From IMG/VR virus record IMGVR_UViG_3300009688_000445: 64,000 nt of DNA; one strand, given 5' to 3'. The position numbers and the translations under genes are program-made. The notes under the pieces are model-generated. The model searched no databases. It was not told where the DNA came from and saw only the letters and a program-made list of their open reading frames with translations. The stretch comes from an uncultured virus (IMG/VR IMGVR_UViG_3300009688_000445) (Duplodnaviria > Heunggongvirae > Uroviricota > Caudoviricetes). Position 1 is the stretch's first letter, and every line of letters begins with the position of its first letter. Below are positions 1 to 64,000 of the stretch, piece by piece.

Positions 1-210
1 ACAAAAGCAACATCTGTTCCATTCAAAGAACAAAGAGCTGGTGCACCTATTGTACCAGAAATAGCTAATTCGTTACCAACTGTTGTCCATGTGGTTCCGT
101 TAAATCTATATGTTCTTAATTTATCATTTTGACCATCAACAAAAGCAACATCTGTTCCATTCAAAGAACAAAGAGCTGGTGCAACTACAATACCAGAAAT
201 AGCTAATTCA
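1..210. repeat. 138-bp-period intragenic tandem repeat (46 aa)
   Basis: Positions 1-45 (acaaaagcaacatctgttccattcaaagaacaaagagctggtgca) recur exactly at 139-183, followed in both copies by taccagaaatagctaattc. Confidence 0.9.
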
Positions 211-3020
211 TTACCTACTAACTCCCAAAATGTCCAATTAACCTTACCTACTTCCAAACCACCTGCAATAGAAACATTATGGCCTACTTTTAAATCTCCA
301 TTAATAGTAACATTTTGATTTGCAGAAACACTATTAAAGGTACCTACTATAAGAGACCTGGAAAGATCACCTGCCTCTGAACCTGTATTTTGGTTGTGAA
401 TAAATAACATCTCAGATGCTGTATTATAATATCCTGCATAATATCCCAGAGCTACGTTTCTTTGCGCACTCTGACTACTATAAAGAGAATAAGATCCTAT
501 CGCAGTATTATAATTACCAGTTGTGTGTGAATATAGAGATACATACCCTACAGCAGTATTTAAATCACCCTCATTATGCAATCCTAGTGCACTAGATCCT
601 ATTGCTACATTATATCTATCTGTACTACCATTATATGCTAAGCGTTCTAGGGCATTAGATCCTATTGCTACATTATGCGAACCATATGTGTTGTAATGCA
701 ATGCAGAATTCCCAATTGCAACATTAAATCTGCCTGAATAATTACTACGCATTGCTCGATAACCCAAAGCAATGTTTTGGGTGGCATCACCACCGCAGTT
801 TCTTAAGGCTTCGTCACCCATAGCAATATTATAAGATGCATTCTCACCTAGAGATATTGTAGAAGGACCAATAGCTATATTAGAATCCCCTGAAATGTTT
901 GCACCCAAAGCTTGAAATCCCATTGCAATATTATTGCTTCCAAAGGTGTTTGCCATTAAAGTACCGGCACCTAGACCTATATTTTTGTTACCAAAGGTAT
1001 TAGCCGTTAGAGACGCAGGTCCTATTGCAATATTATGAATGCTAGATATATTAGAAATAAAAGACATTGGCCCAATAAAAATATTACTAAATATACTTGT
1101 GGAAATATCTCCACGGTTTACGTATGCCTCTAAGTTACTTAATAATCCTTCTATTAAAGAAGATTGATAGAATAAATCGCTATTTCCTATAAGAATACAA
1201 GAAAAATCGAATTGAGACCCCCTCGAAATAGAAATTTTAAATCTTGTAATACCGTCTGCTATTTCAGTATCTTTAAAAAGTAATGGTATAAAGATATTGC
1301 TAGCAAAAGTAGTTGTCGGTAGTTTAATAGTAGAACTACCATCTAATGTTCCACTACCTGGTGAAGTTTCATAATGTAACGTTAAATATACTGTATCATC
1401 TACTGCAGGATACATTGTAGTAACTACTGGCCTACAAAGTATCCACACAAAATCATTCTCTTTAGTAAACATATATGCAGTTAAATCTACACTATTTGTA
1501 ACTGTTACATAAGAATATATACCACTACTTGTAATACCTGTACTAGTTATAGTATAACCTGTACTGGATATTGCTCCTGTGGTCGAATCTGTAAAGGATA
1601 TTTTACCATCTGTAGGATATAGAGAAATAGTTGAATAATCTAACTGACGAGTTTCTTTTACTGGTTGTAAATATGTTCTGGCATCAATAACCCTAGCATC
1701 TACTAAGCTGGTTTCTCCTGATTGTAGGTAAAGGATCCATAAAGGAAGAATACCTGTACTTGTTACTCTTAGAACACTAGAAGTTTCTGCAGGATCTCCT
1801 GTTCCTATTTCATATACTAATTCAGAATTATTTACTCCTATTAAATCACATCTATTTCCAGGATAGCTATAATAACAATCTACCGTTTCGTTCATTATAT
1901 TTCCGCCAACGATAGTTGTAACTTCGCCTGTGCTGGTATTTATAGTATAGTCTACACCCTCAATAAAAGCGTTACCGCTTGATTGTTCTATTAAGTGTAC
2001 ATTACTTACAGGTGAATAAGCTAGAGCAAATGTTACTGGTTGTGTATTTCCTACTATGTGTGTTTCTGGATTAGTTCTAGCTGTATAATTACCAATATAA
2101 ACTTGACCTTGTTCAACAATATTAAAATCTGTATTAGAATAGGTTATAACAGTAGCACCATTTACAATTGCTTTTCCCGTCTTAATTCTAATAGCTGTTC
2201 CGCTACTTGTTAATTCATAATCAAATTGTTCATAAACATTAGGTGCTACACCGGATAAATGCAGTTTATTCATATCTGGGTCTGATGCAGATATACCTAT
2301 CTGATAAGTATCCCAATCAGGTGATTGTTTAATATTTCTAATTTCTGTTCTTATTCTATTAAGTTCTTCTTCTAGGTTATCCGCTGTTCCATAAAATTCG
2401 TCGTCTTCTGCCCCTGCAGGTATTTCTGATTCTACTACATCTATAGCAAAATACGTTACAGAACTCAAATCAACAGATAATAATGGATTACCAGATCCTT
2501 GTGCAATAGTAGAACCTAAAAATACTAACTCTGCTTTTTGTGCGGCAGTCAAAGCATTATATTCTGCAACAGTATATACTACAATTTCTAAATCTTCTAT
2601 CTTTCTGTTATAAATAAGTGTTCCGTCATATAAATCTACTGCTTTTTTCTCTCCTTCCACAATAGTTTCTGTTCTTCTATTATATGATCCATATACATAA
2701 GAACACTTAGCATATACATTATTAACAGTTCCATAAGTAGTGTCTGATAATGCAATACTAGAAATATCAGAATTATATTCTATTAAAAGACCACTATTTG
2801 TAATTACTAACCCAGTACCACTATTTTGCGTTACTTCTAAATATAGATTATTGGAAGGATCTACACGTAAAACAAAGTTTTTAATAATAGAAGAAGAAAG
2901 TTCACCAGATACTATACTTTTTAGTATTTTTAATACCTCTGTAGAAACATTATCTTGAAGATACTGGTAATCTTCACTATATAAATCTACTACTCTTCCT
3001 GGGAAGTATAATTGGTTCAT
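1..3020 (-). CDS. Tail fibre / receptor-binding protein (partial, runs off window start); YadA-head-like NIAIG repeats and C-terminal 46-aa propeller-like repeats
   Basis: Not in the ORF track. Manual translation from ATG at 3020 (GGAG 10 nt upstream) is open for 1006 codons: MNQLYFPGRVVDLYSEDYQYLQ..., then ~14-aa repeats (NIAIG/NVAIG/NTAVG), then GNELAISG..APALCSLNGTDVAFV twice. Confidence 0.8.
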   Translation of the reverse strand, partial: MNQLYFPGRVVDLYSEDYQYLQDNVSTEVLKILKSIVSGELSSSIIKNFVLRVDPSNNLYLEVTQNSGTGLVITNSGLLIEYNSDISSIALSDTTYGTVNNVYAKCSYVYGSYNRRTETIVEGEKKAVDLYDGTLIYNRKIEDLEIVVYTVAEYNALTAAQKAELVFLGSTIAQGSGNPLLSVDLSSVTYFAIDVVESEIPAGAEDDEFYGTADNLEEELNRIRTEIRNIKQSPDWDTYQIGISASDPDMNKLHLSGVAPNVYEQFDYELTSSGTAIRIKTGKAIVNGATVITYSNTDFNIVEQGQVYIGNYTARTNPETHIVGNTQPVTFALAYSPVSNVHLIEQSSGNAFIEGVDYTINTSTGEVTTIVGGNIMNETVDCYYSYPGNRCDLIGVNNSELVYEIGTGDPAETSSVLRVTSTGILPLWILYLQSGETSLVDARVIDARTYLQPVKETRQLDYSTISLYPTDGKISFTDSTTGAISSTGYTITSTGITSSGIYSYVTVTNSVDLTAYMFTKENDFVWILCRPVVTTMYPAVDDTVYLTLHYETSPGSGTLDGSSTIKLPTTTFASNIFIPLLFKDTEIADGITRFKISISRGSQFDFSCILIGNSDLFYQSSLIEGLLSNLEAYVNRGDISTSIFSNIFIGPMSFISNISSIHNIAIGPASLTANTFGNKNIGLGAGTLMANTFGSNNIAMGFQALGANISGDSNIAIGPSTISLGENASYNIAMGDEALRNCGGDATQNIALGYRAMRSNYSGRFNVAIGNSALHYNTYGSHNVAIGSNALERLAYNGSTDRYNVAIGSSALGLHNEGDLNTAVGYVSLYSHTTGNYNTAIGSYSLYSSQSAQRNVALGYYAGYYNTASEMLFIHNQNTGSEAGDLSRSLIVGTFNSVSANQNVTINGDLKVGHNVSIAGGLEVGKVNWTFWELVGNELAISGIVVAPALCSLNGTDVAFVDGQNDKLRTYRFNGTTWTTVGNELAISGTIGAPALCSLNGTDVAF

Positions 3021-3052
3021 TAGACAAAATCTCCATATATTCGTATTTTGTT

Positions 3053-3083
3053 AAAATAATAAGAAACAAATAGAGATTTTAAG
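3053..3083 (-). promoter_or_regulatory. Putative late promoter (CTTAAA-N16-TATTAT, or N19-TATTTT)
   Basis: Matches a motif recurring in several intergenic gaps; upstream of the tail fibre gene. Confidence 0.4.
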
Positions 3084-3089
3084 TAATTA

Positions 3090-4016
3090 TTATCTGCGAT
3101 TTCTTTTTGGTATTTCATTAACTGGAACTTTTTTAATGGGTTTAACACAAAATTCTTTAACTGAATCTTCTAACGGCATTCTTAGAATTTCAGTTAAAAT
3201 ACCACCTTCTGTAGAATTTATACATTTTATCTTGTTTTGAAAGATAAGATCTAATAAAGTATTTCTATAAAGAAGTAATAATTTAGTTGTTTTTATATAA
3301 TATGTATCAATATCTATAATTGTATCGTGATTGAGTTCTCTTTTAATAAGAACATCCATTCCAACACCCGTAGTATCATAAAGTTTTCTTTCTAGAAATC
3401 CATTACAATACGGTTTATTATCTGTAAATCCAAAATCATATCCAACAAAAATAACAGAACTAGGATTAAATATTTTAGAAAATAAAAACATTGTAGCACC
3501 TACAAAGTAATTATTTTCTAAATCACCAGCACCGCTCGTATATGTGGTTATTTCAGATAGAACTTTTTGTTTTTCAGATCCAGGTTTATCTGTTTGGTTA
3601 AAAAAGAATACATTACCTTTCCATTCATTTAATGCAATAGAACTTACAGTAGTTGGGCAAATAAAATTACAATTAGAGGTATCCACCCCCTTCCAAAATC
3701 TAGAGAAAGAATCACTAGGATCTATTGTGCAAACAAAATCTGGATGAATTCCTTCTTCCATTAATCTGTATAAAACTACATCTGCACATATAATTAAATA
3801 ATTTTCAGAATACTGTTTTAGTATATGTATATTTTTTTCTAGAGATGGTCCTGCTGCTACTAAAACGCAAGGTATCTTATTATAAAAGGTATTATTAATC
3901 AAAAACTTAAGATATCTAGAATTTGGTCTAGTGAAGACACCTTCTTCTAGATTTCTTTTATAGTTTTCTTTCCACTTTTCAACGATAGGATCAATTATTT
4001 TGGTTTGTTCATTCAT
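3090..4016 (-). CDS. Maf / DUF115 (MAF_flag10, MptE-like) family protein, putative protein glycosyltransferase
   Basis: Motifs CVLVAAGPSLEKNI, IICAD, GIHPDFVCTID, VIFVGYDFGF and CINSTEGG are typical of the DUF115/Maf core. Confidence 0.8.
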   Translation of the reverse strand: MNEQTKIIDPIVEKWKENYKRNLEEGVFTRPNSRYLKFLINNTFYNKIPCVLVAAGPSLEKNIHILKQYSENYLIICADVVLYRLMEEGIHPDFVCTIDPSDSFSRFWKGVDTSNCNFICPTTVSSIALNEWKGNVFFFNQTDKPGSEKQKVLSEITTYTSGAGDLENNYFVGATMFLFSKIFNPSSVIFVGYDFGFTDNKPYCNGFLERKLYDTTGVGMDVLIKRELNHDTIIDIDTYYIKTTKLLLLYRNTLLDLIFQNKIKCINSTEGGILTEILRMPLEDSVKEFCVKPIKKVPVNEIPKRNRR

Positions 4017-4020
4017 GTTT

Positions 4021-4899
4021 TCACTTCTTTAAGGTTGATATAAAATCTTCTAATGCTATTTTCCAAGGACGTATCTGAAAACCAAAGGTATTCTCAAAAT
4101 TTCTACTATTTAGATAAGAATTTACTAATCTTTTTGCAGATGTTTTATATTCACTACTAGTAATAGGTTCAATGGTCACAAATCTTTGTAGGGTTCTAGG
4201 TAAAACTTCATAAATCATTATTAATCTATAAACTTCTTTAGCAAATTCAAACCAATCTGTCTTGTTTTTATTACTAAAGTTATACACACCATATCTGGTA
4301 GAATTGGATTCTATAATTTTAAAAATACCTTCTACTAAATCTTTTGTATATGTAGGACTTCCTGTTTCGTCATCAACGATTTGAATTTTTGGTGTTTGTT
4401 TACCTATAAGTTTAAATAGAGTAGATACAAAGGTAATACCATATTTTCCATATAACCAAGAGGATCTTATAATAAAGTACTTTTCTAAAGATTTTTTTAT
4501 AATGTTTTCACCTTCCAGTTTAGATTTTCCATAAATATTAATAGGATCTGGTATATCAAATTCAGAATATTCCGTATCTTTTTTACCATTAAATATTTGA
4601 ACATCTGAAATATGAATAAGTTTGCTATTATACTGTTTCGCTATTTCACATATATTTTTTATCCCTTCTACATTTACTTTGTAAGCTAAAGAAGGATTAT
4701 TCTCTGCTAAATCTGCATTAGAGATACCAGAACAATTAATAATCCAATCTATTTCTTTATTTCTACAAATATTATGTAAATTGTCTAGTATACCTATATC
4801 GCTTTCCTTATCATATGGAACATACGCAATAGAATGTGATCTAAGATACAATTCTAGTTCTGTTCCTAGTAATCCTTTATTTCCTATAAGTAAAATCAT
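4021..4899 (-). CDS. rmlD: dTDP-4-dehydrorhamnose reductase
   Basis: GNKGLLG Rossmann motif, AYKVN, PINIYGKSKLEGE (YxxxK), RSSWLYG, GSPTY. Confidence 0.9.
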   Translation of the reverse strand: MILLIGNKGLLGTELELYLRSHSIAYVPYDKESDIGILDNLHNICRNKEIDWIINCSGISNADLAENNPSLAYKVNVEGIKNICEIAKQYNSKLIHISDVQIFNGKKDTEYSEFDIPDPINIYGKSKLEGENIIKKSLEKYFIIRSSWLYGKYGITFVSTLFKLIGKQTPKIQIVDDETGSPTYTKDLVEGIFKIIESNSTRYGVYNFSNKNKTDWFEFAKEVYRLIMIYEVLPRTLQRFVTIEPITSSEYKTSAKRLVNSYLNSRNFENTFGFQIRPWKIALEDFISTLKK

Positions 4900-5613
4900 T
4901 TATTCACCAGTAATATTAAATTGTTTATTAGAATGTTGCCTATAAAATAAAAGACAAGTATTACATTTTTTTGCATTCCATCCAAAGTTTACTATTCTTT
5001 TATACAAACTATAATCTTCCGGTATATCAGATTTTATATATCCAGAAATATCTTCGAAGCATTTTCTTCTAAAAAGAGAACCTCCATGAATAAAATTTCT
5101 ATTTTGTAGTAATTTTTTAGATTCTTCATTAAATTCAGGAAACATTCTTTTAAAGTATCCTTTTTGTATTTCTCCACCTTTTTCTTCCTGTGGTACATCA
5201 TAGTATCTTGGTGGAGCAAATTGATCGAATAGTATAAAATCTGTATAAACAATACCTATTTCTTGATTATTATCTAATATTCTAGATGTATCTTCTAGAT
5301 AAGTAGTTGATATGTAATCGTCTGCGTCTAAAAAACATAGATAATCGCAAGAAGAATGATTAACAGCAATATTTCTACAGACAATTACACCCTTTCTACT
5401 TGAGTTGTAAGTAACAATAAGATCTATATTAAGATTGTTACCGTAAATATAGTTTTGCAATTCTATATATTTAGAAAAAGAAGAATCGGTGGAATAATCA
5501 TCTATAATAACTATTTCTTTTGGTAATTTACTTTGATTAAGTATAGAATCTAACGCTTCTTTTATATAATTACTATAATTTCTGTTTATTATTAATAAGC
5601 TAATATTACTCAT
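4900..5613 (-). CDS. Glycosyltransferase family 2
   Basis: IVIIDDYSTD, CRNIAV, FLDADD, ED motif. Start moved to the ATG (MSNISLL) overlapping the upstream gene end. Confidence 0.85.
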   Translation of the reverse strand: MSNISLLIINRNYSNYIKEALDSILNQSKLPKEIVIIDDYSTDSSFSKYIELQNYIYGNNLNIDLIVTYNSSRKGVIVCRNIAVNHSSCDYLCFLDADDYISTTYLEDTSRILDNNQEIGIVYTDFILFDQFAPPRYYDVPQEEKGGEIQKGYFKRMFPEFNEESKKLLQNRNFIHGGSLFRRKCFEDISGYIKSDIPEDYSLYKRIVNFGWNAKKCNTCLLFYRQHSNKQFNITGE

Positions 5614-6046
5614 ATCTGAATTCTTTAATATAATCACTACATATTCCTGCACAAGAATATGAATTAATATTAATATCTTTTGGATATCCCTGTATAACTA
5701 TAATTGAATTAGGTGTTAGCTCTTTATTTGGAAATGTCCAAATGTATTTGTTCGAAGTTAATGTACAAGCATCTGTATTATGAAAAAAACAGGTGGTTCT
5801 CAGTACAAGAAGCATATCTAGAGTTTTAGGTGTTTTTGCATGACACCATAAGCCTTTGGTTAATAAAAACTTTTCGTCAATAGTCAGCCAAGGTCCATCG
5901 TGGCCCAGATAAAACTTACCATTTTCATACCATACGTCTATTTCTACAGTATATCCAGAATCTAGTGCTTTCAAAATATAATCTGGGTGATTTTCTTTAT
6001 ACTTATCTGGACCTGTAAGATTACCTCTATGAGCAATAAGTATCAT
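5606..6046 (-). CDS. PLC/glycerophosphodiester phosphodiesterase-like small protein
   Basis: IAHRGN, EN, VEIDVW, LGHD, WCHAK, GICSDY. Confidence 0.7.
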   Translation of the reverse strand: MILIAHRGNLTGPDKYKENHPDYILKALDSGYTVEIDVWYENGKFYLGHDGPWLTIDEKFLLTKGLWCHAKTPKTLDMLLVLRTTCFFHNTDACTLTSNKYIWTFPNKELTPNSIIVIQGYPKDININSYSCAGICSDYIKEFRYE

Positions 6047-6618
6047 TCTTTTGGCCTCAAAATTAAAAATCCTTGATGTCTATAATCTTTAGTTATATTA
6101 TGAGTAGTTTGAAATAAATCATATATAAATTTATTACTTTTTCTATACTTACTTGTAAGGTTATCTGGCATTTTCAATTCGTATAATCCTTCTTCAAACA
6201 ACTGAAGATCATCTATAATAAAAGTATCTTTACAATCTTTTCTATATTTATAAATTAATTCAATTTCTGTTTGTAAGGGTAGCTTAATAGTTTCTTCTAT
6301 TTCGTCATCGTACGATCCTAGTTGAAAATCAGCCCCAGGAAAGTGCGCATCTAACCAAAACAATATCTTATCTTCTTTAGATATAGTAGGCAATATTTTT
6401 TGTAGTCCTTCTAAAGAAGTCATATTTAATAAAGTTAATTTAGTTGAAATATACCTAGTTTTACAATACTCATATAATTCTTTATTAATTTCTATTGAAT
6501 AAAAACTTTTAAAAGGAAACTGTAAAGCATGTTTTAATCCCGTACCTTTACCAGTTCCAGTTTCAATAAAAATATTGCATTTATATTTATCTAAATTATG
6601 AAGGTATAATTCTCCCAT
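6043..6618 (-). CDS. Putative class I SAM-dependent methyltransferase-like protein
   Basis: FIETGTGKG, SIE, FWLDAH, IIDDL. Confidence 0.65.
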   Translation of the reverse strand: MGELYLHNLDKYKCNIFIETGTGKGTGLKHALQFPFKSFYSIEINKELYEYCKTRYISTKLTLLNMTSLEGLQKILPTISKEDKILFWLDAHFPGADFQLGSYDDEIEETIKLPLQTEIELIYKYRKDCKDTFIIDDLQLFEEGLYELKMPDNLTSKYRKSNKFIYDLFQTTHNITKDYRHQGFLILRPKE

Positions 6619-6938
6619 TATTCTGTATACTTATCTCCTATTAAAGATGGAACCTTTACTACTACAACAGCGGCATCTGTAAGTGCTTTAAAATGTGCTT
6701 TTTCGCCCGGTTCTATGATTACAATATCGTCTACCATAAAAGCTTTTCCATTCATTTCTATAGCACCTTCTGTTACTACATTAATTTCAGTAGCTACTCG
6801 ATGAATATGTGGTGTTTCTGTATCACCAGCTTTATATCGTTGAATTGCTACTTCAAAATCTTCGGTTTTCCAAACAGTAGGAGAAAAGTTTCCAATAAAC
6901 CAACCTCGAATCATTTCTTGAATTTTACTAGTTTTCAT
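6618..6938 (-). CDS. Cupin-domain protein
   Basis: GWFIGNF, HxH (PHIH), E, G..IEPGE cupin pattern. Confidence 0.7.
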   Translation of the reverse strand: MKTSKIQEMIRGWFIGNFSPTVWKTEDFEVAIQRYKAGDTETPHIHRVATEINVVTEGAIEMNGKAFMVDDIVIIEPGEKAHFKALTDAAVVVVKVPSLIGDKYTE

Positions 6939-7713
6939 ACAATTTCTTAAACTCCTCTAAATCTTCTGGTGTACCTAATCCATGCATTGCACACGTAGGA
7001 ATAGGAAATGCAAGTATTTTTTGATTTTTTGGTACAATTAATTCATTATACACAGGACAAACATAAAATTCATTATTTACTCTTAAGTTTTTGTTAATCA
7101 TTTCGTCAGCTGCCCAAACAAAGTCTGATCCGTGTTTAAACCAATAAATACCTACAGTAGCATAAGTAGAAATAGGTTCTTTTTCTCTTACTCTAGTAAC
7201 GAATCCTTTATTATCTAATTCTGCATAAGACCATTTAGGATGTGTTCCATGAAAAACGGGGATACATCCATCTGCTTTTGTATCTGCTATTGCTTGCATA
7301 AATAAATATACAGTCCAATCTATAAATTGATCACTATTAGCAATCAGTAAGGATTCATTTGTATTAATAATATCCCTTGCTTTCAATACAGTACAAGCAG
7401 CACCTTCAGTAATATAATTTATTTGTATAATATTTGTTTTATCTGCTATATCTCTACCGCATACTGCTGTAATGGCTTCTTTAATTCTTAGATCAAACTG
7501 AAATTTCTTGCAATGATCTTCTTGAACTATAAAAGTAAAACTAGGCTGGTGAAAATCGTATCCTTTAGTAGTCCATATTGTGGTAAAATCCAAGTTTTTA
7601 ATAACCCATTCGATCATGGGTTTATTTTTAATAGGAATGAAGGGTTTTGGATCTTTATATCCTGCATCTATAAATCGTTGCCCACGTCCCGCCATAGGTA
7701 TAACTATATGCAT
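6928..7713 (-). CDS. Sugar-phosphate nucleotidyltransferase (NTP_transferase family)
   Basis: VIPMAGRGQRF, PKPFI, TEGAACTVL, NSDQ, EK, NNEFY, LGTPEDL. Start at ATG 7713 after a GGAGG RBS. Confidence 0.85.
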   Translation of the reverse strand: MHIVIPMAGRGQRFIDAGYKDPKPFIPIKNKPMIEWVIKNLDFTTIWTTKGYDFHQPSFTFIVQEDHCKKFQFDLRIKEAITAVCGRDIADKTNIIQINYITEGAACTVLKARDIINTNESLLIANSDQFIDWTVYLFMQAIADTKADGCIPVFHGTHPKWSYAELDNKGFVTRVREKEPISTYATVGIYWFKHGSDFVWAADEMINKNLRVNNEFYVCPVYNELIVPKNQKILAFPIPTCAMHGLGTPEDLEEFKKLYEN

Positions 7714-7714
7714 T

Positions 7715-8356
7715 CTACTCCTCCTTAGTACAAAACCATAATTTTCTCTGACCAGATTCCCAAGTACCTGTATTTCTAATAATCCAATCATATTTATGCG
7801 GGCCAGAGTTGCAAGAAGAATCTTCGAGTCTTTCAAATTTAAACTTATGTTCTATTAGAATAGCCTCTATCATACCGACAGAAATTCTACAACCTACGTC
7901 ATGCAGTGATTGATCATAATCTTCTTTTACATCCTTCCAGTATATGATTTTAGAAGGATCGTAACTATCCACTACTTCTGTTTCTAGAATCATATATTTA
8001 CAAAACTTACAAGAAGTGTGTAAAAGATAAATAGGATCTTTTAAATGGTATAACAACCCCATATTTATAATAATGTCTACTGGTTCTATTTCAAATTTTT
8101 CGATGTCTAAATCTTTTTGTAGTGCAGTAATATTTTGATAAGTAGATTGTATATACTCAAGATTATCTTTTCTACCTTCTATACATGTTACAGCTGAACC
8201 TAAGGTAGAAAAATGATATCCAATATCACCAAATCCTGCACCTAATTCTACTAATGTTTTACCTTGGAAAAATTCTTTAGTAAAATATTTCTCAATAGTA
8301 GCTATTCTTTTAGAACGCCATTCTGTATAATGGTCGTCAAATCTGTTTCTGTCCAT
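7715..8356 (-). CDS. Class I SAM-dependent methyltransferase
   Basis: LVELGAGFG, CIEGR, GLLYHL. Confidence 0.8.
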   Translation of the reverse strand: MDRNRFDDHYTEWRSKRIATIEKYFTKEFFQGKTLVELGAGFGDIGYHFSTLGSAVTCIEGRKDNLEYIQSTYQNITALQKDLDIEKFEIEPVDIIINMGLLYHLKDPIYLLHTSCKFCKYMILETEVVDSYDPSKIIYWKDVKEDYDQSLHDVGCRISVGMIEAILIEHKFKFERLEDSSCNSGPHKYDWIIRNTGTWESGQRKLWFCTKEE

Positions 8357-9050
8357 AAATCCATATCCAACAAGGATGATGATCATCTACTGTGTTACTT
8401 AATTCTGTAGTAACATCTTTAAAACCTATATCTAAAAAATCTAGAATAACTTCTTGTCTTGTATCCACTCTACAATCTAGTCTCCCATTAGTAGTAGTAG
8501 CTTCATAAAAATTTTCTGTATAACCAAAGGTAGGTGTTCCATTCATAGATGGGCCAAAAGCAAGTTGAATTGCTATTCTTCCACCAGGTTTTAAACTTTC
8601 TAGCATATTTTCTAGTATTTTTCTTCTAATAGAATAGCAAGGAATATGTTGTAAGCAAATGACAGAATAACAAAAATCATATTTATCTTCTAAAGGAACT
8701 TGTGTCCCATCTGTTACTTTTAAAATTCCATTATATGAAGATCCTATATATTGTTTTGCATTATCCAGATTCTTTTGTGAAATATCAACGCCATCTACCC
8801 GCTTAAATAAATTAAAAATTCTTCTAATCTGTCTTCCTGGTCCACATCCATATTCGTAGCAGATATGCTCTTTAGAAGGTATATAATATTTAAATAGCCA
8901 TTGTTCATATGGAAATTTTTCTTGATTTGGAAAATTTCCTACGATATGATCTTCTAAGCATTTTCCATCTGTATAATAACTTGCTCTAGCATTAGTTTCA
9001 TACCAGTTTTTTTGCATTTGTGTATACTTAAATTCTTCAGATGTTTGCAT
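8337..9050 (-). CDS. Class I SAM-dependent methyltransferase
   Basis: EYGCGPGR, GVDIS, YSVICLQHI, LKPGG. Confidence 0.85.
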   Translation of the reverse strand: MQTSEEFKYTQMQKNWYETNARASYYTDGKCLEDHIVGNFPNQEKFPYEQWLFKYYIPSKEHICYEYGCGPGRQIRRIFNLFKRVDGVDISQKNLDNAKQYIGSSYNGILKVTDGTQVPLEDKYDFCYSVICLQHIPCYSIRRKILENMLESLKPGGRIAIQLAFGPSMNGTPTFGYTENFYEATTTNGRLDCRVDTRQEVILDFLDIGFKDVTTELSNTVDDHHPCWIWIYGQKQI

Positions 9051-9663
9051 TCTTAACCTTCCGTTCAATGTTTTCTATTGTAACATACTTTGGATTCTTA
9101 ACTTCTAAAACATGCGCACCAGATTTAATAGCCGCAGTTATTCCTTTTTCAGAATCTTCTATTATCAAGCATTCTTGCGTATTTAATTTTATTTTTTCTA
9201 TAGCCAGACAATAACAATAAGGATCTGGTTTAGGTTTTATACCAAAATCTTCATTCCCCAGAAAAAACTCCATAAATTCCAACTGACCTGTTTGCCTTAA
9301 AGCTAATTCTATGGTGTTTCTAATAGAGTTAGAAACACAAATTAATTTATAGTTTTTACTTCTTAGATATGTATGTAATTCTATTTTTTGTGTATCTAAG
9401 GATAAACAAGATTTAATTGCATTTATGGTATTATCTTGTTTTAATTTCCATACTTTTTCCTTATCTTTTGGATCTAGAATTCCCCTATTAACAAGCATTT
9501 GTAGTTTAACATTTGAAGGAATACCATTATAATATCTCCAAAATTCATATTCCGAAATAGTATACCCACAAATTTCTAGTAATGCAGAATCCAATGCGTG
9601 TCTATGTACTTGTACTAGATCACATAAGACTCCATCTAAATCAAATATTATACATTTAATCAT
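9037..9663 (-). CDS. HAD-superfamily phosphatase
   Basis: FDLDGVL, SNS, KPDP, IIEDS..G. Confidence 0.85.
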   Translation of the reverse strand: MIKCIIFDLDGVLCDLVQVHRHALDSALLEICGYTISEYEFWRYYNGIPSNVKLQMLVNRGILDPKDKEKVWKLKQDNTINAIKSCLSLDTQKIELHTYLRSKNYKLICVSNSIRNTIELALRQTGQLEFMEFFLGNEDFGIKPKPDPYCYCLAIEKIKLNTQECLIIEDSEKGITAAIKSGAHVLEVKNPKYVTIENIERKVKNANI

Positions 9664-10319
9664 TTAGTTTGGTATTTAATACCATCAGAAAAACCATATG
9701 CTGTTTTAGACAAAACCAATACTTGATCTTTAAAAGAACCGTGTTTACAAAATTCATCACCTAAACATTGTTCTGTAGTATATTTATTAGTTATTTGCGT
9801 ATTTGAAAATACTTTAGTTTTATATGCAAAATTTCCTTCTACAATAAAAAATTGCGGCATAAAATCTGAAATTCCATCAAATTGATACCTTCCACCGCAA
9901 ATGACCGGTGGGTTAGAAGTTGAGCTATGAAAATCTTGTCCTATAGCTTGTGATACAGCTAATACTTTTTTATTATCTAACATTTGTCTGTAAATTCTAT
10001 CTAATCCTTTAATATCGCTAATCAATGTATCTCCAGTTATAGCGACTATATAAGGAGCACTAAAATAAGTACTATATAATTTAGAAAAAGCTAAATTATA
10101 ATTTCTCGTTACTGCTACAGCAGGTAATTCATGAATAGGAACTGCCCCAGCTAAGTTAGGCAATACTTCATAGATATCGGCACCTTCTATCTTCCGATCA
10201 GATTCTGATTGAATTACTATTATTTTAGATCCGAAGAATTGTTTTTTAATAGTATTAATATTAAACTGAACAGTATTAACTTCATTATACATAGTTATAC
10301 AAAAAACTACATTTGTCAT
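9660..10319 (-). CDS. Putative GT-A fold glycosyltransferase
   Basis: N-terminal ITMYNE and a TGD segment; context within glycan cluster. Weak similarity only. Confidence 0.45.
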   Translation of the reverse strand: MTNVVFCITMYNEVNTVQFNINTIKKQFFGSKIIVIQSESDRKIEGADIYEVLPNLAGAVPIHELPAVAVTRNYNLAFSKLYSTYFSAPYIVAITGDTLISDIKGLDRIYRQMLDNKKVLAVSQAIGQDFHSSTSNPPVICGGRYQFDGISDFMPQFFIVEGNFAYKTKVFSNTQITNKYTTEQCLGDEFCKHGSFKDQVLVLSKTAYGFSDGIKYQTK

Positions 10320-10328
10320 TACAATACC

Positions 10329-11393
10329 TTATAGATATAATTTAGTAAGAAGTTCTACATTATTTGTTACCCATCGAATAATTTGCTGATAACCTTCTTC
10401 TACACCAATTTTAGGTTCCCAACCAATTGCTTCTTTTATTTTTCTGATATCAGAAATATAAATAACATGATCAGCTTTCCTTGGTTCTTCTATAATAGAA
10501 ATCTTCATTTTTCTGTTAAATTCTCTTTCTACTAAAGAAGTTGCTTCAATAAGTGATAGACTAATATCTTTTCCACCACCAATATTAAAAACCTGTCCTT
10601 TAACTTTATCTATACTATCAATTTCCATTTCAACTAACTTACAAATATCGTCAATGAAAAGAGCATCTCTTACTTGTTTTCCTTTCCATCCAATATACAC
10701 TAATGGTAGATTAAACATAGCTGCAATAGCCCACCAGGCAACCCAACCTTGTGCACTTTTACCCCATTGTCGCGGTCCTGCCAAACAAGAAAATCTATTT
10801 ACAACTGTTTTAACACCAAAGGCATCGAAATATTCTTGACAGGCAAGATCAGACATTACTTTACTCATTCCATAAATAGAATGTTGTCCACCATCGATGC
10901 TGAATTCATTCGAAAAACCATATCTAGAATCCCATCCTTTAGTAGAACTTTCTTGTAGGATCCATCTGTATCGTGTATCAGATTCATACAATTCAAAAGA
11001 ATTGATTTTATCTCCACTATATACTTTATTTGTTGACCAAAAGATGACAGCAGGTTTATTCTCTTGTTTTCTAGCAAATTCTAGAACATTAAATAATCCA
11101 AGGGTATTATTAGAAAAATCATAATATGGGTTATTATATCCATCAATAGCAGAAGGTTGTGCACTACATTCACAAATAGCGTCAAAAGTTCCAAGATTAT
11201 CAAAATCTTCTTTACACCGGATATCACCGTGAACAAACTTTACGCCTTTGTTCTTGAAGTCATCTAAATTATATTCTGAACCTCTTCTTGCTAAATTATC
11301 AAAAGCAGTCACTTTATATCCTTTTTCCGCAAAGTAAAGAGATAAGTTAGCACCCACGAATCCACAGCCACCTAAAATTAGAATTTTTTTCAT
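10329..11393 (-). CDS. NAD-dependent epimerase/dehydratase, CDP-paratose 2-epimerase-like
   Basis: GGCGFVG, DNLARRGS, STNKVY, YGMSK, GWVAW, GKQVRD, FNIGGG. Confidence 0.85.
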   Translation of the reverse strand: MKKILILGGCGFVGANLSLYFAEKGYKVTAFDNLARRGSEYNLDDFKNKGVKFVHGDIRCKEDFDNLGTFDAICECSAQPSAIDGYNNPYYDFSNNTLGLFNVLEFARKQENKPAVIFWSTNKVYSGDKINSFELYESDTRYRWILQESSTKGWDSRYGFSNEFSIDGGQHSIYGMSKVMSDLACQEYFDAFGVKTVVNRFSCLAGPRQWGKSAQGWVAWWAIAAMFNLPLVYIGWKGKQVRDALFIDDICKLVEMEIDSIDKVKGQVFNIGGGKDISLSLIEATSLVEREFNRKMKISIIEEPRKADHVIYISDIRKIKEAIGWEPKIGVEEGYQQIIRWVTNNVELLTKLYL

Positions 11394-11396
11394 TTA

Positions 11397-12368
11397 TTAC
11401 TTCTCCAAAAGTTTTTCGTATTCTTGAACAATTCTATTTGCAATATTTTTATAAGACCAAGTAGTTTCCATAAAACTTCTAACTTCTTTAGATCGATATT
11501 CTAATTGTTCTGGATTATTACAATAATATAATATCTGATTTTTAATCTCTTCTATATTATTTACACGATCAAAAGGAAAAATATCAGTTTTATGAAATTC
11601 TTTAAAAGTTTCTTCAAAATTTCCATCTGCACTTACCATTGTAGGTATTCCTAACGCAAGATTTTCTACAGTAGTCATGCCGTGAAAACCTCTCCAAATT
11701 GCATCAAATCCTAAAGTACATGTTTTCTTGATTTCAATGATTCTTTTATTAGCTAAATCTCTATGAATATTTACCTTAATATTTTTATTTTGTGATTTCA
11801 CTTGATTAATAGCTGCGAGTAATTCGTTAGTATTTTTATTATTAGGATCACCCGTAGGGAAATGACCTATTATTACTTCTTTTCTATTTATGTTAGTATA
11901 TGAGTATTCATCAGAGTCACAATTTACTACATCTGGTATATACACACAGTCTTTATAAATTTGGAGAGCTTGTGGGATAGATGAAAAGATTGCATTATAA
12001 CCTATCTCTTCTTTTTTATTCCAAATATCTTTTGCTTCTGCTCTTTCGCTCCATCTTCCCATAAAACTATTATAATCATGAAAAATCTTAACTTTATCTT
12101 TTACAAGATCATTCCAATCGAATCCAAAATTATGTGGGCTATTATACGTGTGTGTAGCTGAGCAAAAATGAAGAATATCTGCTTCTCGTATTAGTTGCAT
12201 AAATTCTTCTTTATTATAATTCTCTGGTCCGAGATCTAATGTATTATAAAAAGTTTTTACTGCTCTGAAATGTCTGGCTTTCCAATTAGTATGTAGGTTA
12301 ATAGCTTCAGCTTGTTTAAAAGAACATCCAGCTGCATCCCATGCCATGTTAATAAATAACGTTTTCAA
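11397..12368 (-). CDS. GT-B fold glycosyltransferase
   Basis: IGHFPT..NKNT, GFHGMTTVENLALGIPTM, C-terminal helix typical of GT4-like enzymes. Confidence 0.7.
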   Translation of the reverse strand: MKTLFINMAWDAAGCSFKQAEAINLHTNWKARHFRAVKTFYNTLDLGPENYNKEEFMQLIREADILHFCSATHTYNSPHNFGFDWNDLVKDKVKIFHDYNSFMGRWSERAEAKDIWNKKEEIGYNAIFSSIPQALQIYKDCVYIPDVVNCDSDEYSYTNINRKEVIIGHFPTGDPNNKNTNELLAAINQVKSQNKNIKVNIHRDLANKRIIEIKKTCTLGFDAIWRGFHGMTTVENLALGIPTMVSADGNFEETFKEFHKTDIFPFDRVNNIEEIKNQILYYCNNPEQLEYRSKEVRSFMETTWSYKNIANRIVQEYEKLLEK

Positions 12369-12953
12369 TTAGATCTCCTTTTTTAATATTCCAATAAGTA
12401 GTTTATTACCACAACCCCAAGGATTATCATAGAAATCTCCAAGAATTGTGGTATCATTATCTTGAATCCATTTATATTCTTCAATTCTTTTCATAAAGTA
12501 TATTTCATCAAAAATAATTTCTTTCTTATCTATCTGTGCATCAAGAATCTTATTCCATCCCAAAGGTATTGTAATAACACACATACCACTGTTTGCAAGT
12601 AAATTATCTTTTATATTTTCTATTGATCTTTTAATTTTAGAAGGATCTTTTATCTCCGGAGCTTCATAGCCTACATGTTCTAATGTGGAGATACTTACAA
12701 TTAAATCATATTTTATAGAAGTTAAATAGCTAACAATATCATGTTTAATGCAACGAGATGAGATATCATATTTATCGAGTACGTCATGCGTTATTGTATA
12801 ATAGTTAGATAAAACATTACCAATTTCCAGTATTTTTTTATCTTTAAACTGTTGGACGTAGTCAAAGATAATAGGTAGTTCTACTATTCTTTCTACTTTA
12901 CTCTGAGTATGATATTGATATTGTTTATTATTAAAAATAAAACTATCATTCAT
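12369..12953 (-). CDS. Methyltransferase-like protein
   Basis: ERIVELP, ILEIGNV, YDLIVSISTLEHVG. Confidence 0.7.
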   Translation of the reverse strand: MNDSFIFNNKQYQYHTQSKVERIVELPIIFDYVQQFKDKKILEIGNVLSNYYTITHDVLDKYDISSRCIKHDIVSYLTSIKYDLIVSISTLEHVGYEAPEIKDPSKIKRSIENIKDNLLANSGMCVITIPLGWNKILDAQIDKKEIIFDEIYFMKRIEEYKWIQDNDTTILGDFYDNPWGCGNKLLIGILKKEI

Positions 12954-13909
12954 TACAAATCACCTTTTAATATTAATTGTTTTTCAAAATATGAAATAGT
13001 GCTGCTTAATCCTATTTCAAAAGATTTTGTTGGTGACCAATTTAATATATTTTGTGCTAAAGAGATATCTGGTTTTCTTCTACAAGGATCATCTTTAGGT
13101 AATTCTTTAAAAATAATTTGAGATTTAGACCCGGTATATCTTATAATTTTTTCTGCTACTTGGAGTATTGTCATCTCATTTGGATTTCCTAAATTTACTG
13201 GTCCTGGAAATTCTGGGTATTGCATAAGTTTATATAATCCTTCAACAAGATCACTGATATAGCAAAAAGATCGTGTTTGACTTCCATCTCCGTAAACTTC
13301 TAAAGGAGTGCCTTTTAATGCATTAACTATAAAATTACTAATTACTCTACCATCTTCTAAGTTGAAACGAGGTCCATATGTGTTAAATATTCTAGCTATT
13401 CTTATATCTACATTATTTTGTCTATGATAATCACAAAATAATGCTTCTGCACATCTTTTACCTTCATCGTAACATGCTCTGAGTCCGACTGGATTTACAT
13501 TACCCCAATACTCTTCTTTTTGTGGATGTATTTCCGGATCACCGTATACTTCACTTGTTGATGCTTGAAGAATTCTTGCTTTTACTCGCTTTGCGAGACC
13601 TAGCATATTAATAGAACCCATTACATTTGTTTTTATTGTTTTAACAGGATTATATTGATAATGAATCGGTGATGCAGGTGATGCTAAATTATATATTTCA
13701 TTTACTTCCAAATAGATAGGTTCTGTTACATCATGTCTAATAATTTCAAATTTAGAGTGTTCAGAAAGTTTATATAAATTCTGCTTAGAACCTGTAAAAA
13801 AATTATCTAGACAAATCACATAATATCCTTGACTTATCAGATATTCACATAAATGAGAACCGATAAATCCTGCTCCTCCTGTTACAAGTGCTGTCTTATC
13901 AGAATTCAT
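12953..13909 (-). CDS. uxs: UDP-glucuronate decarboxylase (UDP-xylose synthase)
   Basis: [63 protein letters not shown]. Confidence 0.92.
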
Positions 13910-13910
13910 T

Positions 13911-14810
13911 TTAATATCCTTTTTCAATTATTTCACTAAAAATTTCTTTTAATTTATTATTAAAATTAATATAAGTAAGTTGTTCTACTTTTTGTCTTCT
14001 TTTAAGTACTTTATCTTCAATTGATACCAGAATATCAATTAATTTAGTTATATTACCTGCTGGAAACATATATTCTACATTGAATTCTGGAATGAATCCT
14101 ACATCTGAACTTATTATAGGGATTCCGCAAGCCATAGCTTCCTCTGGTGCTACTGGACCACCTTCCCATAACGAAGGTATAAGAAGAAAATCTATCTTTT
14201 CGTATAATTCACTTTGTTTTACATTTTTATACTCATCTGGTGTGTATCTATAAACTTCATTTCTTATACCAAGTTGATTCATTCTATTTGTAACTACTTC
14301 CCATCCTCTACCGCAAAAGATAAATTTAAAATTACTCAAGTTAAATCTATTTACAAGATCCAGCATGAAATATAATCCTTTTCCCACCACTTCGCCATTC
14401 TGAAAAATACCTATTTTAATAGTAGGTTTAAATTTATGTATTTCTATAGGAGAAGTGAGGTTGTAATTACGTTCTTGAGGAAATCCAAGATTTAGAAACT
14501 GTTGAAGGCTTCTTTGCGATTGATGCACCCAAGCATTCATCAGTTTAAATCTATTAAAATCTGCACCACCCAAATCTTTGCTGTGCTCTTTTGGGTCATT
14601 TGCATGGATATGTGTTACATATGCAATATCTCTTTTAGTTTTTTGAGAAAAATTTAGAAATACATTATAGCAAATATAAAAATTTATATCTACATCAAAT
14701 CTCTGTCCATAAGATACTGAATAATTCATATCTGTTTGATTATATTCTAATATCTTATCAGACCAAAACTTCTTAATCCAATTACCTTCAGTTACGATAT
14801 GTACTTTCAT
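13911..14810 (-). CDS. Glycosyltransferase family 4-like
   Basis: KG motif and [29 protein letters not shown] (E-x7-E). Confidence 0.85.
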
Positions 14811-14812
14811 AA

Positions 14813-15382
14813 CTATCTTGTTTCCGTGGATTGTGAATTAAAATCATAATAGTAAAGTACTTTATCTATTCTAACTTCATTTTTAATCTCTTTACATGCA
14901 CGAACAACCCAATTAACATCTTCTCCGTTATTAATATTAGGAAACATATGTCTTTTAGCAATAGAAGATCTCCATACCATGGTATGTGCTGGTTTACCAC
15001 GCCATTGATCACCTACTTCACTATAAGCAAAATCTTTACTATATTTTGAATAGGTTGTTTTTTCTGTAACATTGATTGTTGTAATACAATCAAATACTAT
15101 GCAATCTGCGGTTGGATTCGCATAAATAGTATCCATAATAGATTGAATATAATCTTCTGCTATTCTATCATCATCGTCGATAAATGTTAAGAATTCACCT
15201 TGTGCTAAGTTAAGCAGTGCATTTCTTTTTAAACCTACAGATCTTTTTTTATTATCATAAAATCCAAGAATTTCAATATCATCTCTATTCTTGATTTGTT
15301 CCTGTAAACTATTGATTAATCTTGGATAAAATGTTGTTAATCTACTCGGAACTGTTGGAACTAAAATTGAAAACTTTATCAT
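14813..15382 (-). CDS. Glycosyltransferase family 2
   Basis: FSILVPT, GLKRNALL, FIDDDD, GED, LYYY. Confidence 0.8.
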   Translation of the reverse strand: MIKFSILVPTVPSRLTTFYPRLINSLQEQIKNRDDIEILGFYDNKKRSVGLKRNALLNLAQGEFLTFIDDDDRIAEDYIQSIMDTIYANPTADCIVFDCITTINVTEKTTYSKYSKDFAYSEVGDQWRGKPAHTMVWRSSIAKRHMFPNINNGEDVNWVVRACKEIKNEVRIDKVLYYYDFNSQSTETR

Positions 15383-15391
15383 TATATTCTC

Positions 15392-16111
15392 CTAACCAAA
15401 GAGTTTCTGTGCTAATTGATGGCATTTTAAATCGTATTGTCTACCAATTTTTCCTTGATAGCCAAAATCTGTATGTGTATTTTGTTCTGGGTGTGTTCTA
15501 TAAGAAGTTAATATCTCAGGAACTTTATAATATCTATATTTAGTAGAAAGTCTTATAGCAAAATCATAATCTTCTACACCTAAAACTTCTTCATTAAACA
15601 TACCAACATCATCTATAACTTCTTTTGCTATAAGTAAGTTACTCCACATTCCAAAATAAGAGGCAATAAGAAATTTCTGCTGTTGGCGTAAATCAGGGAA
15701 TACTGGATCTCTATGTATACTTAAAACTTTTTTATTTACATCTATTAACTCAAAATCACCATGAATTATCTTAGCTTCGGCATTTCTGTTAATTAAAGTA
15801 GTTTGTAATTGAAGTTTGTATGGTTTCCAAATATCATCAGAAGCTAATCCGGCCCACCAATTACCCTTCATAATTCTTATACCAGCATTTAAAGCTGCCG
15901 CTGTTTTTTTATTTTCTTGATCAATAACAATTACATTTTCTTTATTTCTAATAGAATCTAGAAATTTAAGTGTTTCTTCTCTAGTAGACCCATCATTTAC
16001 AAAAATACTTTCAATAGGTTTATATGTTTGATTCCAAATGCTATCAAAACATTCTTGCAGATATTCAGCTTTAGTATTATATACAGGAGTAACAACAGAA
16101 ATATTAATCAT
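15392..16111 (-). CDS. Glycosyltransferase family 2
   Basis: SVVTPVYN, VNDGS, ALNAG, SDD, EDYDF, YRTH. Confidence 0.88.
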   Translation of the reverse strand: MINISVVTPVYNTKAEYLQECFDSIWNQTYKPIESIFVNDGSTREETLKFLDSIRNKENVIVIDQENKKTAAALNAGIRIMKGNWWAGLASDDIWKPYKLQLQTTLINRNAEAKIIHGDFELIDVNKKVLSIHRDPVFPDLRQQQKFLIASYFGMWSNLLIAKEVIDDVGMFNEEVLGVEDYDFAIRLSTKYRYYKVPEILTSYRTHPEQNTHTDFGYQGKIGRQYDLKCHQLAQKLFG

Positions 16112-17070
16112 TATACAAATTCCTTGTGTTTTAGAGGTTCCGTCATTTTTTCAAGTATTGTATTATATTCATTATAATAGCATCTGGAACAAATTGAACC
16201 ATTAAAATATCTTTGTTCTTCATAGATAAATTTTAGATCGCTTAATTTTCCCATAGACATTACCTTACTACATTCTAATGATGGTGGATCGTATGCATAT
16301 TGAGCACCACAACACGGGTAAATGTTTCCATCTGCATTTATAACTGGTTTTAATAAACTAATCAAGCATTTTTTCGTCCCTTTTGTAAATTCTTTTCTTC
16401 CTTGATATATAACAAGCGAATCGTTTATATGTTCTTTTTGTAATAATTCTTTAATATTTTTCATACTTTGAGTACTATCTAAATCGAGTAGATCAGATAC
16501 AAGCCTTACATGTGTGAAATTATAATCATTAGCTGTTTTAATAATATTTATTAGTGTATCTTTATTGAGATTTGCAGTAACTACGTAGCTAAATCCCCAA
16601 TCTACATATTTACATTGTTCTATAATATTTAACAATACATTTCTATATGGAGGATTAAAAGTTCTATCATCACTGTGACTAATCCTGCACCATGTCATGG
16701 AATCTAATAAATTTTTGTCCACATTACTTAAACTAATACCGTTAGTTGCCATACCTACAGAAATTTTATTGATAATTAAAAATTCTAATATCTTATTAAT
16801 TTGAGGATGAAGTGTAGGTTCACCACCACCAGATATTGTAACAGCTTTACACCCCAATGATATAGCATCTGACATAACTCTTTTAATATCTTCTAAAGAT
16901 AAAGTTTCTTTTCTATTTCTATTTGCACAGCTACAAAAAGAACAATTTAGATTACAAACATTTGTTGGGTATAGTTGTACATGATAGGGTATAATTTTAT
17001 CCCCATGCATTATGGGATTCTGTAAAATTTTAGTAGGAAATGCGCTGGCGGATATAAACGAACTATTCAT
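16111..17070 (-). CDS. Radical SAM protein with C-terminal SPASM/twitch-like domain
   Basis: CNLNCSFC (CxxxCxxC), SGGGEP, TNG, C..GNIYPCC and CSRC. Confidence 0.88.
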   Translation of the reverse strand: MNSSFISASAFPTKILQNPIMHGDKIIPYHVQLYPTNVCNLNCSFCSCANRNRKETLSLEDIKRVMSDAISLGCKAVTISGGGEPTLHPQINKILEFLIINKISVGMATNGISLSNVDKNLLDSMTWCRISHSDDRTFNPPYRNVLLNIIEQCKYVDWGFSYVVTANLNKDTLINIIKTANDYNFTHVRLVSDLLDLDSTQSMKNIKELLQKEHINDSLVIYQGRKEFTKGTKKCLISLLKPVINADGNIYPCCGAQYAYDPPSLECSKVMSMGKLSDLKFIYEEQRYFNGSICSRCYYNEYNTILEKMTEPLKHKEFV

Positions 17071-17072
17071 TA

Positions 17073-17876
17073 TTACTCACCCTTATAAATTCTATCTTTA
17101 AAATCTTCTATACGCATTGCAGAAGAAATATATCTAGTTTTAGGATCTTTATAATATACCATAACATTTTCATTATATATACGTCTATTTGTGGTATTAC
17201 ATATATCCTTCCATGCGCGATAATTTTGCTGCTTATTTTCTACTTCTGCTTCATATCCAAAATTTTCTGGTAAATGTATACCTAGATTATCTTTCATATA
17301 TGCTAGAATAAAACCATCATAATATGCCCTAAAAGAAAAATCTGCATCTTCTTCCCCATATTTTTGATAATCTTCTCTCCAATACCCAAGTGTATCATGA
17401 GTTCGTTTAGGTATTAAAACACAAGCACCACCGATAGCGCCATTAACTTTTTGTTGAACTGTATAATTACCAAAAGTTTTTAATGGAAAAGATTGTTGTT
17501 CAAATTTATATGCTAGAATACCTATTTGCGGAACATTATCTACAATTTCTACCATAGGTTGCAACCAATTAGGATTTTTAAATGTAATATCATTATCAAA
17601 TTTAATATAATAAGTATCATCTTCTAATTGCCAACCTAGATTAGCTGCTTTAGCAACACCTAGATTTTCTTCTAATAATACTAAATTTTGTATAATTCCT
17701 TCTTTCCATTTATTTTTTAGATACTCTGCAGTTTCATCTTTACTATTATTATCTACAACTGTAAGAATAAATGGGTATCCTACTTTTCTACTTTCTACCA
17801 AAGAATCTAATGTTAATTTAGTGAAATCTATTCGATTGAAAGTTGTCATACAAATATGAACGGGTTTATTACTCAT
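17073..17876 (-). CDS. Glycosyltransferase family 2
   Basis: MTTFNR, VVDNNSKD, NLGVAKAAN, FDND, YGEEDADF. Start at ATG 17876. Confidence 0.85.
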   Translation of the reverse strand: MSNKPVHICMTTFNRIDFTKLTLDSLVESRKVGYPFILTVVDNNSKDETAEYLKNKWKEGIIQNLVLLEENLGVAKAANLGWQLEDDTYYIKFDNDITFKNPNWLQPMVEIVDNVPQIGILAYKFEQQSFPLKTFGNYTVQQKVNGAIGGACVLIPKRTHDTLGYWREDYQKYGEEDADFSFRAYYDGFILAYMKDNLGIHLPENFGYEAEVENKQQNYRAWKDICNTTNRRIYNENVMVYYKDPKTRYISSAMRIEDFKDRIYKGE

Positions 17877-17904
17877 ATATTTACTCTTGAAAAAAGTTTT
17901 TATA

Positions 17905-19638
17905 CTATAAAAGTAGTACAATAAGAGAAAAAACAAATCTTGGATTATTAAGATTTGTTCCTATTGTCATACCTAGCTTGATTGTATTAAAAAAAGGAAA
18001 GTTAATATCTTCTACAAATTCTCGTATAGGTATAGTTTTAAAAAAAGAAGTAATCCAATCTTCCATAGGAAGAACAAATCCTTGCTTCTTTCTCTTAATT
18101 ATATCTTCTGGTAATAATTTTTCTGCGATATTTTTTAAAATTACTTTTTCTGTACCGAAGATTTTTTGATCAGCATGAAGATTTAAACCAAATTCTACTA
18201 CTTTTGGATCTAAAAAAGGAGCTCTTCCTTCTATACTATTTGCCATAGTCATTCTATCAAATTTTACTAATAAATCGTCTGGTAACCATGTTGTTAAATC
18301 GGCAGAAGTAACATATTGTATAGAATCATTTGCGGAATTTAACCATTCTATCCAAGAAGATTCCCAGTAATCCTTATCGAACATATATTCTTCATTTAAT
18401 AAGGAAAATGCGTGTTGCATAGATGCGACAAGAGGAAAACCAGAAGGAGTGTAATTAAAATTTTTAGAAATAAATCTATTAGATATATCTTTTAGATTAG
18501 AATCAACTGTAAATCTTGGATAATATGAATAACCACCAAAAATTTCATCACCACCTTCACCTGATAAAACAACTTTTAGTTTACCCTTACATTGTTCCGC
18601 CAACCAATATACCGGTAAAATTGCTTGATCACCTACTGGTTCATCTAGGTATTTAATTACTTTTGATAGCAAACTTAAAAAAGAATCTTCGTTAAACATC
18701 AAATTTGTATGATTTGTTTTAAATCTTTCTGCAATTAGATTAGAATAAGTACTTTCATCATAATTCTTACTGTAAAAACCCATTGAAAATGTAGAGATAT
18801 TAGATTTTATATTGGATGCCAACGCTGTAATTATGCTAGAATCTATACCACCAGATAAGAAAATACCTACTGGTACGTCTGCTTCTAATCTTGAAGAGAC
18901 AGCGTCTTGCAATAAATCTAGTAATAATTCTTCTTTTTTAACAGTTCCTACTTCTAGCTTAGGTTTATAATAGCAAATATTTTTAATAGAAAGATTTTCT
19001 AATTTAATTTCTAGATAATGACCTGGTAATACCTTTTTGATAAAATTGAATATAGTATACTGCCCAGGTATATAATGCAGACATATATAATATACTAAAG
19101 ATATTTTAGATAATGTAAAATCTATCCAATTCAAATACTTAAATGTTTTTAAATAAGAAGAATACGCAAATTTATTTTCTTTGATACAATAAAATAAGGG
19201 TTTTTCACCGAATCTATCTCTAATTAGATATAAAGTATTAGATTCTGTATCGAAAATTGAAATAGCATACATTCCATCTAATTTTTCAAGTAGTTTTGTA
19301 ATACCCCAAGCTTCGTATCCAATAGAAATTACTTCTGTATCACAATGTGTATCAAAAGTATAATTCTGTGCTTCTAATTCTTTCCTAAGCTTTTTATAAT
19401 TATAAATCTCACCGTTTTGAAATATAACATATTTTTTGTTAGGCGAAAGAAAAGGTTGATCTCCTTGATCTAAATCTATAATAGATAATCTTGTCATTAC
19501 TTGAAGAATATTTTCTTTATAGAAAGATCCTGTAGAATCTGGTCCTCTGTGTTTCATTGCAGTACTTATCTTTTCTATCAAGTCAGAAGAGATAGTACTA
19601 GTTAATGAAGAATCTATAATACCAGCAATACCACACAT
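17905..19638 (-). CDS. asnB: Asparagine synthase (glutamine-hydrolysing)-like amidotransferase; possibly extends through TAG to TAA at 17881
   Basis: MCGIAG, HRGPD, NGEIYN, SGGIDSS, SGEGGDEIFGGY, DRMTMANSIEGRAPFLD, RKKQGF. Confidence 0.92.
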   Translation of the reverse strand: MCGIAGIIDSSLTSTISSDLIEKISTAMKHRGPDSTGSFYKENILQVMTRLSIIDLDQGDQPFLSPNKKYVIFQNGEIYNYKKLRKELEAQNYTFDTHCDTEVISIGYEAWGITKLLEKLDGMYAISIFDTESNTLYLIRDRFGEKPLFYCIKENKFAYSSYLKTFKYLNWIDFTLSKISLVYYICLHYIPGQYTIFNFIKKVLPGHYLEIKLENLSIKNICYYKPKLEVGTVKKEELLLDLLQDAVSSRLEADVPVGIFLSGGIDSSIITALASNIKSNISTFSMGFYSKNYDESTYSNLIAERFKTNHTNLMFNEDSFLSLLSKVIKYLDEPVGDQAILPVYWLAEQCKGKLKVVLSGEGGDEIFGGYSYYPRFTVDSNLKDISNRFISKNFNYTPSGFPLVASMQHAFSLLNEEYMFDKDYWESSWIEWLNSANDSIQYVTSADLTTWLPDDLLVKFDRMTMANSIEGRAPFLDPKVVEFGLNLHADQKIFGTEKVILKNIAEKLLPEDIIKRKKQGFVLPMEDWITSFFKTIPIREFVEDINFPFFNTIKLGMTIGTNLNNPRFVFSLIVLLL

Positions 19639-22538
19639 TATCTAGATTCCCCAGCTAACCAAGCTTCTTGAAAAACTTCAGCATACTTATCTAGCATCTC
19701 TTGATGTGTTGTCATTCCTTTTTTAATTATTTGGGTATTAGTAGAATAATATCTTCTTAATTCTGGATTAAGTATCATAGAAACCATTTCAATCATAAGT
19801 GCATTAGAATTTGATAATGGATAATACTTTCCATTTACTTTATTGAATATCTGTTCTTGTACACCCATTGTTGGAACAGTTATTACAGGAAGATCGAAAT
19901 GCATAGCTTCTAATATAACCCTAGGGAAACTTTCTAGTTTACTTGTTAAAATAAAGCAATCTGCTGCTTCATATAATTCTTGAACACAAGAAGTTTCTTG
20001 TAACATAATTATATTATCTCTTTTTTCTTTTGGAAACTTTGAAATGAGATCATGCAGCATAGAACTATACCCAGAAGGTCTATCTCCTGCAATAATAATT
20101 TTATATTTATTAGAATAGATATTTGGTAGTTCACTTATTGCTAACAGTAGATCTAGTTGATTTTTTCTATCGCAGACTGTACCAACAGATAAAAATACTA
20201 CTTGATCGTCTGTTATATTATATTTTTCTCTAGTTTTTTGTCTATTATTCGATTCGGAAAATCTAGAGGTATTAATACCATTATGTATTACAGTAAAATT
20301 ATTTTTTGCTTCTAGCTGAAGACATCTGTGTTTAGTAGAATTTGCAACAAAAACAACTTTGTAAGGATAGTAAAAACAATTTAAGGCTCGTTGTTGAATA
20401 TCTTCACCAAAATGTGTATAATATGTAAAGATTGGTTCGCTTTCTCTATTCCAAATAGAAGGTATATTTAATTGTTTTGCTACATCTATACCATAAAACA
20501 TCTGCAGCGTATTTGCATAAATAATTTCTGGATTTATTTGTTTAATTAAACTCTTAAGATTCTCAAGTCCTTCTAAATACTCTTTTATAAAAAATCCTCT
20601 TGATAGCGGAGAAGGTTTAATAACTACTTCTATACCTTCTCGTTCGTATTCTTTTCTAAGAGGTCCATCTTGAAAGCAATATATTACAGGATCCAGTATT
20701 TGTTTTCTTTTTAAACCAGAAATCATTTCAAAGTTACTATAGCTAGATCCTTCTAAATTAAGATTATATGCAAATCCTAATGTTTTAATTGCATAAGGTA
20801 TTTTAGAAGTATTTACAATAGAAGATTCTATGCTAAATGTTGTATCTTTAAACGATAGATTTGCATTATAATGTTTATCTTTATAATCTTTATATAAAAG
20901 ACGATATGTAAATTCATTTCGTATATCATCTCGACTATACTTTTCTACTCTTCGTGTAAAATTTTCATGATGAAATAAGATAGAATTAGCACTATAGACG
21001 ATTCTATATCCAAGTTTTTCTATTCTATGGCAGTAATCTGGATCATTATACCCTACACTAAAGTTTTTTTCATCAAATCCACATACTTGCTTAAATAAAT
21101 CCGTTTTAGTTAGCATACAAGCAGCAGTTACCGCTGAACATTCTCTAGATAATCTTTCAAATGCCATATACGTCCCATGATTTGATTTCATCATTTTAAA
21201 TGCTGGTTCTACTCTACCATTATTATACCCATGAACTAATCCAGCATGTTGAATTAAACCATTAGGAAAAATTAATCTTGCACCCACTGCTCCTACATCT
21301 TGTACATTAAGATAACCTACCATTTGATTAAGCCATTGTGGTGCAAGAATTTCTGTATCATTGTTTAAAAATAATACATAAGGTGTTTTAACGTGTTTAA
21401 TAGCTTCATTATTTATTTTAGAAAAATTAAATTTTTCTTCACCGTTCGAAATTTTAATAACTCTGCAAGGCAAGTTATCTAAATAATCTAAACTTTTTGG
21501 GTCATTGCTATCATTATCTATAACTAATATCTCATAATTAGAATATTGAGTTTTTTCGATAATGGATTTAATGCATCTATCCAAAATGGTATGTTGATTA
21601 AAAGTTGGTATTACAATAGTAACAGCAGGTCCAGAAGAAGGAAAATGCAACTCATAGTAACCGCAGTTCCATTCTACCGCCCATTTTGGTCTAGAAACAC
21701 TTGCTTGAATATTTCTTCTTTGTAATGCTTCTATTATAGCATTTTGTCCTGCAATAAAACTTTCTGGTTTTGCTTGCGCAGTTTTTGCAGTCGATCCATC
21801 TACTGCTTTCCAATGATATAGAATTTTTGGAATATGATAAATATTTTTTGTTACTTCTGATAATCTTAATAGTAAATCGAAATCCTGTGATCCATCAAAT
21901 TCTTTTCTAAAACCTGTAAATTGTCTAAAAAAAGAAGTTCTTATTACTAGAAGATGCCCTATATACATGTAACTAAGAAGTAATTCTGGGTTCCAATCGG
22001 GTTTAAATTGCGGTTCATATCTAACACCTGAAACAGATATTTTATCATCATCAGAATATATAATATCTGCAGTATTATGTGTGTTTAATTCTATTATATT
22101 TTCTGCTAAAGCGTCTGGTGATAAGATATCATCATTATCAACAAAAGCAATAAATTCACCGCTAGCTAGCGTAATTGCGGTATTAGTACATTCTGAAATT
22201 CCTGAATTCTTTGAAGTCTTAGTTATTTTTATTTTTACATTAAATTGTAATTCATTAAGGAATTCTATTAAATCTGTATTTGTGCTGCAATCGTCACAAA
22301 TACATAGTTCCCAATTATCATACACCTGTTCATAAATACTTTGTAATGTCTGTTTAAAAATAGAAACATTTACATTGTATACAGGCATTATAATACTAAT
22401 TAAAGGTTGATATGATAAAGATTTAAGAGTGTGTATTAACTGCTGTTCTTTTCTTGAATTCCATTTATTAACTTGGAGCCAAGAGGTATACTTGTCTTCT
22501 TGTGCAAGAAGATGGAGTTGCAATGGTCTAGATTTCAT
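19638..22538 (-). CDS. Multidomain glycosyltransferase (GT2-GT2-GT4)
   Basis: ISIIMPVYN..DNDD..GSQDFD; second domain VIPTFN..FLNNDTE..SAVTAAC..NDPDYC; C-terminal ESFPRVILEAM. Confidence 0.9.
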   Translation of the reverse strand: MKSRPLQLHLLAQEDKYTSWLQVNKWNSRKEQQLIHTLKSLSYQPLISIIMPVYNVNVSIFKQTLQSIYEQVYDNWELCICDDCSTNTDLIEFLNELQFNVKIKITKTSKNSGISECTNTAITLASGEFIAFVDNDDILSPDALAENIIELNTHNTADIIYSDDDKISVSGVRYEPQFKPDWNPELLLSYMYIGHLLVIRTSFFRQFTGFRKEFDGSQDFDLLLRLSEVTKNIYHIPKILYHWKAVDGSTAKTAQAKPESFIAGQNAIIEALQRRNIQASVSRPKWAVEWNCGYYELHFPSSGPAVTIVIPTFNQHTILDRCIKSIIEKTQYSNYEILVIDNDSNDPKSLDYLDNLPCRVIKISNGEEKFNFSKINNEAIKHVKTPYVLFLNNDTEILAPQWLNQMVGYLNVQDVGAVGARLIFPNGLIQHAGLVHGYNNGRVEPAFKMMKSNHGTYMAFERLSRECSAVTAACMLTKTDLFKQVCGFDEKNFSVGYNDPDYCHRIEKLGYRIVYSANSILFHHENFTRRVEKYSRDDIRNEFTYRLLYKDYKDKHYNANLSFKDTTFSIESSIVNTSKIPYAIKTLGFAYNLNLEGSSYSNFEMISGLKRKQILDPVIYCFQDGPLRKEYEREGIEVVIKPSPLSRGFFIKEYLEGLENLKSLIKQINPEIIYANTLQMFYGIDVAKQLNIPSIWNRESEPIFTYYTHFGEDIQQRALNCFYYPYKVVFVANSTKHRCLQLEAKNNFTVIHNGINTSRFSESNNRQKTREKYNITDDQVVFLSVGTVCDRKNQLDLLLAISELPNIYSNKYKIIIAGDRPSGYSSMLHDLISKFPKEKRDNIIMLQETSCVQELYEAADCFILTSKLESFPRVILEAMHFDLPVITVPTMGVQEQIFNKVNGKYYPLSNSNALMIEMVSMILNPELRRYYSTNTQIIKKGMTTHQEMLDKYAEVFQEAWLAGESR

Positions 22539-23776
22539 TTCATCTCTTCTAATAGCGTTAGTTTAAGAGGCTTTAATATAGAATCCCAATTATATTGAGA
22601 ATATAATAGTTCATGTTCTGCGGAAATATCTATATGTAATAGATTAGAAAAAGCTTTTATATCTTCCAATTCTTCACGAATAAAATCACCACCTACAATT
22701 TCATAAATAAGTCTATCATCTAAATATTTAGATTCTTCTAAAATAGGTGAATTATTAGTAATAATTACTGGCATTCCGTATGACATCACTTCAAAAATTC
22801 TTGCTCGATGAGAATATCTATTTTCTAGCCAATGTTGAGATAGACAGATACAAGCATCGTATTTTTCAAATAATTTTCTAGGATCTAATGAATTATATTC
22901 ACCTATTATTTTCATATTAGAAGATGTATTTATATAATCCAAGTTTACCGATTTTTGTAGAAATCTAGTAAATCTTGGATGCTGTATTCCATAAAAGTCT
23001 ATTTTTATAGATGAATGATTATAAAGATTTGTAATTAAATTCTCGAAATCATACCATGGATAAAATGGTCCATACCATAATAATTTTAATTTATCAGAAT
23101 GCTCTCTAGTTACAGGTTTATGCCAAGTTATACCATAAGGAATCTTAAGTAAAGGTGAATTCTTATAATTATCTACATTAAGTTTATTTAATAAGAATAA
23201 TTGGCCTTCATAATATCTTTTTTGTCTATCATTTGCATATAATATAAGATCTGCTCTTTTTAAAAGTTCAGAATATTGACGTAGTAATGTCAACCATTGA
23301 TATTTTTTTAGTTTTTCATCTGTATGATAGCTAACTGCTGCTGGAAATTCAGCTAATAGTGGTATATAACCATCTAAAATAACTCGAATGTGTGGTCTTA
23401 ATTTTACAATATTCTTAAACCCTATACCACCTGTACACTGTAAAATAACAATATCAAATTTAGAAAGAATATTTTTTAATTCTTTGGAATACTCCCAAGA
23501 ACACTTTTTATAGTTATAAGATTCTATAGAATAAGAAAGTTTACTATAATCAATATTATTTTTACCCGGATGATTTAAATCAGGTATTAATAAAGTTACA
23601 TCAAAATCAGTTGATAGATATTCTGCAAACTTTTGTGCACGAATACCAGTAGCTGCTGCGTTGCAGCATTTAGATTTCGTTGAATAAAGAATTCCATTAA
23701 TATAAATGGAATCTGGGCAGTTTGATGCAAGGGGTAAATTTACAGCATCCGGTGATAGGATACATAGCTTTTTCAT
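22535..23776 (-). CDS. GT-B (GT4-like) glycosyltransferase, paralog of 25983..27221
   Basis: GIRA, LLWYGPFYPWY, ENRYSHRARIFEVMSYGMPVI; collinear similarity with the paralog. Confidence 0.7.
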   Translation of the reverse strand: MKKLCILSPDAVNLPLASNCPDSIYINGILYSTKSKCCNAAATGIRAQKFAEYLSTDFDVTLLIPDLNHPGKNNIDYSKLSYSIESYNYKKCSWEYSKELKNILSKFDIVILQCTGGIGFKNIVKLRPHIRVILDGYIPLLAEFPAAVSYHTDEKLKKYQWLTLLRQYSELLKRADLILYANDRQKRYYEGQLFLLNKLNVDNYKNSPLLKIPYGITWHKPVTREHSDKLKLLWYGPFYPWYDFENLITNLYNHSSIKIDFYGIQHPRFTRFLQKSVNLDYINTSSNMKIIGEYNSLDPRKLFEKYDACICLSQHWLENRYSHRARIFEVMSYGMPVIITNNSPILEESKYLDDRLIYEIVGGDFIREELEDIKAFSNLLHIDISAEHELLYSQYNWDSILKPLKLTLLEEMK

Positions 23777-23810
23777 TTCATTTTTTATAATATAACTTAG
23801 TTAATTTTTT

Positions 23811-25973
23811 CTAAACTAAAAATTCAGAAGTTGAATCATTACAATATACAACTCTATAAATTAATTCTGGTGGTATTACCTCTGAAAATACACTTAATAA
23901 TCTATCCAACTGAAAATCTGGTATATCCTCATTATCTACAGCATATATTATTATAGTAATATAAGTAGCTTTTCTTTGTGCAAGATACTCACTAGATACC
24001 TTAGTATTAGGTAGATTTATAACTTCTGTTGGATGATCAAATGAAGTAAAGGTATATAAAGGAGGTGTTCTCGTAGATGTTGATAGGTTATTATTGCTGA
24101 TATCTACAAATAAATTTGCATGCAATTGGCTAACAAAGGTTAAATTACTATAGTCATATACAGAATTAGATCCTTTATACTTGTATACATTATAAGTTTC
24201 AATTCCATTTACTTCTGGCCACATGATAACATTAAAACCTTGATATCCTGTACTGCTTTCTAATCCCGTACTTGTTGGCCACCAGCGATTATCTATACGT
24301 AGTGTTGTTGCGGAACTTTCTTGGTCACCATTTACTGATGTAACACCATAATAATAGTTATCTCTTTCTAATCCCCATTCTCCTGTAGAACTATTAATTA
24401 CAAAACTCCTACTAGTTTTTTTAGGATCATATAATGAATTATTATAGTAAATTTCATAATGATCAAATTCATCAATATTTTCTTGAAAAGCATCTAATAT
24501 GATATTTAAAGCCTCTCGATATCCACCGTATTCATATGCTAAATAGATAGCTATAGCAATATTTCTGTAAGGTTCTGCTTCTTCTGAAATATCCCTATAA
24601 TATTCTATTAAGGAAGATATTCTTTCTTCGAAAGCCTCAAATCTACTTTCTGTTAAGGATAGATCATCTTTTTGTAAATTAATTTCAGTCCATATATCTG
24701 TATATTCCTTACCTAATGCTGCAAAGAAAGAATATAAATTTACTATATTTATTGTTTGTTTTGTAGATTTTCTAGAAAACCCTATATTTTTATAATCTCT
24801 GGCATGCAATTGTAAATGAGAAGTTCCTTTTGATAAAGAAACACCGAATTCAAAATTACCATAAGAATCTGTAATTACAAACTGATTATGATTACCATTC
24901 AAATAAACATCTACTTTAGCATTACTAATACCTAAATACCCTTTAAAAAGGTATTTACCTTTCAAAGCAGGTATATCAAATTTATTCTTATTATAATAAT
25001 TATGATCTATTAAAACATTTTTAAGATACTTCCAATAAGGTTGCTGCAGATAATCAATAGGAGAATTATCCACCGATCTGAGATAGGGAGATTTATCTTG
25101 TAAGGCTTGTGTAATTATTGGATAAGTAGCATAATTGCTTAGTAGTCTATTTGGATTAACCGCAGCAACATAATATAGATAATTACAATTTCTTTTTGCT
25201 GTGATATCTGTATATGATGTATTTTTTGTGTATCCAAGTAATGAAGGTGTAGTAGAATAATCTACTACATAAATAGCTAAATTTCTAAATCTTGCAGAAT
25301 AATCCTGACTTTGATCAAATACAAAGCTACTTCTATTAGAATCTGTAGCAAAAAATACTCCTTCAATAGATACCTGACCATACCAAATACTTTTCTTTAA
25401 TATATCTATTACATATACATAGCTTTTATAAGTAAAAGCATCGGATACCAAAGCACCTGTAGCTGCATCTAAATATGCATCTGTAGGTACACTCATTTCT
25501 GTTCTATATACCGCATAATTACTTAATTGACTATTTTTAGAATCTGTAGTATCTAATGCATCCCAGGATAAGCTTGTATCATAATTGTCATATCCTACAA
25601 CTAAATTTTCTGGTGTAGATAATAACGTATATACAACTAAATCTGCTGTTCTGGCGGAATGTTCTTGATTAGCTGCAATCGCTTCAACAGAATAAAAGAT
25701 TTTTCTACCAAAATCTTCTTCTGGTACTGTATACGAAAAATAAGTTTTATTTGTGATTAAGTCATTATATGTGCTTATTGTAGAACTTTGATTAGCACTT
25801 TCGTCTACTTTAATATCGCAGCTAATAGAATGCCCACTAGTATCTGTAGATTTAAATAATTCATAACCACCAATATTTGGATCAGTATGAATATCAAATT
25901 CAAAAATAATAGTTTGTACATTATCTTCTACTGTAATAGAAGAAACCGCAAAGTTAGTTATGCTCGCTATCAC
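23811..25973 (-). CDS. Virion structural protein, probable baseplate wedge component with FN3/Ig-like domains
   Basis: FN3-like segments (TPENL..LSW..YAVYR..YYVAAVN); C-terminal 'VIPPELIYRV' resembling wedge gpI-like ends; position near baseplate J. Confidence 0.55.
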   Translation of the reverse strand: MIASITNFAVSSITVEDNVQTIIFEFDIHTDPNIGGYELFKSTDTSGHSISCDIKVDESANQSSTISTYNDLITNKTYFSYTVPEEDFGRKIFYSVEAIAANQEHSARTADLVVYTLLSTPENLVVGYDNYDTSLSWDALDTTDSKNSQLSNYAVYRTEMSVPTDAYLDAATGALVSDAFTYKSYVYVIDILKKSIWYGQVSIEGVFFATDSNRSSFVFDQSQDYSARFRNLAIYVVDYSTTPSLLGYTKNTSYTDITAKRNCNYLYYVAAVNPNRLLSNYATYPIITQALQDKSPYLRSVDNSPIDYLQQPYWKYLKNVLIDHNYYNKNKFDIPALKGKYLFKGYLGISNAKVDVYLNGNHNQFVITDSYGNFEFGVSLSKGTSHLQLHARDYKNIGFSRKSTKQTINIVNLYSFFAALGKEYTDIWTEINLQKDDLSLTESRFEAFEERISSLIEYYRDISEEAEPYRNIAIAIYLAYEYGGYREALNIILDAFQENIDEFDHYEIYYNNSLYDPKKTSRSFVINSSTGEWGLERDNYYYGVTSVNGDQESSATTLRIDNRWWPTSTGLESSTGYQGFNVIMWPEVNGIETYNVYKYKGSNSVYDYSNLTFVSQLHANLFVDISNNNLSTSTRTPPLYTFTSFDHPTEVINLPNTKVSSEYLAQRKATYITIIIYAVDNEDIPDFQLDRLLSVFSEVIPPELIYRVVYCNDSTSEFLV

Positions 25974-25982
25974 TTATATGTC

Positions 25983-27221
25983 CTAAAAATTTTCAATATA
26001 ATCTATTACCGGTAAAAGTGTGTTATTCCAATTAAAAATATTTGTAAAGGTTTCATAAGAATCTTTAGATATCTTACTAGATTTTTTGTTTTCGCATATT
26101 GTTATCAAATTTTCTTTTATACTGGGTATATTTACATTTCTAATATTATCTTTTAAAAAGTCTAATTCTGTATTTAAATTATCTAGATCATTAATAATAA
26201 TAGGGAGTTGATTTGCAAGCATTTCTAATGCTCTAGTTTTATGTACATAAGATTCATATATCCAATTTCTGTTAAGACAAATACCAAAATCATATTCTTC
26301 ATGTGCAGTACCGAGATCAAAATCTATATCATCTATTATTTGTATGTTTGAAATATTGGGTACATTATCAAAAAATGATTTAAAGTAGGTATTAAAAACT
26401 TTGGGCTGCCTAGTGTGCTTAATATTGATAAAATCTATACTAATTTTATCAAAATCTGCTAATTCCTTAATAAGAACTTCAGGACATTCCCAAGGATACA
26501 CTGTTCCATACCATAATAATTTTAAGTTATTGCTTGATATATTAAAATTTGTTTCTGTAAATTCCTTTTTTTCTATACCATATGGAACTTTCAGTAAAGG
26601 TGAAAATTGAAAGGTACTATAATTTAGTTTTCCTATTCCATAAAAAAACCCTTCATAAAAAAATGTTTGTCTTTCATTAGCTACCAGAAGACAATTAGAT
26701 CTAGTAATTAGATCATTATATAACATCATTGCTTTTTGCCAAAAAACTTTTCTAGAAATCATAGAATGTGTTAATAGCTTTCCTGATAATTCCTGTGGTA
26801 GTATGTTATATCCATCTACGATTAAATTTACTGTACTTGGTAATACAGAACAATTTTGTATTCCAGATCCAGAATTACATTGTACAATAACAAAATTAGC
26901 TTTCTTAAGTTTTCTGTCTAATTCTTGTGTCCAGTTCCAAGAAGAAACTCGATAATTATAAGATCCTATTTCAAATTTTATATTACTAAAATCTACAATT
27001 TCTTTTAATTTATCAGGTAATGCTATATCTGGAACTAACAAAAGTACTTCATATTTTTCTGCAAGAACTGAAGCAAATTTCCAAGATCTAATTCCTGCGG
27101 GTTCTGCGTAAGTATATTTACTTTTAAATTCTTTTCTTTCTTGTACAGATAAAGAATCTAAATATTCTTTTTTAATAGGTAATGGTACAACGTCTGATGC
27201 GATTATAACAATCGTTTTCAT
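25983..27221 (-). CDS. GT-B (GT4-like) glycosyltransferase inserted between baseplate genes
   Basis: AGIRSW, ANERQ..FYEG, SPLLKVPYGI, LKLLWYG, ESYVHKTRALEMLANQLPII. Confidence 0.7.
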   Translation of the reverse strand: MKTIVIIASDVVPLPIKKEYLDSLSVQERKEFKSKYTYAEPAGIRSWKFASVLAEKYEVLLLVPDIALPDKLKEIVDFSNIKFEIGSYNYRVSSWNWTQELDRKLKKANFVIVQCNSGSGIQNCSVLPSTVNLIVDGYNILPQELSGKLLTHSMISRKVFWQKAMMLYNDLITRSNCLLVANERQTFFYEGFFYGIGKLNYSTFQFSPLLKVPYGIEKKEFTETNFNISSNNLKLLWYGTVYPWECPEVLIKELADFDKISIDFINIKHTRQPKVFNTYFKSFFDNVPNISNIQIIDDIDFDLGTAHEEYDFGICLNRNWIYESYVHKTRALEMLANQLPIIINDLDNLNTELDFLKDNIRNVNIPSIKENLITICENKKSSKISKDSYETFTNIFNWNNTLLPVIDYIENF

Positions 27222-27259
27222 TTAATTTTTCCTTCATTTATATTTAAATTAATTTATAG

Positions 27260-28723
27260 TTAATAAGTCCATTCTACTAAGGTTACTGTTCCGACTTTAG
27301 GATACTCATTTGAATACATCGGTATATCACCACTAGCTGTGGCCGTTCTTCCATCAGATGCAGTTAATGTAGCAGTAAGTGCATTAATGTTATCTACACC
27401 TGAGGTATTCTTAATAATATCAAGTATCTCGATTAGTTCTATCCTAGAAGATTCAGAACTATCAAAAGAATCTAAATAACTGCCGATATCTAGACTTGCT
27501 GCTGATATTACAGTATTAATATTTACACCCGTATTTACTTTAACTAAAGCGTATACATCTATTCCAATTTCAGATTGTTCTCTAACTAAATAATCTCTAT
27601 TATCATAGGCATTTACATCGGAATTTAAATCACTTTCAACAGTAGTTAAAAGCTTATTATAGTTATATCGTATTTCTATTTCATCATTTGCTTGAAAATA
27701 GCCTAATGCGGCAATACCATCACTATTAAGTTCAACTTTATCACTACTCCTGGTGGATTTTGCTAAAGTTCCTGTATCTTTAGTTAGAGTATAATAATCG
27801 CTATCTACAGTGGTACCATTTTTGATAACCATAGTAATACTATCTACTGGTTGATATGTTAGTATTATACCTGTGCTAGTATATGCACAATCTTCTATAT
27901 AGCCTTCTAATCCTGTGGATGTAATGGTTATAGTATCTGTTACACCTTCTAAAATTTGATCTTTAATATAAATATCTATAGCACCGCCTAATCCTTCGCT
28001 TCTAAGCATTAATGCATCATTAGATCCTACTACTGTGGCTGTGGGTGAATAGCTTTGAACATATAATAATAATCCAGCTGTTGTGCTAAGACTTCTACCT
28101 TTAAATTTAGTTCTAACTTGATTTAATCTATCTGTTAAAGATCCTTCTGCATCGCCGCCAGTTATAGCATCATTATTAATACACCCCTCTATTCCATTAA
28201 TTGAAGAAGTAAGTTGTGTAATGGTTTGGGCACCAATAGACCCATCAGGACCAGCCATATCCGCAATAATATTTACCGTTATTTCGTATCTAGAATTTGT
28301 AGCATTATAATAAGAAGAAATATCCGATACAGGTATTACGTAGTAACCAGAAACAGTATAAGTTTTGGTACCATCAGCATTTTTTCCACCTTTGCTAGAA
28401 TCTATAATTATATCCGCAGCTGGTATGTTATGTGTGTAGAAAGTTAATTCACCAGTAGAATATGTAGCAGGTATAATGCCTACATCATAGTTTCTGCATA
28501 TAACATCTAAATCCTCTGTTAGTAGTTGATCTGCATAAATAAAAGGTGCTTGCAACTTATATAAATATTCTAATGCTGTCCAAATATCTAATAATTGACC
28601 TTCTATAGGTGCTTCTACAAAGGTATCTTTTTCTGGTGTACCATCCGTTAGATCGATATCTATTAATCTATTATAACTAGTTATTAATGATGTTCTAAGA
28701 TCAGTAGCAGTTTTAAAATCCAC
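27260..28723 (-). CDS. Baseplate J-like wedge protein
   Basis: LDVICRNY, A..AG..GSIGAQTIT, NNDAITGG.AE, GGAIDIY; follows the gp25-like gene. GTG start. Confidence 0.85.
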   Translation of the reverse strand: MDFKTATDLRTSLITSYNRLIDIDLTDGTPEKDTFVEAPIEGQLLDIWTALEYLYKLQAPFIYADQLLTEDLDVICRNYDVGIIPATYSTGELTFYTHNIPAADIIIDSSKGGKNADGTKTYTVSGYYVIPVSDISSYYNATNSRYEITVNIIADMAGPDGSIGAQTITQLTSSINGIEGCINNDAITGGDAEGSLTDRLNQVRTKFKGRSLSTTAGLLLYVQSYSPTATVVGSNDALMLRSEGLGGAIDIYIKDQILEGVTDTITITSTGLEGYIEDCAYTSTGIILTYQPVDSITMVIKNGTTVDSDYYTLTKDTGTLAKSTRSSDKVELNSDGIAALGYFQANDEIEIRYNYNKLLTTVESDLNSDVNAYDNRDYLVREQSEIGIDVYALVKVNTGVNINTVISAASLDIGSYLDSFDSSESSRIELIEILDIIKNTSGVDNINALTATLTASDGRTATASGDIPMYSNEYPKVGTVTLVEWTY

Positions 28724-28725
28724 TT

Positions 28726-29160
28726 CTATACCTCTTGAGAAAGATTCAATGTAGTCGTTTGTCCAGTAGCTACCTTTAATTGAATATTAAATCTAATCTT
28801 TTGTGCATTATTTAAATCTTGATAAACACTAAAAACTAGATCTGTAATTACTTCAGACATGGATAAATTATTTCTAGTCTCTTGTAACGTAACGTAATAT
28901 TTAATAGAATCACTTAATTGTAATTCTAACATATCTAATGTAGCTTTTTGTGTAAGATTTTTATATAATTCTACATTATTTATATTAGTCCCATAGCTTG
29001 GATTATATCTCGTATAGGTAGTTTTATTGGAAGATGTCTCTTTATCTGTAACTAAGAATTTTACAAAATCTCTTTTTACCTTATCTATATTCTGTACGAA
29101 AACTAGTCTTTTGTTGCTTAGAACAAAATCACCATTCACAAACTGTAAACCTATTGCCAT
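28726..29160 (-). CDS. gp25/gpW-like baseplate protein (sheath initiator)
   Basis: NGDFVL, YNPSYGT, size and position upstream of baseplate J. Confidence 0.75.
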   Translation of the reverse strand: MAIGLQFVNGDFVLSNKRLVFVQNIDKVKRDFVKFLVTDKETSSNKTTYTRYNPSYGTNINNVELYKNLTQKATLDMLELQLSDSIKYYVTLQETRNNLSMSEVITDLVFSVYQDLNNAQKIRFNIQLKVATGQTTTLNLSQEV

Positions 29161-29178
29161 AGTAGACCTTTTGTTATA

Positions 29179-29206
29179 AAAATAAGAATGCTATAAGAAT
29201 TTTAAG
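29179..29206 (-). promoter_or_regulatory. Putative late promoter CTTAAA-N16-TATTTT
   Basis: Recurring intergenic motif. Confidence 0.45.
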
Positions 29207-29707
29207 TTATAACGCGTCAATCTTAGATTTTAAAGTTGTAATAGAATCCTCTAAATCAGTCATATAGCTTATTTCTTCTTGTAAGCTATTAATAAGATAC
29301 CCTAGATATGCCTGCTCTCTTCTACAGTTATAAAGTTCACGCATACCGGAATCTACACTAGTATCTATTGTTCTTTGAATCATTGTCATATATGCAGAAT
29401 CTAGCACTTCATTTACTGTACGTATATCCTGTTTATATTTTATATATCGTTGATCTAATGCGTTAGTATTAAAATAGTTATCATTTAACGATTCAATTCT
29501 TTTATCTATAATAAGTTTTCTTTGAATTAAATGATTTAATTTTTCTGTATCTGTATATTTAATTTCTATTAAATTGTCTTCAAGTGTATCCAATATAATT
29601 TTAAGATTCTGAGCACCGGTATCTGTATCTGTATCTACAGTAATAGATTGTGCTGCTAATTGTTCTAGATAATCTTGAACATCTTGATCGTTTACTGAAT
29701 ATTGCAT
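29207..29707 (-). CDS. Hypothetical coiled-coil protein in baseplate region
   Basis: ORF with RBS-like upstream sequence; helical composition. Confidence 0.6.
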   Translation of the reverse strand: MQYSVNDQDVQDYLEQLAAQSITVDTDTDTGAQNLKIILDTLEDNLIEIKYTDTEKLNHLIQRKLIIDKRIESLNDNYFNTNALDQRYIKYKQDIRTVNEVLDSAYMTMIQRTIDTSVDSGMRELYNCRREQAYLGYLINSLQEEISYMTDLEDSITTLKSKIDAL

Positions 29708-29738
29708 TGTAAATATATCACTTTCTATAATAAATTAA

Positions 29739-30212
29739 TTATAGCCACATTCTTGCGCCTAGTAATAATTGTCCGCCTTGTATAGTACAACCACACAATA
29801 AATCGTATGTAGCATCTACAAATGAATGAATAATATCATTCCAGTTTTTTCCTTTAAAAGAATTGCATATATTTATAAACTTTTGTTTTTCTCGATCATT
29901 AATGTCTATATTGATATTACCAAATCTAGTCATGAAATGTAAACTATTAATTATTTCTAAAGCAACATTATCTAAATAATCGTATTCATTCTTTTTAATT
30001 ATATCAGACATTTTATCTATAAAAGCTTGCCGTAATTCTAAAGGTGTACGCAATACTACTATACCACCGAAGCTAAATCTCACAGTTAATGAATGTAAAC
30101 AACCTATATAATACGTTGCGAATAAATGAGATAGGTTATCTAAAGAGTTCTCTTTACCTTTATATCTTTTCAAGTTATCTAATATTAATTTATCTATTTT
30201 AGTTTCGTTCAT
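29739..30212 (-). CDS. Hypothetical protein
   Basis: Abuts the upstream gene's stop codon. Confidence 0.6.
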   Translation of the reverse strand: MNETKIDKLILDNLKRYKGKENSLDNLSHLFATYYIGCLHSLTVRFSFGGIVVLRTPLELRQAFIDKMSDIIKKNEYDYLDNVALEIINSLHFMTRFGNINIDINDREKQKFINICNSFKGKNWNDIIHSFVDATYDLLCGCTIQGGQLLLGARMWL

Positions 30213-30854
30213 TTATCCACCTACTTCATTTTGTTGTGATCTTACATAATTAGGGCATCCTTGTGGAAGCATCCATTTTGGTGGCACAGAAATATTAAAA
30301 GCTGGTATATTAGGTAATTTAGGCATTGCAGGTATACCTGGAATCTTAAAAGGAAACCATTTTGAAGGATCCACCTGCCACCCAGGTGTTTTTTTAGTAT
30401 AAGTACATTGTGTTTTTGCACCACAAGTTGGAAATCCTGGGCATTTGAAGGTAATTTGAAGACCAAAATCAAAAGGACCTGTACCTATAGATATAGGAAT
30501 TTCAGGAGAACCTGGAAAACCTAAAATTTGATTAAAATCTACTCCCGGAAATGTAAAAGAAATGGGTAATCCAATATCTACACCAGTCATACTAACTGTT
30601 ACTTTTGGAAAAAAAGGTGCAGAAGAATCTATATCTACTATTATTCCAGCAGGTAAATCCGGTGGTGTAGGATCTGGTTGATCAGGTAATTGACCACTAG
30701 TTAATTCTAATCCAGTAGAAGTAATAATAGTAATTGCACCAGATTCATCTATAGTAACTATAGGTGCAGGCGTTTCTGTTGTTACTTCATATACACCAGT
30801 TGAAGTATCATATTTATAAACAACACCTGAGGATGTTAAAAAAGGAGGTACCAT
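30213..30854 (-). CDS. Proline-rich hypothetical virion protein downstream of spike
   Basis: Pro-rich, several Cys, two TSTG; operonic with spike gene. Confidence 0.55.
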   Translation of the reverse strand: MVPPFLTSSGVVYKYDTSTGVYEVTTETPAPIVTIDESGAITIITSTGLELTSGQLPDQPDPTPPDLPAGIIVDIDSSAPFFPKVTVSMTGVDIGLPISFTFPGVDFNQILGFPGSPEIPISIGTGPFDFGLQITFKCPGFPTCGAKTQCTYTKKTPGWQVDPSKWFPFKIPGIPAMPKLPNIPAFNISVPPKWMLPQGCPNYVRSQQNEVGG

Positions 30855-30865
30855 TTAAATTAACC

Positions 30866-32392
30866 TTAATTTGCGCTAACACCTATTTTAGCTACTTGTA
30901 ACTGTCCTGCTACAGTAGCTGTTACTTTCATAAGTAATGGAAGCATAGGTGGACCCATAGGACCTTTATGTAAATGATTATCGAAAGCTTGATCTAGAAA
31001 GTCCGCAGTAGCTTCTCCCAATAACAGTACTTCCGAGGAGGCAGAACTTGAAGGTACACCTAATGTAATAGTATCTGTTCCTGCTACAATTACATCTTTA
31101 GAAGCTATGGTAACAACTCCTCCTGACATACTTATATCAAATCCAGTATTTTTTAACATAAGTGACCCACCAGATTTATGTTGAATTATGATATCCCCAT
31201 TATCTGTAAAAGAAATACCAGATCCGCTGGAATGCACTAAACTGGGTCCTTCTTTATCGCTGAATGATGTTATATTATTGTTACATCTTACGCTAAATTC
31301 AGTCTTACCGTTTTCATCCTTTCCAAACATCATTTGATCATTATTATCTTTATTAATAATACTAAATTTTTCACTGTTACATGAAAAAGCCATTTCAGAG
31401 GTAACAAAGTCTAATTGTGTTGTATCAACATCAGAAGTTGAAAAATTTGTTCTAAATTTAAAATAAGATTCCGTTTGTTCATTTACAATGTAAAAGTTGC
31501 CATTTTCATCTACACCCATTTTTATTTTTGAAGGTAGCTTTAAAAGAAAATTTACTACGGTATCCAAATCTCTCAATAGTTTTTCTGGATCTCCTACCTG
31601 ATTAAATACTTTACTTGCAAAAGCTAAAGTACCTGTTGTAGGCGCCGTATCTAATCCTGTATCTTCATCTGTTTCTAAAGAAGGATTTCCAGTCTCATTA
31701 TTATATTTAGTTCCAATATCTACTCTAAATTCTGTGTGTGTAGTAACTGTTTCGTTTTCTTCTCCTTCATTAGTAATATCTCTCATAATTTGGGGGATAT
31801 TAGTTTGTGAAGCATCGTCTTCTAAAACTCTTTTTACTCTTCCTGCTTTAATACTCACATCCAAAACTTCTATATCTAAATCATTTGCTAACATATTTAT
31901 AGATTGTGAGTATTCGCTTAATTCTATAAAATTTCCAGATCCCCCATTTATTTTAACACTCCCATCATTAGTTAAATATACTTCTGCCTGTCCTGCACTA
32001 ATGATTTGTACTTCTCCTGGATCTAGATATCTTAATAATGTAATTGCACCTGTTTTTGTTTCTTGTTTGTTTGAAGAAGATGTTTCTACTACATCCTCTG
32101 GAAGAAAGTATCCTATATGATGATACCCAAATTTATTTTTACCAGAACTATCTTTATATAGTAATGCTAGAACAGTACCAGGAATAGGAAGAGATCGTAT
32201 TCCAGATCCTGCTAGTGTCAATACTTGATTAATTGCAACCTCGTCTACATCGTGTAATCCTCGAACATATACAGAGATAGTTTGTAGCATAGAATCTACT
32301 TTTGTAATATCTGCATAATAAATAGGTCCTTGAATGCTTTGACTTACATATAAAGCATTATTATGGGGTTTACCTGGAAACGATATTGCCAT
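30866..32392 (-). CDS. Baseplate central spike (gp5/gpV-like)
   Basis: N-terminal OB-like region, beta-repeat body, C-terminal FDNHLH (HxH apex) motif; follows hub gene. Confidence 0.75.
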   Translation of the reverse strand: MAISFPGKPHNNALYVSQSIQGPIYYADITKVDSMLQTISVYVRGLHDVDEVAINQVLTLAGSGIRSLPIPGTVLALLYKDSSGKNKFGYHHIGYFLPEDVVETSSSNKQETKTGAITLLRYLDPGEVQIISAGQAEVYLTNDGSVKINGGSGNFIELSEYSQSINMLANDLDIEVLDVSIKAGRVKRVLEDDASQTNIPQIMRDITNEGEENETVTTHTEFRVDIGTKYNNETGNPSLETDEDTGLDTAPTTGTLAFASKVFNQVGDPEKLLRDLDTVVNFLLKLPSKIKMGVDENGNFYIVNEQTESYFKFRTNFSTSDVDTTQLDFVTSEMAFSCNSEKFSIINKDNNDQMMFGKDENGKTEFSVRCNNNITSFSDKEGPSLVHSSGSGISFTDNGDIIIQHKSGGSLMLKNTGFDISMSGGVVTIASKDVIVAGTDTITLGVPSSSASSEVLLLGEATADFLDQAFDNHLHKGPMGPPMLPLLMKVTATVAGQLQVAKIGVSAN

Positions 32393-32410
32393 CTATTACT
32401 CCTTATTCAT

Positions 32411-35400
32411 TTATTTCTTAATAATATAGCTAGGGCAAGAACCGTTTTGTTCTTCCAAGCTACTGGAACCTAATCCACTAGAAACAGCACCTACGCCTGC
32501 TAAATTACTTCCGCTAGCAGCTGTTAATTCTGCTTTTTTCTTACTTGTGCTTTGTGGTAATTCTGTATCATCTCGTATTGTCCATTTTATCCTTATTTTA
32601 GTAGTATCATTATAATAAGAATACTTTGGTATTGTTAAATAAAGTTGCTGCAATAATGGTAAACTGCTTAACTTAGCTTGTTGTTCTTTTTCGTTTTCAT
32701 CACTAGTTGTATCTGTAGCATAGGGTTTAGAAGGTTTCTTCCTAGTTTTAGTAGTTTTATCGAAAGACACACTACCATTATAAATAGTTTGACCAAAAGT
32801 AGAATAGTCTTCTAAGGCAGAAGTTAATTTTTTATCATAATCATTTTTAGTATTTGTTTCTTTAGTAACTTTTTCTACTAAAGTTTTCCATTCTTTATAA
32901 TATTTATTTTTGTCTTTTCCTGCTTGTAACTTTTCGCTGCTACCTTCTGGATATGAATTATAGTTATTTCTAGAAGTTTTAAGATTCTGATATGCTATAT
33001 CTCGATCCTCTTCATCTTTATTAATATTTTGCTGTAGTTTATCTATTATATCTATTTGTTCTTTTAAGCTTTTTTCTTTATTTTGTAATGTAATAAAAGC
33101 ATTATTAACTTCTATCATTTTAAGTTCAAGAGCACTACTTTGAGATTCTGTTAGAATATCATCACCTAACTTTCTTCCTATAGTTGGAAGATTTTGATTT
33201 TCTGCTGTACTTCTTTCTGTAACTATCTTATTATCTGTAGCAGCTGCATATACACTGTCATTATAATTTAAGTGCCCTATGCAATCATGTGCTACATATA
33301 AGCCACCATTAACTGGATTACCAGTAATTGTAGGTAGAAAAGTTGCAACAGAATTTGCTATAGTTTGACCCAATATGCCAACGCCCTGTCCTACCCAACT
33401 TCCGGTGTTATAAAATTCGTCAGTTGCTGGTATTTTAGAGGAAGTTAAAGTTCCTAATGTTTTATAATATTTCAAAGCTTTTTGATTAAAATAACTATTA
33501 GAATGTGAATTGGAACCTAATGCATCTTCTAATAGAGTAGAAGCATTATTTGCTAATTTATTTTTAGAAAGAGAAGTAACTTTCGATACACCTCTAGAAG
33601 TAGGCGATAATGCGGTTAAAGATGCACTATCAAATGCTGTTTTATTTAGTAAGTTAACTGTTTCGGTAGTATCCGGTAATGAAAGCGTACTTTGCATATT
33701 TCCTATATTTAAATTTATACCAGTATCAGGTCTAGCAAAAGGCATTACACCTAAAACTGGGCTAGCAACAGTATCCAATTCATTTAAAGAATATGAGTAT
33801 GTAATAGAATTTCTTCTTATATAAGAAAGAGTAGCAGAACTAGTAAATGGTTGTTCTATACCATATTTTATAGAAAAGGTGGTAAGCAAGCCAATAGAGT
33901 ACTTATCTTCTAGATAGTAAGGACGATTTAGCCAAAATTCTGGCCTTCCTACAAGATCTATACTAAATATAGTTGCTTGCGATGTCATTCTATTAAAAAG
34001 TGTTTTAGCAAATCTTACTGCTTCTTGTCCATTATCTATTGCAGTGTTAATAATTGTAGGTCCCGGATTATAACCATATTTAGATACAAAATCTGTATTA
34101 GGATTATATAAACCGCTTCTTTCTAATACTTTTAAATCTCCTCTGGTTAATATAGGAAAAGCTGCAGTATCTGGTAATAAATCTTTTATGTTATCATGCA
34201 TTCCTTGTATTATCATGCTTTTTAGACCATTGCCAGATAATAGACAAATTTCATACGCACGAGATAATTCAGTAGTTAATAGTGCTTCTACAGAGCCAAC
34301 GCTTCTAGTTTCTAATGAAGAAGTTTTAACTGGTTGTGAAGATCCAGCTCTACTTTCTATTTTAAAAACTTCTGCAATATCAAAAATAGATAAATTAGCA
34401 AGACCTTTAGTAGATTTAATATTATATTTTCCTAAAAATAATAATAAATTATCTGAAATAGCTTTAGTACCAGATGTATTAGAACTTGATCCAACTGTAG
34501 TACTCTGGATATCCTTATTTGATAAATACTGAATAAGTTTATATATATTGGGGCATACCTGATTTAGTACAATCCAAGAATATACTGTTAAATCTTTGAA
34601 AGGACTACCTGCATTATCAATAATAAATTGTTGAATAGTTGTAGCACTATACTCAACTTGCAATTTTTGATGAACAGCAGCAATATCAGAATGTGCAAAA
34701 GATTTAATATTTTGTTTAGAGAAATTTACTGCTGAAGTACCAGATTCTTCAATTAAGGAGTATAATGTATTATCACCTCTATCTGCTAATAGCGTATCTA
34801 AAAGTATAGAATTGTAACTACTGGTAAGCTCATCTACTCTATTTCCTAATTTAATCTTTTTTGTCCAATTTTCTAGAGAATCGTCGCCACGGAATACGTT
34901 AGGAAAACCATCTGCAATATATATGCCAGGTTGAAAATTCATTGCTTCTTTATTTTTAGTATCATCTGTTATATTTTTATGAATAGTAAAATATCTACCA
35001 ACACGCATGAAACCAGCTAGAGTAGCATCTATCATTCCTTGCCCACCGGAGCTACTTCCTTCAACAATAACACTAGTTCTAATCATTTCGGGTTTAATTG
35101 TTTCACTAACACGCATTGTATCTTTTTGAGTTATAAACAATGGATGATTAGCTTTAGTATTAAAAAAGTAAGCATAATCTTTTCTATATACTACCTTTTC
35201 TCCATCTGTGGTATTGTTAAAATTTCTAAAGTAAACTGGTTTTTTATCATAAACAGGATCTCTTTCTTCTATTTTAGACATAAACTTAGAAGGATGAAAA
35301 TCATACATAATAGGTTCTATAAAGATATCACCCATAGGAGAACAATATACACAATATTCTTCATCATTTGTAAGTTTTTCTATTGCATCATAGGATGATG

Positions 35401-37642
35401 TTATGTTTTCTTCTGTTAAAAGTAATTCACTTATAGTCCAACGATCCTTATCACGTTTTCTAAACTTCTTGGGCCATAAGAAAAATAATCTAGGTCTAAA
35501 ATAATTTTTCTGAGTTCCCATTTGTGCCGGACTATCTATTGCACTGAGTTCTGTAGGACTACCTAACACCATTTCTTTTAATCTTTCATAGGGTGTTACT
35601 ACTATACTATCAAGTAAATCAGGTCTTCCGGTTTTTGGATTTATGGCTGCATTATATACATCTTCTACTCTATGAAAGTTGTTAATAAAATCATATGTAA
35701 GGGCAGGATGAATACCACATACACCGAATCCACTATTACTTTGCCATCCAGTCTTAGTAGTATCAATTGAATTGTTAAAGGGATAACCTTTGGAAACTGC
35801 ATTGATAGCTTGACTGGCTGCAGTACCTACTTTAGCTTTTCCAGTAAGCTTATCTACACCAGAAACTGCTTCATTTATTAAAGCACTACCAACCTTAGAT
35901 ACAAGATTGGCTTCGTCTTTTAGAGAATAATCTTTTGTCCAATATCTTACAGAAGTATCATAAAAGGGTTTGATATTCTCTTCTTTAAAATCTTCTATAG
36001 TTATTTCGTTATATTGTAAATAGATATCATTCCAAGGACCCAGATTAAAACAATCTGGATCAGCTAAATAAGGTTTATCTTGTTTAAACCAAGATTCAAA
36101 ATTGGTTTGTCTTCCAGATTCAATTCCTATTTGCTGTGCTACAGCTTCTGTTATTTTACCACCTAATTCCGTTGTTTTATAAACACTTTGTACTTTACTA
36201 TCAAGTGTATTTATAACTTTACCCTGAAACTTTGTAAGCCCTTTATCTATTTGATTTTGTAAACTATTTGAATCAAAACCAGTCAGTGCAGTAAACGGTC
36301 TTAGATTTTGAATCGTTCCGGTATTACCTATAGGTATCATAGTGCCAGGATTCATTACTGTATTTAATCCGGTATCAACAAGATTTAATCCTGCATTAAC
36401 AAGATTTAATCCTGCACCTGTTATACTCGTAAGAGAAGATAATAAACCAGAAGTAACGCTTCTTAAAGTAAATTCTCTACACATCATTCCATCAATATAA
36501 TTTTGATTAGAATTTACTCCTGTTTTAAACTCGTGGGCTTCACGAAACACATTCATATACCTTTCTAAATTTGTACTGCTACTAGAAGTATTATATGGTG
36601 GTGGATTGCTATTAGATTTAGCTAAAGTATTAGCAGAGGTATAGTAAAAATGACTATTTTCTATAGCTTTATACTGTCTTTCATCTTGTGAGAAAAACAT
36701 TACTTTAACTAAAGTATTAAATGCACCTGGTTGCCCAGACTCAATTTTTTGTCCTCTATTGGCAAGTCCTTTGATACCACTTTCATGAGAAGCAGCACGA
36801 ATTAAAGAACCTTTATCAGTATATTTCTTTCTTTTGTAAATATATAAAGGATCAGATCCTTGTATAGTTATTATATCGTCAGATCCATATGATCTACTTT
36901 GGTCTAGTCCACTTATTACACCACTAAATCCAAAATACCAGTAAGAAGAAAATCTTCCTTTAAAAAATACATATATGGGATCTCTAAAATCAAAAATAAT
37001 CTCACCTGCTTTCTTTGGGCAATTACTATGAAATTTTATTTCATATAACATTCTAGTAATACCCATACTATCATTTATCTTTAAATTAGTAAGAGAATTT
37101 ATACTATTAATTATATCTGATTCTACAGTATTTCTACCTATTTTATCAAATGCCGCAGAAAAATCAGATGGGTTTAAATCTGTTTTTAATGATCTTTCTA
37201 CTTTAGTAGATACATTATCATAAGGCGATCCTTGTTTATTTAACCAAGGATATTCATATGCTTGCAAAATATCTTTATCTTCTCTCCATCTTCCTTGATT
37301 GGCTTCTCCTATTAGATCTGTAATATCTACATTATACTTTCCTCTTGGGTTAGATAAAGTTATGGTACAACCACCATTTGCAGCATCATCATAACTGGTA
37401 TCTACTCCTATAACATCTTTAGTTACTTCTGCACCACATAAAAAAACTCTGCATTCAGGACTTAAATTAACTAAAGTTACACCATCTTCTCTTTCTCTTT
37501 CTATAGCAGAGACAGGATATGTTTTATCAAATGTACCAAATACTATACCTTGTGCATTTGCAGAAGAATCTGTAGTATTTACTACTAGCTTTTTTCCTTC
37601 AGCTTTTAATTTATCTCTAAAGCGTTCAATAGGAGTAGGCAT
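32411..37642 (-). CDS. Large baseplate hub protein (gp27/gpD-like with insertions)
   Basis: CTITLSNP, IYVFFKGRF, FSGVI, IDLVGRPE..L, LSYIR hub-like motifs; position between tube initiator and spike. Confidence 0.65.
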   Translation of the reverse strand: MPTPIERFRDKLKAEGKKLVVNTTDSSANAQGIVFGTFDKTYPVSAIEREREDGVTLVNLSPECRVFLCGAEVTKDVIGVDTSYDDAANGGCTITLSNPRGKYNVDITDLIGEANQGRWREDKDILQAYEYPWLNKQGSPYDNVSTKVERSLKTDLNPSDFSAAFDKIGRNTVESDIINSINSLTNLKINDSMGITRMLYEIKFHSNCPKKAGEIIFDFRDPIYVFFKGRFSSYWYFGFSGVISGLDQSRSYGSDDIITIQGSDPLYIYKRKKYTDKGSLIRAASHESGIKGLANRGQKIESGQPGAFNTLVKVMFFSQDERQYKAIENSHFYYTSANTLAKSNSNPPPYNTSSSSTNLERYMNVFREAHEFKTGVNSNQNYIDGMMCREFTLRSVTSGLLSSLTSITGAGLNLVNAGLNLVDTGLNTVMNPGTMIPIGNTGTIQNLRPFTALTGFDSNSLQNQIDKGLTKFQGKVINTLDSKVQSVYKTTELGGKITEAVAQQIGIESGRQTNFESWFKQDKPYLADPDCFNLGPWNDIYLQYNEITIEDFKEENIKPFYDTSVRYWTKDYSLKDEANLVSKVGSALINEAVSGVDKLTGKAKVGTAASQAINAVSKGYPFNNSIDTTKTGWQSNSGFGVCGIHPALTYDFINNFHRVEDVYNAAINPKTGRPDLLDSIVVTPYERLKEMVLGSPTELSAIDSPAQMGTQKNYFRPRLFFLWPKKFRKRDKDRWTISELLLTEENITSSYDAIEKLTNDEEYCVYCSPMGDIFIEPIMYDFHPSKFMSKIEERDPVYDKKPVYFRNFNNTTDGEKVVYRKDYAYFFNTKANHPLFITQKDTMRVSETIKPEMIRTSVIVEGSSSGGQGMIDATLAGFMRVGRYFTIHKNITDDTKNKEAMNFQPGIYIADGFPNVFRGDDSLENWTKKIKLGNRVDELTSSYNSILLDTLLADRGDNTLYSLIEESGTSAVNFSKQNIKSFAHSDIAAVHQKLQVEYSATTIQQFIIDNAGSPFKDLTVYSWIVLNQVCPNIYKLIQYLSNKDIQSTTVGSSSNTSGTKAISDNLLLFLGKYNIKSTKGLANLSIFDIAEVFKIESRAGSSQPVKTSSLETRSVGSVEALLTTELSRAYEICLLSGNGLKSMIIQGMHDNIKDLLPDTAAFPILTRGDLKVLERSGLYNPNTDFVSKYGYNPGPTIINTAIDNGQEAVRFAKTLFNRMTSQATIFSIDLVGRPEFWLNRPYYLEDKYSIGLLTTFSIKYGIEQPFTSSATLSYIRRNSITYSYSLNELDTVASPVLGVMPFARPDTGINLNIGNMQSTLSLPDTTETVNLLNKTAFDSASLTALSPTSRGVSKVTSLSKNKLANNASTLLEDALGSNSHSNSYFNQKALKYYKTLGTLTSSKIPATDEFYNTGSWVGQGVGILGQTIANSVATFLPTITGNPVNGGLYVAHDCIGHLNYNDSVYAAATDNKIVTERSTAENQNLPTIGRKLGDDILTESQSSALELKMIEVNNAFITLQNKEKSLKEQIDIIDKLQQNINKDEEDRDIAYQNLKTSRNNYNSYPEGSSEKLQAGKDKNKYYKEWKTLVEKVTKETNTKNDYDKKLTSALEDYSTFGQTIYNGSVSFDKTTKTRKKPSKPYATDTTSDENEKEQQAKLSSLPLLQQLYLTIPKYSYYNDTTKIRIKWTIRDDTELPQSTSKKKAELTAASGSNLAGVGAVSSGLGSSSLEEQNGSCPSYIIKK

Positions 37643-38463
37643 TATAGTATTTTAACCATTCCATTCTGTAGATTAGTAGTAGATGTATACATACCAGGAA
37701 CTCTTTGTGAAATAGTAATTTTTCTTAGATTTTCTACAATATATTCAAAGCTATAATGAACTGTTTGTGCATCATCTTTAGTTTCTGGTACTTGAAAAGA
37801 CGTGAAATATCCTTCTGCTATTACACCAGTAGGAAATTGTTTTGTATACATCTTTATATATTTTACATTATAATGTTCTTGTCCATCATTATCATAATAA
37901 TATGCAGGTTGATCTGCTAAATCTTTTAATCTTTGTAAGAATAATCTGGGTGAATTATCTGTATTATCTGCGTGTCTTCCAGCTTTAATTCTATTACTTT
38001 CTGAAAGACTTGGATTCCATTTATTTAATTGAGCTTTTAATTTATTGGGATCTATTTGACCATTTCTTGTATACGAATTATATGTATTTCTTAATCCTTG
38101 TTTAATATAATTAGTATTTCCTTTTAGAAGGTTAAAAGCACCAGTTTCAGCATTTTGCGAAGCAGATTCAATTTGAACCCAACCAACTGCACCTTCCACA
38201 GTGATTACTTTTACATCTTGTCTGTAATGAAAAGTAACAATAGAACCTGCTGTATGCTGTCTATTTTGAATATATTTATCTTGTATAGTAATAGAAGAAG
38301 GATTTATCCACATTTCATACCAAGAATTTTTTATTTGCGTAGAATCAGATACAACACCCTTAGTTAATAAACTAGTTAGATTAGTGCTAAGATATGATCT
38401 TTTTTGTAAAGCCATTTGCTGTAGCATATTTGAAGAAAATAAAAAAGGAGTTAAGCCTGCCAT
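37642..38463 (-). CDS. Tail tube initiator / distal tube-like protein
   Basis: MWINPSSITI, EGYFTSFQVPE, YSFEY; directly after tape measure. Confidence 0.65.
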   Translation of the reverse strand: MAGLTPFLFSSNMLQQMALQKRSYLSTNLTSLLTKGVVSDSTQIKNSWYEMWINPSSITIQDKYIQNRQHTAGSIVTFHYRQDVKVITVEGAVGWVQIESASQNAETGAFNLLKGNTNYIKQGLRNTYNSYTRNGQIDPNKLKAQLNKWNPSLSESNRIKAGRHADNTDNSPRLFLQRLKDLADQPAYYYDNDGQEHYNVKYIKMYTKQFPTGVIAEGYFTSFQVPETKDDAQTVHYSFEYIVENLRKITISQRVPGMYTSTTNLQNGMVKIL

Positions 38464-38466
38464 ATA

Positions 38467-40599
38467 TTATCCACCTATTAAACCCATTCTTCTAGCAAAT
38501 ACTTCTTCTATTTTATTAAGAAAGGTATTATCTGTTAATATTGATCCATTTATATTTAAAGTAATTTCTATTTTTTTGTCTGAAGTTCCCATTCCGCCAC
38601 TAACTCTATTCATAGCATTTTTAGTAGTTTGCGGAGAACCAATTTGTATATCATGCGAAGGATTAAAAGCATAAAAACTATCACGTCCAAGAGATTTCAT
38701 AGATTCACTTGTAAGAACTTCGCTTACTGTTCCTCGTTTTATAACGCCACCAATATGTTTCTTTCCACCTTCTTCCATTCCTATAATATCTTTTAATACG
38801 TTTTTACTTTCTCTATACGCTTGCAGAGCTTTTGCAGGTGTTGCTTCTCCTTTTGCAAGTTGTACCAAAAGTGTTGCAACTCTATCTTGCCATTTTTGTG
38901 TAATTAATTCAAATTTAACCAACTGTCCTAGCTTTTCATCTGGTGGTTTCATTTCTTGCTGTATTGCTGGTACTAGTTCATCTAATTTTTCTGCAGGTGT
39001 TAGCATTAATGTTCTTAGCGTTTCCATATCTTTAATAGGTGCAATTCCAGCTTGCATTGCAGCCATACCTTTTTGAAACCCTGCAGGTCCACTTAGAATT
39101 AGTTTTTGAAATTCTCTTATTGTTCTTAAGGTTATATCTCTGCCTGTTATCCCGGACTCTTCTAGAGAATACCCGCCACCTTCTCTTTCTTTGAAGTATT
39201 TTCCTCCCAACATATATTGTTCCATTTGTTGAGTTAATGAGCCTTTTAATCCTATTTGGTTGGCCCAGAATGCACTAACAGCCATTCCTTGTTGTGCTCT
39301 TCCACCAATAATGTCTGCAGATACCTTTCCAATATTTTGTTTAGTAATGCCAGCTCTAAAAAGTAATTCCTGATTTTTTAGTAATCCTTGAGTTACTCTG
39401 GCTACGGTTTCCATATCTACACCTAGGTATCTAGCTTGTACCGCACTATCACCTATCCATTTAGCTATATCTTGTAAAGGAATACCTGCTTGTTTTGCAG
39501 TTTCTCTAAATTGACTCATAGTCTGTTCTACAATCTTCCACGTATCTCTTACTGAATTAGAAGATTGAATTATACTGGAGGTAAATGCAGAAGCAATATC
39601 CTCACCGTAAGTTTTGCTTATTAGAGCATATCCTTTAATTTCTTCTTCCGCTTCTTCTTTAGTTCTCCCAATAATACCTTTTCTAAAAGCTGTTTCACCA
39701 TACTGGGTAAATTCCTCTCTAGTTAATTGACTACTTGCCATTACACTAATACCACCAGGTGCGCCTAATGCTCCGGCTCTTGCAGAAAAAACTCTTTGCT
39801 GTAATCTTCTTTTGTAATCATACATCATAGATTCTATTAAAGCATTGGCAGTTCCTCCTATAAATCCACCTACTGCTGGTATACCTTTTAATATACCAGT
39901 TAGTGCCCCTGTAACTTTAGAAATTTCACCTGTTTTTTCTAGTTCTCGTTCTCTTCTTCTTTCAGTATATCCTTTAAGTTTTTCCGTACCAAATCTACCA
40001 AAAGCAGAAGCAGTACCTACCATACTTTTCAATGCACCTTCAGGACCTGCTGCACCTGCTGCACCAAAAACTAATTTAAACTGTGCCCCTACCTCAGATG
40101 CTAATTTTTTTATATCCTGTAAATTTTTTCTTTTTATTTGGAGTTCTTTATTTATTTCTTTAGAAGTTTTAACTTGTTTTCCTATTTCTTCTGAAACTTT
40201 CTTATACGAACCTTCTACAGATTTAATTGCTGATAGTAATGCCTTATTAGCAGCAGTATGTTTTTTAGTTTCCTCAGCTGCTTTTTTTAAAGTTTCTAAA
40301 GCGTCTTGATATGATTTTCCTGTTTTTTCTTGTATTGCTTGTGCTGCTTTAAGGACAGAAGGTACTTTATCTAATGCATCCTTTGTTTCACTAACAGATT
40401 TTTTAGATCTAGATAAAGCTTCATCCATTTCTAATTCTGTTGCTAACATTTTTCTCTGGGTGGAATCAATGCTGGAAAATATATCTTTTAAAGCTTCTGC
40501 GTTTTTTAGTTGTTCAGTTAAATCTGCAGTAGCACCTTTAGATACCTCAGCAGCTTTTTTTACATCCAGCATTACTTGATCTAATTTTGGATCTGGCAT
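38467..40599 (-). CDS. Tape measure protein
   Basis: Ala/Gly/Lys-rich helical protein after the chaperone pair; C-terminal HIGG and ITLNING. Confidence 0.7.
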   Translation of the reverse strand: MPDPKLDQVMLDVKKAAEVSKGATADLTEQLKNAEALKDIFSSIDSTQRKMLATELEMDEALSRSKKSVSETKDALDKVPSVLKAAQAIQEKTGKSYQDALETLKKAAEETKKHTAANKALLSAIKSVEGSYKKVSEEIGKQVKTSKEINKELQIKRKNLQDIKKLASEVGAQFKLVFGAAGAAGPEGALKSMVGTASAFGRFGTEKLKGYTERRRERELEKTGEISKVTGALTGILKGIPAVGGFIGGTANALIESMMYDYKRRLQQRVFSARAGALGAPGGISVMASSQLTREEFTQYGETAFRKGIIGRTKEEAEEEIKGYALISKTYGEDIASAFTSSIIQSSNSVRDTWKIVEQTMSQFRETAKQAGIPLQDIAKWIGDSAVQARYLGVDMETVARVTQGLLKNQELLFRAGITKQNIGKVSADIIGGRAQQGMAVSAFWANQIGLKGSLTQQMEQYMLGGKYFKEREGGGYSLEESGITGRDITLRTIREFQKLILSGPAGFQKGMAAMQAGIAPIKDMETLRTLMLTPAEKLDELVPAIQQEMKPPDEKLGQLVKFELITQKWQDRVATLLVQLAKGEATPAKALQAYRESKNVLKDIIGMEEGGKKHIGGVIKRGTVSEVLTSESMKSLGRDSFYAFNPSHDIQIGSPQTTKNAMNRVSGGMGTSDKKIEITLNINGSILTDNTFLNKIEEVFARRMGLIGG

Positions 40600-40608
40600 A
40601 ATAATATC

Positions 40609-41067
40609 CTATATACTTACTGCGATTCCATCTATATTTAATCTATCTTTCATATCCTTATCTGATATAAGAACTTCTCCAGTTTTCATGCTAACCAATC
40701 CTTTAGTAGGATCATAATATGTATCTGCAGAAGCATAATGAGAATCACCCATATTTACTGTATCAGGAAGACCCTGTTTTTTATTCTTTTCTTTTTGATC
40801 ATGATACTTTTTCCATTCACCATAGTTTTCTGGTGCTACTATGCTGGATATGAATTCACCGTGAGGTCTCATCATATCAGTCCATTCTTCATATAGTTTG
40901 TATCGTCTACAGCGAATAGCAATAAGCCAATAACTAATAGGTATTGACTTAACTTCTTCAGAGTAAGGATTCCATCCATTCATTGCGCAGATGAAAAGTT
41001 TCATGAAATTGAAGTCGCCCATTAATTCATCTGCGTCTTCCCATTCTTCAAATGGACGACTTATGAG
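40609..41067 (-). CDS. Tail assembly chaperone, GT-like C-terminal part reached by -1 frameshift
   Basis: The -1 frame from the slippery site is open for 15 codons (LISRPFEEWEDADEL) into the ATG at 41022. Confidence 0.7.
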   Translation of the reverse strand, partial: LISRPFEEWEDADELMGDFNFMKLFICAMNGWNPYSEEVKSIPISYWLIAIRCRRYKLYEEWTDMMRPHGEFISSIVAPENYGEWKKYHDQKEKNKKQGLPDTVNMGDSHYASADTYYDPTKGLVSMKTGEVLISDKDMKDRLNIDGIAVSI

Positions 41068-41774
41068 TTTTTTAGTTTATCTAGCGCTTTGTCTCTTTCA
41101 TCTTCTAATTCAAGATATTTTGAATAAAGAAGATCTATAATTCTAGGAGCCATACCAACTAGATAAGCTCTTAAAGATTTTTTGACTGTAATAATGTAGT
41201 CAATTTTAGAGGGGTGATCTTGAGGTTGTATTTCTGGAAAGAATTGATAAATAGGGATGCCATCAATGGCTTCTATTGAATATACTACTTTTGAAAAGAC
41301 AACCGATGTAATTCTTCCAGCTTCGGTTTCTATACTATCCTTAAGATCATCCATTGCTAAAAGGATGTCCCCTTGATCTAGCGCTCTTAGTGTCCAAGTA
41401 TGACCTGCTACATCGAAAGTCTTTTTTAATTCACCTTTAGCTAATAAATCAGCTAAAATATTTCTTGGATGCTCAGGAGCAGCTTCGTTTTTCTTTTTAA
41501 CAGCTTCGACTTCTTTTAAAAGCCGTTCTTCTGCTAAAGTATTTTTAGATAGATATTTCTCTATCTCTGCATCTATCTCATTTTTTCTTTCTTTTGTTAT
41601 AAACTGAGGTTCTTGATGCAATTTTGTATCCGCAAATGAATCTAATTCTTTTTCAATTTCTGCATCAGGATGCATCATAACTCCTGGGGGCATTGGAATA
41701 CCTCTCATTTTAGAAGGAGCTTGAGGACCTGTTAAAAATTCACTCTGATTAAAATCTTCTAATTCTTGTTTCAT
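41061..41774 (-). CDS. Tail assembly chaperone (G-like)
   Basis: Between tube and tape measure; YSIEAIDG; ends ...LKNS* over an A AAA AAC slippery heptamer. Confidence 0.75.
   Translation of the reverse strand: MKQELEDFNQSEFLTGPQAPSKMRGIPMPPGVMMHPDAEIEKELDSFADTKLHQEPQFITKERKNEIDAEIEKYLSKNTLAEERLLKEVEAVKKKNEAAPEHPRNILADLLAKGELKKTFDVAGHTWTLRALDQGDILLAMDDLKDSIETEAGRITSVVFSKVVYSIEAIDGIPIYQFFPEIQPQDHPSKIDYIITVKKSLRAYLVGMAPRIIDLLYSKYLELEDERDKALDKLKNS
41067..41073 (-). other. Programmed -1 ribosomal frameshift site A AAA AAC
   Basis: Canonical X XXY YYZ heptamer in CTA AAA AAC TCA TAA at the chaperone end. Confidence 0.75.
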
Positions 41775-41803
41775 TTGTATTTCATTTTCTCCTTTACTGG
41801 TTT

Positions 41804-42013
41804 TTAATTAAATTCAACAATACCGTTTATAATTTGTAACCTGCTTATTAGAGATATTAATTCCTGTTTTTGATTTTCAAATTCTTTCACATCTGTCCAT
41901 ACGGCATCTTCAAAAAAAGCAGGATATATGGTGTGTCTAAATAAATCTGCTGCAAATCTGTTATTATCTGCAGCTAGTTTTCTATAGAACACTTCTAAAT
42001 CTCTAGATTGCAT
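41804..42013 (-). CDS. Small hypothetical protein
   Basis: 69-aa ORF starting 2 nt after the tube gene stop. Confidence 0.55.
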   Translation of the reverse strand: MQSRDLEVFYRKLAADNNRFAADLFRHTIYPAFFEDAVWTDVKEFENQKQELISLISRLQIINGIVEFN

Positions 42014-42015
42014 AA

Positions 42016-42690
42016 TTATGCACCAGCTAGAATAGGACGAATTCTAGTAGCAGTTAAAGTACCGTTTTCTAGAATAGGACCATTCTTTTCTGCTGTTGGT
42101 ATATCCTCACCTATATCTGTAAACCAGCATTCTTCAAATACCCTACCAAATACAATAGTTCCTACTGTAGGAGATAAGAATTGTTGATAAATATACACTG
42201 GTCTAACCTGTTGAATAAGAGATACATAAGGATTTTGTAATGCACCGGTATATTGAATCTCATTATTATTTTGTATTTGCTCGGTATCTTCTGTACCTGC
42301 TCCGTCTATTCTCATAAGAGATCTAAGAAGATTGGAACTATATAAAGCATATCTACTTAAGGTAATGTCCACGCCATTTACTTTTCCAGGTATAACTTCA
42401 ATCGGTTCACCTGGCCAATAAAAGGTCTGACCAAATCTAGCAGTTGCTAGATTAGTAGCAGATTCAAATGTACCATTAGGATAAGCTTCTATTTGATGAA
42501 GAATTTCTTTATCTCTAGTCATAGTCCATTTAAATTGTTGCACATATCCTATAGCAAATTGTTTACCATCACCAAAGCGAACCGCCATGGTAATAGATTG
42601 CATTGCTGCTTTTGGTACAGTATCAGTATCTGAAACTCTTCCACCCCCACCGGTTGCCCAGTTCATTGGGAAGATTCGTGATGTAGCCAT
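42016..42690 (-). CDS. Tail tube protein
   Basis: IGYVQ, EVIPG, ITLSRYALY, FEECW, ILENGT; downstream of sheath; AGGAG RBS. Confidence 0.8.
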   Translation of the reverse strand: MATSRIFPMNWATGGGGRVSDTDTVPKAAMQSITMAVRFGDGKQFAIGYVQQFKWTMTRDKEILHQIEAYPNGTFESATNLATARFGQTFYWPGEPIEVIPGKVNGVDITLSRYALYSSNLLRSLMRIDGAGTEDTEQIQNNNEIQYTGALQNPYVSLIQQVRPVYIYQQFLSPTVGTIVFGRVFEECWFTDIGEDIPTAEKNGPILENGTLTATRIRPILAGA

Positions 42691-42749
42691 ATTATGATCT
42701 CCTTACAGATTATATTACAAAGATTACCTAGTTATCATTCATTTGAATT

Positions 42750-42779
42750 AAAATATGATTTTTATTACTGATTTTTAAG
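42750..42779 (-). promoter_or_regulatory. Putative late promoter CTTAAA-N18-TATTTT
   Basis: Recurring motif upstream of tube gene. Confidence 0.45.
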
Positions 42780-42808
42780 GTTTTCTGAAAAAAATTAAAT
42801 GGAAACTA

Positions 42809-44635
42809 TTAATAAGTATATTCTTTAATAGCTTTAAGATTTCCAGCATCGTAAATTCTTAGATATTTGTTTTTAAACATATTTTCACTTTCAGATAAAT
42901 TTTTATCATAAGTAGTTAATATTTTTTCCAGTTTGTGTTTTTGAAATTTTTCTCTAGAATAGAGAATATACATATTATTTAAATGAAAATAGAAATAATT
43001 AGGTGCTGTTAGTATATCAATATTAAAGTTAGACGATAAATAACTAGAACCGTCAAAGTATCTTACATTGATGTAACTAATTAATTTTTCTGGTTTAACA
43101 GTATCTTCAAAATATTTTAACAATTTTTGAAAACCACCTATAATAGAGTAATTTAATAATGTACAAGATCGTATTAATTCATAACAATTTGTACTTTTAT
43201 CATATCTAGATTTAGAGAAAGAACAAATACTAACAAGTTTATCTTCATAAAATAACCCTAATCGTATATTTGCTGATACATAACCTTGCAAATGATTTGC
43301 TTCTAAAAATTCTCGGTATTGTATAGAAGAAATTTCTTTAATATTGCATTTTCTAGCGTATATAGCTGTAGTTTTATGTAATTTAGATAAAATAATGGAT
43401 TTAACAATATTACATTTACTTAACCATTCGTTTTCAAAAATTTGTATATAATAAATACCAATATTTTTAAAAAAAACATATTTATCCTGGTGATATTTTC
43501 TAGTTTGTACTTGATCAGAATGCCAGAAAAGACCGTGAAAATCTATTCCTAAATTAAAATCTGGAAGATATATATCAAGTTCGTATGAAGAAGATTTTCC
43601 TTTTCTTCCATATTTTTTATTTGTTTCTATATTTATAATATTTATAGATTTTAACCAATCTACTATTTCTTCTTCATATCTAGATCTGTAGGCAGAACAG
43701 GAACATCCAATACCTTGTGCATAAAATCTATCTGTAGTAAAGATCTTTTCACATTTTAAACACTTAAATGCAAATAAATCTCTTCCAGTACTGTATTCTT
43801 CTTGTGTAAATAAAGGTTCTAATTTTTTTAGTTTTAATATTTCTATAAAAGTATCCCAATATTTAAACCTATCGTTTGTTCTTCTTTTATCTATTACTTC
43901 TGCAGATTGTGTTGGCCACTCAACGCCTCTTTTTAAAAGATTAGTTTGTTTAAGTTTATCTCGTATAATAGAGGATTTCAACGGATTATCTACACCTAAA
44001 CTTTCGAGTAGCGTATTTTTTATTTTTTCTTGTATCAGTGGCGATTTTAACACGCTTGTTACACCATATTCTTTTAGAACTGTATTTCTACTTTTTTCTT
44101 GTACTTCAGGACTACTCATTGGTCCTTTGCTGCCAAATTTTGGTATGTTATTCTTTCCTCTTTTTTCAAGAGATTCAGGATTCTGCATAGGATACTCACA
44201 ACCATATTTTTTCAACATAGTGTTTTTAAATTTTTCTATTTTTTCAGGTAATTTCATTAAATTAGAATTACCATTTACTTCTAAATTAGTTTTTTTTCTT
44301 TTGATATCTGCATCTTTTTGAAATTGCTTCCAATGTAATTCGCATGATCTATAAGTATATTTTCCTTTCTTAACAATATTTTCTGATCCACAATATTTAC
44401 AAGTTTTTTTGGTAATTGTTGGTTCTTTTTTAGGCATTTGTTTACAACGATCAGATCTTAGCATACCAAAACTAGAAGAACCGTATTTCTTTTGCAGTGC
44501 TTCATTAGTTTTATAAATTTGATCAGGAACTTCTATTGTTTTATAACAAGTAATACAGCAATTATAGATAACACCATTTTTATTTGTTCTAAGATCTTTA
44601 GTAGTTCCACAGTGTTTACATTTTTTTTCTATCAT
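42809..44635 (-). mobile_element. Free-standing putative homing endonuclease (Hef-like PD-(D/E)XK) with zinc ribbons, KKYG-type repeats and a C-terminal GNAT-like domain
   Basis: CxxC pairs; ~24-aa repeats (KKYGCEYPMQ, KEYGVTSVLK, LKRGVEWPTQ); ELDIYLPDFNLGIDFHGLFWHS; IFENEW; YARKC..FLEANHLQG..IYDAG. Confidence 0.8.
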
Positions 44636-44734
44636 ATATATTTTCCTTAATTATTAAATAAACTTAAATCCTGTAATAAGTATAAAATATAATAATAGTA
44701 TCTTAGGTTATTTTTCTATTATTTTTCTGGTAAT

Positions 44735-44771
44735 TCAATAAAAAACCCTGAAATAATGAATTTCAGGGTTT
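44735..44771 (-). terminator. Rho-independent terminator after tail sheath
   Basis: 12-bp perfect stem AAACCCTGAAAT/ATTTCAGGGTTT with 5-nt loop and T-run on the minus strand. Confidence 0.8.
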
Positions 44772-44799
44772 GACTTTTCTAGCTCAGGAAAAAGGTAAA

Positions 44800-47115
44800 T
44801 TACACTGATATACTGTATTCTCCTTCCATGTATTTATTGGTATATACTGAGTAATATGAATATCTGAAGTTTACTGTGTCACGTCTTGTAGTTGGTAACG
44901 TAACAGATATCTGATCTATTTCTTCTATAATTAACTTGGATAGATAATCCTTAAATACGTCGTTTAAGAATTTTTCTACTGTTTGTTTATATACAGGTCT
45001 ATTTGTAATTAATCTACCAATAAATGTTCTATCGAGTTGAATAGCAACATCTTTAGCAATATAATGCTTAGCAGTAATAATATTAATATTATTTTTCTCA
45101 ACACTAGTATTATCAGTAGTTAAATCATCCTTAATAATTAAAGAACTATCTGAACCTAATCCGCATACTAGAGCACTTGCGCCACCTGCTAATTTAAGCA
45201 TATCATCTGTATAATAATCATCAAAATCTTCTTCAAATAACTCTAGACCCGGAATAGTATGTCTTAAAATTGTTTGTGCTGCATAAGAGAATGAATCTCT
45301 ATATGCGCCAATTGCTGCTGCTATAAAAGCTCCATTTACTGTTGTAGCTGTATCTAATTTAGTAGTAGGATCTTTATAATAATAAGTAGCTCTTGTAGCA
45401 TTAATATAAACTACAGATTCATTTCGTATACTATAAGCTATACCACAAACTGAATTAGCTTCATCTGTATCACCTAAATCTGTTAGTGCTGCTGCTCCTG
45501 TATAATACATTCTATATCTACCGTTTTGTGGTAAATTTCTATCGTTAACATGTGCTATAACAGCATTCCTAACCGTACCACTGGTATTTAAAACACCAAG
45601 TGTTTGTACGTCTCTATGCTTACATTTCTGTAAAGCAGCTACATAATCACTATTTTGATCTGAAGGTGGAACTTGAATAACTGCAATAGTAGGTACACCA
45701 TACCAATTAAGTGCTAAATCACAAAGCATTACTAAAGGATTAGCAGGTATACAATCACCTAGATCATCCAATACATCTTGATAAGAACTAAATTCTTTAT
45801 ATTTATAATCTGTAGTTGGTCTATTGTATGTATATGTTACATAGTATGTTCCACTATCTGCTACTTTAGGAGTAGTAGTAATGGTAAGAACAGTTCCTAC
45901 TAATAGTGCGTTTAATTCTGCTTCTGTTCCAGAAAGATTAATAGTAGTATCAGTAGGAGTTATATCATCAGATATACCGAAAGTATAAGTATTTGCACCT
46001 ACAGTAGCTGTTATTTCTGCGTATCCTGCTGTTCTAGCTATAATAAGTTGGCTAGAAAGTGTAAACTCCATTTGTCCATTAGAAGCAGCTTTAGCAGTAC
46101 CGCTTTCTATAGTAACAGTAGAATCTGATCCAGTATCTGTATTAGTAATTACAATATCTGTAGTCGCAGCAGAGCATGTAAAACCATCTGCTGTAATTGC
46201 TGTATTTATTAATGCAGCTATAGCAGCATATGTTAATGTACTTGCTGTTAATATTGTATATTCAGTGCCATTTAAAGTAAAATAATATCTAGAAGCAGCA
46301 GAAAGACCTGAGGCTTGTCCACCACAAGCAGTAATAGTCATTCCAAATCCACCATAACCGCTTGTAGCATCTGCACCAGGAACTGCTGTATCAAAAGAAT
46401 CCCAACCTGTTAAGGAAGAGAATAGGTCCGTTCCGCTGGATCCGGCAGCTAATGCAATATTATTTCCAGCACCTGCAGTATCATGTGTTACACGAATATC
46501 GTTAGTAACAAAACTTGCTGTTACACCTGCACCTACAAGAGCAGCATTCATGCTGTCTACTACATCGTCGTAATCCATAGTAGATGCGCCTGTACTTGTT
46601 AGACTAAAGTAATATTCTGTTCCGTTTACTGTAAAATAATAGGTATCTCCTACCAAACCACAGATAGAAGTATGAACTACATCTAAACCAACTTCTTGAT
46701 AACCACCAGTTGCATCTACGCCAGCAACAGGAGTACCTACTGCACTAAAATGTGTTAATGAGGTTAGTAGATCAGCACCATAGGTTCCGCCTGAAATTGT
46801 TTTGGTTTCTGTATTAATAATCCAAGTAATTTCACCAGTAGTAGTATCTACTGTAAAATCCGTATCTTCTACTAGGTCATTTAATCCTATTTGTGTACCT
46901 GCTGATTCAATTTCATAAATACCTGTAGTATAATATGTTAACTGATCAACAAGACCACTAGATGTTCTAGTAATAGCCTCATTTTTTTCTCGTTTATATG
47001 GGCTAGCTGCACCAATAAAGCAAGGCTTTCTTTGTGAGCTTGACGCATTTGGAGTGGCTGTTTGTGTTATTTCTGTTATAGTTACACCCGGAAGTGTATA
47101 TCCTGAATCTGCCAT
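44800..47115 (-). CDS. Contractile tail sheath protein with inserted duplicated domains
   Basis: YTLPGVTITE N-terminus, PCFIG, AAAIGA, DLTTD..E.NI..AKHYI, FIGR C-terminal sheath motifs. Confidence 0.88.
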   Translation of the reverse strand: MADSGYTLPGVTITEITQTATPNASSSQRKPCFIGAASPYKREKNEAITRTSSGLVDQLTYYTTGIYEIESAGTQIGLNDLVEDTDFTVDTTTGEITWIINTETKTISGGTYGADLLTSLTHFSAVGTPVAGVDATGGYQEVGLDVVHTSICGLVGDTYYFTVNGTEYYFSLTSTGASTMDYDDVVDSMNAALVGAGVTASFVTNDIRVTHDTAGAGNNIALAAGSSGTDLFSSLTGWDSFDTAVPGADATSGYGGFGMTITACGGQASGLSAASRYYFTLNGTEYTILTASTLTYAAIAALINTAITADGFTCSAATTDIVITNTDTGSDSTVTIESGTAKAASNGQMEFTLSSQLIIARTAGYAEITATVGANTYTFGISDDITPTDTTINLSGTEAELNALLVGTVLTITTTPKVADSGTYYVTYTYNRPTTDYKYKEFSSYQDVLDDLGDCIPANPLVMLCDLALNWYGVPTIAVIQVPPSDQNSDYVAALQKCKHRDVQTLGVLNTSGTVRNAVIAHVNDRNLPQNGRYRMYYTGAAALTDLGDTDEANSVCGIAYSIRNESVVYINATRATYYYKDPTTKLDTATTVNGAFIAAAIGAYRDSFSYAAQTILRHTIPGLELFEEDFDDYYTDDMLKLAGGASALVCGLGSDSSLIIKDDLTTDNTSVEKNNINIITAKHYIAKDVAIQLDRTFIGRLITNRPVYKQTVEKFLNDVFKDYLSKLIIEEIDQISVTLPTTRRDTVNFRYSYYSVYTNKYMEGEYSISV

Positions 47116-47145
47116 CGGAGATGCTCCTTCAAATTATGATTACTT

Positions 47146-47176
47146 GAAATATTAAGTTTGTCTTTTTAGTTTTAAG
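47146..47176 (-). promoter_or_regulatory. Putative late promoter CTTAAA-N19-TATTTC
   Basis: Recurring motif upstream of sheath gene. Confidence 0.4.
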
Positions 47177-47216
47177 GTTCTTTATTTAAAATTACCTAAA
47201 TTATATGTTTTACAGA

Positions 47217-48095
47217 TTAATCATAAGATTCTAAAGGATTTCTTACATCCTCTTCTTCTTCAACTGTATAATAATCTGCCCACCATCTTATATCATTTCC
47301 ATTATACCCCGTACTTGTATAATATCCAGTACTGGTTATTTCTCCCATGCTTCCATAGACATAGATAGGAACATATAAGGTTTCATTACCTGTAGAAGTT
47401 CTTCTATCCATATAATTAAATCCTTCTGTAACTAATATATTCCAATTATCTCCTATATCAGGAAATATATATTCTACAAAAGAATTTAATCTTACTGTAC
47501 ACGTATATATAAGAGTCTGTGTACTAATATCAGTTACTTCATTTTCTCCTGTTATTTCTACTGGTGTAGTAGTAGGTATAATATTAAACATTTCTTCGCT
47601 ATCGCCTTTATATAAATAAGGCCAGCGGTAATAATGAGAAAAACATAATGCTACTAACTCACTAATTTGAGATCTTATATCAGGTGACATAGCAGCAATT
47701 ATCAAATCTACTGGAACATCATACATATTAGCATACATATTATAAAAAGATTGTATACTACCATCTGTACTTTCTAATGCATCTTGATATATAAAATCAT
47801 CTGCACCTAAAAAAGGTTTTCTTTCTCTTTTATTTCTAGATGAAATAGCAATTAATGGCATCTTCCTTTCATAAAAAGGAAAATCTCTTTCTATATTTAG
47901 CTTTGTTTCAGAATCTGTATTTTGTAAAATAATAATTTCAGGAACAGCTATCTTATAACTAGTAACTGAACTAGAAAAGAATTGATTAAGAATATCTTTT
48001 AACACACTTTTAGTTTGTCTTTCTATTTTATGAAAGCTAAATTGTGTTAAATCTCCGCTAAACGATTCTGGGTGTTGATTAGATTCTATACTCAT
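47217..48095 (-). CDS. Probable tail terminator / neck protein
   Basis: FPFYERKMPLIAI, VDLIIAAMSPDIRSQI; immediately upstream of sheath; three TSTG in the C-terminal extension. Confidence 0.6.
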   Translation of the reverse strand: MSIESNQHPESFSGDLTQFSFHKIERQTKSVLKDILNQFFSSSVTSYKIAVPEIIILQNTDSETKLNIERDFPFYERKMPLIAISSRNKRERKPFLGADDFIYQDALESTDGSIQSFYNMYANMYDVPVDLIIAAMSPDIRSQISELVALCFSHYYRWPYLYKGDSEEMFNIIPTTTPVEITGENEVTDISTQTLIYTCTVRLNSFVEYIFPDIGDNWNILVTEGFNYMDRRTSTGNETLYVPIYVYGSMGEITSTGYYTSTGYNGNDIRWWADYYTVEEEEDVRNPLESYD

Positions 48096-48098
48096 TCG

Positions 48099-48338
48099 TT
48101 ATGATTCTTCAGTAGTAGTTTCTTCTTCTGGTAATTCGCACAATAAAGTTTCTTTGTGTTCATCTATATTAAAATATACCATATTTAGATATTTACAAAT
48201 AGAAGTATTTACTACACAAGAAGGAATACCATCTTGATCTTTTAAAATATCTTCTCTATCGCTACCTGGGCAATGTGTAGGTACTACTTTTACAACAGAA
48301 GGATTTATTATAATAGATTCTATTAGTATTTCTCGCAT
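48099..48338 (-). CDS. Small Cys-containing hypothetical protein
   Basis: Tight operonic packing. Confidence 0.55.
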   Translation of the reverse strand: MREILIESIIINPSVVKVVPTHCPGSDREDILKDQDGIPSCVVNTSICKYLNMVYFNIDEHKETLLCELPEEETTTEES

Positions 48339-48343
48339 ATTCT

Positions 48344-48637
48344 TTACTTTATGGGTGCATCGGGATTAGCTATCTTTTCTTCTCTTCCTTCTTCATCTAC
48401 TTCTCTTCTAGCTAGATGTGGTTGTCCATCTACTAAAATAATAGACCATTCTACAGAACCTGTTTTGGTTCTGTAAGTATTTTGTCCTATTTTTTCCACT
48501 TCTTTTTTTACATCAGGTGTTAATTTAACTAATCTGGAGGACGCAAGTCTCCTTTGTATTTCTTTTCTCTTTTCAGTTTCAAGAAAAGAATCACCATATA
48601 AAGATGAAAAAATGCTATTATCTCGTTCTTTACTCAT
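48344..48637 (-). CDS. Hypothetical protein
   Basis: AGGAG RBS, 97 aa. Confidence 0.6.
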   Translation of the reverse strand: MSKERDNSIFSSLYGDSFLETEKRKEIQRRLASSRLVKLTPDVKKEVEKIGQNTYRTKTGSVEWSIILVDGQPHLARREVDEEGREEKIANPDAPIK

Positions 48638-48661
48638 TTTAGTGCTCCTATACTTTTAAGA

Positions 48662-48690
48662 AAAATAAAGAATAAATTTACTTATTTAAG
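48662..48690 (-). promoter_or_regulatory. Putative late promoter CTTAAA-N17-TATTTT
   Basis: Recurring motif. Confidence 0.4.
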
Positions 48691-49699
48691 ACAAATACTG
48701 TATTATTTTAACAACATCCTGCTTATCTCTCAAATAAGCAGTGATAAAATCTGTATGGATCATTTTTAATTGTGGTCCATGCATATGAAAAGTAGATTGT
48801 TGTACTTCATAAAATTGATTTTCAAATGTTCCTTGTAGAAATTGAATAATATCAAAATTTTCAATTACTACTTCTGGAAGAACCCACCATCTTAAAGGAC
48901 GGACAGTAGCCCAACCATATGGACCTTCTGTAATTTCTGTTCTTTCTTGATCTCTTGCAGCCAAGAAAGCAGGATAATCAATTGCTGAATAAGTTGGATC
49001 TATATCTATTAAATTCTTTTGATTTCTATATCTAAATCTGATAGAATTAAATTCAGGTGAAGGACTTGTTACCGTTCTTTTTAACATAACAATTCTAAAT
49101 CTAATATATTGTGTACCTTTAGTTAAAGTAAAAGTACCTTGTTTATTTGCTAAGTTATTAGTAGAATAAGTAGATGTTGAAATTTCATTCCAATTAATAT
49201 CGTCTGTAGAATAATAATAAGTTATTCTATTTAAAGTTGGATCTGTTCTATCGTTAATTAGAAATCTATCAAAAGCTTCACATCTAGTTAATGTAAATCT
49301 TTCAGTAGTAATTATACCTTCTCGATTAGTATTTGAAGATATAGTAAATAGACTTCCAGAATCACCAGCTATTGTAATAAAATCATCTTTTGTAACAGTA
49401 GATGGAGTGGATACAACAAATTCTTCATATCCATATTTTTGGTATCCGCCAAGATAGCCGGTACCTAAACATAAGAAATGAGATCTATCTGGTTGAGCTT
49501 TTTCTTCATCCCAACAATAACATTTAGTTTCACCAGATGGTGCAGTTCCATATAAAGTATTTGCTACATTTTTATAAAGAGTACAAGGAGTTCCACAACC
49601 ACGCATTTTTACACGAAGTTGTGAGATAGTAAAATCGTATATGAGATGACGATCAATAACCGCGCGTACATCTGTTCTAGATCTAATTGGCCACCTCAC
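48686..49699 (-). CDS. Probable head-closure / neck protein
   Basis: C-x-C...C-x-GTG-x-x-GGY (KCYCW..LCLGTGYLGGY) seen in large-phage neck proteins. GTG start at 49699 after AGGAGG. Confidence 0.6.
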   Translation of the reverse strand: MRWPIRSRTDVRAVIDRHLIYDFTISQLRVKMRGCGTPCTLYKNVANTLYGTAPSGETKCYCWDEEKAQPDRSHFLCLGTGYLGGYQKYGYEEFVVSTPSTVTKDDFITIAGDSGSLFTISSNTNREGIITTERFTLTRCEAFDRFLINDRTDPTLNRITYYYSTDDINWNEISTSTYSTNNLANKQGTFTLTKGTQYIRFRIVMLKRTVTSPSPEFNSIRFRYRNQKNLIDIDPTYSAIDYPAFLAARDQERTEITEGPYGWATVRPLRWWVLPEVVIENFDIIQFLQGTFENQFYEVQQSTFHMHGPQLKMIHTDFITAYLRDKQDVVKIIQYLS

Positions 49700-51107
49700 A
49701 ATCCACCTCCTTGTAAACTTTATTAAAATAAAATTCATTAAACTGTTCTTCTGTATTATTTAAAACACTATATAAAGAATGAAATTCTCTGTGGCATGTT
49801 TCACAAAGAGTTATTCCATTTTCTAAAATTGTTCGTAATTCTTTATGTTCTGCAAATCCATTTTTGTGGTGTGCATGTAATTTACAATTTGTTTTTCCAC
49901 AAACTTGACAAGTGTATAAATCTCTAGAATAAACTGCTTTTCTCCAATCTTCATACTCAATATATCTTCTATTGAGTAATCTATCTTGTAAAGATAAGTT
50001 TGGGTTATATCTTGGATGATTTACACCACATTTTTTCTTCCTAAGTTCTATTTTAGTACATATTCTGCATTTTCTTCCATTTTTTAAAGAAGCTATAGAT
50101 AAAGAAGTATGGTGTCCTTCTGGACAAATTAATTGTAGTGTATCAGTAGAAGATAATTCTTTTATATTTGTATCTAGTAATATATAACCTATATTATTTA
50201 AGTATTCTTTACATTGAATAGTATATAATTCTTTTTCTCGTATTTCTCTATTTAAATAACCGCACGATTTACAGGTTACCCTGTTATCGACTACTGGTTT
50301 ATATCTAAAAACTTCGAAAGAAGTATAATTATGTCTTCCACAACTACATATATATTCTAAGGGTGTACGTATAGTTAGCTGTTCGATATACTCAGTTAAC
50401 AATATGCAATTACGTTTCTCAAAAAATTCTTTTACTTCCTGATAGTTTAATAAATGTCTTATAGAATTTTGTTTTGCTGTTTTACTATGAGAACAAATTG
50501 AACAACTATAGCTTATTTGATCTAATCCTTTATAGATAATATGTCCATTTTTACATTTACATTTCATTTTTTTGGATTTTATATTATAGCTTGTTTCTAG
50601 TAATTCAAATCCATGTTCTTTAAATAATTCTTTTGCTTTTAAAAATTCTTCTTCTTTTATTTTTTTTAATTTTTCCGTATTTCTGCAACTATCACAAATA
50701 ATATTAAAATTATTATAAGTTATAATACGCATAGCACGTTCTGCTGTGGTTGTAAAAATATCAGCACATATTGTGCATTTAACTTTAAGTTTTGTTCTCA
50801 TTGTAGAATAATCTTGTTTACTAGATAGTATAACGGCATTGTGTTTTGTAAAAAATTCTTGTATTTCTTCAAAACTTTTTGTTTTCGGTCTATTTTGTAT
50901 TATTTTTGTGCATTCATAGCAATAAGGATAAATTCTCTTTTGTAAAGTATACCAAGTAGATTCAAATTCCTTTCCACACTTGCAGATGTACTTTAAAGTT
51001 GAATTCCAATCTTTTATTGAATCCGATAATAATATCAAATCATATTTATTAAAAAATTCTTTTATATCTTCTAAAGAAGGATTTCTTTTTTCTAAATTTG
51101 GTTTCAT
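49683..51107 (-). mobile_element. HNH homing endonuclease with repeated zinc-ribbon DNA-binding modules
   Basis: WRKAVYSRDLYTCQVCG..LHAHH..NGITLCETCHREFH; repeated YICxCG..CxxC modules. Confidence 0.85.
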
Positions 51108-51132
51108 ATTTTGTATTTATATATATTTCTCC

Positions 51133-51447
51133 TTAAGGAAGATATTCTAATCTAAATGGTAAAATAGTATTTATCACAAACAATGATTGATTATTTTCAA
51201 CAAAAAATTTATCTATTACTGACATTAATTGATCTGTTTTTTCAGAAGACAAAGTTCTTTGATTATTAAAATATTTTTTTATTTCTTGCAATGCTTCATA
51301 AGCATCATTTCTTAGATTTAATTCCTTTCTTCTTTTTTCTGTCATATATCCAATATCTTCTAATATAGAAGAAGACTCTTTTTCTGAATCTATTTCTAAA
51401 ATAGAAGATTCTATTAAATCTAATATTTCATATACTTCTTCAAGCAT
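51133..51447 (-). CDS. Hypothetical protein
   Basis: 104-aa ORF overlapping the upstream gene's end. Confidence 0.55.
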   Translation of the reverse strand: MLEEVYEILDLIESSILEIDSEKESSSILEDIGYMTEKRRKELNLRNDAYEALQEIKKYFNNQRTLSSEKTDQLMSVIDKFFVENNQSLFVINTILPFRLEYLP

Positions 51448-51913
51448 TTAATATCTCTTTTAGTTGTTTAATAGTATCTTGTGAATTTTTATGCAATATG
51501 CCAATACCGCCTGCAGTTTCCCACTTAGAGATATTTTTTTCCTGATCATCTATTAGAATACTATTAGGTGTTGCATACTTACTTTTATCTTGTTCAAAAA
51601 GAACTTTTATATCCTCACCTAGATATTTATCTACCCATTTTCTTTTATCTTTTTTACAACTATATACAGATTTAGCTGGTTTAGTTAATATCGATGGGTT
51701 ATATGGTAACACGAAATTCCATAACTCTTCTGCATCTAGTTTTGGATCCATATCAAACCAGAAATTATCTATCTTATCCAAGATATCCCAGACAAAATCA
51801 TCACCATACTTTTTAAATAAAACCTCTGGTTTATCTCCTAATTCTTGTTCAAATTTCTTGTCAAAGTCGACGAGAACTCCATCAAGATCTACAAAGATTT
51901 TATAGTTTTTCAT
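51440..51913 (-). CDS. 5'(3')-deoxyribonucleotidase-like HAD hydrolase
   Basis: IFVDLDGVLVDF, ILT, K..W, ILIDD, W..AGG.GI.H. Confidence 0.85.
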   Translation of the reverse strand: MKNYKIFVDLDGVLVDFDKKFEQELGDKPEVLFKKYGDDFVWDILDKIDNFWFDMDPKLDAEELWNFVLPYNPSILTKPAKSVYSCKKDKRKWVDKYLGEDIKVLFEQDKSKYATPNSILIDDQEKNISKWETAGGIGILHKNSQDTIKQLKEILNA

Positions 51914-51925
51914 CTATGTTATCTA

Positions 51926-52585
51926 TCAAGTCCAATTCGTATCCGCAGGTGTTGTGGATGCTTGAACTGTTGCTCCTAATAATGAAAATAAATTTACACT
52001 TGAATCATCGGGTACAGTAATTGTATCCCTTAATCCTATTTCTTTAATAGTAATATTAAAAGAAAGATTTCTAAGTAATGCTAGAGTAAAATATCCATTT
52101 GAATCTGTTACTGTAGATCTAGGTTCATATCCTATCGCAACTAATCCTGTACTAGTTGATATAAAAGCAGGTACTGTAGTCGGTATTGCATAAATTCTTA
52201 CACCTTCAAATGCTTCACCTGTTGAATCTAATATAGTGCCATATACATTACACTCATTTGTGCTTACAGATTCACTTGAAACATAAAAAGTATTAATAAA
52301 AGAGATTTCTGTTCCACCATCTGTTGGTGTTAAAAATATTTTATCAAAATATGTTCCTGGTGTAGTAATTATAGATGCAGTATACTGATATAATCCAGTA
52401 GTTACTCTAGTAATACTCCCAGATGAAATTGTTTCTACTATATTAGAATTTGAAACAGCATCAGCATATAAAGAATGAATTGTAACTTTATTAACAGAGT
52501 ATGCATCATATGCTGTTCCAGCCCGTAAAAACTGAAATTCAAGTGTAGTAGATTCAGAAACATTTGCTGTATATCTTTCACTCAT
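51926..52585 (-). CDS. Virion structural protein with Ig/prealbumin-like beta-sandwich domains
   Basis: TGLYQY; CNVYGTILD..G..GV..TDSNGYF. Confidence 0.55.
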   Translation of the reverse strand: MSERYTANVSESTTLEFQFLRAGTAYDAYSVNKVTIHSLYADAVSNSNIVETISSGSITRVTTGLYQYTASIITTPGTYFDKIFLTPTDGGTEISFINTFYVSSESVSTNECNVYGTILDSTGEAFEGVRIYAIPTTVPAFISTSTGLVAIGYEPRSTVTDSNGYFTLALLRNLSFNITIKEIGLRDTITVPDDSSVNLFSLLGATVQASTTPADTNWT

Positions 52586-52588
52586 ATT

Positions 52589-54379
52589 TTATACTCCAAA
52601 TCCACCCCAAGTTCCGTTTTCTATAGCAGTCATAATTGCTACTAAATCTTCATCTGTCCATCCATCACCTTTAATGTCTGTAAGATGATTTATAATAATT
52701 TCTTGATTAGCAAGAGTAGCATTTCCAGTACTTGATGTTAATGTTCTAGTTCCATAATTCCATACATCTGAAGCATCTATAACTGCAGTTCCGGTACTTG
52801 TTAAAGCTCTACCCATCGATCCAGCTACATTATATGTAGCTGTTTCTGCATTCCAAACCGCATCTGCTATTTCTGCTCCTGCAATATTTACATATACAGC
52901 ACCAGAACTTGTTACTGTAGATGAGAGTTGTTTACCTGCAGAACCACTTACTGTATGAAGAGATAATAATTCATCCCATACGGCGTTTGCTACTTGGGTA
53001 TAATCAATAGCAGCTGTTCCTGAACTTGTTAAAGTTCTATTAGTATATTCCCAAATTGCTTGTGCTGTTGCACCTGATACTGTAACATTATCTACTTGAT
53101 CCGAGAGTGTCTTTAAAGAATCATTATCTGCACCACGAATACCAGATACCAACGAGTTGATTTGTGTTAGGGTTGCTCCATTTACAACACTTGCAACACT
53201 ACCAGAAACATTACCAGCTACTGATCCAACACTACCAACTACGCTTCCAACACTACCATTAACATTACCACTTACATTACCAATTAAGGTATATGATTGT
53301 GTACTTGCCAAACTATATCCTGTTTTATCTGAAACTGTTGTAACTGATCCAACAGATCCTGTTATATTTCCTGAAACATTTCCAATAAGTGTAAATGATT
53401 GATCACCTGATAATGTTCTTGAGGAATTACCCCATACTGATGAAGCTATTGTTGAAGTAGTCAATCCAGAAACAGAACCAACCGAACCAGAAACATTACC
53501 AGCAACACTACCAACTGCACCAACTACTGAAGCTACTGAACCACTAACATTACCGGCAACCGATCCAACACTACCAACTACGCTTCCAACTGAACCGCTA
53601 ACATTACCAGCTACACTACCTACAGCTCCTGTAACTGAACCAACAGCTCCTGTAACTGAAGCTACTGAACCACTAACATTACCAGCTACTGAACCAACAG
53701 CACCAACTACACTTCCAACTGATCCACTTACATTACCAGCAACACTACCAACTGCTCCAGTAACACTACCAACACTACCAACTACGCTTCCAACACTACC
53801 ATTAACATTACCACTTACATTACCAATGAGTATAAAAGACTGATCACCGGATAATGTTCTACTTGAATAAGACCATACATCTGCTGCATTGACTGTAGCA
53901 GTTCCAGAACTTGTTAAGGTTCTTGTAGTATATTCCCAAACATCTTGAGAAATTTGATCTGAGGTATAAAATAACTCATCTGCTATTGCAGTAGAAGTTA
54001 TTACTCCTGCACTCATTGCAGTTACTGTAGATCTAATAGATCCAGAAGAAGCACTCATTAATGCATCATATGCATCAGAGTTTATAACTGTACATACCTT
54101 ATGAAATGCTAATGCACCAGAAACATGTATAAAAATTTCTAATGGCCCATACGTATTAGTATCTGTTGCATCTAATACACAATAATAAATACCATTTGAA
54201 ATATGTGTTGCACCACCGCTATTTTTATTTGCTAAAGTAGTAGCACCTGATTTCCACAACTTTATATCAGTATTTGCTATAGTTAAACTTGTTTGTTCTA
54301 TGTTTCCAGTAGATGTGTCTAAAAAGAATCCTAATGGAACTTCTTGACTGGCTGTATTGTATTTTAGTGGGAATATCAT
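52589..54379 (-). CDS. Low-complexity G/S/V repeat virion protein (fibre/decoration-like)
   Basis: GSVGSVAGNVS repeats flanked by VW..RTLTSSG repeats. Confidence 0.65.
   Translation of the reverse strand: MIFPLKYNTASQEVPLGFFLDTSTGNIEQTSLTIANTDIKLWKSGATTLANKNSGGATHISNGIYYCVLDATDTNTYGPLEIFIHVSGALAFHKVCTVINSDAYDALMSASSGSIRSTVTAMSAGVITSTAIADELFYTSDQISQDVWEYTTRTLTSSGTATVNAADVWSYSSRTLSGDQSFILIGNVSGNVNGSVGSVVGSVGSVTGAVGSVAGNVSGSVGSVVGAVGSVAGNVSGSVASVTGAVGSVTGAVGSVAGNVSGSVGSVVGSVGSVAGNVSGSVASVVGAVGSVAGNVSGSVGSVSGLTTSTIASSVWGNSSRTLSGDQSFTLIGNVSGNITGSVGSVTTVSDKTGYSLASTQSYTLIGNVSGNVNGSVGSVVGSVGSVAGNVSGSVASVVNGATLTQINSLVSGIRGADNDSLKTLSDQVDNVTVSGATAQAIWEYTNRTLTSSGTAAIDYTQVANAVWDELLSLHTVSGSAGKQLSSTVTSSGAVYVNIAGAEIADAVWNAETATYNVAGSMGRALTSTGTAVIDASDVWNYGTRTLTSSTGNATLANQEIIINHLTDIKGDGWTDEDLVAIMTAIENGTWGGFGV
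53189..53830. repeat. Intragenic GSV/GNVS tandem repeat array
   Basis: Many 7- and 11-aa units; ccaacactaccaactacgcttccaacactaccattaacattaccacttacattaccaat occurs twice (~53227 and ~53769). Confidence 0.9.
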
Positions 54380-54460
54380 TCTGCTACCCTTATTACTTTA
54401 GATAAGATAGTGTGTAAGTAAAATATATTATTTTTCTATATAATTTTAGTATCTTTTCGT

Positions 54461-56221
54461 TTAAATTGCTCGTTTTATACATATAAATTTCTTCATAGAA
54501 GAGATAGTCTCAAATATTATTTCTTTCTTATATGTAGTAGGATTTAAATTTTCATTTGCAATAGCAGCTAAAAGTGACCAATATGCTTTTCCCATTCTCA
54601 GTCTTCCATCTGTACCAAGATGTCCACCATCTGCTCTCATATATGAAGTTTCTGCTATTTCTCTACCATTTCCATCTACTTGCTTAACATTAGAAGTATT
54701 ATAACATTCTATATCAGCAATATCTATTAACCATTTTGCATGATCTAAACAGTAAGTTCTAATTGCAGAATTATATGCTTCTCTAGCAGCATAACTTGCA
54801 TCATCTTGAAGAGGCATTGTCCACCAAACAACAGTTATACTTGGATTTGCTGCTTCAAATGCTTCTATATCCTCAATATCGGATGCAGCCGCTGCTGCAC
54901 CATCAGAAATATAACCAGAAGTTTCAGGCCAAACATCTATCCAGCAATATTTCCACATTGCAATATCAATAGCACCGCGCATATTAGCTGACATCTCAAC
55001 GAATCCACTTATTTTAGTAGCAGGAGTAGGATTTCCACGGTTATTATCCTGTAAACCTGTATGTGTTGAAAACCAAGTGTAATCATTGGCTGATTCTGCA
55101 GAATCTCTATCACAAAGATATCTATTATTTTCTGCATATAACAGAGCTAAACCACAATTTGCAGAATCGTCATAGTTATTACCAGTAGTTGAATTTGTGG
55201 TTGAATCTCCTACAATATCTTGACCAGTAGAAGCATGTTCAAAGTATACTTTCTTTGCTGCAGCTTTTAAAATTTCAGCATTAGTGTAACTTGAAGGATC
55301 ATAATTAGTATGATTTATTGTTCTATATTGATAGGTGGCTGTCCAATCTGCATATAGCGTAGTATTATTTGATATAACAAATGTATCATTAGCATCATAA
55401 TGAGTACCACCTGTTGAGGTTGTTTGCCAACCACCAAAGGTATAATTAGTTTTTGCCAGGCTTCCAGTATTTCCTAATACTGTTACTGTTGCTCCAGATT
55501 CATAAGGTGAATTTGCATCGGTAGGTACTGATCCTGAAGTATTACCATTTCCATTATAAGTAAGTGTACAAGAACTACCACTGCTTGCAGGATATTCTAT
55601 TCCTGAAGTAGAGTAAGATGGAGACGACATATTAACTGCCGTCCAGGTAAGATTACCGGATTCATCTGTCATATCATCTATTAAAGGAGTATATGTTAAA
55701 AGATGATCAGATTGTATATCAAGAGGATTTACGTCACAATTATATAGATCAGCTATTTCATCACTTGATAAAGCAACATCCCACACTGCAACATGCTCTA
55801 TATAATCATCTGCATAGTCGTAAAAAGTAGAAGAACAACTAGCTCCTATTCTTATTTGATCTATACTAATTGATCCTGCTGTCCATGCCCCAGGTGTTTG
55901 TGCTTCGTTATCTAAATAAAAAGTTATGCTATCACTTACAAAAACTACTACACAATGGTACCAATTTGTTGTACCAGGATTACCAGAATGTGTAGAAGTA
56001 TACCCAGATCCACCAGCCCATCCAATAGATCGTATCTGGTCATCTGCAGTTTGTATACATTGATATTGACGTTCTTGATCTACATCTCCTACACCTGCTA
56101 ATGTACACCAATATGCTAAAGATGCACGTCTAACCCACAACGAAATAGTCATAGGTACTCTATTAACACTTAATGCAGAGTATAAATATTGTTCACTAGC
56201 TCTAGTAAATCGTAATGCCAT
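54461..56221 (-). CDS. LamG-like lectin + InlB B-repeat + SGNH-like hydrolase protein
   Basis: TISLWV..WYHCVVV..IEHVAVWDVALS (LamG); LTYNGNG..YTFGGW..TLYADW (B-repeat); YFEHASTG..KYCWID..DIADIE..DGGHL (SGNH-like). Confidence 0.7.
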   Translation of the reverse strand: MALRFTRASEQYLYSALSVNRVPMTISLWVRRASLAYWCTLAGVGDVDQERQYQCIQTADDQIRSIGWAGGSGYTSTHSGNPGTTNWYHCVVVFVSDSITFYLDNEAQTPGAWTAGSISIDQIRIGASCSSTFYDYADDYIEHVAVWDVALSSDEIADLYNCDVNPLDIQSDHLLTYTPLIDDMTDESGNLTWTAVNMSSPSYSTSGIEYPASSGSSCTLTYNGNGNTSGSVPTDANSPYESGATVTVLGNTGSLAKTNYTFGGWQTTSTGGTHYDANDTFVISNNTTLYADWTATYQYRTINHTNYDPSSYTNAEILKAAAKKVYFEHASTGQDIVGDSTTNSTTGNNYDDSANCGLALLYAENNRYLCDRDSAESANDYTWFSTHTGLQDNNRGNPTPATKISGFVEMSANMRGAIDIAMWKYCWIDVWPETSGYISDGAAAAASDIEDIEAFEAANPSITVVWWTMPLQDDASYAAREAYNSAIRTYCLDHAKWLIDIADIECYNTSNVKQVDGNGREIAETSYMRADGGHLGTDGRLRMGKAYWSLLAAIANENLNPTTYKKEIIFETISSMKKFICIKRAI

Positions 56222-56224
56222 ATA

Positions 56225-56932
56225 TTAAATGAATCCCTGTTGCATTAAATATAAAACTACCTTAGAAGATATATTTGAACCACCTGCAGGTGGTTCACCG
56301 CCTGATGGATAAGTTATACCTAATGATGTATATGTAGGAGAGCCTAAGTTTGAAGCTGACCAAGATAGTGTTCCTACACTATCTGTTAAAGAATCTGAAA
56401 AAGGAAAATAAAATTGTAGTCCACTAATTTCAGAAGGTGCTGTAGTGCATGCATATAAATTTCCAACTTGTGTAGAATTAAGTGCTACATTCCAACATGC
56501 TGCATGTTCTATTGTTCCTGTAAAAAATTCTGCCCCACCTGAATTTGCTGTTCGACCTACAGCCATAAGATCAAAAGCTACAGAACCAGACGGACTCCAA
56601 GCTTGTGTTGTAGGGGTGTTATCATCAAAATAAAATACTATGGAAGAAGCACCAAAAACAGCGCAAAGAAAGTGATTAACATCATCATCAATTAAGTGTG
56701 TAGCATCTGAAGCAGCTGCAAAAGCAGCAAAAGAAATTGCTCTTGTCCATTCGTTTTGTGCTTGCATAGCATTAAAAGATAAAGCTTCTGATACATCTCC
56801 TAAACTAATCATAGACATTGGTTCAAAATATGTAGAAGCTTTTTTTACCCAACACATAAATGTGAAAGGTTGTGGAGCAGAAATACTAACTGGTGCTGTT
56901 AAACATTGATTTGTTGCTAAATTTAGACCCAT
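56225..56932 (-). CDS. LamG / concanavalin A-like domain protein
   Basis: FTFMCWVK, FTGTIEHAACWNVAL; paralogous to the N-terminus of 54461..56221. Confidence 0.75.
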   Translation of the reverse strand: MGLNLATNQCLTAPVSISAPQPFTFMCWVKKASTYFEPMSMISLGDVSEALSFNAMQAQNEWTRAISFAAFAAASDATHLIDDDVNHFLCAVFGASSIVFYFDDNTPTTQAWSPSGSVAFDLMAVGRTANSGGAEFFTGTIEHAACWNVALNSTQVGNLYACTTAPSEISGLQFYFPFSDSLTDSVGTLSWSASNLGSPTYTSLGITYPSGGEPPAGGSNISSKVVLYLMQQGFI

Positions 56933-56964
56933 ATTAAATTATCCAATTTATTAACTAACTATAA

Positions 56965-56993
56965 AAAATAAAAACTTATAACAAATTCTTAAG
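56965..56993 (-). promoter_or_regulatory. Putative late promoter CTTAAG-N17-TATTTT
   Basis: Recurring motif just downstream of a terminator hairpin. Confidence 0.45.
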
Positions 56994-56996
56994 TTA

Positions 56997-57032
56997 TTAA
57001 AAACCCTAGATAATAATTAAATTATCTAGGGT
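56997..57032 (-). terminator. Rho-independent terminator
   Basis: 12-bp stem ACCCTAGATAAT/ATTATCTAGGGT, 6-nt loop, T-rich tail on the minus strand. Confidence 0.7.
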
Positions 57033-57070
57033 CTTCTATGACGGTCCCAAGAAAGCGAATTCTTGCTATG

Positions 57071-57412
57071 CTATTTAGTTTTTATTATAAAAGATTCATC
57101 AACATAAGACTGAATTAATCTAGCAATACCTTCTTGAACAGAATAACCTTCTTCTGCACATTTCTTTTTGAAGTCTTCATGCAAAGATTCTGGTATTCTA
57201 TAAGTATTTCCTACTATTTTGTTTTTAGTAGTAGATAACCACATTTGTAATTTTTTCTCACTATCACTCAAAAAAATAGAATCCTTTTTTCCTAAGGATT
57301 CTTCTAGTAATTCAATTATCTTCTTATTTTCTTCATGAAGATCTGATATTGTAACTGATGTACAAACAAGTAAATCAAGAATTTTATTATATTCGTTAAT
57401 CTTATTCACCAC
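57071..57412 (-). CDS. Protein with C-terminal ribbon-helix-helix DNA-binding domain
   Basis: NTYRIPESLHEDFKKKCAEEGYSVQEGIARLIQSYV. Confidence 0.7.
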   Translation of the reverse strand: MVNKINEYNKILDLLVCTSVTISDLHEENKKIIELLEESLGKKDSIFLSDSEKKLQMWLSTTKNKIVGNTYRIPESLHEDFKKKCAEEGYSVQEGIARLIQSYVDESFIIKTK

Positions 57413-57641
57413 GAATTCTTTTAGCAGTACTTAGTAATGCTCTTCTGTGCATTTCATATTGTAATGGATCTACTTTGGCTTCTCCATTAATAAACTTTTG
57501 TGCAAGTTCTTTACACTTTAGTTCATCTTTAAAACTCCATTCTTTAGTTCTACTATTGTATTCTGAAGAATGTGCTATTCCGTTGCAACGAAGAAATGTA
57601 GCAAGCGGCAAATCACAAGTTTGAAAGGCATTTCCATTCAT
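57402..57641 (-). CDS. Small phage protein, DUF5659-like
   Basis: FQTCDLPLATFLRCNG..F...F.NG...VDP. Confidence 0.55.
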   Translation of the reverse strand: MNGNAFQTCDLPLATFLRCNGIAHSSEYNSRTKEWSFKDELKCKELAQKFINGEAKVDPLQYEMHRRALLSTAKRIRGE

Positions 57642-57651
57642 ATATCTACCT

Positions 57652-58575
57652 TTATATCAATCCGCGCTCTAGATGAGCTTTCCATTTATGGTCCTCTGAA
57701 ATTGCGCTTGGAGTTGGTTCTTTATTATCTACTTCGTAGAATTTTTGATTATCAGGTCTTCTAAGAGGATTTTCTCCAGTATTGCTAAACGGACTCTTTT
57801 TGTAATTATAATTAGGCTCTAATTTTCTATAGGAAAATGTATTTATTTCATTATATAAGTCTTTTTGAGTTAATGGTATTAAGTTTCTACCTCTTGTACA
57901 ATAAGAAGGAGATTGAATTAATCCATTTAAAATTACTAAATCTATTCTAAAATCATATCTATAATCATTATTAGGAATGATCATATTTATAGAAACAATA
58001 CCATTCTTAATAGTACCATCTTCATAAGTACTTGAAATTTGAGTAGAAATTAAATTATAATCTGGAACAATATTAATTAAGGGTATAATAATCTTATCAA
58101 GAACATTAGTAGCTATAGGATAGAGTTGTTCTTTATAAGCTCCATCCGTTTCAAACTGTCTTCTTTCTGGAATTTTTCTTTCTTTAAGTTCTTCTAGTTC
58201 TTTTTGAAGAGGTTCCATTTGTTTTAGAACGTCTGTTTTTAATTCCTCTTTAAGAACTTTAAATTTTTCTTCTCTTTCTAGATCTTGTACAACGTCTTTA
58301 AGATCTTGAAGTTCTCTTTCAATTCCATCAGTAATTTTGGCGTCTTCAATAGCTTTGTTAATTTCTTCTCTAAGAAGATCCATATTATCTGTATCTTCTA
58401 TTGGTTCTTCTTTTTTAGAAGCAGCAGGAGATGGAGTTGTTTCATCTTTCTCCATCTCTTTTTTTGTACTATCTTTTATTGAAGGCAGTTTAACAGCTAC
58501 TTTCTTTTTTTGAAGTTCTGGAAACAAAATATCAAAATAATCTGTTTCTTGTTCTTGATGAAGTTTATCTTTCAT
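57652..58575 (-). CDS. Hypothetical protein with coiled-coil N-terminal half
   Basis: 307-aa ORF, TAATG-coupled to the upstream gene. Confidence 0.6.
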   Translation of the reverse strand: MKDKLHQEQETDYFDILFPELQKKKVAVKLPSIKDSTKKEMEKDETTPSPAASKKEEPIEDTDNMDLLREEINKAIEDAKITDGIERELQDLKDVVQDLEREEKFKVLKEELKTDVLKQMEPLQKELEELKERKIPERRQFETDGAYKEQLYPIATNVLDKIIIPLINIVPDYNLISTQISSTYEDGTIKNGIVSINMIIPNNDYRYDFRIDLVILNGLIQSPSYCTRGRNLIPLTQKDLYNEINTFSYRKLEPNYNYKKSPFSNTGENPLRRPDNQKFYEVDNKEPTPSAISEDHKWKAHLERGLI

Positions 58576-59189
58576 TAAGCTTGGCCAGGACGCTCGACAT
58601 CTACTGTGAATTCTTCTTCGCTTGCGCCTTCAGAATAATCATAATAAATTATATCATCAACGCTTAGATCTGAAAAATCACCGCGTAGCATTCTAGTTCT
58701 TGTATATCCTATTGTCTCGTTGAAATAATCTCTTGTATAATCAACACGAACTTCTTGCCCAGCAGTTGGTGCACTAGCAACAGCAAAGTTAAGTACTATC
58801 GTTCCTGTTACTTTATCTAGAATATTTTCTGATGTTAATTCAAATGCAGTTCCATATAATGCAGTACAGTTATTCATATCATAAGAACCAGATGCAGTAT
58901 ATAGTAATCCGTCTGCAGCAATATACCCAGCACCAGTGCTTGTATAAATTTTTCTACCTGTCGATGTGGTTAATGCATACTCTGCATGAGGGGCTTCTGT
59001 TCCAGCTATCTTAATAATAAGAGAATTTTCATTTATAATTGGTTGAAGTGTACCTTCCCATGTTACCGCACCAGTAGATGCTAATTCAGTAGATGCAATT
59101 GTTTGATCTTGAACAAGTGGTGTTTCTTCTACTAAAGCTATTTCGCTGGTTTCTGATATGAATCTAATTACGCCTTTATAAGTTGACAT
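58575..59189 (-). CDS. Putative virion structural/decoration protein
   Basis: AGGAG RBS; TGTIVLNF..AP..G..VRVDY module; two TSTG. Confidence 0.55.
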   Translation of the reverse strand: MSTYKGVIRFISETSEIALVEETPLVQDQTIASTELASTGAVTWEGTLQPIINENSLIIKIAGTEAPHAEYALTTSTGRKIYTSTGAGYIAADGLLYTASGSYDMNNCTALYGTAFELTSENILDKVTGTIVLNFAVASAPTAGQEVRVDYTRDYFNETIGYTRTRMLRGDFSDLSVDDIIYYDYSEGASEEEFTVDVERPGQA

Positions 59190-59252
59190 TGTGTATATTC
59201 TCCTTGGTTATGTCAATTGCAGAAAATAAATATAATATTGCAAGTTTACAAG

Positions 59253-59282
59253 AAAATATTAAAAAGGAAATTATTCTTTAAG
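59253..59282 (-). promoter_or_regulatory. Putative late promoter CTTAAA-N18-TATTTT
   Basis: Recurring motif. Confidence 0.45.
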
Positions 59283-59286
59283 GTTT

Positions 59287-59847
59287 CTAAAAATATTTTT
59301 CTAGTAATTTCTGCAATTTTTCGTCTAATTCTCTTTCTTTTTGTCTATAATTAATTGCTACTTCTTTTGCATGCATAAAAACTTGAAAAATTAGTTCTCT
59401 AATTCTTTCTACATTTTTAATATTATAAGTATATAGTTCTTCTCTGGTTATAACTTCCTCATAGAAATAGTTTTGATTCAGTAATTCGCTAGTTCTACTT
59501 TTAATATATTCAAATTTATCGTTAATATATTTATTGAAACTTATTTCATTCATGTCTATAAAATGATTTTCTCTAAATGCTTGACGAACATCCCGTAATA
59601 TTTCATTTGTTATATCTTTTAAAAGTAACCTATAACAGTTTGTACTAATGCTGCCAACAACACTACTAATACCTTTAGTTTCCAGTAAATCAAGATATAG
59701 AGAAAGCATATAATACTTTATTTCATCAGATTTTTGTTCTGCATAATTCATTTGATCTCTTAACTGTTCGATGTGTATCACATATAATTTTTCATATTGT
59801 AATTTATTGCTTTCATGTATTAATAAGATGATATCTTTATTATGCAT
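59287..59847 (-). CDS. Hypothetical protein
   Basis: AGGAG RBS, 186 aa, helical. Confidence 0.65.
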   Translation of the reverse strand: MHNKDIILLIHESNKLQYEKLYVIHIEQLRDQMNYAEQKSDEIKYYMLSLYLDLLETKGISSVVGSISTNCYRLLLKDITNEILRDVRQAFRENHFIDMNEISFNKYINDKFEYIKSRTSELLNQNYFYEEVITREELYTYNIKNVERIRELIFQVFMHAKEVAINYRQKERELDEKLQKLLEKYF

Positions 59848-59854
59848 ACACTCC

Positions 59855-60070
59855 TTATGTGGATTTTTTAAATTTTGATTCTTTTTTTGTACTGCTATCT
59901 GTTGATCCTATTTCTATGGTATCATCTCCTGATTTCCATTTAATACCTAATTTAATAGCTTGATAAATAATTTTAATTATTACACCGATCATAAAAATAA
60001 TACCCAAAAAGGAGATGATAGCAAAGGAAAGTTGAAACCATAATGGGAGTGTGCTTAACCAAGAAAACAT
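59855..60070 (-). CDS. Small single-pass membrane protein
   Basis: Hydrophobic stretch FQLSFAIISFLGIIFMIGVII and basic C-terminus. Confidence 0.6.
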   Translation of the reverse strand: MFSWLSTLPLWFQLSFAIISFLGIIFMIGVIIKIIYQAIKLGIKWKSGDDTIEIGSTDSSTKKESKFKKST

Positions 60071-60177
60071 AACATACCAATATTCATGTAAAAATATTTT
60101 TTCTATTTTACATAAATTTAAAAATTTTTAATATCTATTTAAGTAAAAATTAGTAAGAATATTAAGAAATAATACTT

Positions 60178-61517
60178 CTATTCATAAATAACTGTAACAT
60201 TAACCGCATTAACAATAACTACTGTTAATCCTGTATAAAATCCGCAATCAAATACAAGAGTTGTTGGTGTAGCAATAGATGCAGTATTAACTATTCCTAT
60301 TATTGCTCCAGATGCAGCAGTATTATCGTATAGCGTAATACTACTTCCAGCAGCACCATCATTCACTACTAATCTGTATAAATGACCGGGGCTGTATTTT
60401 AAGACAGTAGTACTGGCTCCAGAAATATACTTATATAATGAATCAGTTTGTAGAGGTCCTAATCTATTAATTTAGCTCCTCTTATATACAAACTGATATC
60501 AGTTGTTATACCAGTATTTGTATTTTCTGCTCTAATAGGAAGATGAATATTTGTTGTCCATGGTGTTGTTGAGGCTGATGTAGTATGTAATAAATTACCA
60601 TCGACAGAAAACCATACTTGAGTAGTTGTATAATATATTTCATAAGTATGAATCGAAGTCCCAATAGAATACGAAGACCCCAAATCTCCATTAAAATATC
60701 CTGAACTTGTGATTATATCTGTGCTATTATTTCTGGTGACACATCTAAAAGATGTTCCGTTTATTTCATAGAATGCACCATTTGTTGATGAAAATACCCC
60801 CCATCGTCTTACGTTTCCAGAAATACCTGAATCTGTGTGTCCCACTCCTATAAAATAATTTGCTGCACCAACAACATATCTTGCATTTCTATTTGAATTA
60901 ATAATAGCAGAGCCATTTAATGTAGTATTTGTTCTAATTCTTACTTCTCCACTAGATTCTACTACAGTACCACCATTTGCTAATGTAGCAGACCAAAAAT
61001 TTGGATCTACTTGACTTCCAGAACCAACTCCACCGATTAATTTATATACTTGAGTAACTCTTAATTGATTCATAGGACTGCATTCAGCTTCAAATCCATA
61101 TTCATCTTTTATAGAGTTTATACTTACTTTTAAATTTCCATGATCATCTAAACTTCTTGGTAATGCTTCAACAATCGGGCAAAGAGCTGTTTGTAATCTG
61201 AAAAATGATGTAGCAGCACTTGAATTAGTATTTGTTACACGAACACGTACATACGAATTTACTGCTTGTACAGTAATACCAAAATTTTCGTTTTCATTGT
61301 AATCGTATTCATCGCAAATATCCCAATTAGTGCCATTTGGTGATTGTTCAACATATACGATACATTTTTGATCTGTATATAAAGAAACCTGTATTGCATT
61401 GACACCTAGAGTAGAATCTGAAACTCCAGTAAAAATGCCACTAGATGTTAAATTTACAGTTGAACTATTTCCAGATGATATCTTAACATTTTGTTCTATT
61501 GCTTTAAAGTATGACAT
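60178..61517 (-). pseudogene. Lectin-like virion protein split by an apparent -1 frameshift at ~60471 (true lesion, programmed shift or assembly error)
   Basis: Frame 1 ends IRGAKLID*. The -1 frame opens exactly at 60471 and reads INRLGPLQTDSLYKYISGASTTVLKYSPGHLYRLVVNDGAAG into ORF 60178..60366. Confidence 0.6.
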
Positions 61518-61526
61518 GTTGCACCT

Positions 61527-63938
61527 TTATAATATATACCAATTTCCGGAAGAACCATCTATAACCTGCAAATTTTCATAACTATTCACAGTTTGTGTTA
61601 ATTCATTATCTATAGTTTCAGTTCCATTACCAGCTACTGTAATAACTCCTGTTCCTATGTTTTTAATATGAAATACTTTACCTGTTCCTGTTGCTGCTGG
61701 TAGTGTAGCTGTAAATGTACCATTACACAAAATTACATCATCAGTATTTAATATTGTATAGGTGGTTGTTTGTGTTGTAATATTAAACGATAAATGCCCT
61801 AATGCTGTATATTCTGCTGCTGTTAAATAATAATATTCATCAATTGCCCCACCTTGTAATCCAGGTAAACCATTATGTGGAAATACACTACTTAGAGTAG
61901 TTTCTTGCGCTAATGGCATAATTACTGTCGCGGTACTATCACCTTTTTTAACAATTATTTTTCCGACTAAAACACAAAAATTTTGTATAGCTGGTGGTAA
62001 AGGATCTGGTTCTAGACTTGCTACTGCTTGTTCTAATGTATAATCACCTTGTCCTAAAACTGATACTGGTCGTTGAACAACATTTACTGGATCTGCCGAA
62101 AATCCCCTATAAATCCAGTTAACAGCATATCTATTATTTGTAAGAGTAACTAAATTTGTTCCATTATCGTATTGTGTATTATTATAAGTAGTAGACGTTG
62201 TTCTTGTCCACGTACCGCTACTATGATACCAAAGAGCTATATATTGACCTGCTACATTAGATTGCACTTCTGGTAAATCTAAATATGCTGCTCCATACCA
62301 AATTCTACCCTCAGTTATATTTACTAGTCTAGTTGCAACTTCAGATAGTATTAACCCACCTTTTTCTACAGTAAACTGTTCTGTTTTTACTAATCTATCA
62401 CATAATTTATTAGATAATCCCTTGGCCATTTCATCCCAAAAGATATACAAAATTGTTCCTAATAGATTAAATACACTAAGAACCGGTATTATATCACTTT
62501 GATTTATAGCCTCCATATCATCTATTAATTCTAATTGTGGTGAACCAGAATTATAATTAGCTACTATATAATGATTAATACCATCATCTGGTATTGTAAA
62601 AGTATCACCAGAAATAGTATACTTATTTAAAGTATTTTCTGTATATGTTGAATCTGAATATAATAGATATTCTCCTTGACCGACTGTTATTATCCCTGTG
62701 CTACTACCAACTATAGTTGGTGCTGTGAATACCCCAGAGCTATCATAAAATATATATTCTGGTAATTCTGTTATATGATCAAAAGCAGGGTGTACTACGC
62801 CAGTACTACTATTTTTTCCAATTGCGATTCTTCCAATATAAACACAATGATCTCTTAGTACTAAAGGAGGAGTTGGTGGGAGTTCTTGATAAGTTTCATC
62901 TGTGTTATAATATTGAATCTGTCCTAATGTGTAAAATACCTGTTTAACATCGCCAATGCTTCTATAAAAGAATCTATTAGAAAATCTATTATCTGTCATT
63001 AAAACAGCATTTGTACCGTTATCATAATATTGATTATCGTAAACAGAAACATTAGTATATGTCCAATTTCCTCCAACATGATTAACTTGAGTTAATAAAT
63101 CTGTACTTGAATTAAATGTAGAAACTACATAAGGTGTAGCAGCTGCATATACAATAGATGCACTGACCAAGATTGTTCTAGCTATAGGAGAAGAACTTTC
63201 AGATAAAATTAACCCACCATCGATACTTCTATTATAAGATTGAGTATTATATAACATTCTATTTATTTTATTTGCAAGACCCATTCCATATGCATCTTCA
63301 TCAACAGAATGTATTACTGAGTCTTGCCTCCAACAAATAAGCAATGTTACAATAGAACTTCCATTTATAAGAGCTTTATTTGTTTCTACTCTCATAATTG
63401 GTGAACCAGAATTATAGTCTGCAACTACATATTCTTCCGATCCTTCTGTAAAAGTAAAAGTATCGCCAGCAATAGTATATTTTGCTGCAGGTTCCACAAA
63501 ATCAGTATTATTGAATAATACTACATCTGTAGATGATATAGTTGCTGTACCATCGCCATTATCTGTCAATACCGGGGTTGTTATTGGTCCAGCATTTCTA
63601 TAATGCTAGTGTCCTGTGGAAGTAAAAAAAGTAGAATTATGCCCTTCTAATTGATGTGAATTATCTACAATACCATCGTTGTTGGTATCGTAAATATACT
63701 TAAACATATCACCCGGAGCACCTGTTTCTGCAGTTATAGCAGACCAAGTTATAGGTGAAATTGCAATAAGCATCCACAAAGAATTGTTATCAGTTTGTCG
63801 TGCTAGTTTTCCAATATCAGTAGAATCGAAACTGATATCAGCTTCTCTAGTAGTTCTAGAACTATATTCAAAAGAATATGGTATATGAATACCACAACTA
63901 GTAGTTAGACTTTCATGATAAATGCTTGTAAGTGCCAT
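61527..63938 (-). CDS. Fibre/decoration-like protein with two ~280-aa internal repeats, interrupted by one in-frame TAG at 63606-63608
   Basis: ORFs 63606..63938 and 61527..63569 are in one frame, joined by TAG + 12 sense codons. C-terminus has TLPAATGTG..IKN...ETID fibre-type module. Confidence 0.65.
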
Positions 63939-64000
63939 ATTTATACATACACTATATTTTCATGATTACAAATAATAATACTATTATTTGAGGATAAAAC

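What the first reader, a model, noticed from the sequence alone, without database searches (positions are those of the whole stretch)
1521..63623. Recurrent TSTG peptide tag on virion proteins: candidate sequon for phage-encoded O-glycosylation
Seen: by manual count TSTG occurs 19 times in 11 structural ORFs, most of them unrelated in sequence: tail fibre (1536, 1752, 1926), wedge (24264), baseplate J (27869, 27911), Pro-rich protein (30711, 30795), sheath (46588), terminator-like (47307, 47325, 47388), 52145, 52790, 54305, 55409, 58932, 58956, 63612. There are also about 6 SSTG and 9 TSSG, often clustered (SSTGYTITSTGITSSG; TSTGLESSTG; TSTGYYTSTG; TSTGRKIYTSTG). I found none in the ~7000 aa of glycan enzymes or the two endonucleases. 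The motif uses all six Ser codons (AGC 1926, AGT 1752, TCC 27911, TCT 30711, TCA 30795, TCG 58956) and all four Gly codons, so it is conserved at protein level and is not a DNA repeat. A rough composition estimate (T, S ~10%, G ~8%, ~8000 aa) expects about one copy. Inference: a shared recognition tag for a modifying enzyme, most simply the glycosyltransferases of the same operon. I know of no described sequon for phage virion glycosylation.
Basis: partly seen in the sequence, partly recalled or inferred. Interest (0 to 1): 0.92.

Follow-up and report, generated by a model that had tools for sequence, protein, structure and literature searches.

The report
TSTG tag on jumbo-phage virion proteins
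The outer virion proteins of this uncultured 236-kb phage and its relatives carry the four-residue motif Thr-Ser-Thr-Gly about twenty times more often than chance, most likely as the attachment signal for a sugar coat made by the phage's own enzymes, although no sugar has yet been measured.

Summary
The motif is encoded by 19 different 12-mers.

It is a clade-wide feature. In nine related phage records TSTG occurs 185 times against 9.05 expected, in 95 of 1577 ORFs, and it is the commonest tetrapeptide in seven of the nine.

Specificity is sharp:
- TSTG 20x, SSTG and TSSG about 8x.
- TTTG, TSTA and TSTS at or below 1x.

The motif marks outer virion proteins: sheath, baseplate J, wedge, fibres and small head or neck proteins. 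Portal, capsid, tube and 48,284 aa of non-structural proteins carry none.

A sister clade has no glycan cluster at the same genomic position and has zero TSTG. The only cluster gene with orthologues in all four relatives that show the cluster is a 308-aa stand-alone Maf-type protein O-glycosyltransferase core.

Best reading: a hairpin-tip O-glycosylation sequon. This is inferred; no chemistry has been done. Earlier AI notes from this scan report analogous tags in other phage clades.

The parts
3..3020 (-). Tail-fibre/tailspike-like ORF, 3'-open in the window (1097 aa in G001). TSTG at aa 362, 420 and 492 (nt 1926-1937, 1752-1763, 1536-1547). Also SSTG at 485 and TSSG at 271 and 497.
   Evidence: (phrog_4636 tail spike, 1.2e-38).
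3090..4016 (-). 308-aa stand-alone Maf-type (PF01973) glycosyltransferase core. It is the candidate reader of the tag, and the last gene of the glycan cluster, next to the fibre gene.
   Evidence: PF01973, 1.5e-33. (NCBIfam PseD flagellin-modification domain, 1.1e-17, profile positions 226-466 of 640). (profile against PDB: Maf 5mu5 1.5e-12, MptE/HPPK 7e-8). (AF2 pLDDT 94.2; Foldseek top hit 5mu5, E 2.4e-9, TMq 0.60; then HPPK and sialyltransferases). (nearest named homologue is a Clostridium estertheticum Maf family glycosyltransferase, 7e-19). Orthologues in G003, G004, G005, G006 and G013.
4021..22538 (-). Glycan-synthesis cluster. It encodes RmlD, NTP-transferase, a cupin, two SDR dehydratase/epimerases, two methyltransferases, HAD, radical SAM, an AsnB-like amidotransferase, five GT2 and two GT1 ORFs, plus a 966-aa GT2-GT2-GT4/GT1 protein. 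It contains no TSTG.
23811..25973 (-). 720-aa baseplate wedge-like protein. TSTG at aa 567 (nt 24264-24275). SSTG at 528 and 573.
   Evidence: 16 TSTG against 0.18 expected over 6 orthologues.
27260..28723 (-). Baseplate J-like protein, 487 aa. TSTG at aa 268 and 282 (nt 27911-27922, 27869-27880). A third hot position at aa 333 reads NSDG here.
   Evidence: Baseplate_J. (TSTG at the three columns in 33, 18 and 22 of 43 orthologues). (AF2 pLDDT 87.2; 268-271 is a loop directly after strand 258-267; 272-281 is a low-confidence loop). (Z 15.3 to Mu baseplate 9ki1_H; residues about 256-357 match separate beta-sandwich domains, Z about 8).
30213..30854 (-). 213-aa Pro-rich protein. TSTG at aa 17 and 45 (nt 30795-30806, 30711-30722). 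TSSG at 7.
44800..47115 (-). Tail sheath, 771 aa. TSTG at aa 173 (nt 46588-46599). TSSG at 51.
47217..48095 (-). 292-aa protein encoded just upstream of the sheath gene. TSTG at aa 233, 254 and 260 (nt 47388-47399, 47325-47336, 47307-47318).
   Evidence: 7 TSTG against 0.06 expected over 9 orthologues.
51926..52585 (-). 219-aa protein with a CarboxypepD_reg-like beta-sandwich. TSTG at aa 144 (nt 52145-52156).
52589..54379 (-). 596-aa Gly/Ser-rich fibre-like protein. TSTG at aa 22 and 527 (nt 54305-54316, 52790-52801). It also holds a VGSV array and repeated RTLTSSG modules.
54461..56221 (-). 586-aa Laminin_G_3 plus Flg_new (Listeria-Bacteroides repeat) protein. TSTG at aa 268 (nt 55409-55420).
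58575..59189 (-). 204-aa protein. TSTG at aa 75 and 83 (nt 58956-58967, 58932-58943).
63606..63938 (-). 110-aa protein. TSTG at aa 106, one residue before the C-terminus (nt 63612-63623).

Best explanation
TSTG, with SSTG and TSSG tolerated, is a recognition tag placed at exposed beta-hairpin tips and strand ends of the outer virion proteins. These are the sheath, baseplate J, the wedge, the fibres and several small head or neck proteins. The tag is read in the infected cell's cytoplasm by a phage-encoded enzyme.

The most likely reader is the 308-aa Maf-type protein O-glycosyltransferase core encoded at window 3090-4016. It would put a first sugar on a Thr or Ser of the tag. The other transferases of the adjoining cluster would then extend it, using 6-deoxyhexose-type nucleotide sugars that the cluster makes. 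The result would be a glycan coat on the tail, the baseplate, the fibres and some head-module proteins.

Shown: the enrichment, its residue specificity, its restriction to certain virion proteins, its co-occurrence with the cluster, and the Maf-like fold.

Inferred: that the tag is modified at all, that the modification is a glycan, which residue accepts it, and which enzyme reads it.

My odds:
- Something reads the tag: about 0.85.
- The modification is O-glycosylation: about 0.6.
For: 1. Enrichment across the clade. Observed against expected TSTG:
- G001 24/1.6, G002 22/1.5, G003 27/1.34, G004 34/1.37.
- G005 35/1.6, G006 14/0.68, G007 4/0.29, G008 21/0.39.
- G012 4/0.29.
- Pooled: 185 against 9.05 in 361,843 aa, in 95 of 1577 ORFs.
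G001 is the window's own phage (99.5% identical). The others share 47-73% sheath identity with it.

2. Residue specificity, pooled.
- TSTG 20.4x, SSTG 7.8x, TSSG 7.7x, SSSG 1.8x.
- TTTG 0.4x, TSTA 0.5x, TSTS 0.7x, TSTN 0.3x, TSDG 0.9x.
- The 11 other orderings occur 2-28 times against 185 for TSTG.

3. Target selectivity over orthologue groups in the nine genomes.
- Tagged: 309-aa 14/0.11, J 15/0.26, wedge 16/0.18, fibre 10/0.55, 292-aa 7/0.06, 219-aa 7/0.11, 122-aa 4/0.03, sheath 4/0.33.
- Zero: portal, prohead protease, major head protein, tube, tape-measure-like, tube initiator, sheath initiator, and the 1743-, 508- and 412-aa proteins.

4. Natural contrast. G010 (41,880 bp) covers head to J, the 413-aa protein, wedge and fibre.
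- It has no glycan gene and no PF01973 hit there.
- It has 0 TSTG in 13,449 aa. G011 has 0 in 15,923 aa and G009 has 0 in 11,956 aa.
- The sites that read TSTG in 5-7 other genomes read TYPE, LDTT, TTLG, TSTS and TSEG in these three.

5. Not a generic virion feature.
- T4 structural 50 kb: 0.
- 35 loci around distant J-like genes: 14 against 7.49 in 221,377 aa.
- 124 of the 134 J-family representatives examined have no TSTG.

6. Turnover. On a tree of 47 J representatives the state 'two or more TSTG' needs at least 4 changes. Many sites align to other turn sequences such as NSDG, TENG, VISG and GPDG.

7. Structure. In the J model the three hot spots sit at strand ends and loops of residues about 256-357. 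That stretch matches separate beta-sandwich domains and is additional to the roughly 350-residue J proteins that give the top matches.

8. The enzyme.
- The Maf-like gene is the only cluster gene of G001 with an orthologue in each of G003, G004, G005 and G006.
- In G001, G003, G004 and G006 it is the last cluster gene, next to a wedge or fibre gene. In G005 it sits inside the cluster.
- In G005 it is the only recognisable transferase of a six-gene cluster, and G005 has the highest TSTG density.
- Maf enzymes O-glycosylate exposed Ser/Thr of folded flagellin in the cytoplasm, prefer small apolar or Thr/Gly neighbours, and are promiscuous for donor (passages of PMC11339370).
Against: - No chemical evidence of any modification exists.
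- The association of cluster and motif rests on a single change on the tree of the 12 records. G009-G011 are fragments (16-20% complete), so their genomes could carry a cluster elsewhere.
- Bacterial Maf enzymes use CMP-nonulosonic acids. No NeuB is found in any of 5 records. A CTP_transf_3 cytidylyltransferase is found in only 2 of 5, and is absent from the complete G003. The donor is therefore unknown.
- Sugar pathways differ between relatives while the tag stays the same.
- The enzyme lacks the N- and C-terminal domains of the roughly 640-666-residue Maf proteins it matches.
- 37 phage loci with distant Maf-like genes (21-33% identity) show no TSTG excess: 8 against 6.45. TSTG is therefore not a general Maf sequon.
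- Some sites are positionally conserved (33 of 43 J orthologues), as a structural element would be.
- The major capsid protein carries no tag, so the head shell itself would stay bare.
Confidence: 0.58

Rival explanations
1. The tag is read by something other than a glycosyltransferase. Candidates are another phage or host modifying enzyme (a kinase, for example), or a binding partner such as a decoration, cement or assembly protein that docks on TSTG hairpin tips. The glycan cluster would then serve another purpose.
For: - The statistics, specificity and target selectivity demand a reader but do not say what it does.
- The PF01973 fold is shared with a pyrophosphokinase: HPPK/MptE is the second-best match.
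- G009-G011 also lack orthologues of several small TSTG-bearing proteins (the 122-, 204- and 213-aa proteins). More than the glycan cluster therefore differs between the clades.
Against: - The only gene block found to co-vary with the tag at a fixed genomic position is a sugar-synthesis and transferase cluster.
- Its one universal gene is closer to Maf glycosyltransferases and sialyltransferases than to the kinase.
- A Thr/Ser-rich tetrapeptide is what an O-linked modification needs.
Confidence: 0.22
2. TSTG is a lineage-specific structural building block. It would be a favoured four-residue hairpin turn, carry no modification, and have spread by drift or selection for folding or stability of beta-rich virion proteins.
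For: - The sites sit at strand ends and turns, and flanks are mildly enriched in I, L, V, F and Y.
- Aligned alternatives are other Gly-ending turns.
- Some sites are kept in most orthologues.
Against: - A turn preference should tolerate TTTG, TSDG, TSNG and TSTN. These are at or below about 1x, against 20x for TSTG.
- The same folds in the sister clade, in T4 and in 35 other myophage baseplate loci do without it.
- Beta-rich inner proteins of the same phages (tube, portal, capsid) have none.
- 48,284 aa of non-virion proteins have none.
Confidence: 0.15
3. The signal is an artefact: chance, amino-acid composition, local low complexity, a DNA repeat, or shared ancestry of the carrier proteins.
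For: - A few sites lie in repeated modules or occur as close pairs.
- S/T/G-rich proteins raise the local expectation.
Against: - No shuffle reached more than 6 sites, against 19 observed, even with 8-residue blocks.
- 19 different 12-mers encode the 19 sites.
- 95 ORFs of many unrelated families carry the motif in nine genomes.
Confidence: 0.01

Closest known systems
Maf (motility accessory factor) flagellin O-glycosyltransferases, for example Clostridium botulinum CbMaf and Magnetospirillum Maf (PDB 5mu5)
   Same: - PF01973 catalytic core. The best sequence-profile and fold match is 5mu5.
- NCBIfam PseD domain match.
- These are cytoplasmic enzymes that O-glycosylate exposed Ser/Thr of a folded structural protein destined for an extracellular assembly.
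- They prefer small apolar or Thr/Gly neighbours (passages of PMC11339370).
   Different: - 308 aa, against about 640-666 residues for the PseD profile and 5mu5. Only the core is present.
- The presumed acceptors are a dozen unrelated virion proteins, not flagellin.
- No sequon is known for Maf enzymes (PMC11339370), whereas here the tag is a strict tetrapeptide.
- No nonulosonic-acid synthase is present in the phages.
- Activity is untested.
Virion glycosylation of mycobacteriophages by phage-encoded glycosyltransferases (Freeman et al. 2023). I saw this only as cited in PMC12619734; the paper itself is not held.
   Same: The phage encodes its own glycosyltransferases, and virion proteins are the proposed targets.
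   Different: - There, glycans sit on the C-termini of capsid and tail-tube subunits (as cited).
- Here the capsid and tube orthologues carry no tag, and the tag is an internal tetrapeptide on sheath, baseplate and fibre proteins.
- There the glycans were observed. Here nothing has been measured.
Sequon-directed bacterial protein glycosylation: PglB D/E-X-N-X-S/T and PglL WPAAASAP (quoted in PMC11339370); Bacteroidetes D-(S/T)-(A/I/L/V/M/T) (recalled, from no call)
   Same: A short linear motif marks the sites, and it is enriched in the target proteins.
   Different: - Those systems transfer preassembled glycans in the periplasm from lipid carriers.
- Phage virion proteins stay in the cytoplasm.
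- TSTG matches none of these sequons.
Chlorovirus PBCV-1 capsid protein glycosylation by virus-encoded enzymes at atypical sequons (recalled, from no call)
   Same: The virus encodes its own glycosylation machinery and uses its own, non-host site rules.
   Different: - That is a eukaryotic virus with N-linked glycans on the major capsid protein.
- Here it is a phage, O-linkage is presumed, and the capsid protein is untagged.

Membership tests
Maf-type protein O-glycosylation (PF01973 / MAF_flag10) | PF01973 catalytic domain present | tested here: met
   E 1.5e-33, 116.5 bits against a cut-off of 34.6, covering 18-170 of 171 profile positions.
Maf-type protein O-glycosylation (PF01973 / MAF_flag10) | Closer to Maf glycosyltransferases than to the MptE pterin pyrophosphokinases that share the Pfam family | tested here: met
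   - NCBIfam: the only hit is the PseD flagellin-modification domain, 1.1e-17.
- Profile against PDB: 5mu5 1.5e-12 against HPPK 7e-8.
- Foldseek: 5mu5 E 2.4e-9, TMq 0.60, against HPPK 1.7e-5, TMq 0.44. Sialyltransferases follow.
Maf-type protein O-glycosylation (PF01973 / MAF_flag10) | Full Maf architecture, with N- and C-terminal domains flanking the core (about 640-666 residues) | tested here: not met
   The protein is 308 aa. It matches only positions 226-466 of the 640-position PseD profile and aligns over 290 columns of the 632-residue 5mu5 chain (TMt 0.30). All 56 homologues at E of 1e-40 or better are 255-378 aa.
Maf-type protein O-glycosylation (PF01973 / MAF_flag10) | A CMP-nonulosonic acid donor pathway is available | tested here: inconclusive
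   NeuB is found in 0 of 5 records. CTP_transf_3 is found in 2 of 5, namely G001 and G004, and not in the complete G003. The host could supply the donor.
Maf-type protein O-glycosylation (PF01973 / MAF_flag10) | Transfers a sugar to Ser/Thr of its acceptor | not testable with these tools
   This needs co-expression and mass spectrometry.
Phage virion glycosylation (mycobacteriophage type) | Phage-encoded glycosyltransferases beside the structural genes | tested here: met
   An approximately 19-kb cluster lies between the wedge paralogue and the fibre gene. Syntenic clusters occur in G003-G006.
Phage virion glycosylation (mycobacteriophage type) | Glycans on the C-termini of capsid and tail-tube subunits | tested here: not met
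   The candidate tag is absent from major head protein orthologues (0 in 2340 aa, 6 genomes) and from tube orthologues (0 in 1983 aa, 9 genomes).
Phage virion glycosylation (mycobacteriophage type) | Glycan demonstrated on virions | not testable with these tools
   The phage is uncultured and known only from contigs.
Sequon (a short linear motif that marks modification sites) | Motif over-represented in the targets, position-specific in its residues, and absent from non-targets | tested here: met
Sequon (a short linear motif that marks modification sites) | Motif presence tracks presence of the modifying enzyme across genomes | tested here: inconclusive
   - Five records show both (G001, G003-G006). 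G013 also has the gene, but I did not count its motifs.
- One clade shows neither at the syntenic place (G010).
- This amounts to a single change on the tree.
- At least 4 further state changes on the J tree could not be checked for the enzyme.

The most novel reading that the evidence does not exclude
A stripped-down 300-residue Maf-type enzyme reads a strict four-residue hairpin-tip sequon, T-S-T-G. It starts O-glycans on a dozen unrelated outer virion proteins of a clade of jumbo phages. If true, this would be the first defined sequon for the Maf family and the first proteome-wide 'glyco-code' of a phage particle. Enzyme and tag together might be portable as a cytoplasmic glyco-tagging tool.
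Probability: 0.35. Interest if true: 0.9.

Novelty: new variant of a known kind. Interest (0 to 1): 0.8.

Why it matters
Phage virion glycosylation has been seen in mycobacteriophages, where it was cited as shielding particles from anti-phage responses (passage of PMC12619734). No site rule is in print for any phage.

For Maf-type flagellin glycosyltransferases the lack of a sequon is stated as the obstacle to glyco-engineering (PMC11339370). A strict tetrapeptide paired with a minimal enzyme would make both questions directly testable with a two-gene co-expression.

It would also let glycosylated virion surfaces be predicted from sequence alone in uncultured jumbo phages.

Earlier AI notes of this scan report analogous tags in other phage clades: S-T-A/G with a Maf-like enzyme, [S/T]-G-x-T, and DGST. 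This suggests a wider phenomenon in which each clade has its own code.

Tried and rejected
- **Whole genome.** No whole genome of the window is held. I used the 99.5%-identical record G001 instead.
- **DNA-level repeat.** Rejected: 19 different 12-mers. AGY Ser codons are somewhat over-used at position 2 (11 of 19, against 35% in the same genes). I did not pursue this.
- **Generic Maf sequon.** Rejected: 37 loci with distant Maf-like genes have 8 TSTG against 6.45 expected.
- **Generic virion turn.** Rejected by T4, by 35 distant J loci and by 124 of 134 J representatives without TSTG.
- **Flank logo.** It showed only mild hydrophobic preferences. The W at position -8 comes from one repeated module. 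The tag is essentially the tetrapeptide itself.
- **Context of distant TSTG-bearing J lineages** (P0134, P0138, P0144) **and of TSTG-free close lineages** (P0125 and others). Scans found nothing. The alignment was too divergent to search with. Cluster look-up gave only contig lengths. The J orthologue of the G010-type clade lies on 65-67-kb contigs, and no Maf-like homologue lists such a contig length. That is a weak hint, not a test.
- **Complex prediction** of the Maf-like enzyme with a TSTG-bearing fragment. There is no result either way.
- **ESM Atlas look-up of the 309-aa protein.** No usable annotation.
- **Freeman et al. 2023.** The paper is not held.
- **G002.** It lacks PF01973, but its contig ends at the wedge gene. 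This is consistent with one contig carrying all three, but it is not shown.

Full report
**1. What the window is**

All long ORFs lie on the minus strand and G+C is about 30%. Read in the direction of transcription, from window 64000 down to 1, the window encodes:
- fibre-like and lectin-like proteins;
- a 292-aa protein, then the tail sheath (44800-47115);
- a homing endonuclease, the tube, a tape-measure-like protein, a tube initiator, and 1743-aa and 508-aa proteins;
- a sheath initiator and baseplate J (27260-28723);
- a 412-aa protein, a 720-aa wedge-like protein, and a paralogue of the 412-aa protein;
- a cluster of about 19 kb of sugar-nucleotide and glycosyltransferase genes (4021-22538);
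- a 308-aa PF01973 protein (3090-4016) and a tail fibre (3-3020).

The window is 99.5% identical to positions 170947-236095 of record G001. G001 is a 236,368-bp phage genome with direct terminal repeats, rated complete.

**2.

I counted 57 minus-strand ORFs of at least 80 aa (20,550 aa). The 9 antisense plus-strand ORFs were left out.
SSTG occurs 6 times and TSSG 9 times.
- The composition expectation is 0.89.
- 2000 within-protein shuffles give a mean of 0.866 and a maximum of 5.
- Shuffles inside 8-, 12- or 20-residue blocks give means of 1.26, 1.19 and 1.01, with maxima of 6, 5 and 5.
- The other 11 orderings of the four letters occur 0-2 times each.
- The 19 sites use 19 different 12-mers, all six Ser codons and all four Gly codons.

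The signal is therefore at the protein level and is not a repeat.

**3. It is specific to the virion module**

| Part of G001 | aa | TSTG observed | expected |
|---|---|---|---|
| 299 ORFs upstream of position 159,176 | 48,284 | 0 | 0.45 |
| 21 glycan-cluster ORFs | 6,345 | 0 | 0.06 |
| 50 remaining ORFs of the structural module | 18,440 | 24 | 1.10 |

**4. It is a clade feature**

Relatives were found through the sheath. I fetched them whole or as far as each record goes.

| Record | TSTG observed / expected |
|---|---|
| G002 | 22 / 1.5 |
| G003 | 27 / 1.34 |
| G004 | 34 / 1.37 |
| G005 | 35 / 1.6 |
| G006 | 14 / 0.68 |
| G007 | 4 / 0.29 |
| G008 | 21 / 0.39 |
| G012 | 4 / 0.29 |

TSTG is the commonest tetrapeptide of the whole predicted proteome in G002, G003, G004, G005, G006 and G008, and the second commonest in G001. 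Pooled with G001 the count is 185 against 9.05 expected, in 95 of 1577 ORFs.

**5. The specificity is that of a recognition site**

Pooled observed-to-expected ratios:
- TSTG 20.4x, SSTG 7.8x, TSSG 7.7x, SSSG 1.8x.
- TTTG 0.4x, STTG 1.0x, TATG 2.6x, TSTA 0.5x, TSTS 0.7x, TSTN 0.3x, TSDG 0.9x, ASTG 1.0x.

Position 2 must be Ser and position 4 must be Gly. Positions 1 and 3 prefer Thr and tolerate Ser one at a time. Flanks show only a mild preference for I, L, V, F and Y.

**6. Which proteins carry it**

Over orthologue groups in the nine genomes:
- Tagged: the 122-aa protein after the portal (4/0.03), the 309-aa head-module protein (14/0.11), the 219-aa beta-sandwich protein (7/0.11), the 292-aa protein (7/0.06), sheath (4/0.33), J (15/0.26), wedge (16/0.18) and fibre (10/0.55).
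- Zero: portal, prohead protease, major head protein, tube, tape-measure-like protein, tube and sheath initiators, and the 1743-, 508- and 412-aa proteins.

The pattern is outer and peripheral against inner and core, except that the capsid shell protein itself is untagged.

**7. Where it sits in a fold**

The AF2 model of J was built from 43 sequences and has a pLDDT of 87.2.
- TSTG 268-271 is a loop immediately after strand 258-267.
- A low-confidence loop follows at 272-281.
- TSTG 282-285 lies at the start of the next strand.
- The third hot position (333) lies between a strand and a helix.

All three lie in residues about 256-357. That stretch aligns on its own to beta-sandwich domains of other phage neck and tailspike proteins (Z about 8). 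It is additional to the roughly 350-residue J proteins of Mu and diffocin, which match the whole model (Z 14-15). Exposure on the assembled baseplate is inferred, not shown.

Among 43 J orthologues the three columns read TSTG in 33, 18 and 22 sequences. The rest show many unrelated tetrapeptides.

**8. A natural contrast**

Records G009, G010 and G011 form one well-supported branch of the tree of 12 records, built from seven concatenated virion proteins. They have 0 TSTG in 11,956, 13,449 and 15,923 aa.

G010 covers head genes, tail, J, the 413-aa protein, the wedge orthologue and a fibre, in that order.
- There is nothing between these genes.
- No PF01973 is present.
- None of the 13 ORFs scanned around them matches a sugar or transferase family.

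Where G001-G008 read TSTG, these records read TYPE, LDTT or EDST, TTLG, TSTS and TSEG.

Every relative whose record covers the place has a glycan cluster:
- in G003, G004, G005 and G006 it lies between the 412-aa gene and the wedge gene;
- in G001 it lies between the wedge paralogue and the fibre.

This is one evolutionary contrast, and G009-G011 are fragments.

**9. Not a general property of such proteins**

- T4's 50-kb structural region has 0 TSTG against 0.47 expected.
- 35 loci around distant J-like genes of other large phages have 14 against 7.49 in 221,377 aa, and none has a Maf-like gene in reach.
- Of the 151 J sequences held after the representative search (its 150 best rows plus the window's own protein), I kept the 134 that are 430-560 aa long. 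Of these, 124 have no TSTG, 5 have one, and 5 have two or three.
- On a tree of 47 of them, the five with two or more sites need at least 4 changes of state. All five lie in one 18-row clade. Three of them, only about 30% identical to the window's J, carry TSTG at two positions close to the window's hot positions 268 and 333.

I could not recover the genomes of these lineages.

**10. The candidate reader**

The clusters differ greatly in content.

| Record | Cluster content |
|---|---|
| G001, G004 | About 20 genes. Both have an NTP-transferase, SDR dehydratase/epimerases, methyltransferases, HAD, radical SAM, and several GT2 and GT1. RmlD and an AsnB-like amidotransferase were found in the window's cluster only. 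|
| G006 | 15 ORFs, 12 of them scanned: GT2 and GT1 proteins, an RmlC-like epimerase, a TylF-like methyltransferase, an aminotransferase, an acetyltransferase, AsnB-like, RmlD-like, the Maf-like gene |
| G003 | Eight genes: an SDR dehydratase/epimerase, a TylF-like methyltransferase, a GT2-GT9 fusion, a deaminase-like protein, a methyltransferase, two unknowns, the Maf-like gene |
| G005 | Six genes: an RmlC-like epimerase, a hexapeptide acyltransferase, a DegT aminotransferase, two unknowns, the Maf-like gene |

The PF01973 gene is the only G001 cluster gene with an orthologue (43-46% identity) in all four others. In G001, G003, G004 and G006 it is the last cluster gene; in G005 it sits inside the cluster.

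Evidence on what the protein is:
- It matches the core of the PseD flagellin-modification model (1.1e-17).
- Its profile hits Maf 5mu5 (1.5e-12) ahead of MptE/HPPK (7e-8).
- Its AF2 model (pLDDT 94.2) is closest to 5mu5 (E 2.4e-9, TMq 0.60), then HPPK, then CMP-sialic-acid transferases.
- Its nearest named homologue is a Clostridium estertheticum Maf family glycosyltransferase.

Passages of PMC11339370 state the following:
- Maf enzymes O-glycosylate surface Ser/Thr of flagellin.
- CbMaf accepts several donor sugars.
- CbMaf needs structural context around the site.
- The residues next to the glycosites are mostly small apolar or Thr/Gly.
- No sequon is known for the family.

**11. Open points on the chemistry**

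- No NeuB-type synthase is present in 5 records.
- A CTP_transf_3 cytidylyltransferase is present in G001 (74906-75607) and G004, but not in the complete G003.
- The donor of the first sugar is therefore unknown. A host-made CMP sugar and a dTDP-6-deoxyhexose derivative are both possible.
- Which residue of the tag accepts the sugar is also unknown. Positions 1 and 3 tolerate Ser-for-Thr exchange and position 2 does not. This would fit acceptors at positions 1 or 3, but that is speculation.

**12. Verdict**

The reading as a tag for a modifying enzyme is well supported. The reading as an O-glycosylation sequon read by the phage's Maf-like enzyme is the best available explanation, but it is unproven.

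No paper found in three searches describes such a sequon for a phage.

Earlier AI notes of this scan describe similar tags in other phage clades, one of them with a Maf-like enzyme. They are leads, not evidence. Here the Ala-ending variant TSTA is not enriched (0.5x).

Noticed in passing
window 42809-44635 and 49683-51107: Two homing-endonuclease ORFs sit inside the tail module. One is 608 aa (DUF7487, phrog_3339, 4.5e-104) and lies between sheath and tube. The other is a 474-aa HNH protein.
   Followed up: no
window 52589-54379: This 596-aa Gly/Ser-rich protein holds a long (V/A)GSV / GNVSGS array (VGSV 17 times) and repeated W-x-Y-x-x-R-T-L-T-S-S-G modules. The G001 orthologue is 977 aa, and the nucleotide alignment breaks at window 53208-53402, so the array length varies between near-identical phages.
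   Followed up: partly
window 22535-23776 and 25983-27221: Two paralogous 412/413-aa proteins of no known family flank the wedge gene. Relatives have one copy, and in them the glycan cluster follows it directly.
   Followed up: partly
window 51440-51913: An NT5C-type 5'-deoxyribonucleotidase gene lies inside the structural module.
   Followed up: no
window 1-219: This stretch matches both ends of G001, in line with the direct terminal repeats IMG/VR reports for that record; the window starts close to one genome end.
   Followed up: no
L096:3629-5707 (G004): The radical-SAM gene of the G004 glycan cluster is 693 aa, against 319 aa in the window. It carries an intein with a LAGLIDADG domain. A free-standing LAGLIDADG ORF lies in the same cluster.
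   Followed up: no
L062:17961-19217 (G001 77961-79217): A TnpB / OrfB_IS605-type ORF of 419 aa lies in the phage genome.
   Followed up: no
L062:14906-15607 (G001) and L099:2591-3304 (G004): A CTP_transf_3 cytidylyltransferase (the CMP-sugar synthetase family) is encoded away from the glycan cluster. In G004 it lies beside head genes. It is absent from the complete G003.
   Followed up: partly
window 44800-47115: The sheath is 771 aa here and in G002, G009, G010 and G011, but 453-468 aa in G003-G008 and G012. The extra part is an insertion that looks internally duplicated, and it holds the TSTG site.
   Followed up: no
TSTG sites of the window: Ser at position 2 uses AGY codons in 11 of 19 sites, against 35% AGY among Ser codons of the same genes. 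This is unexplained.
   Followed up: no
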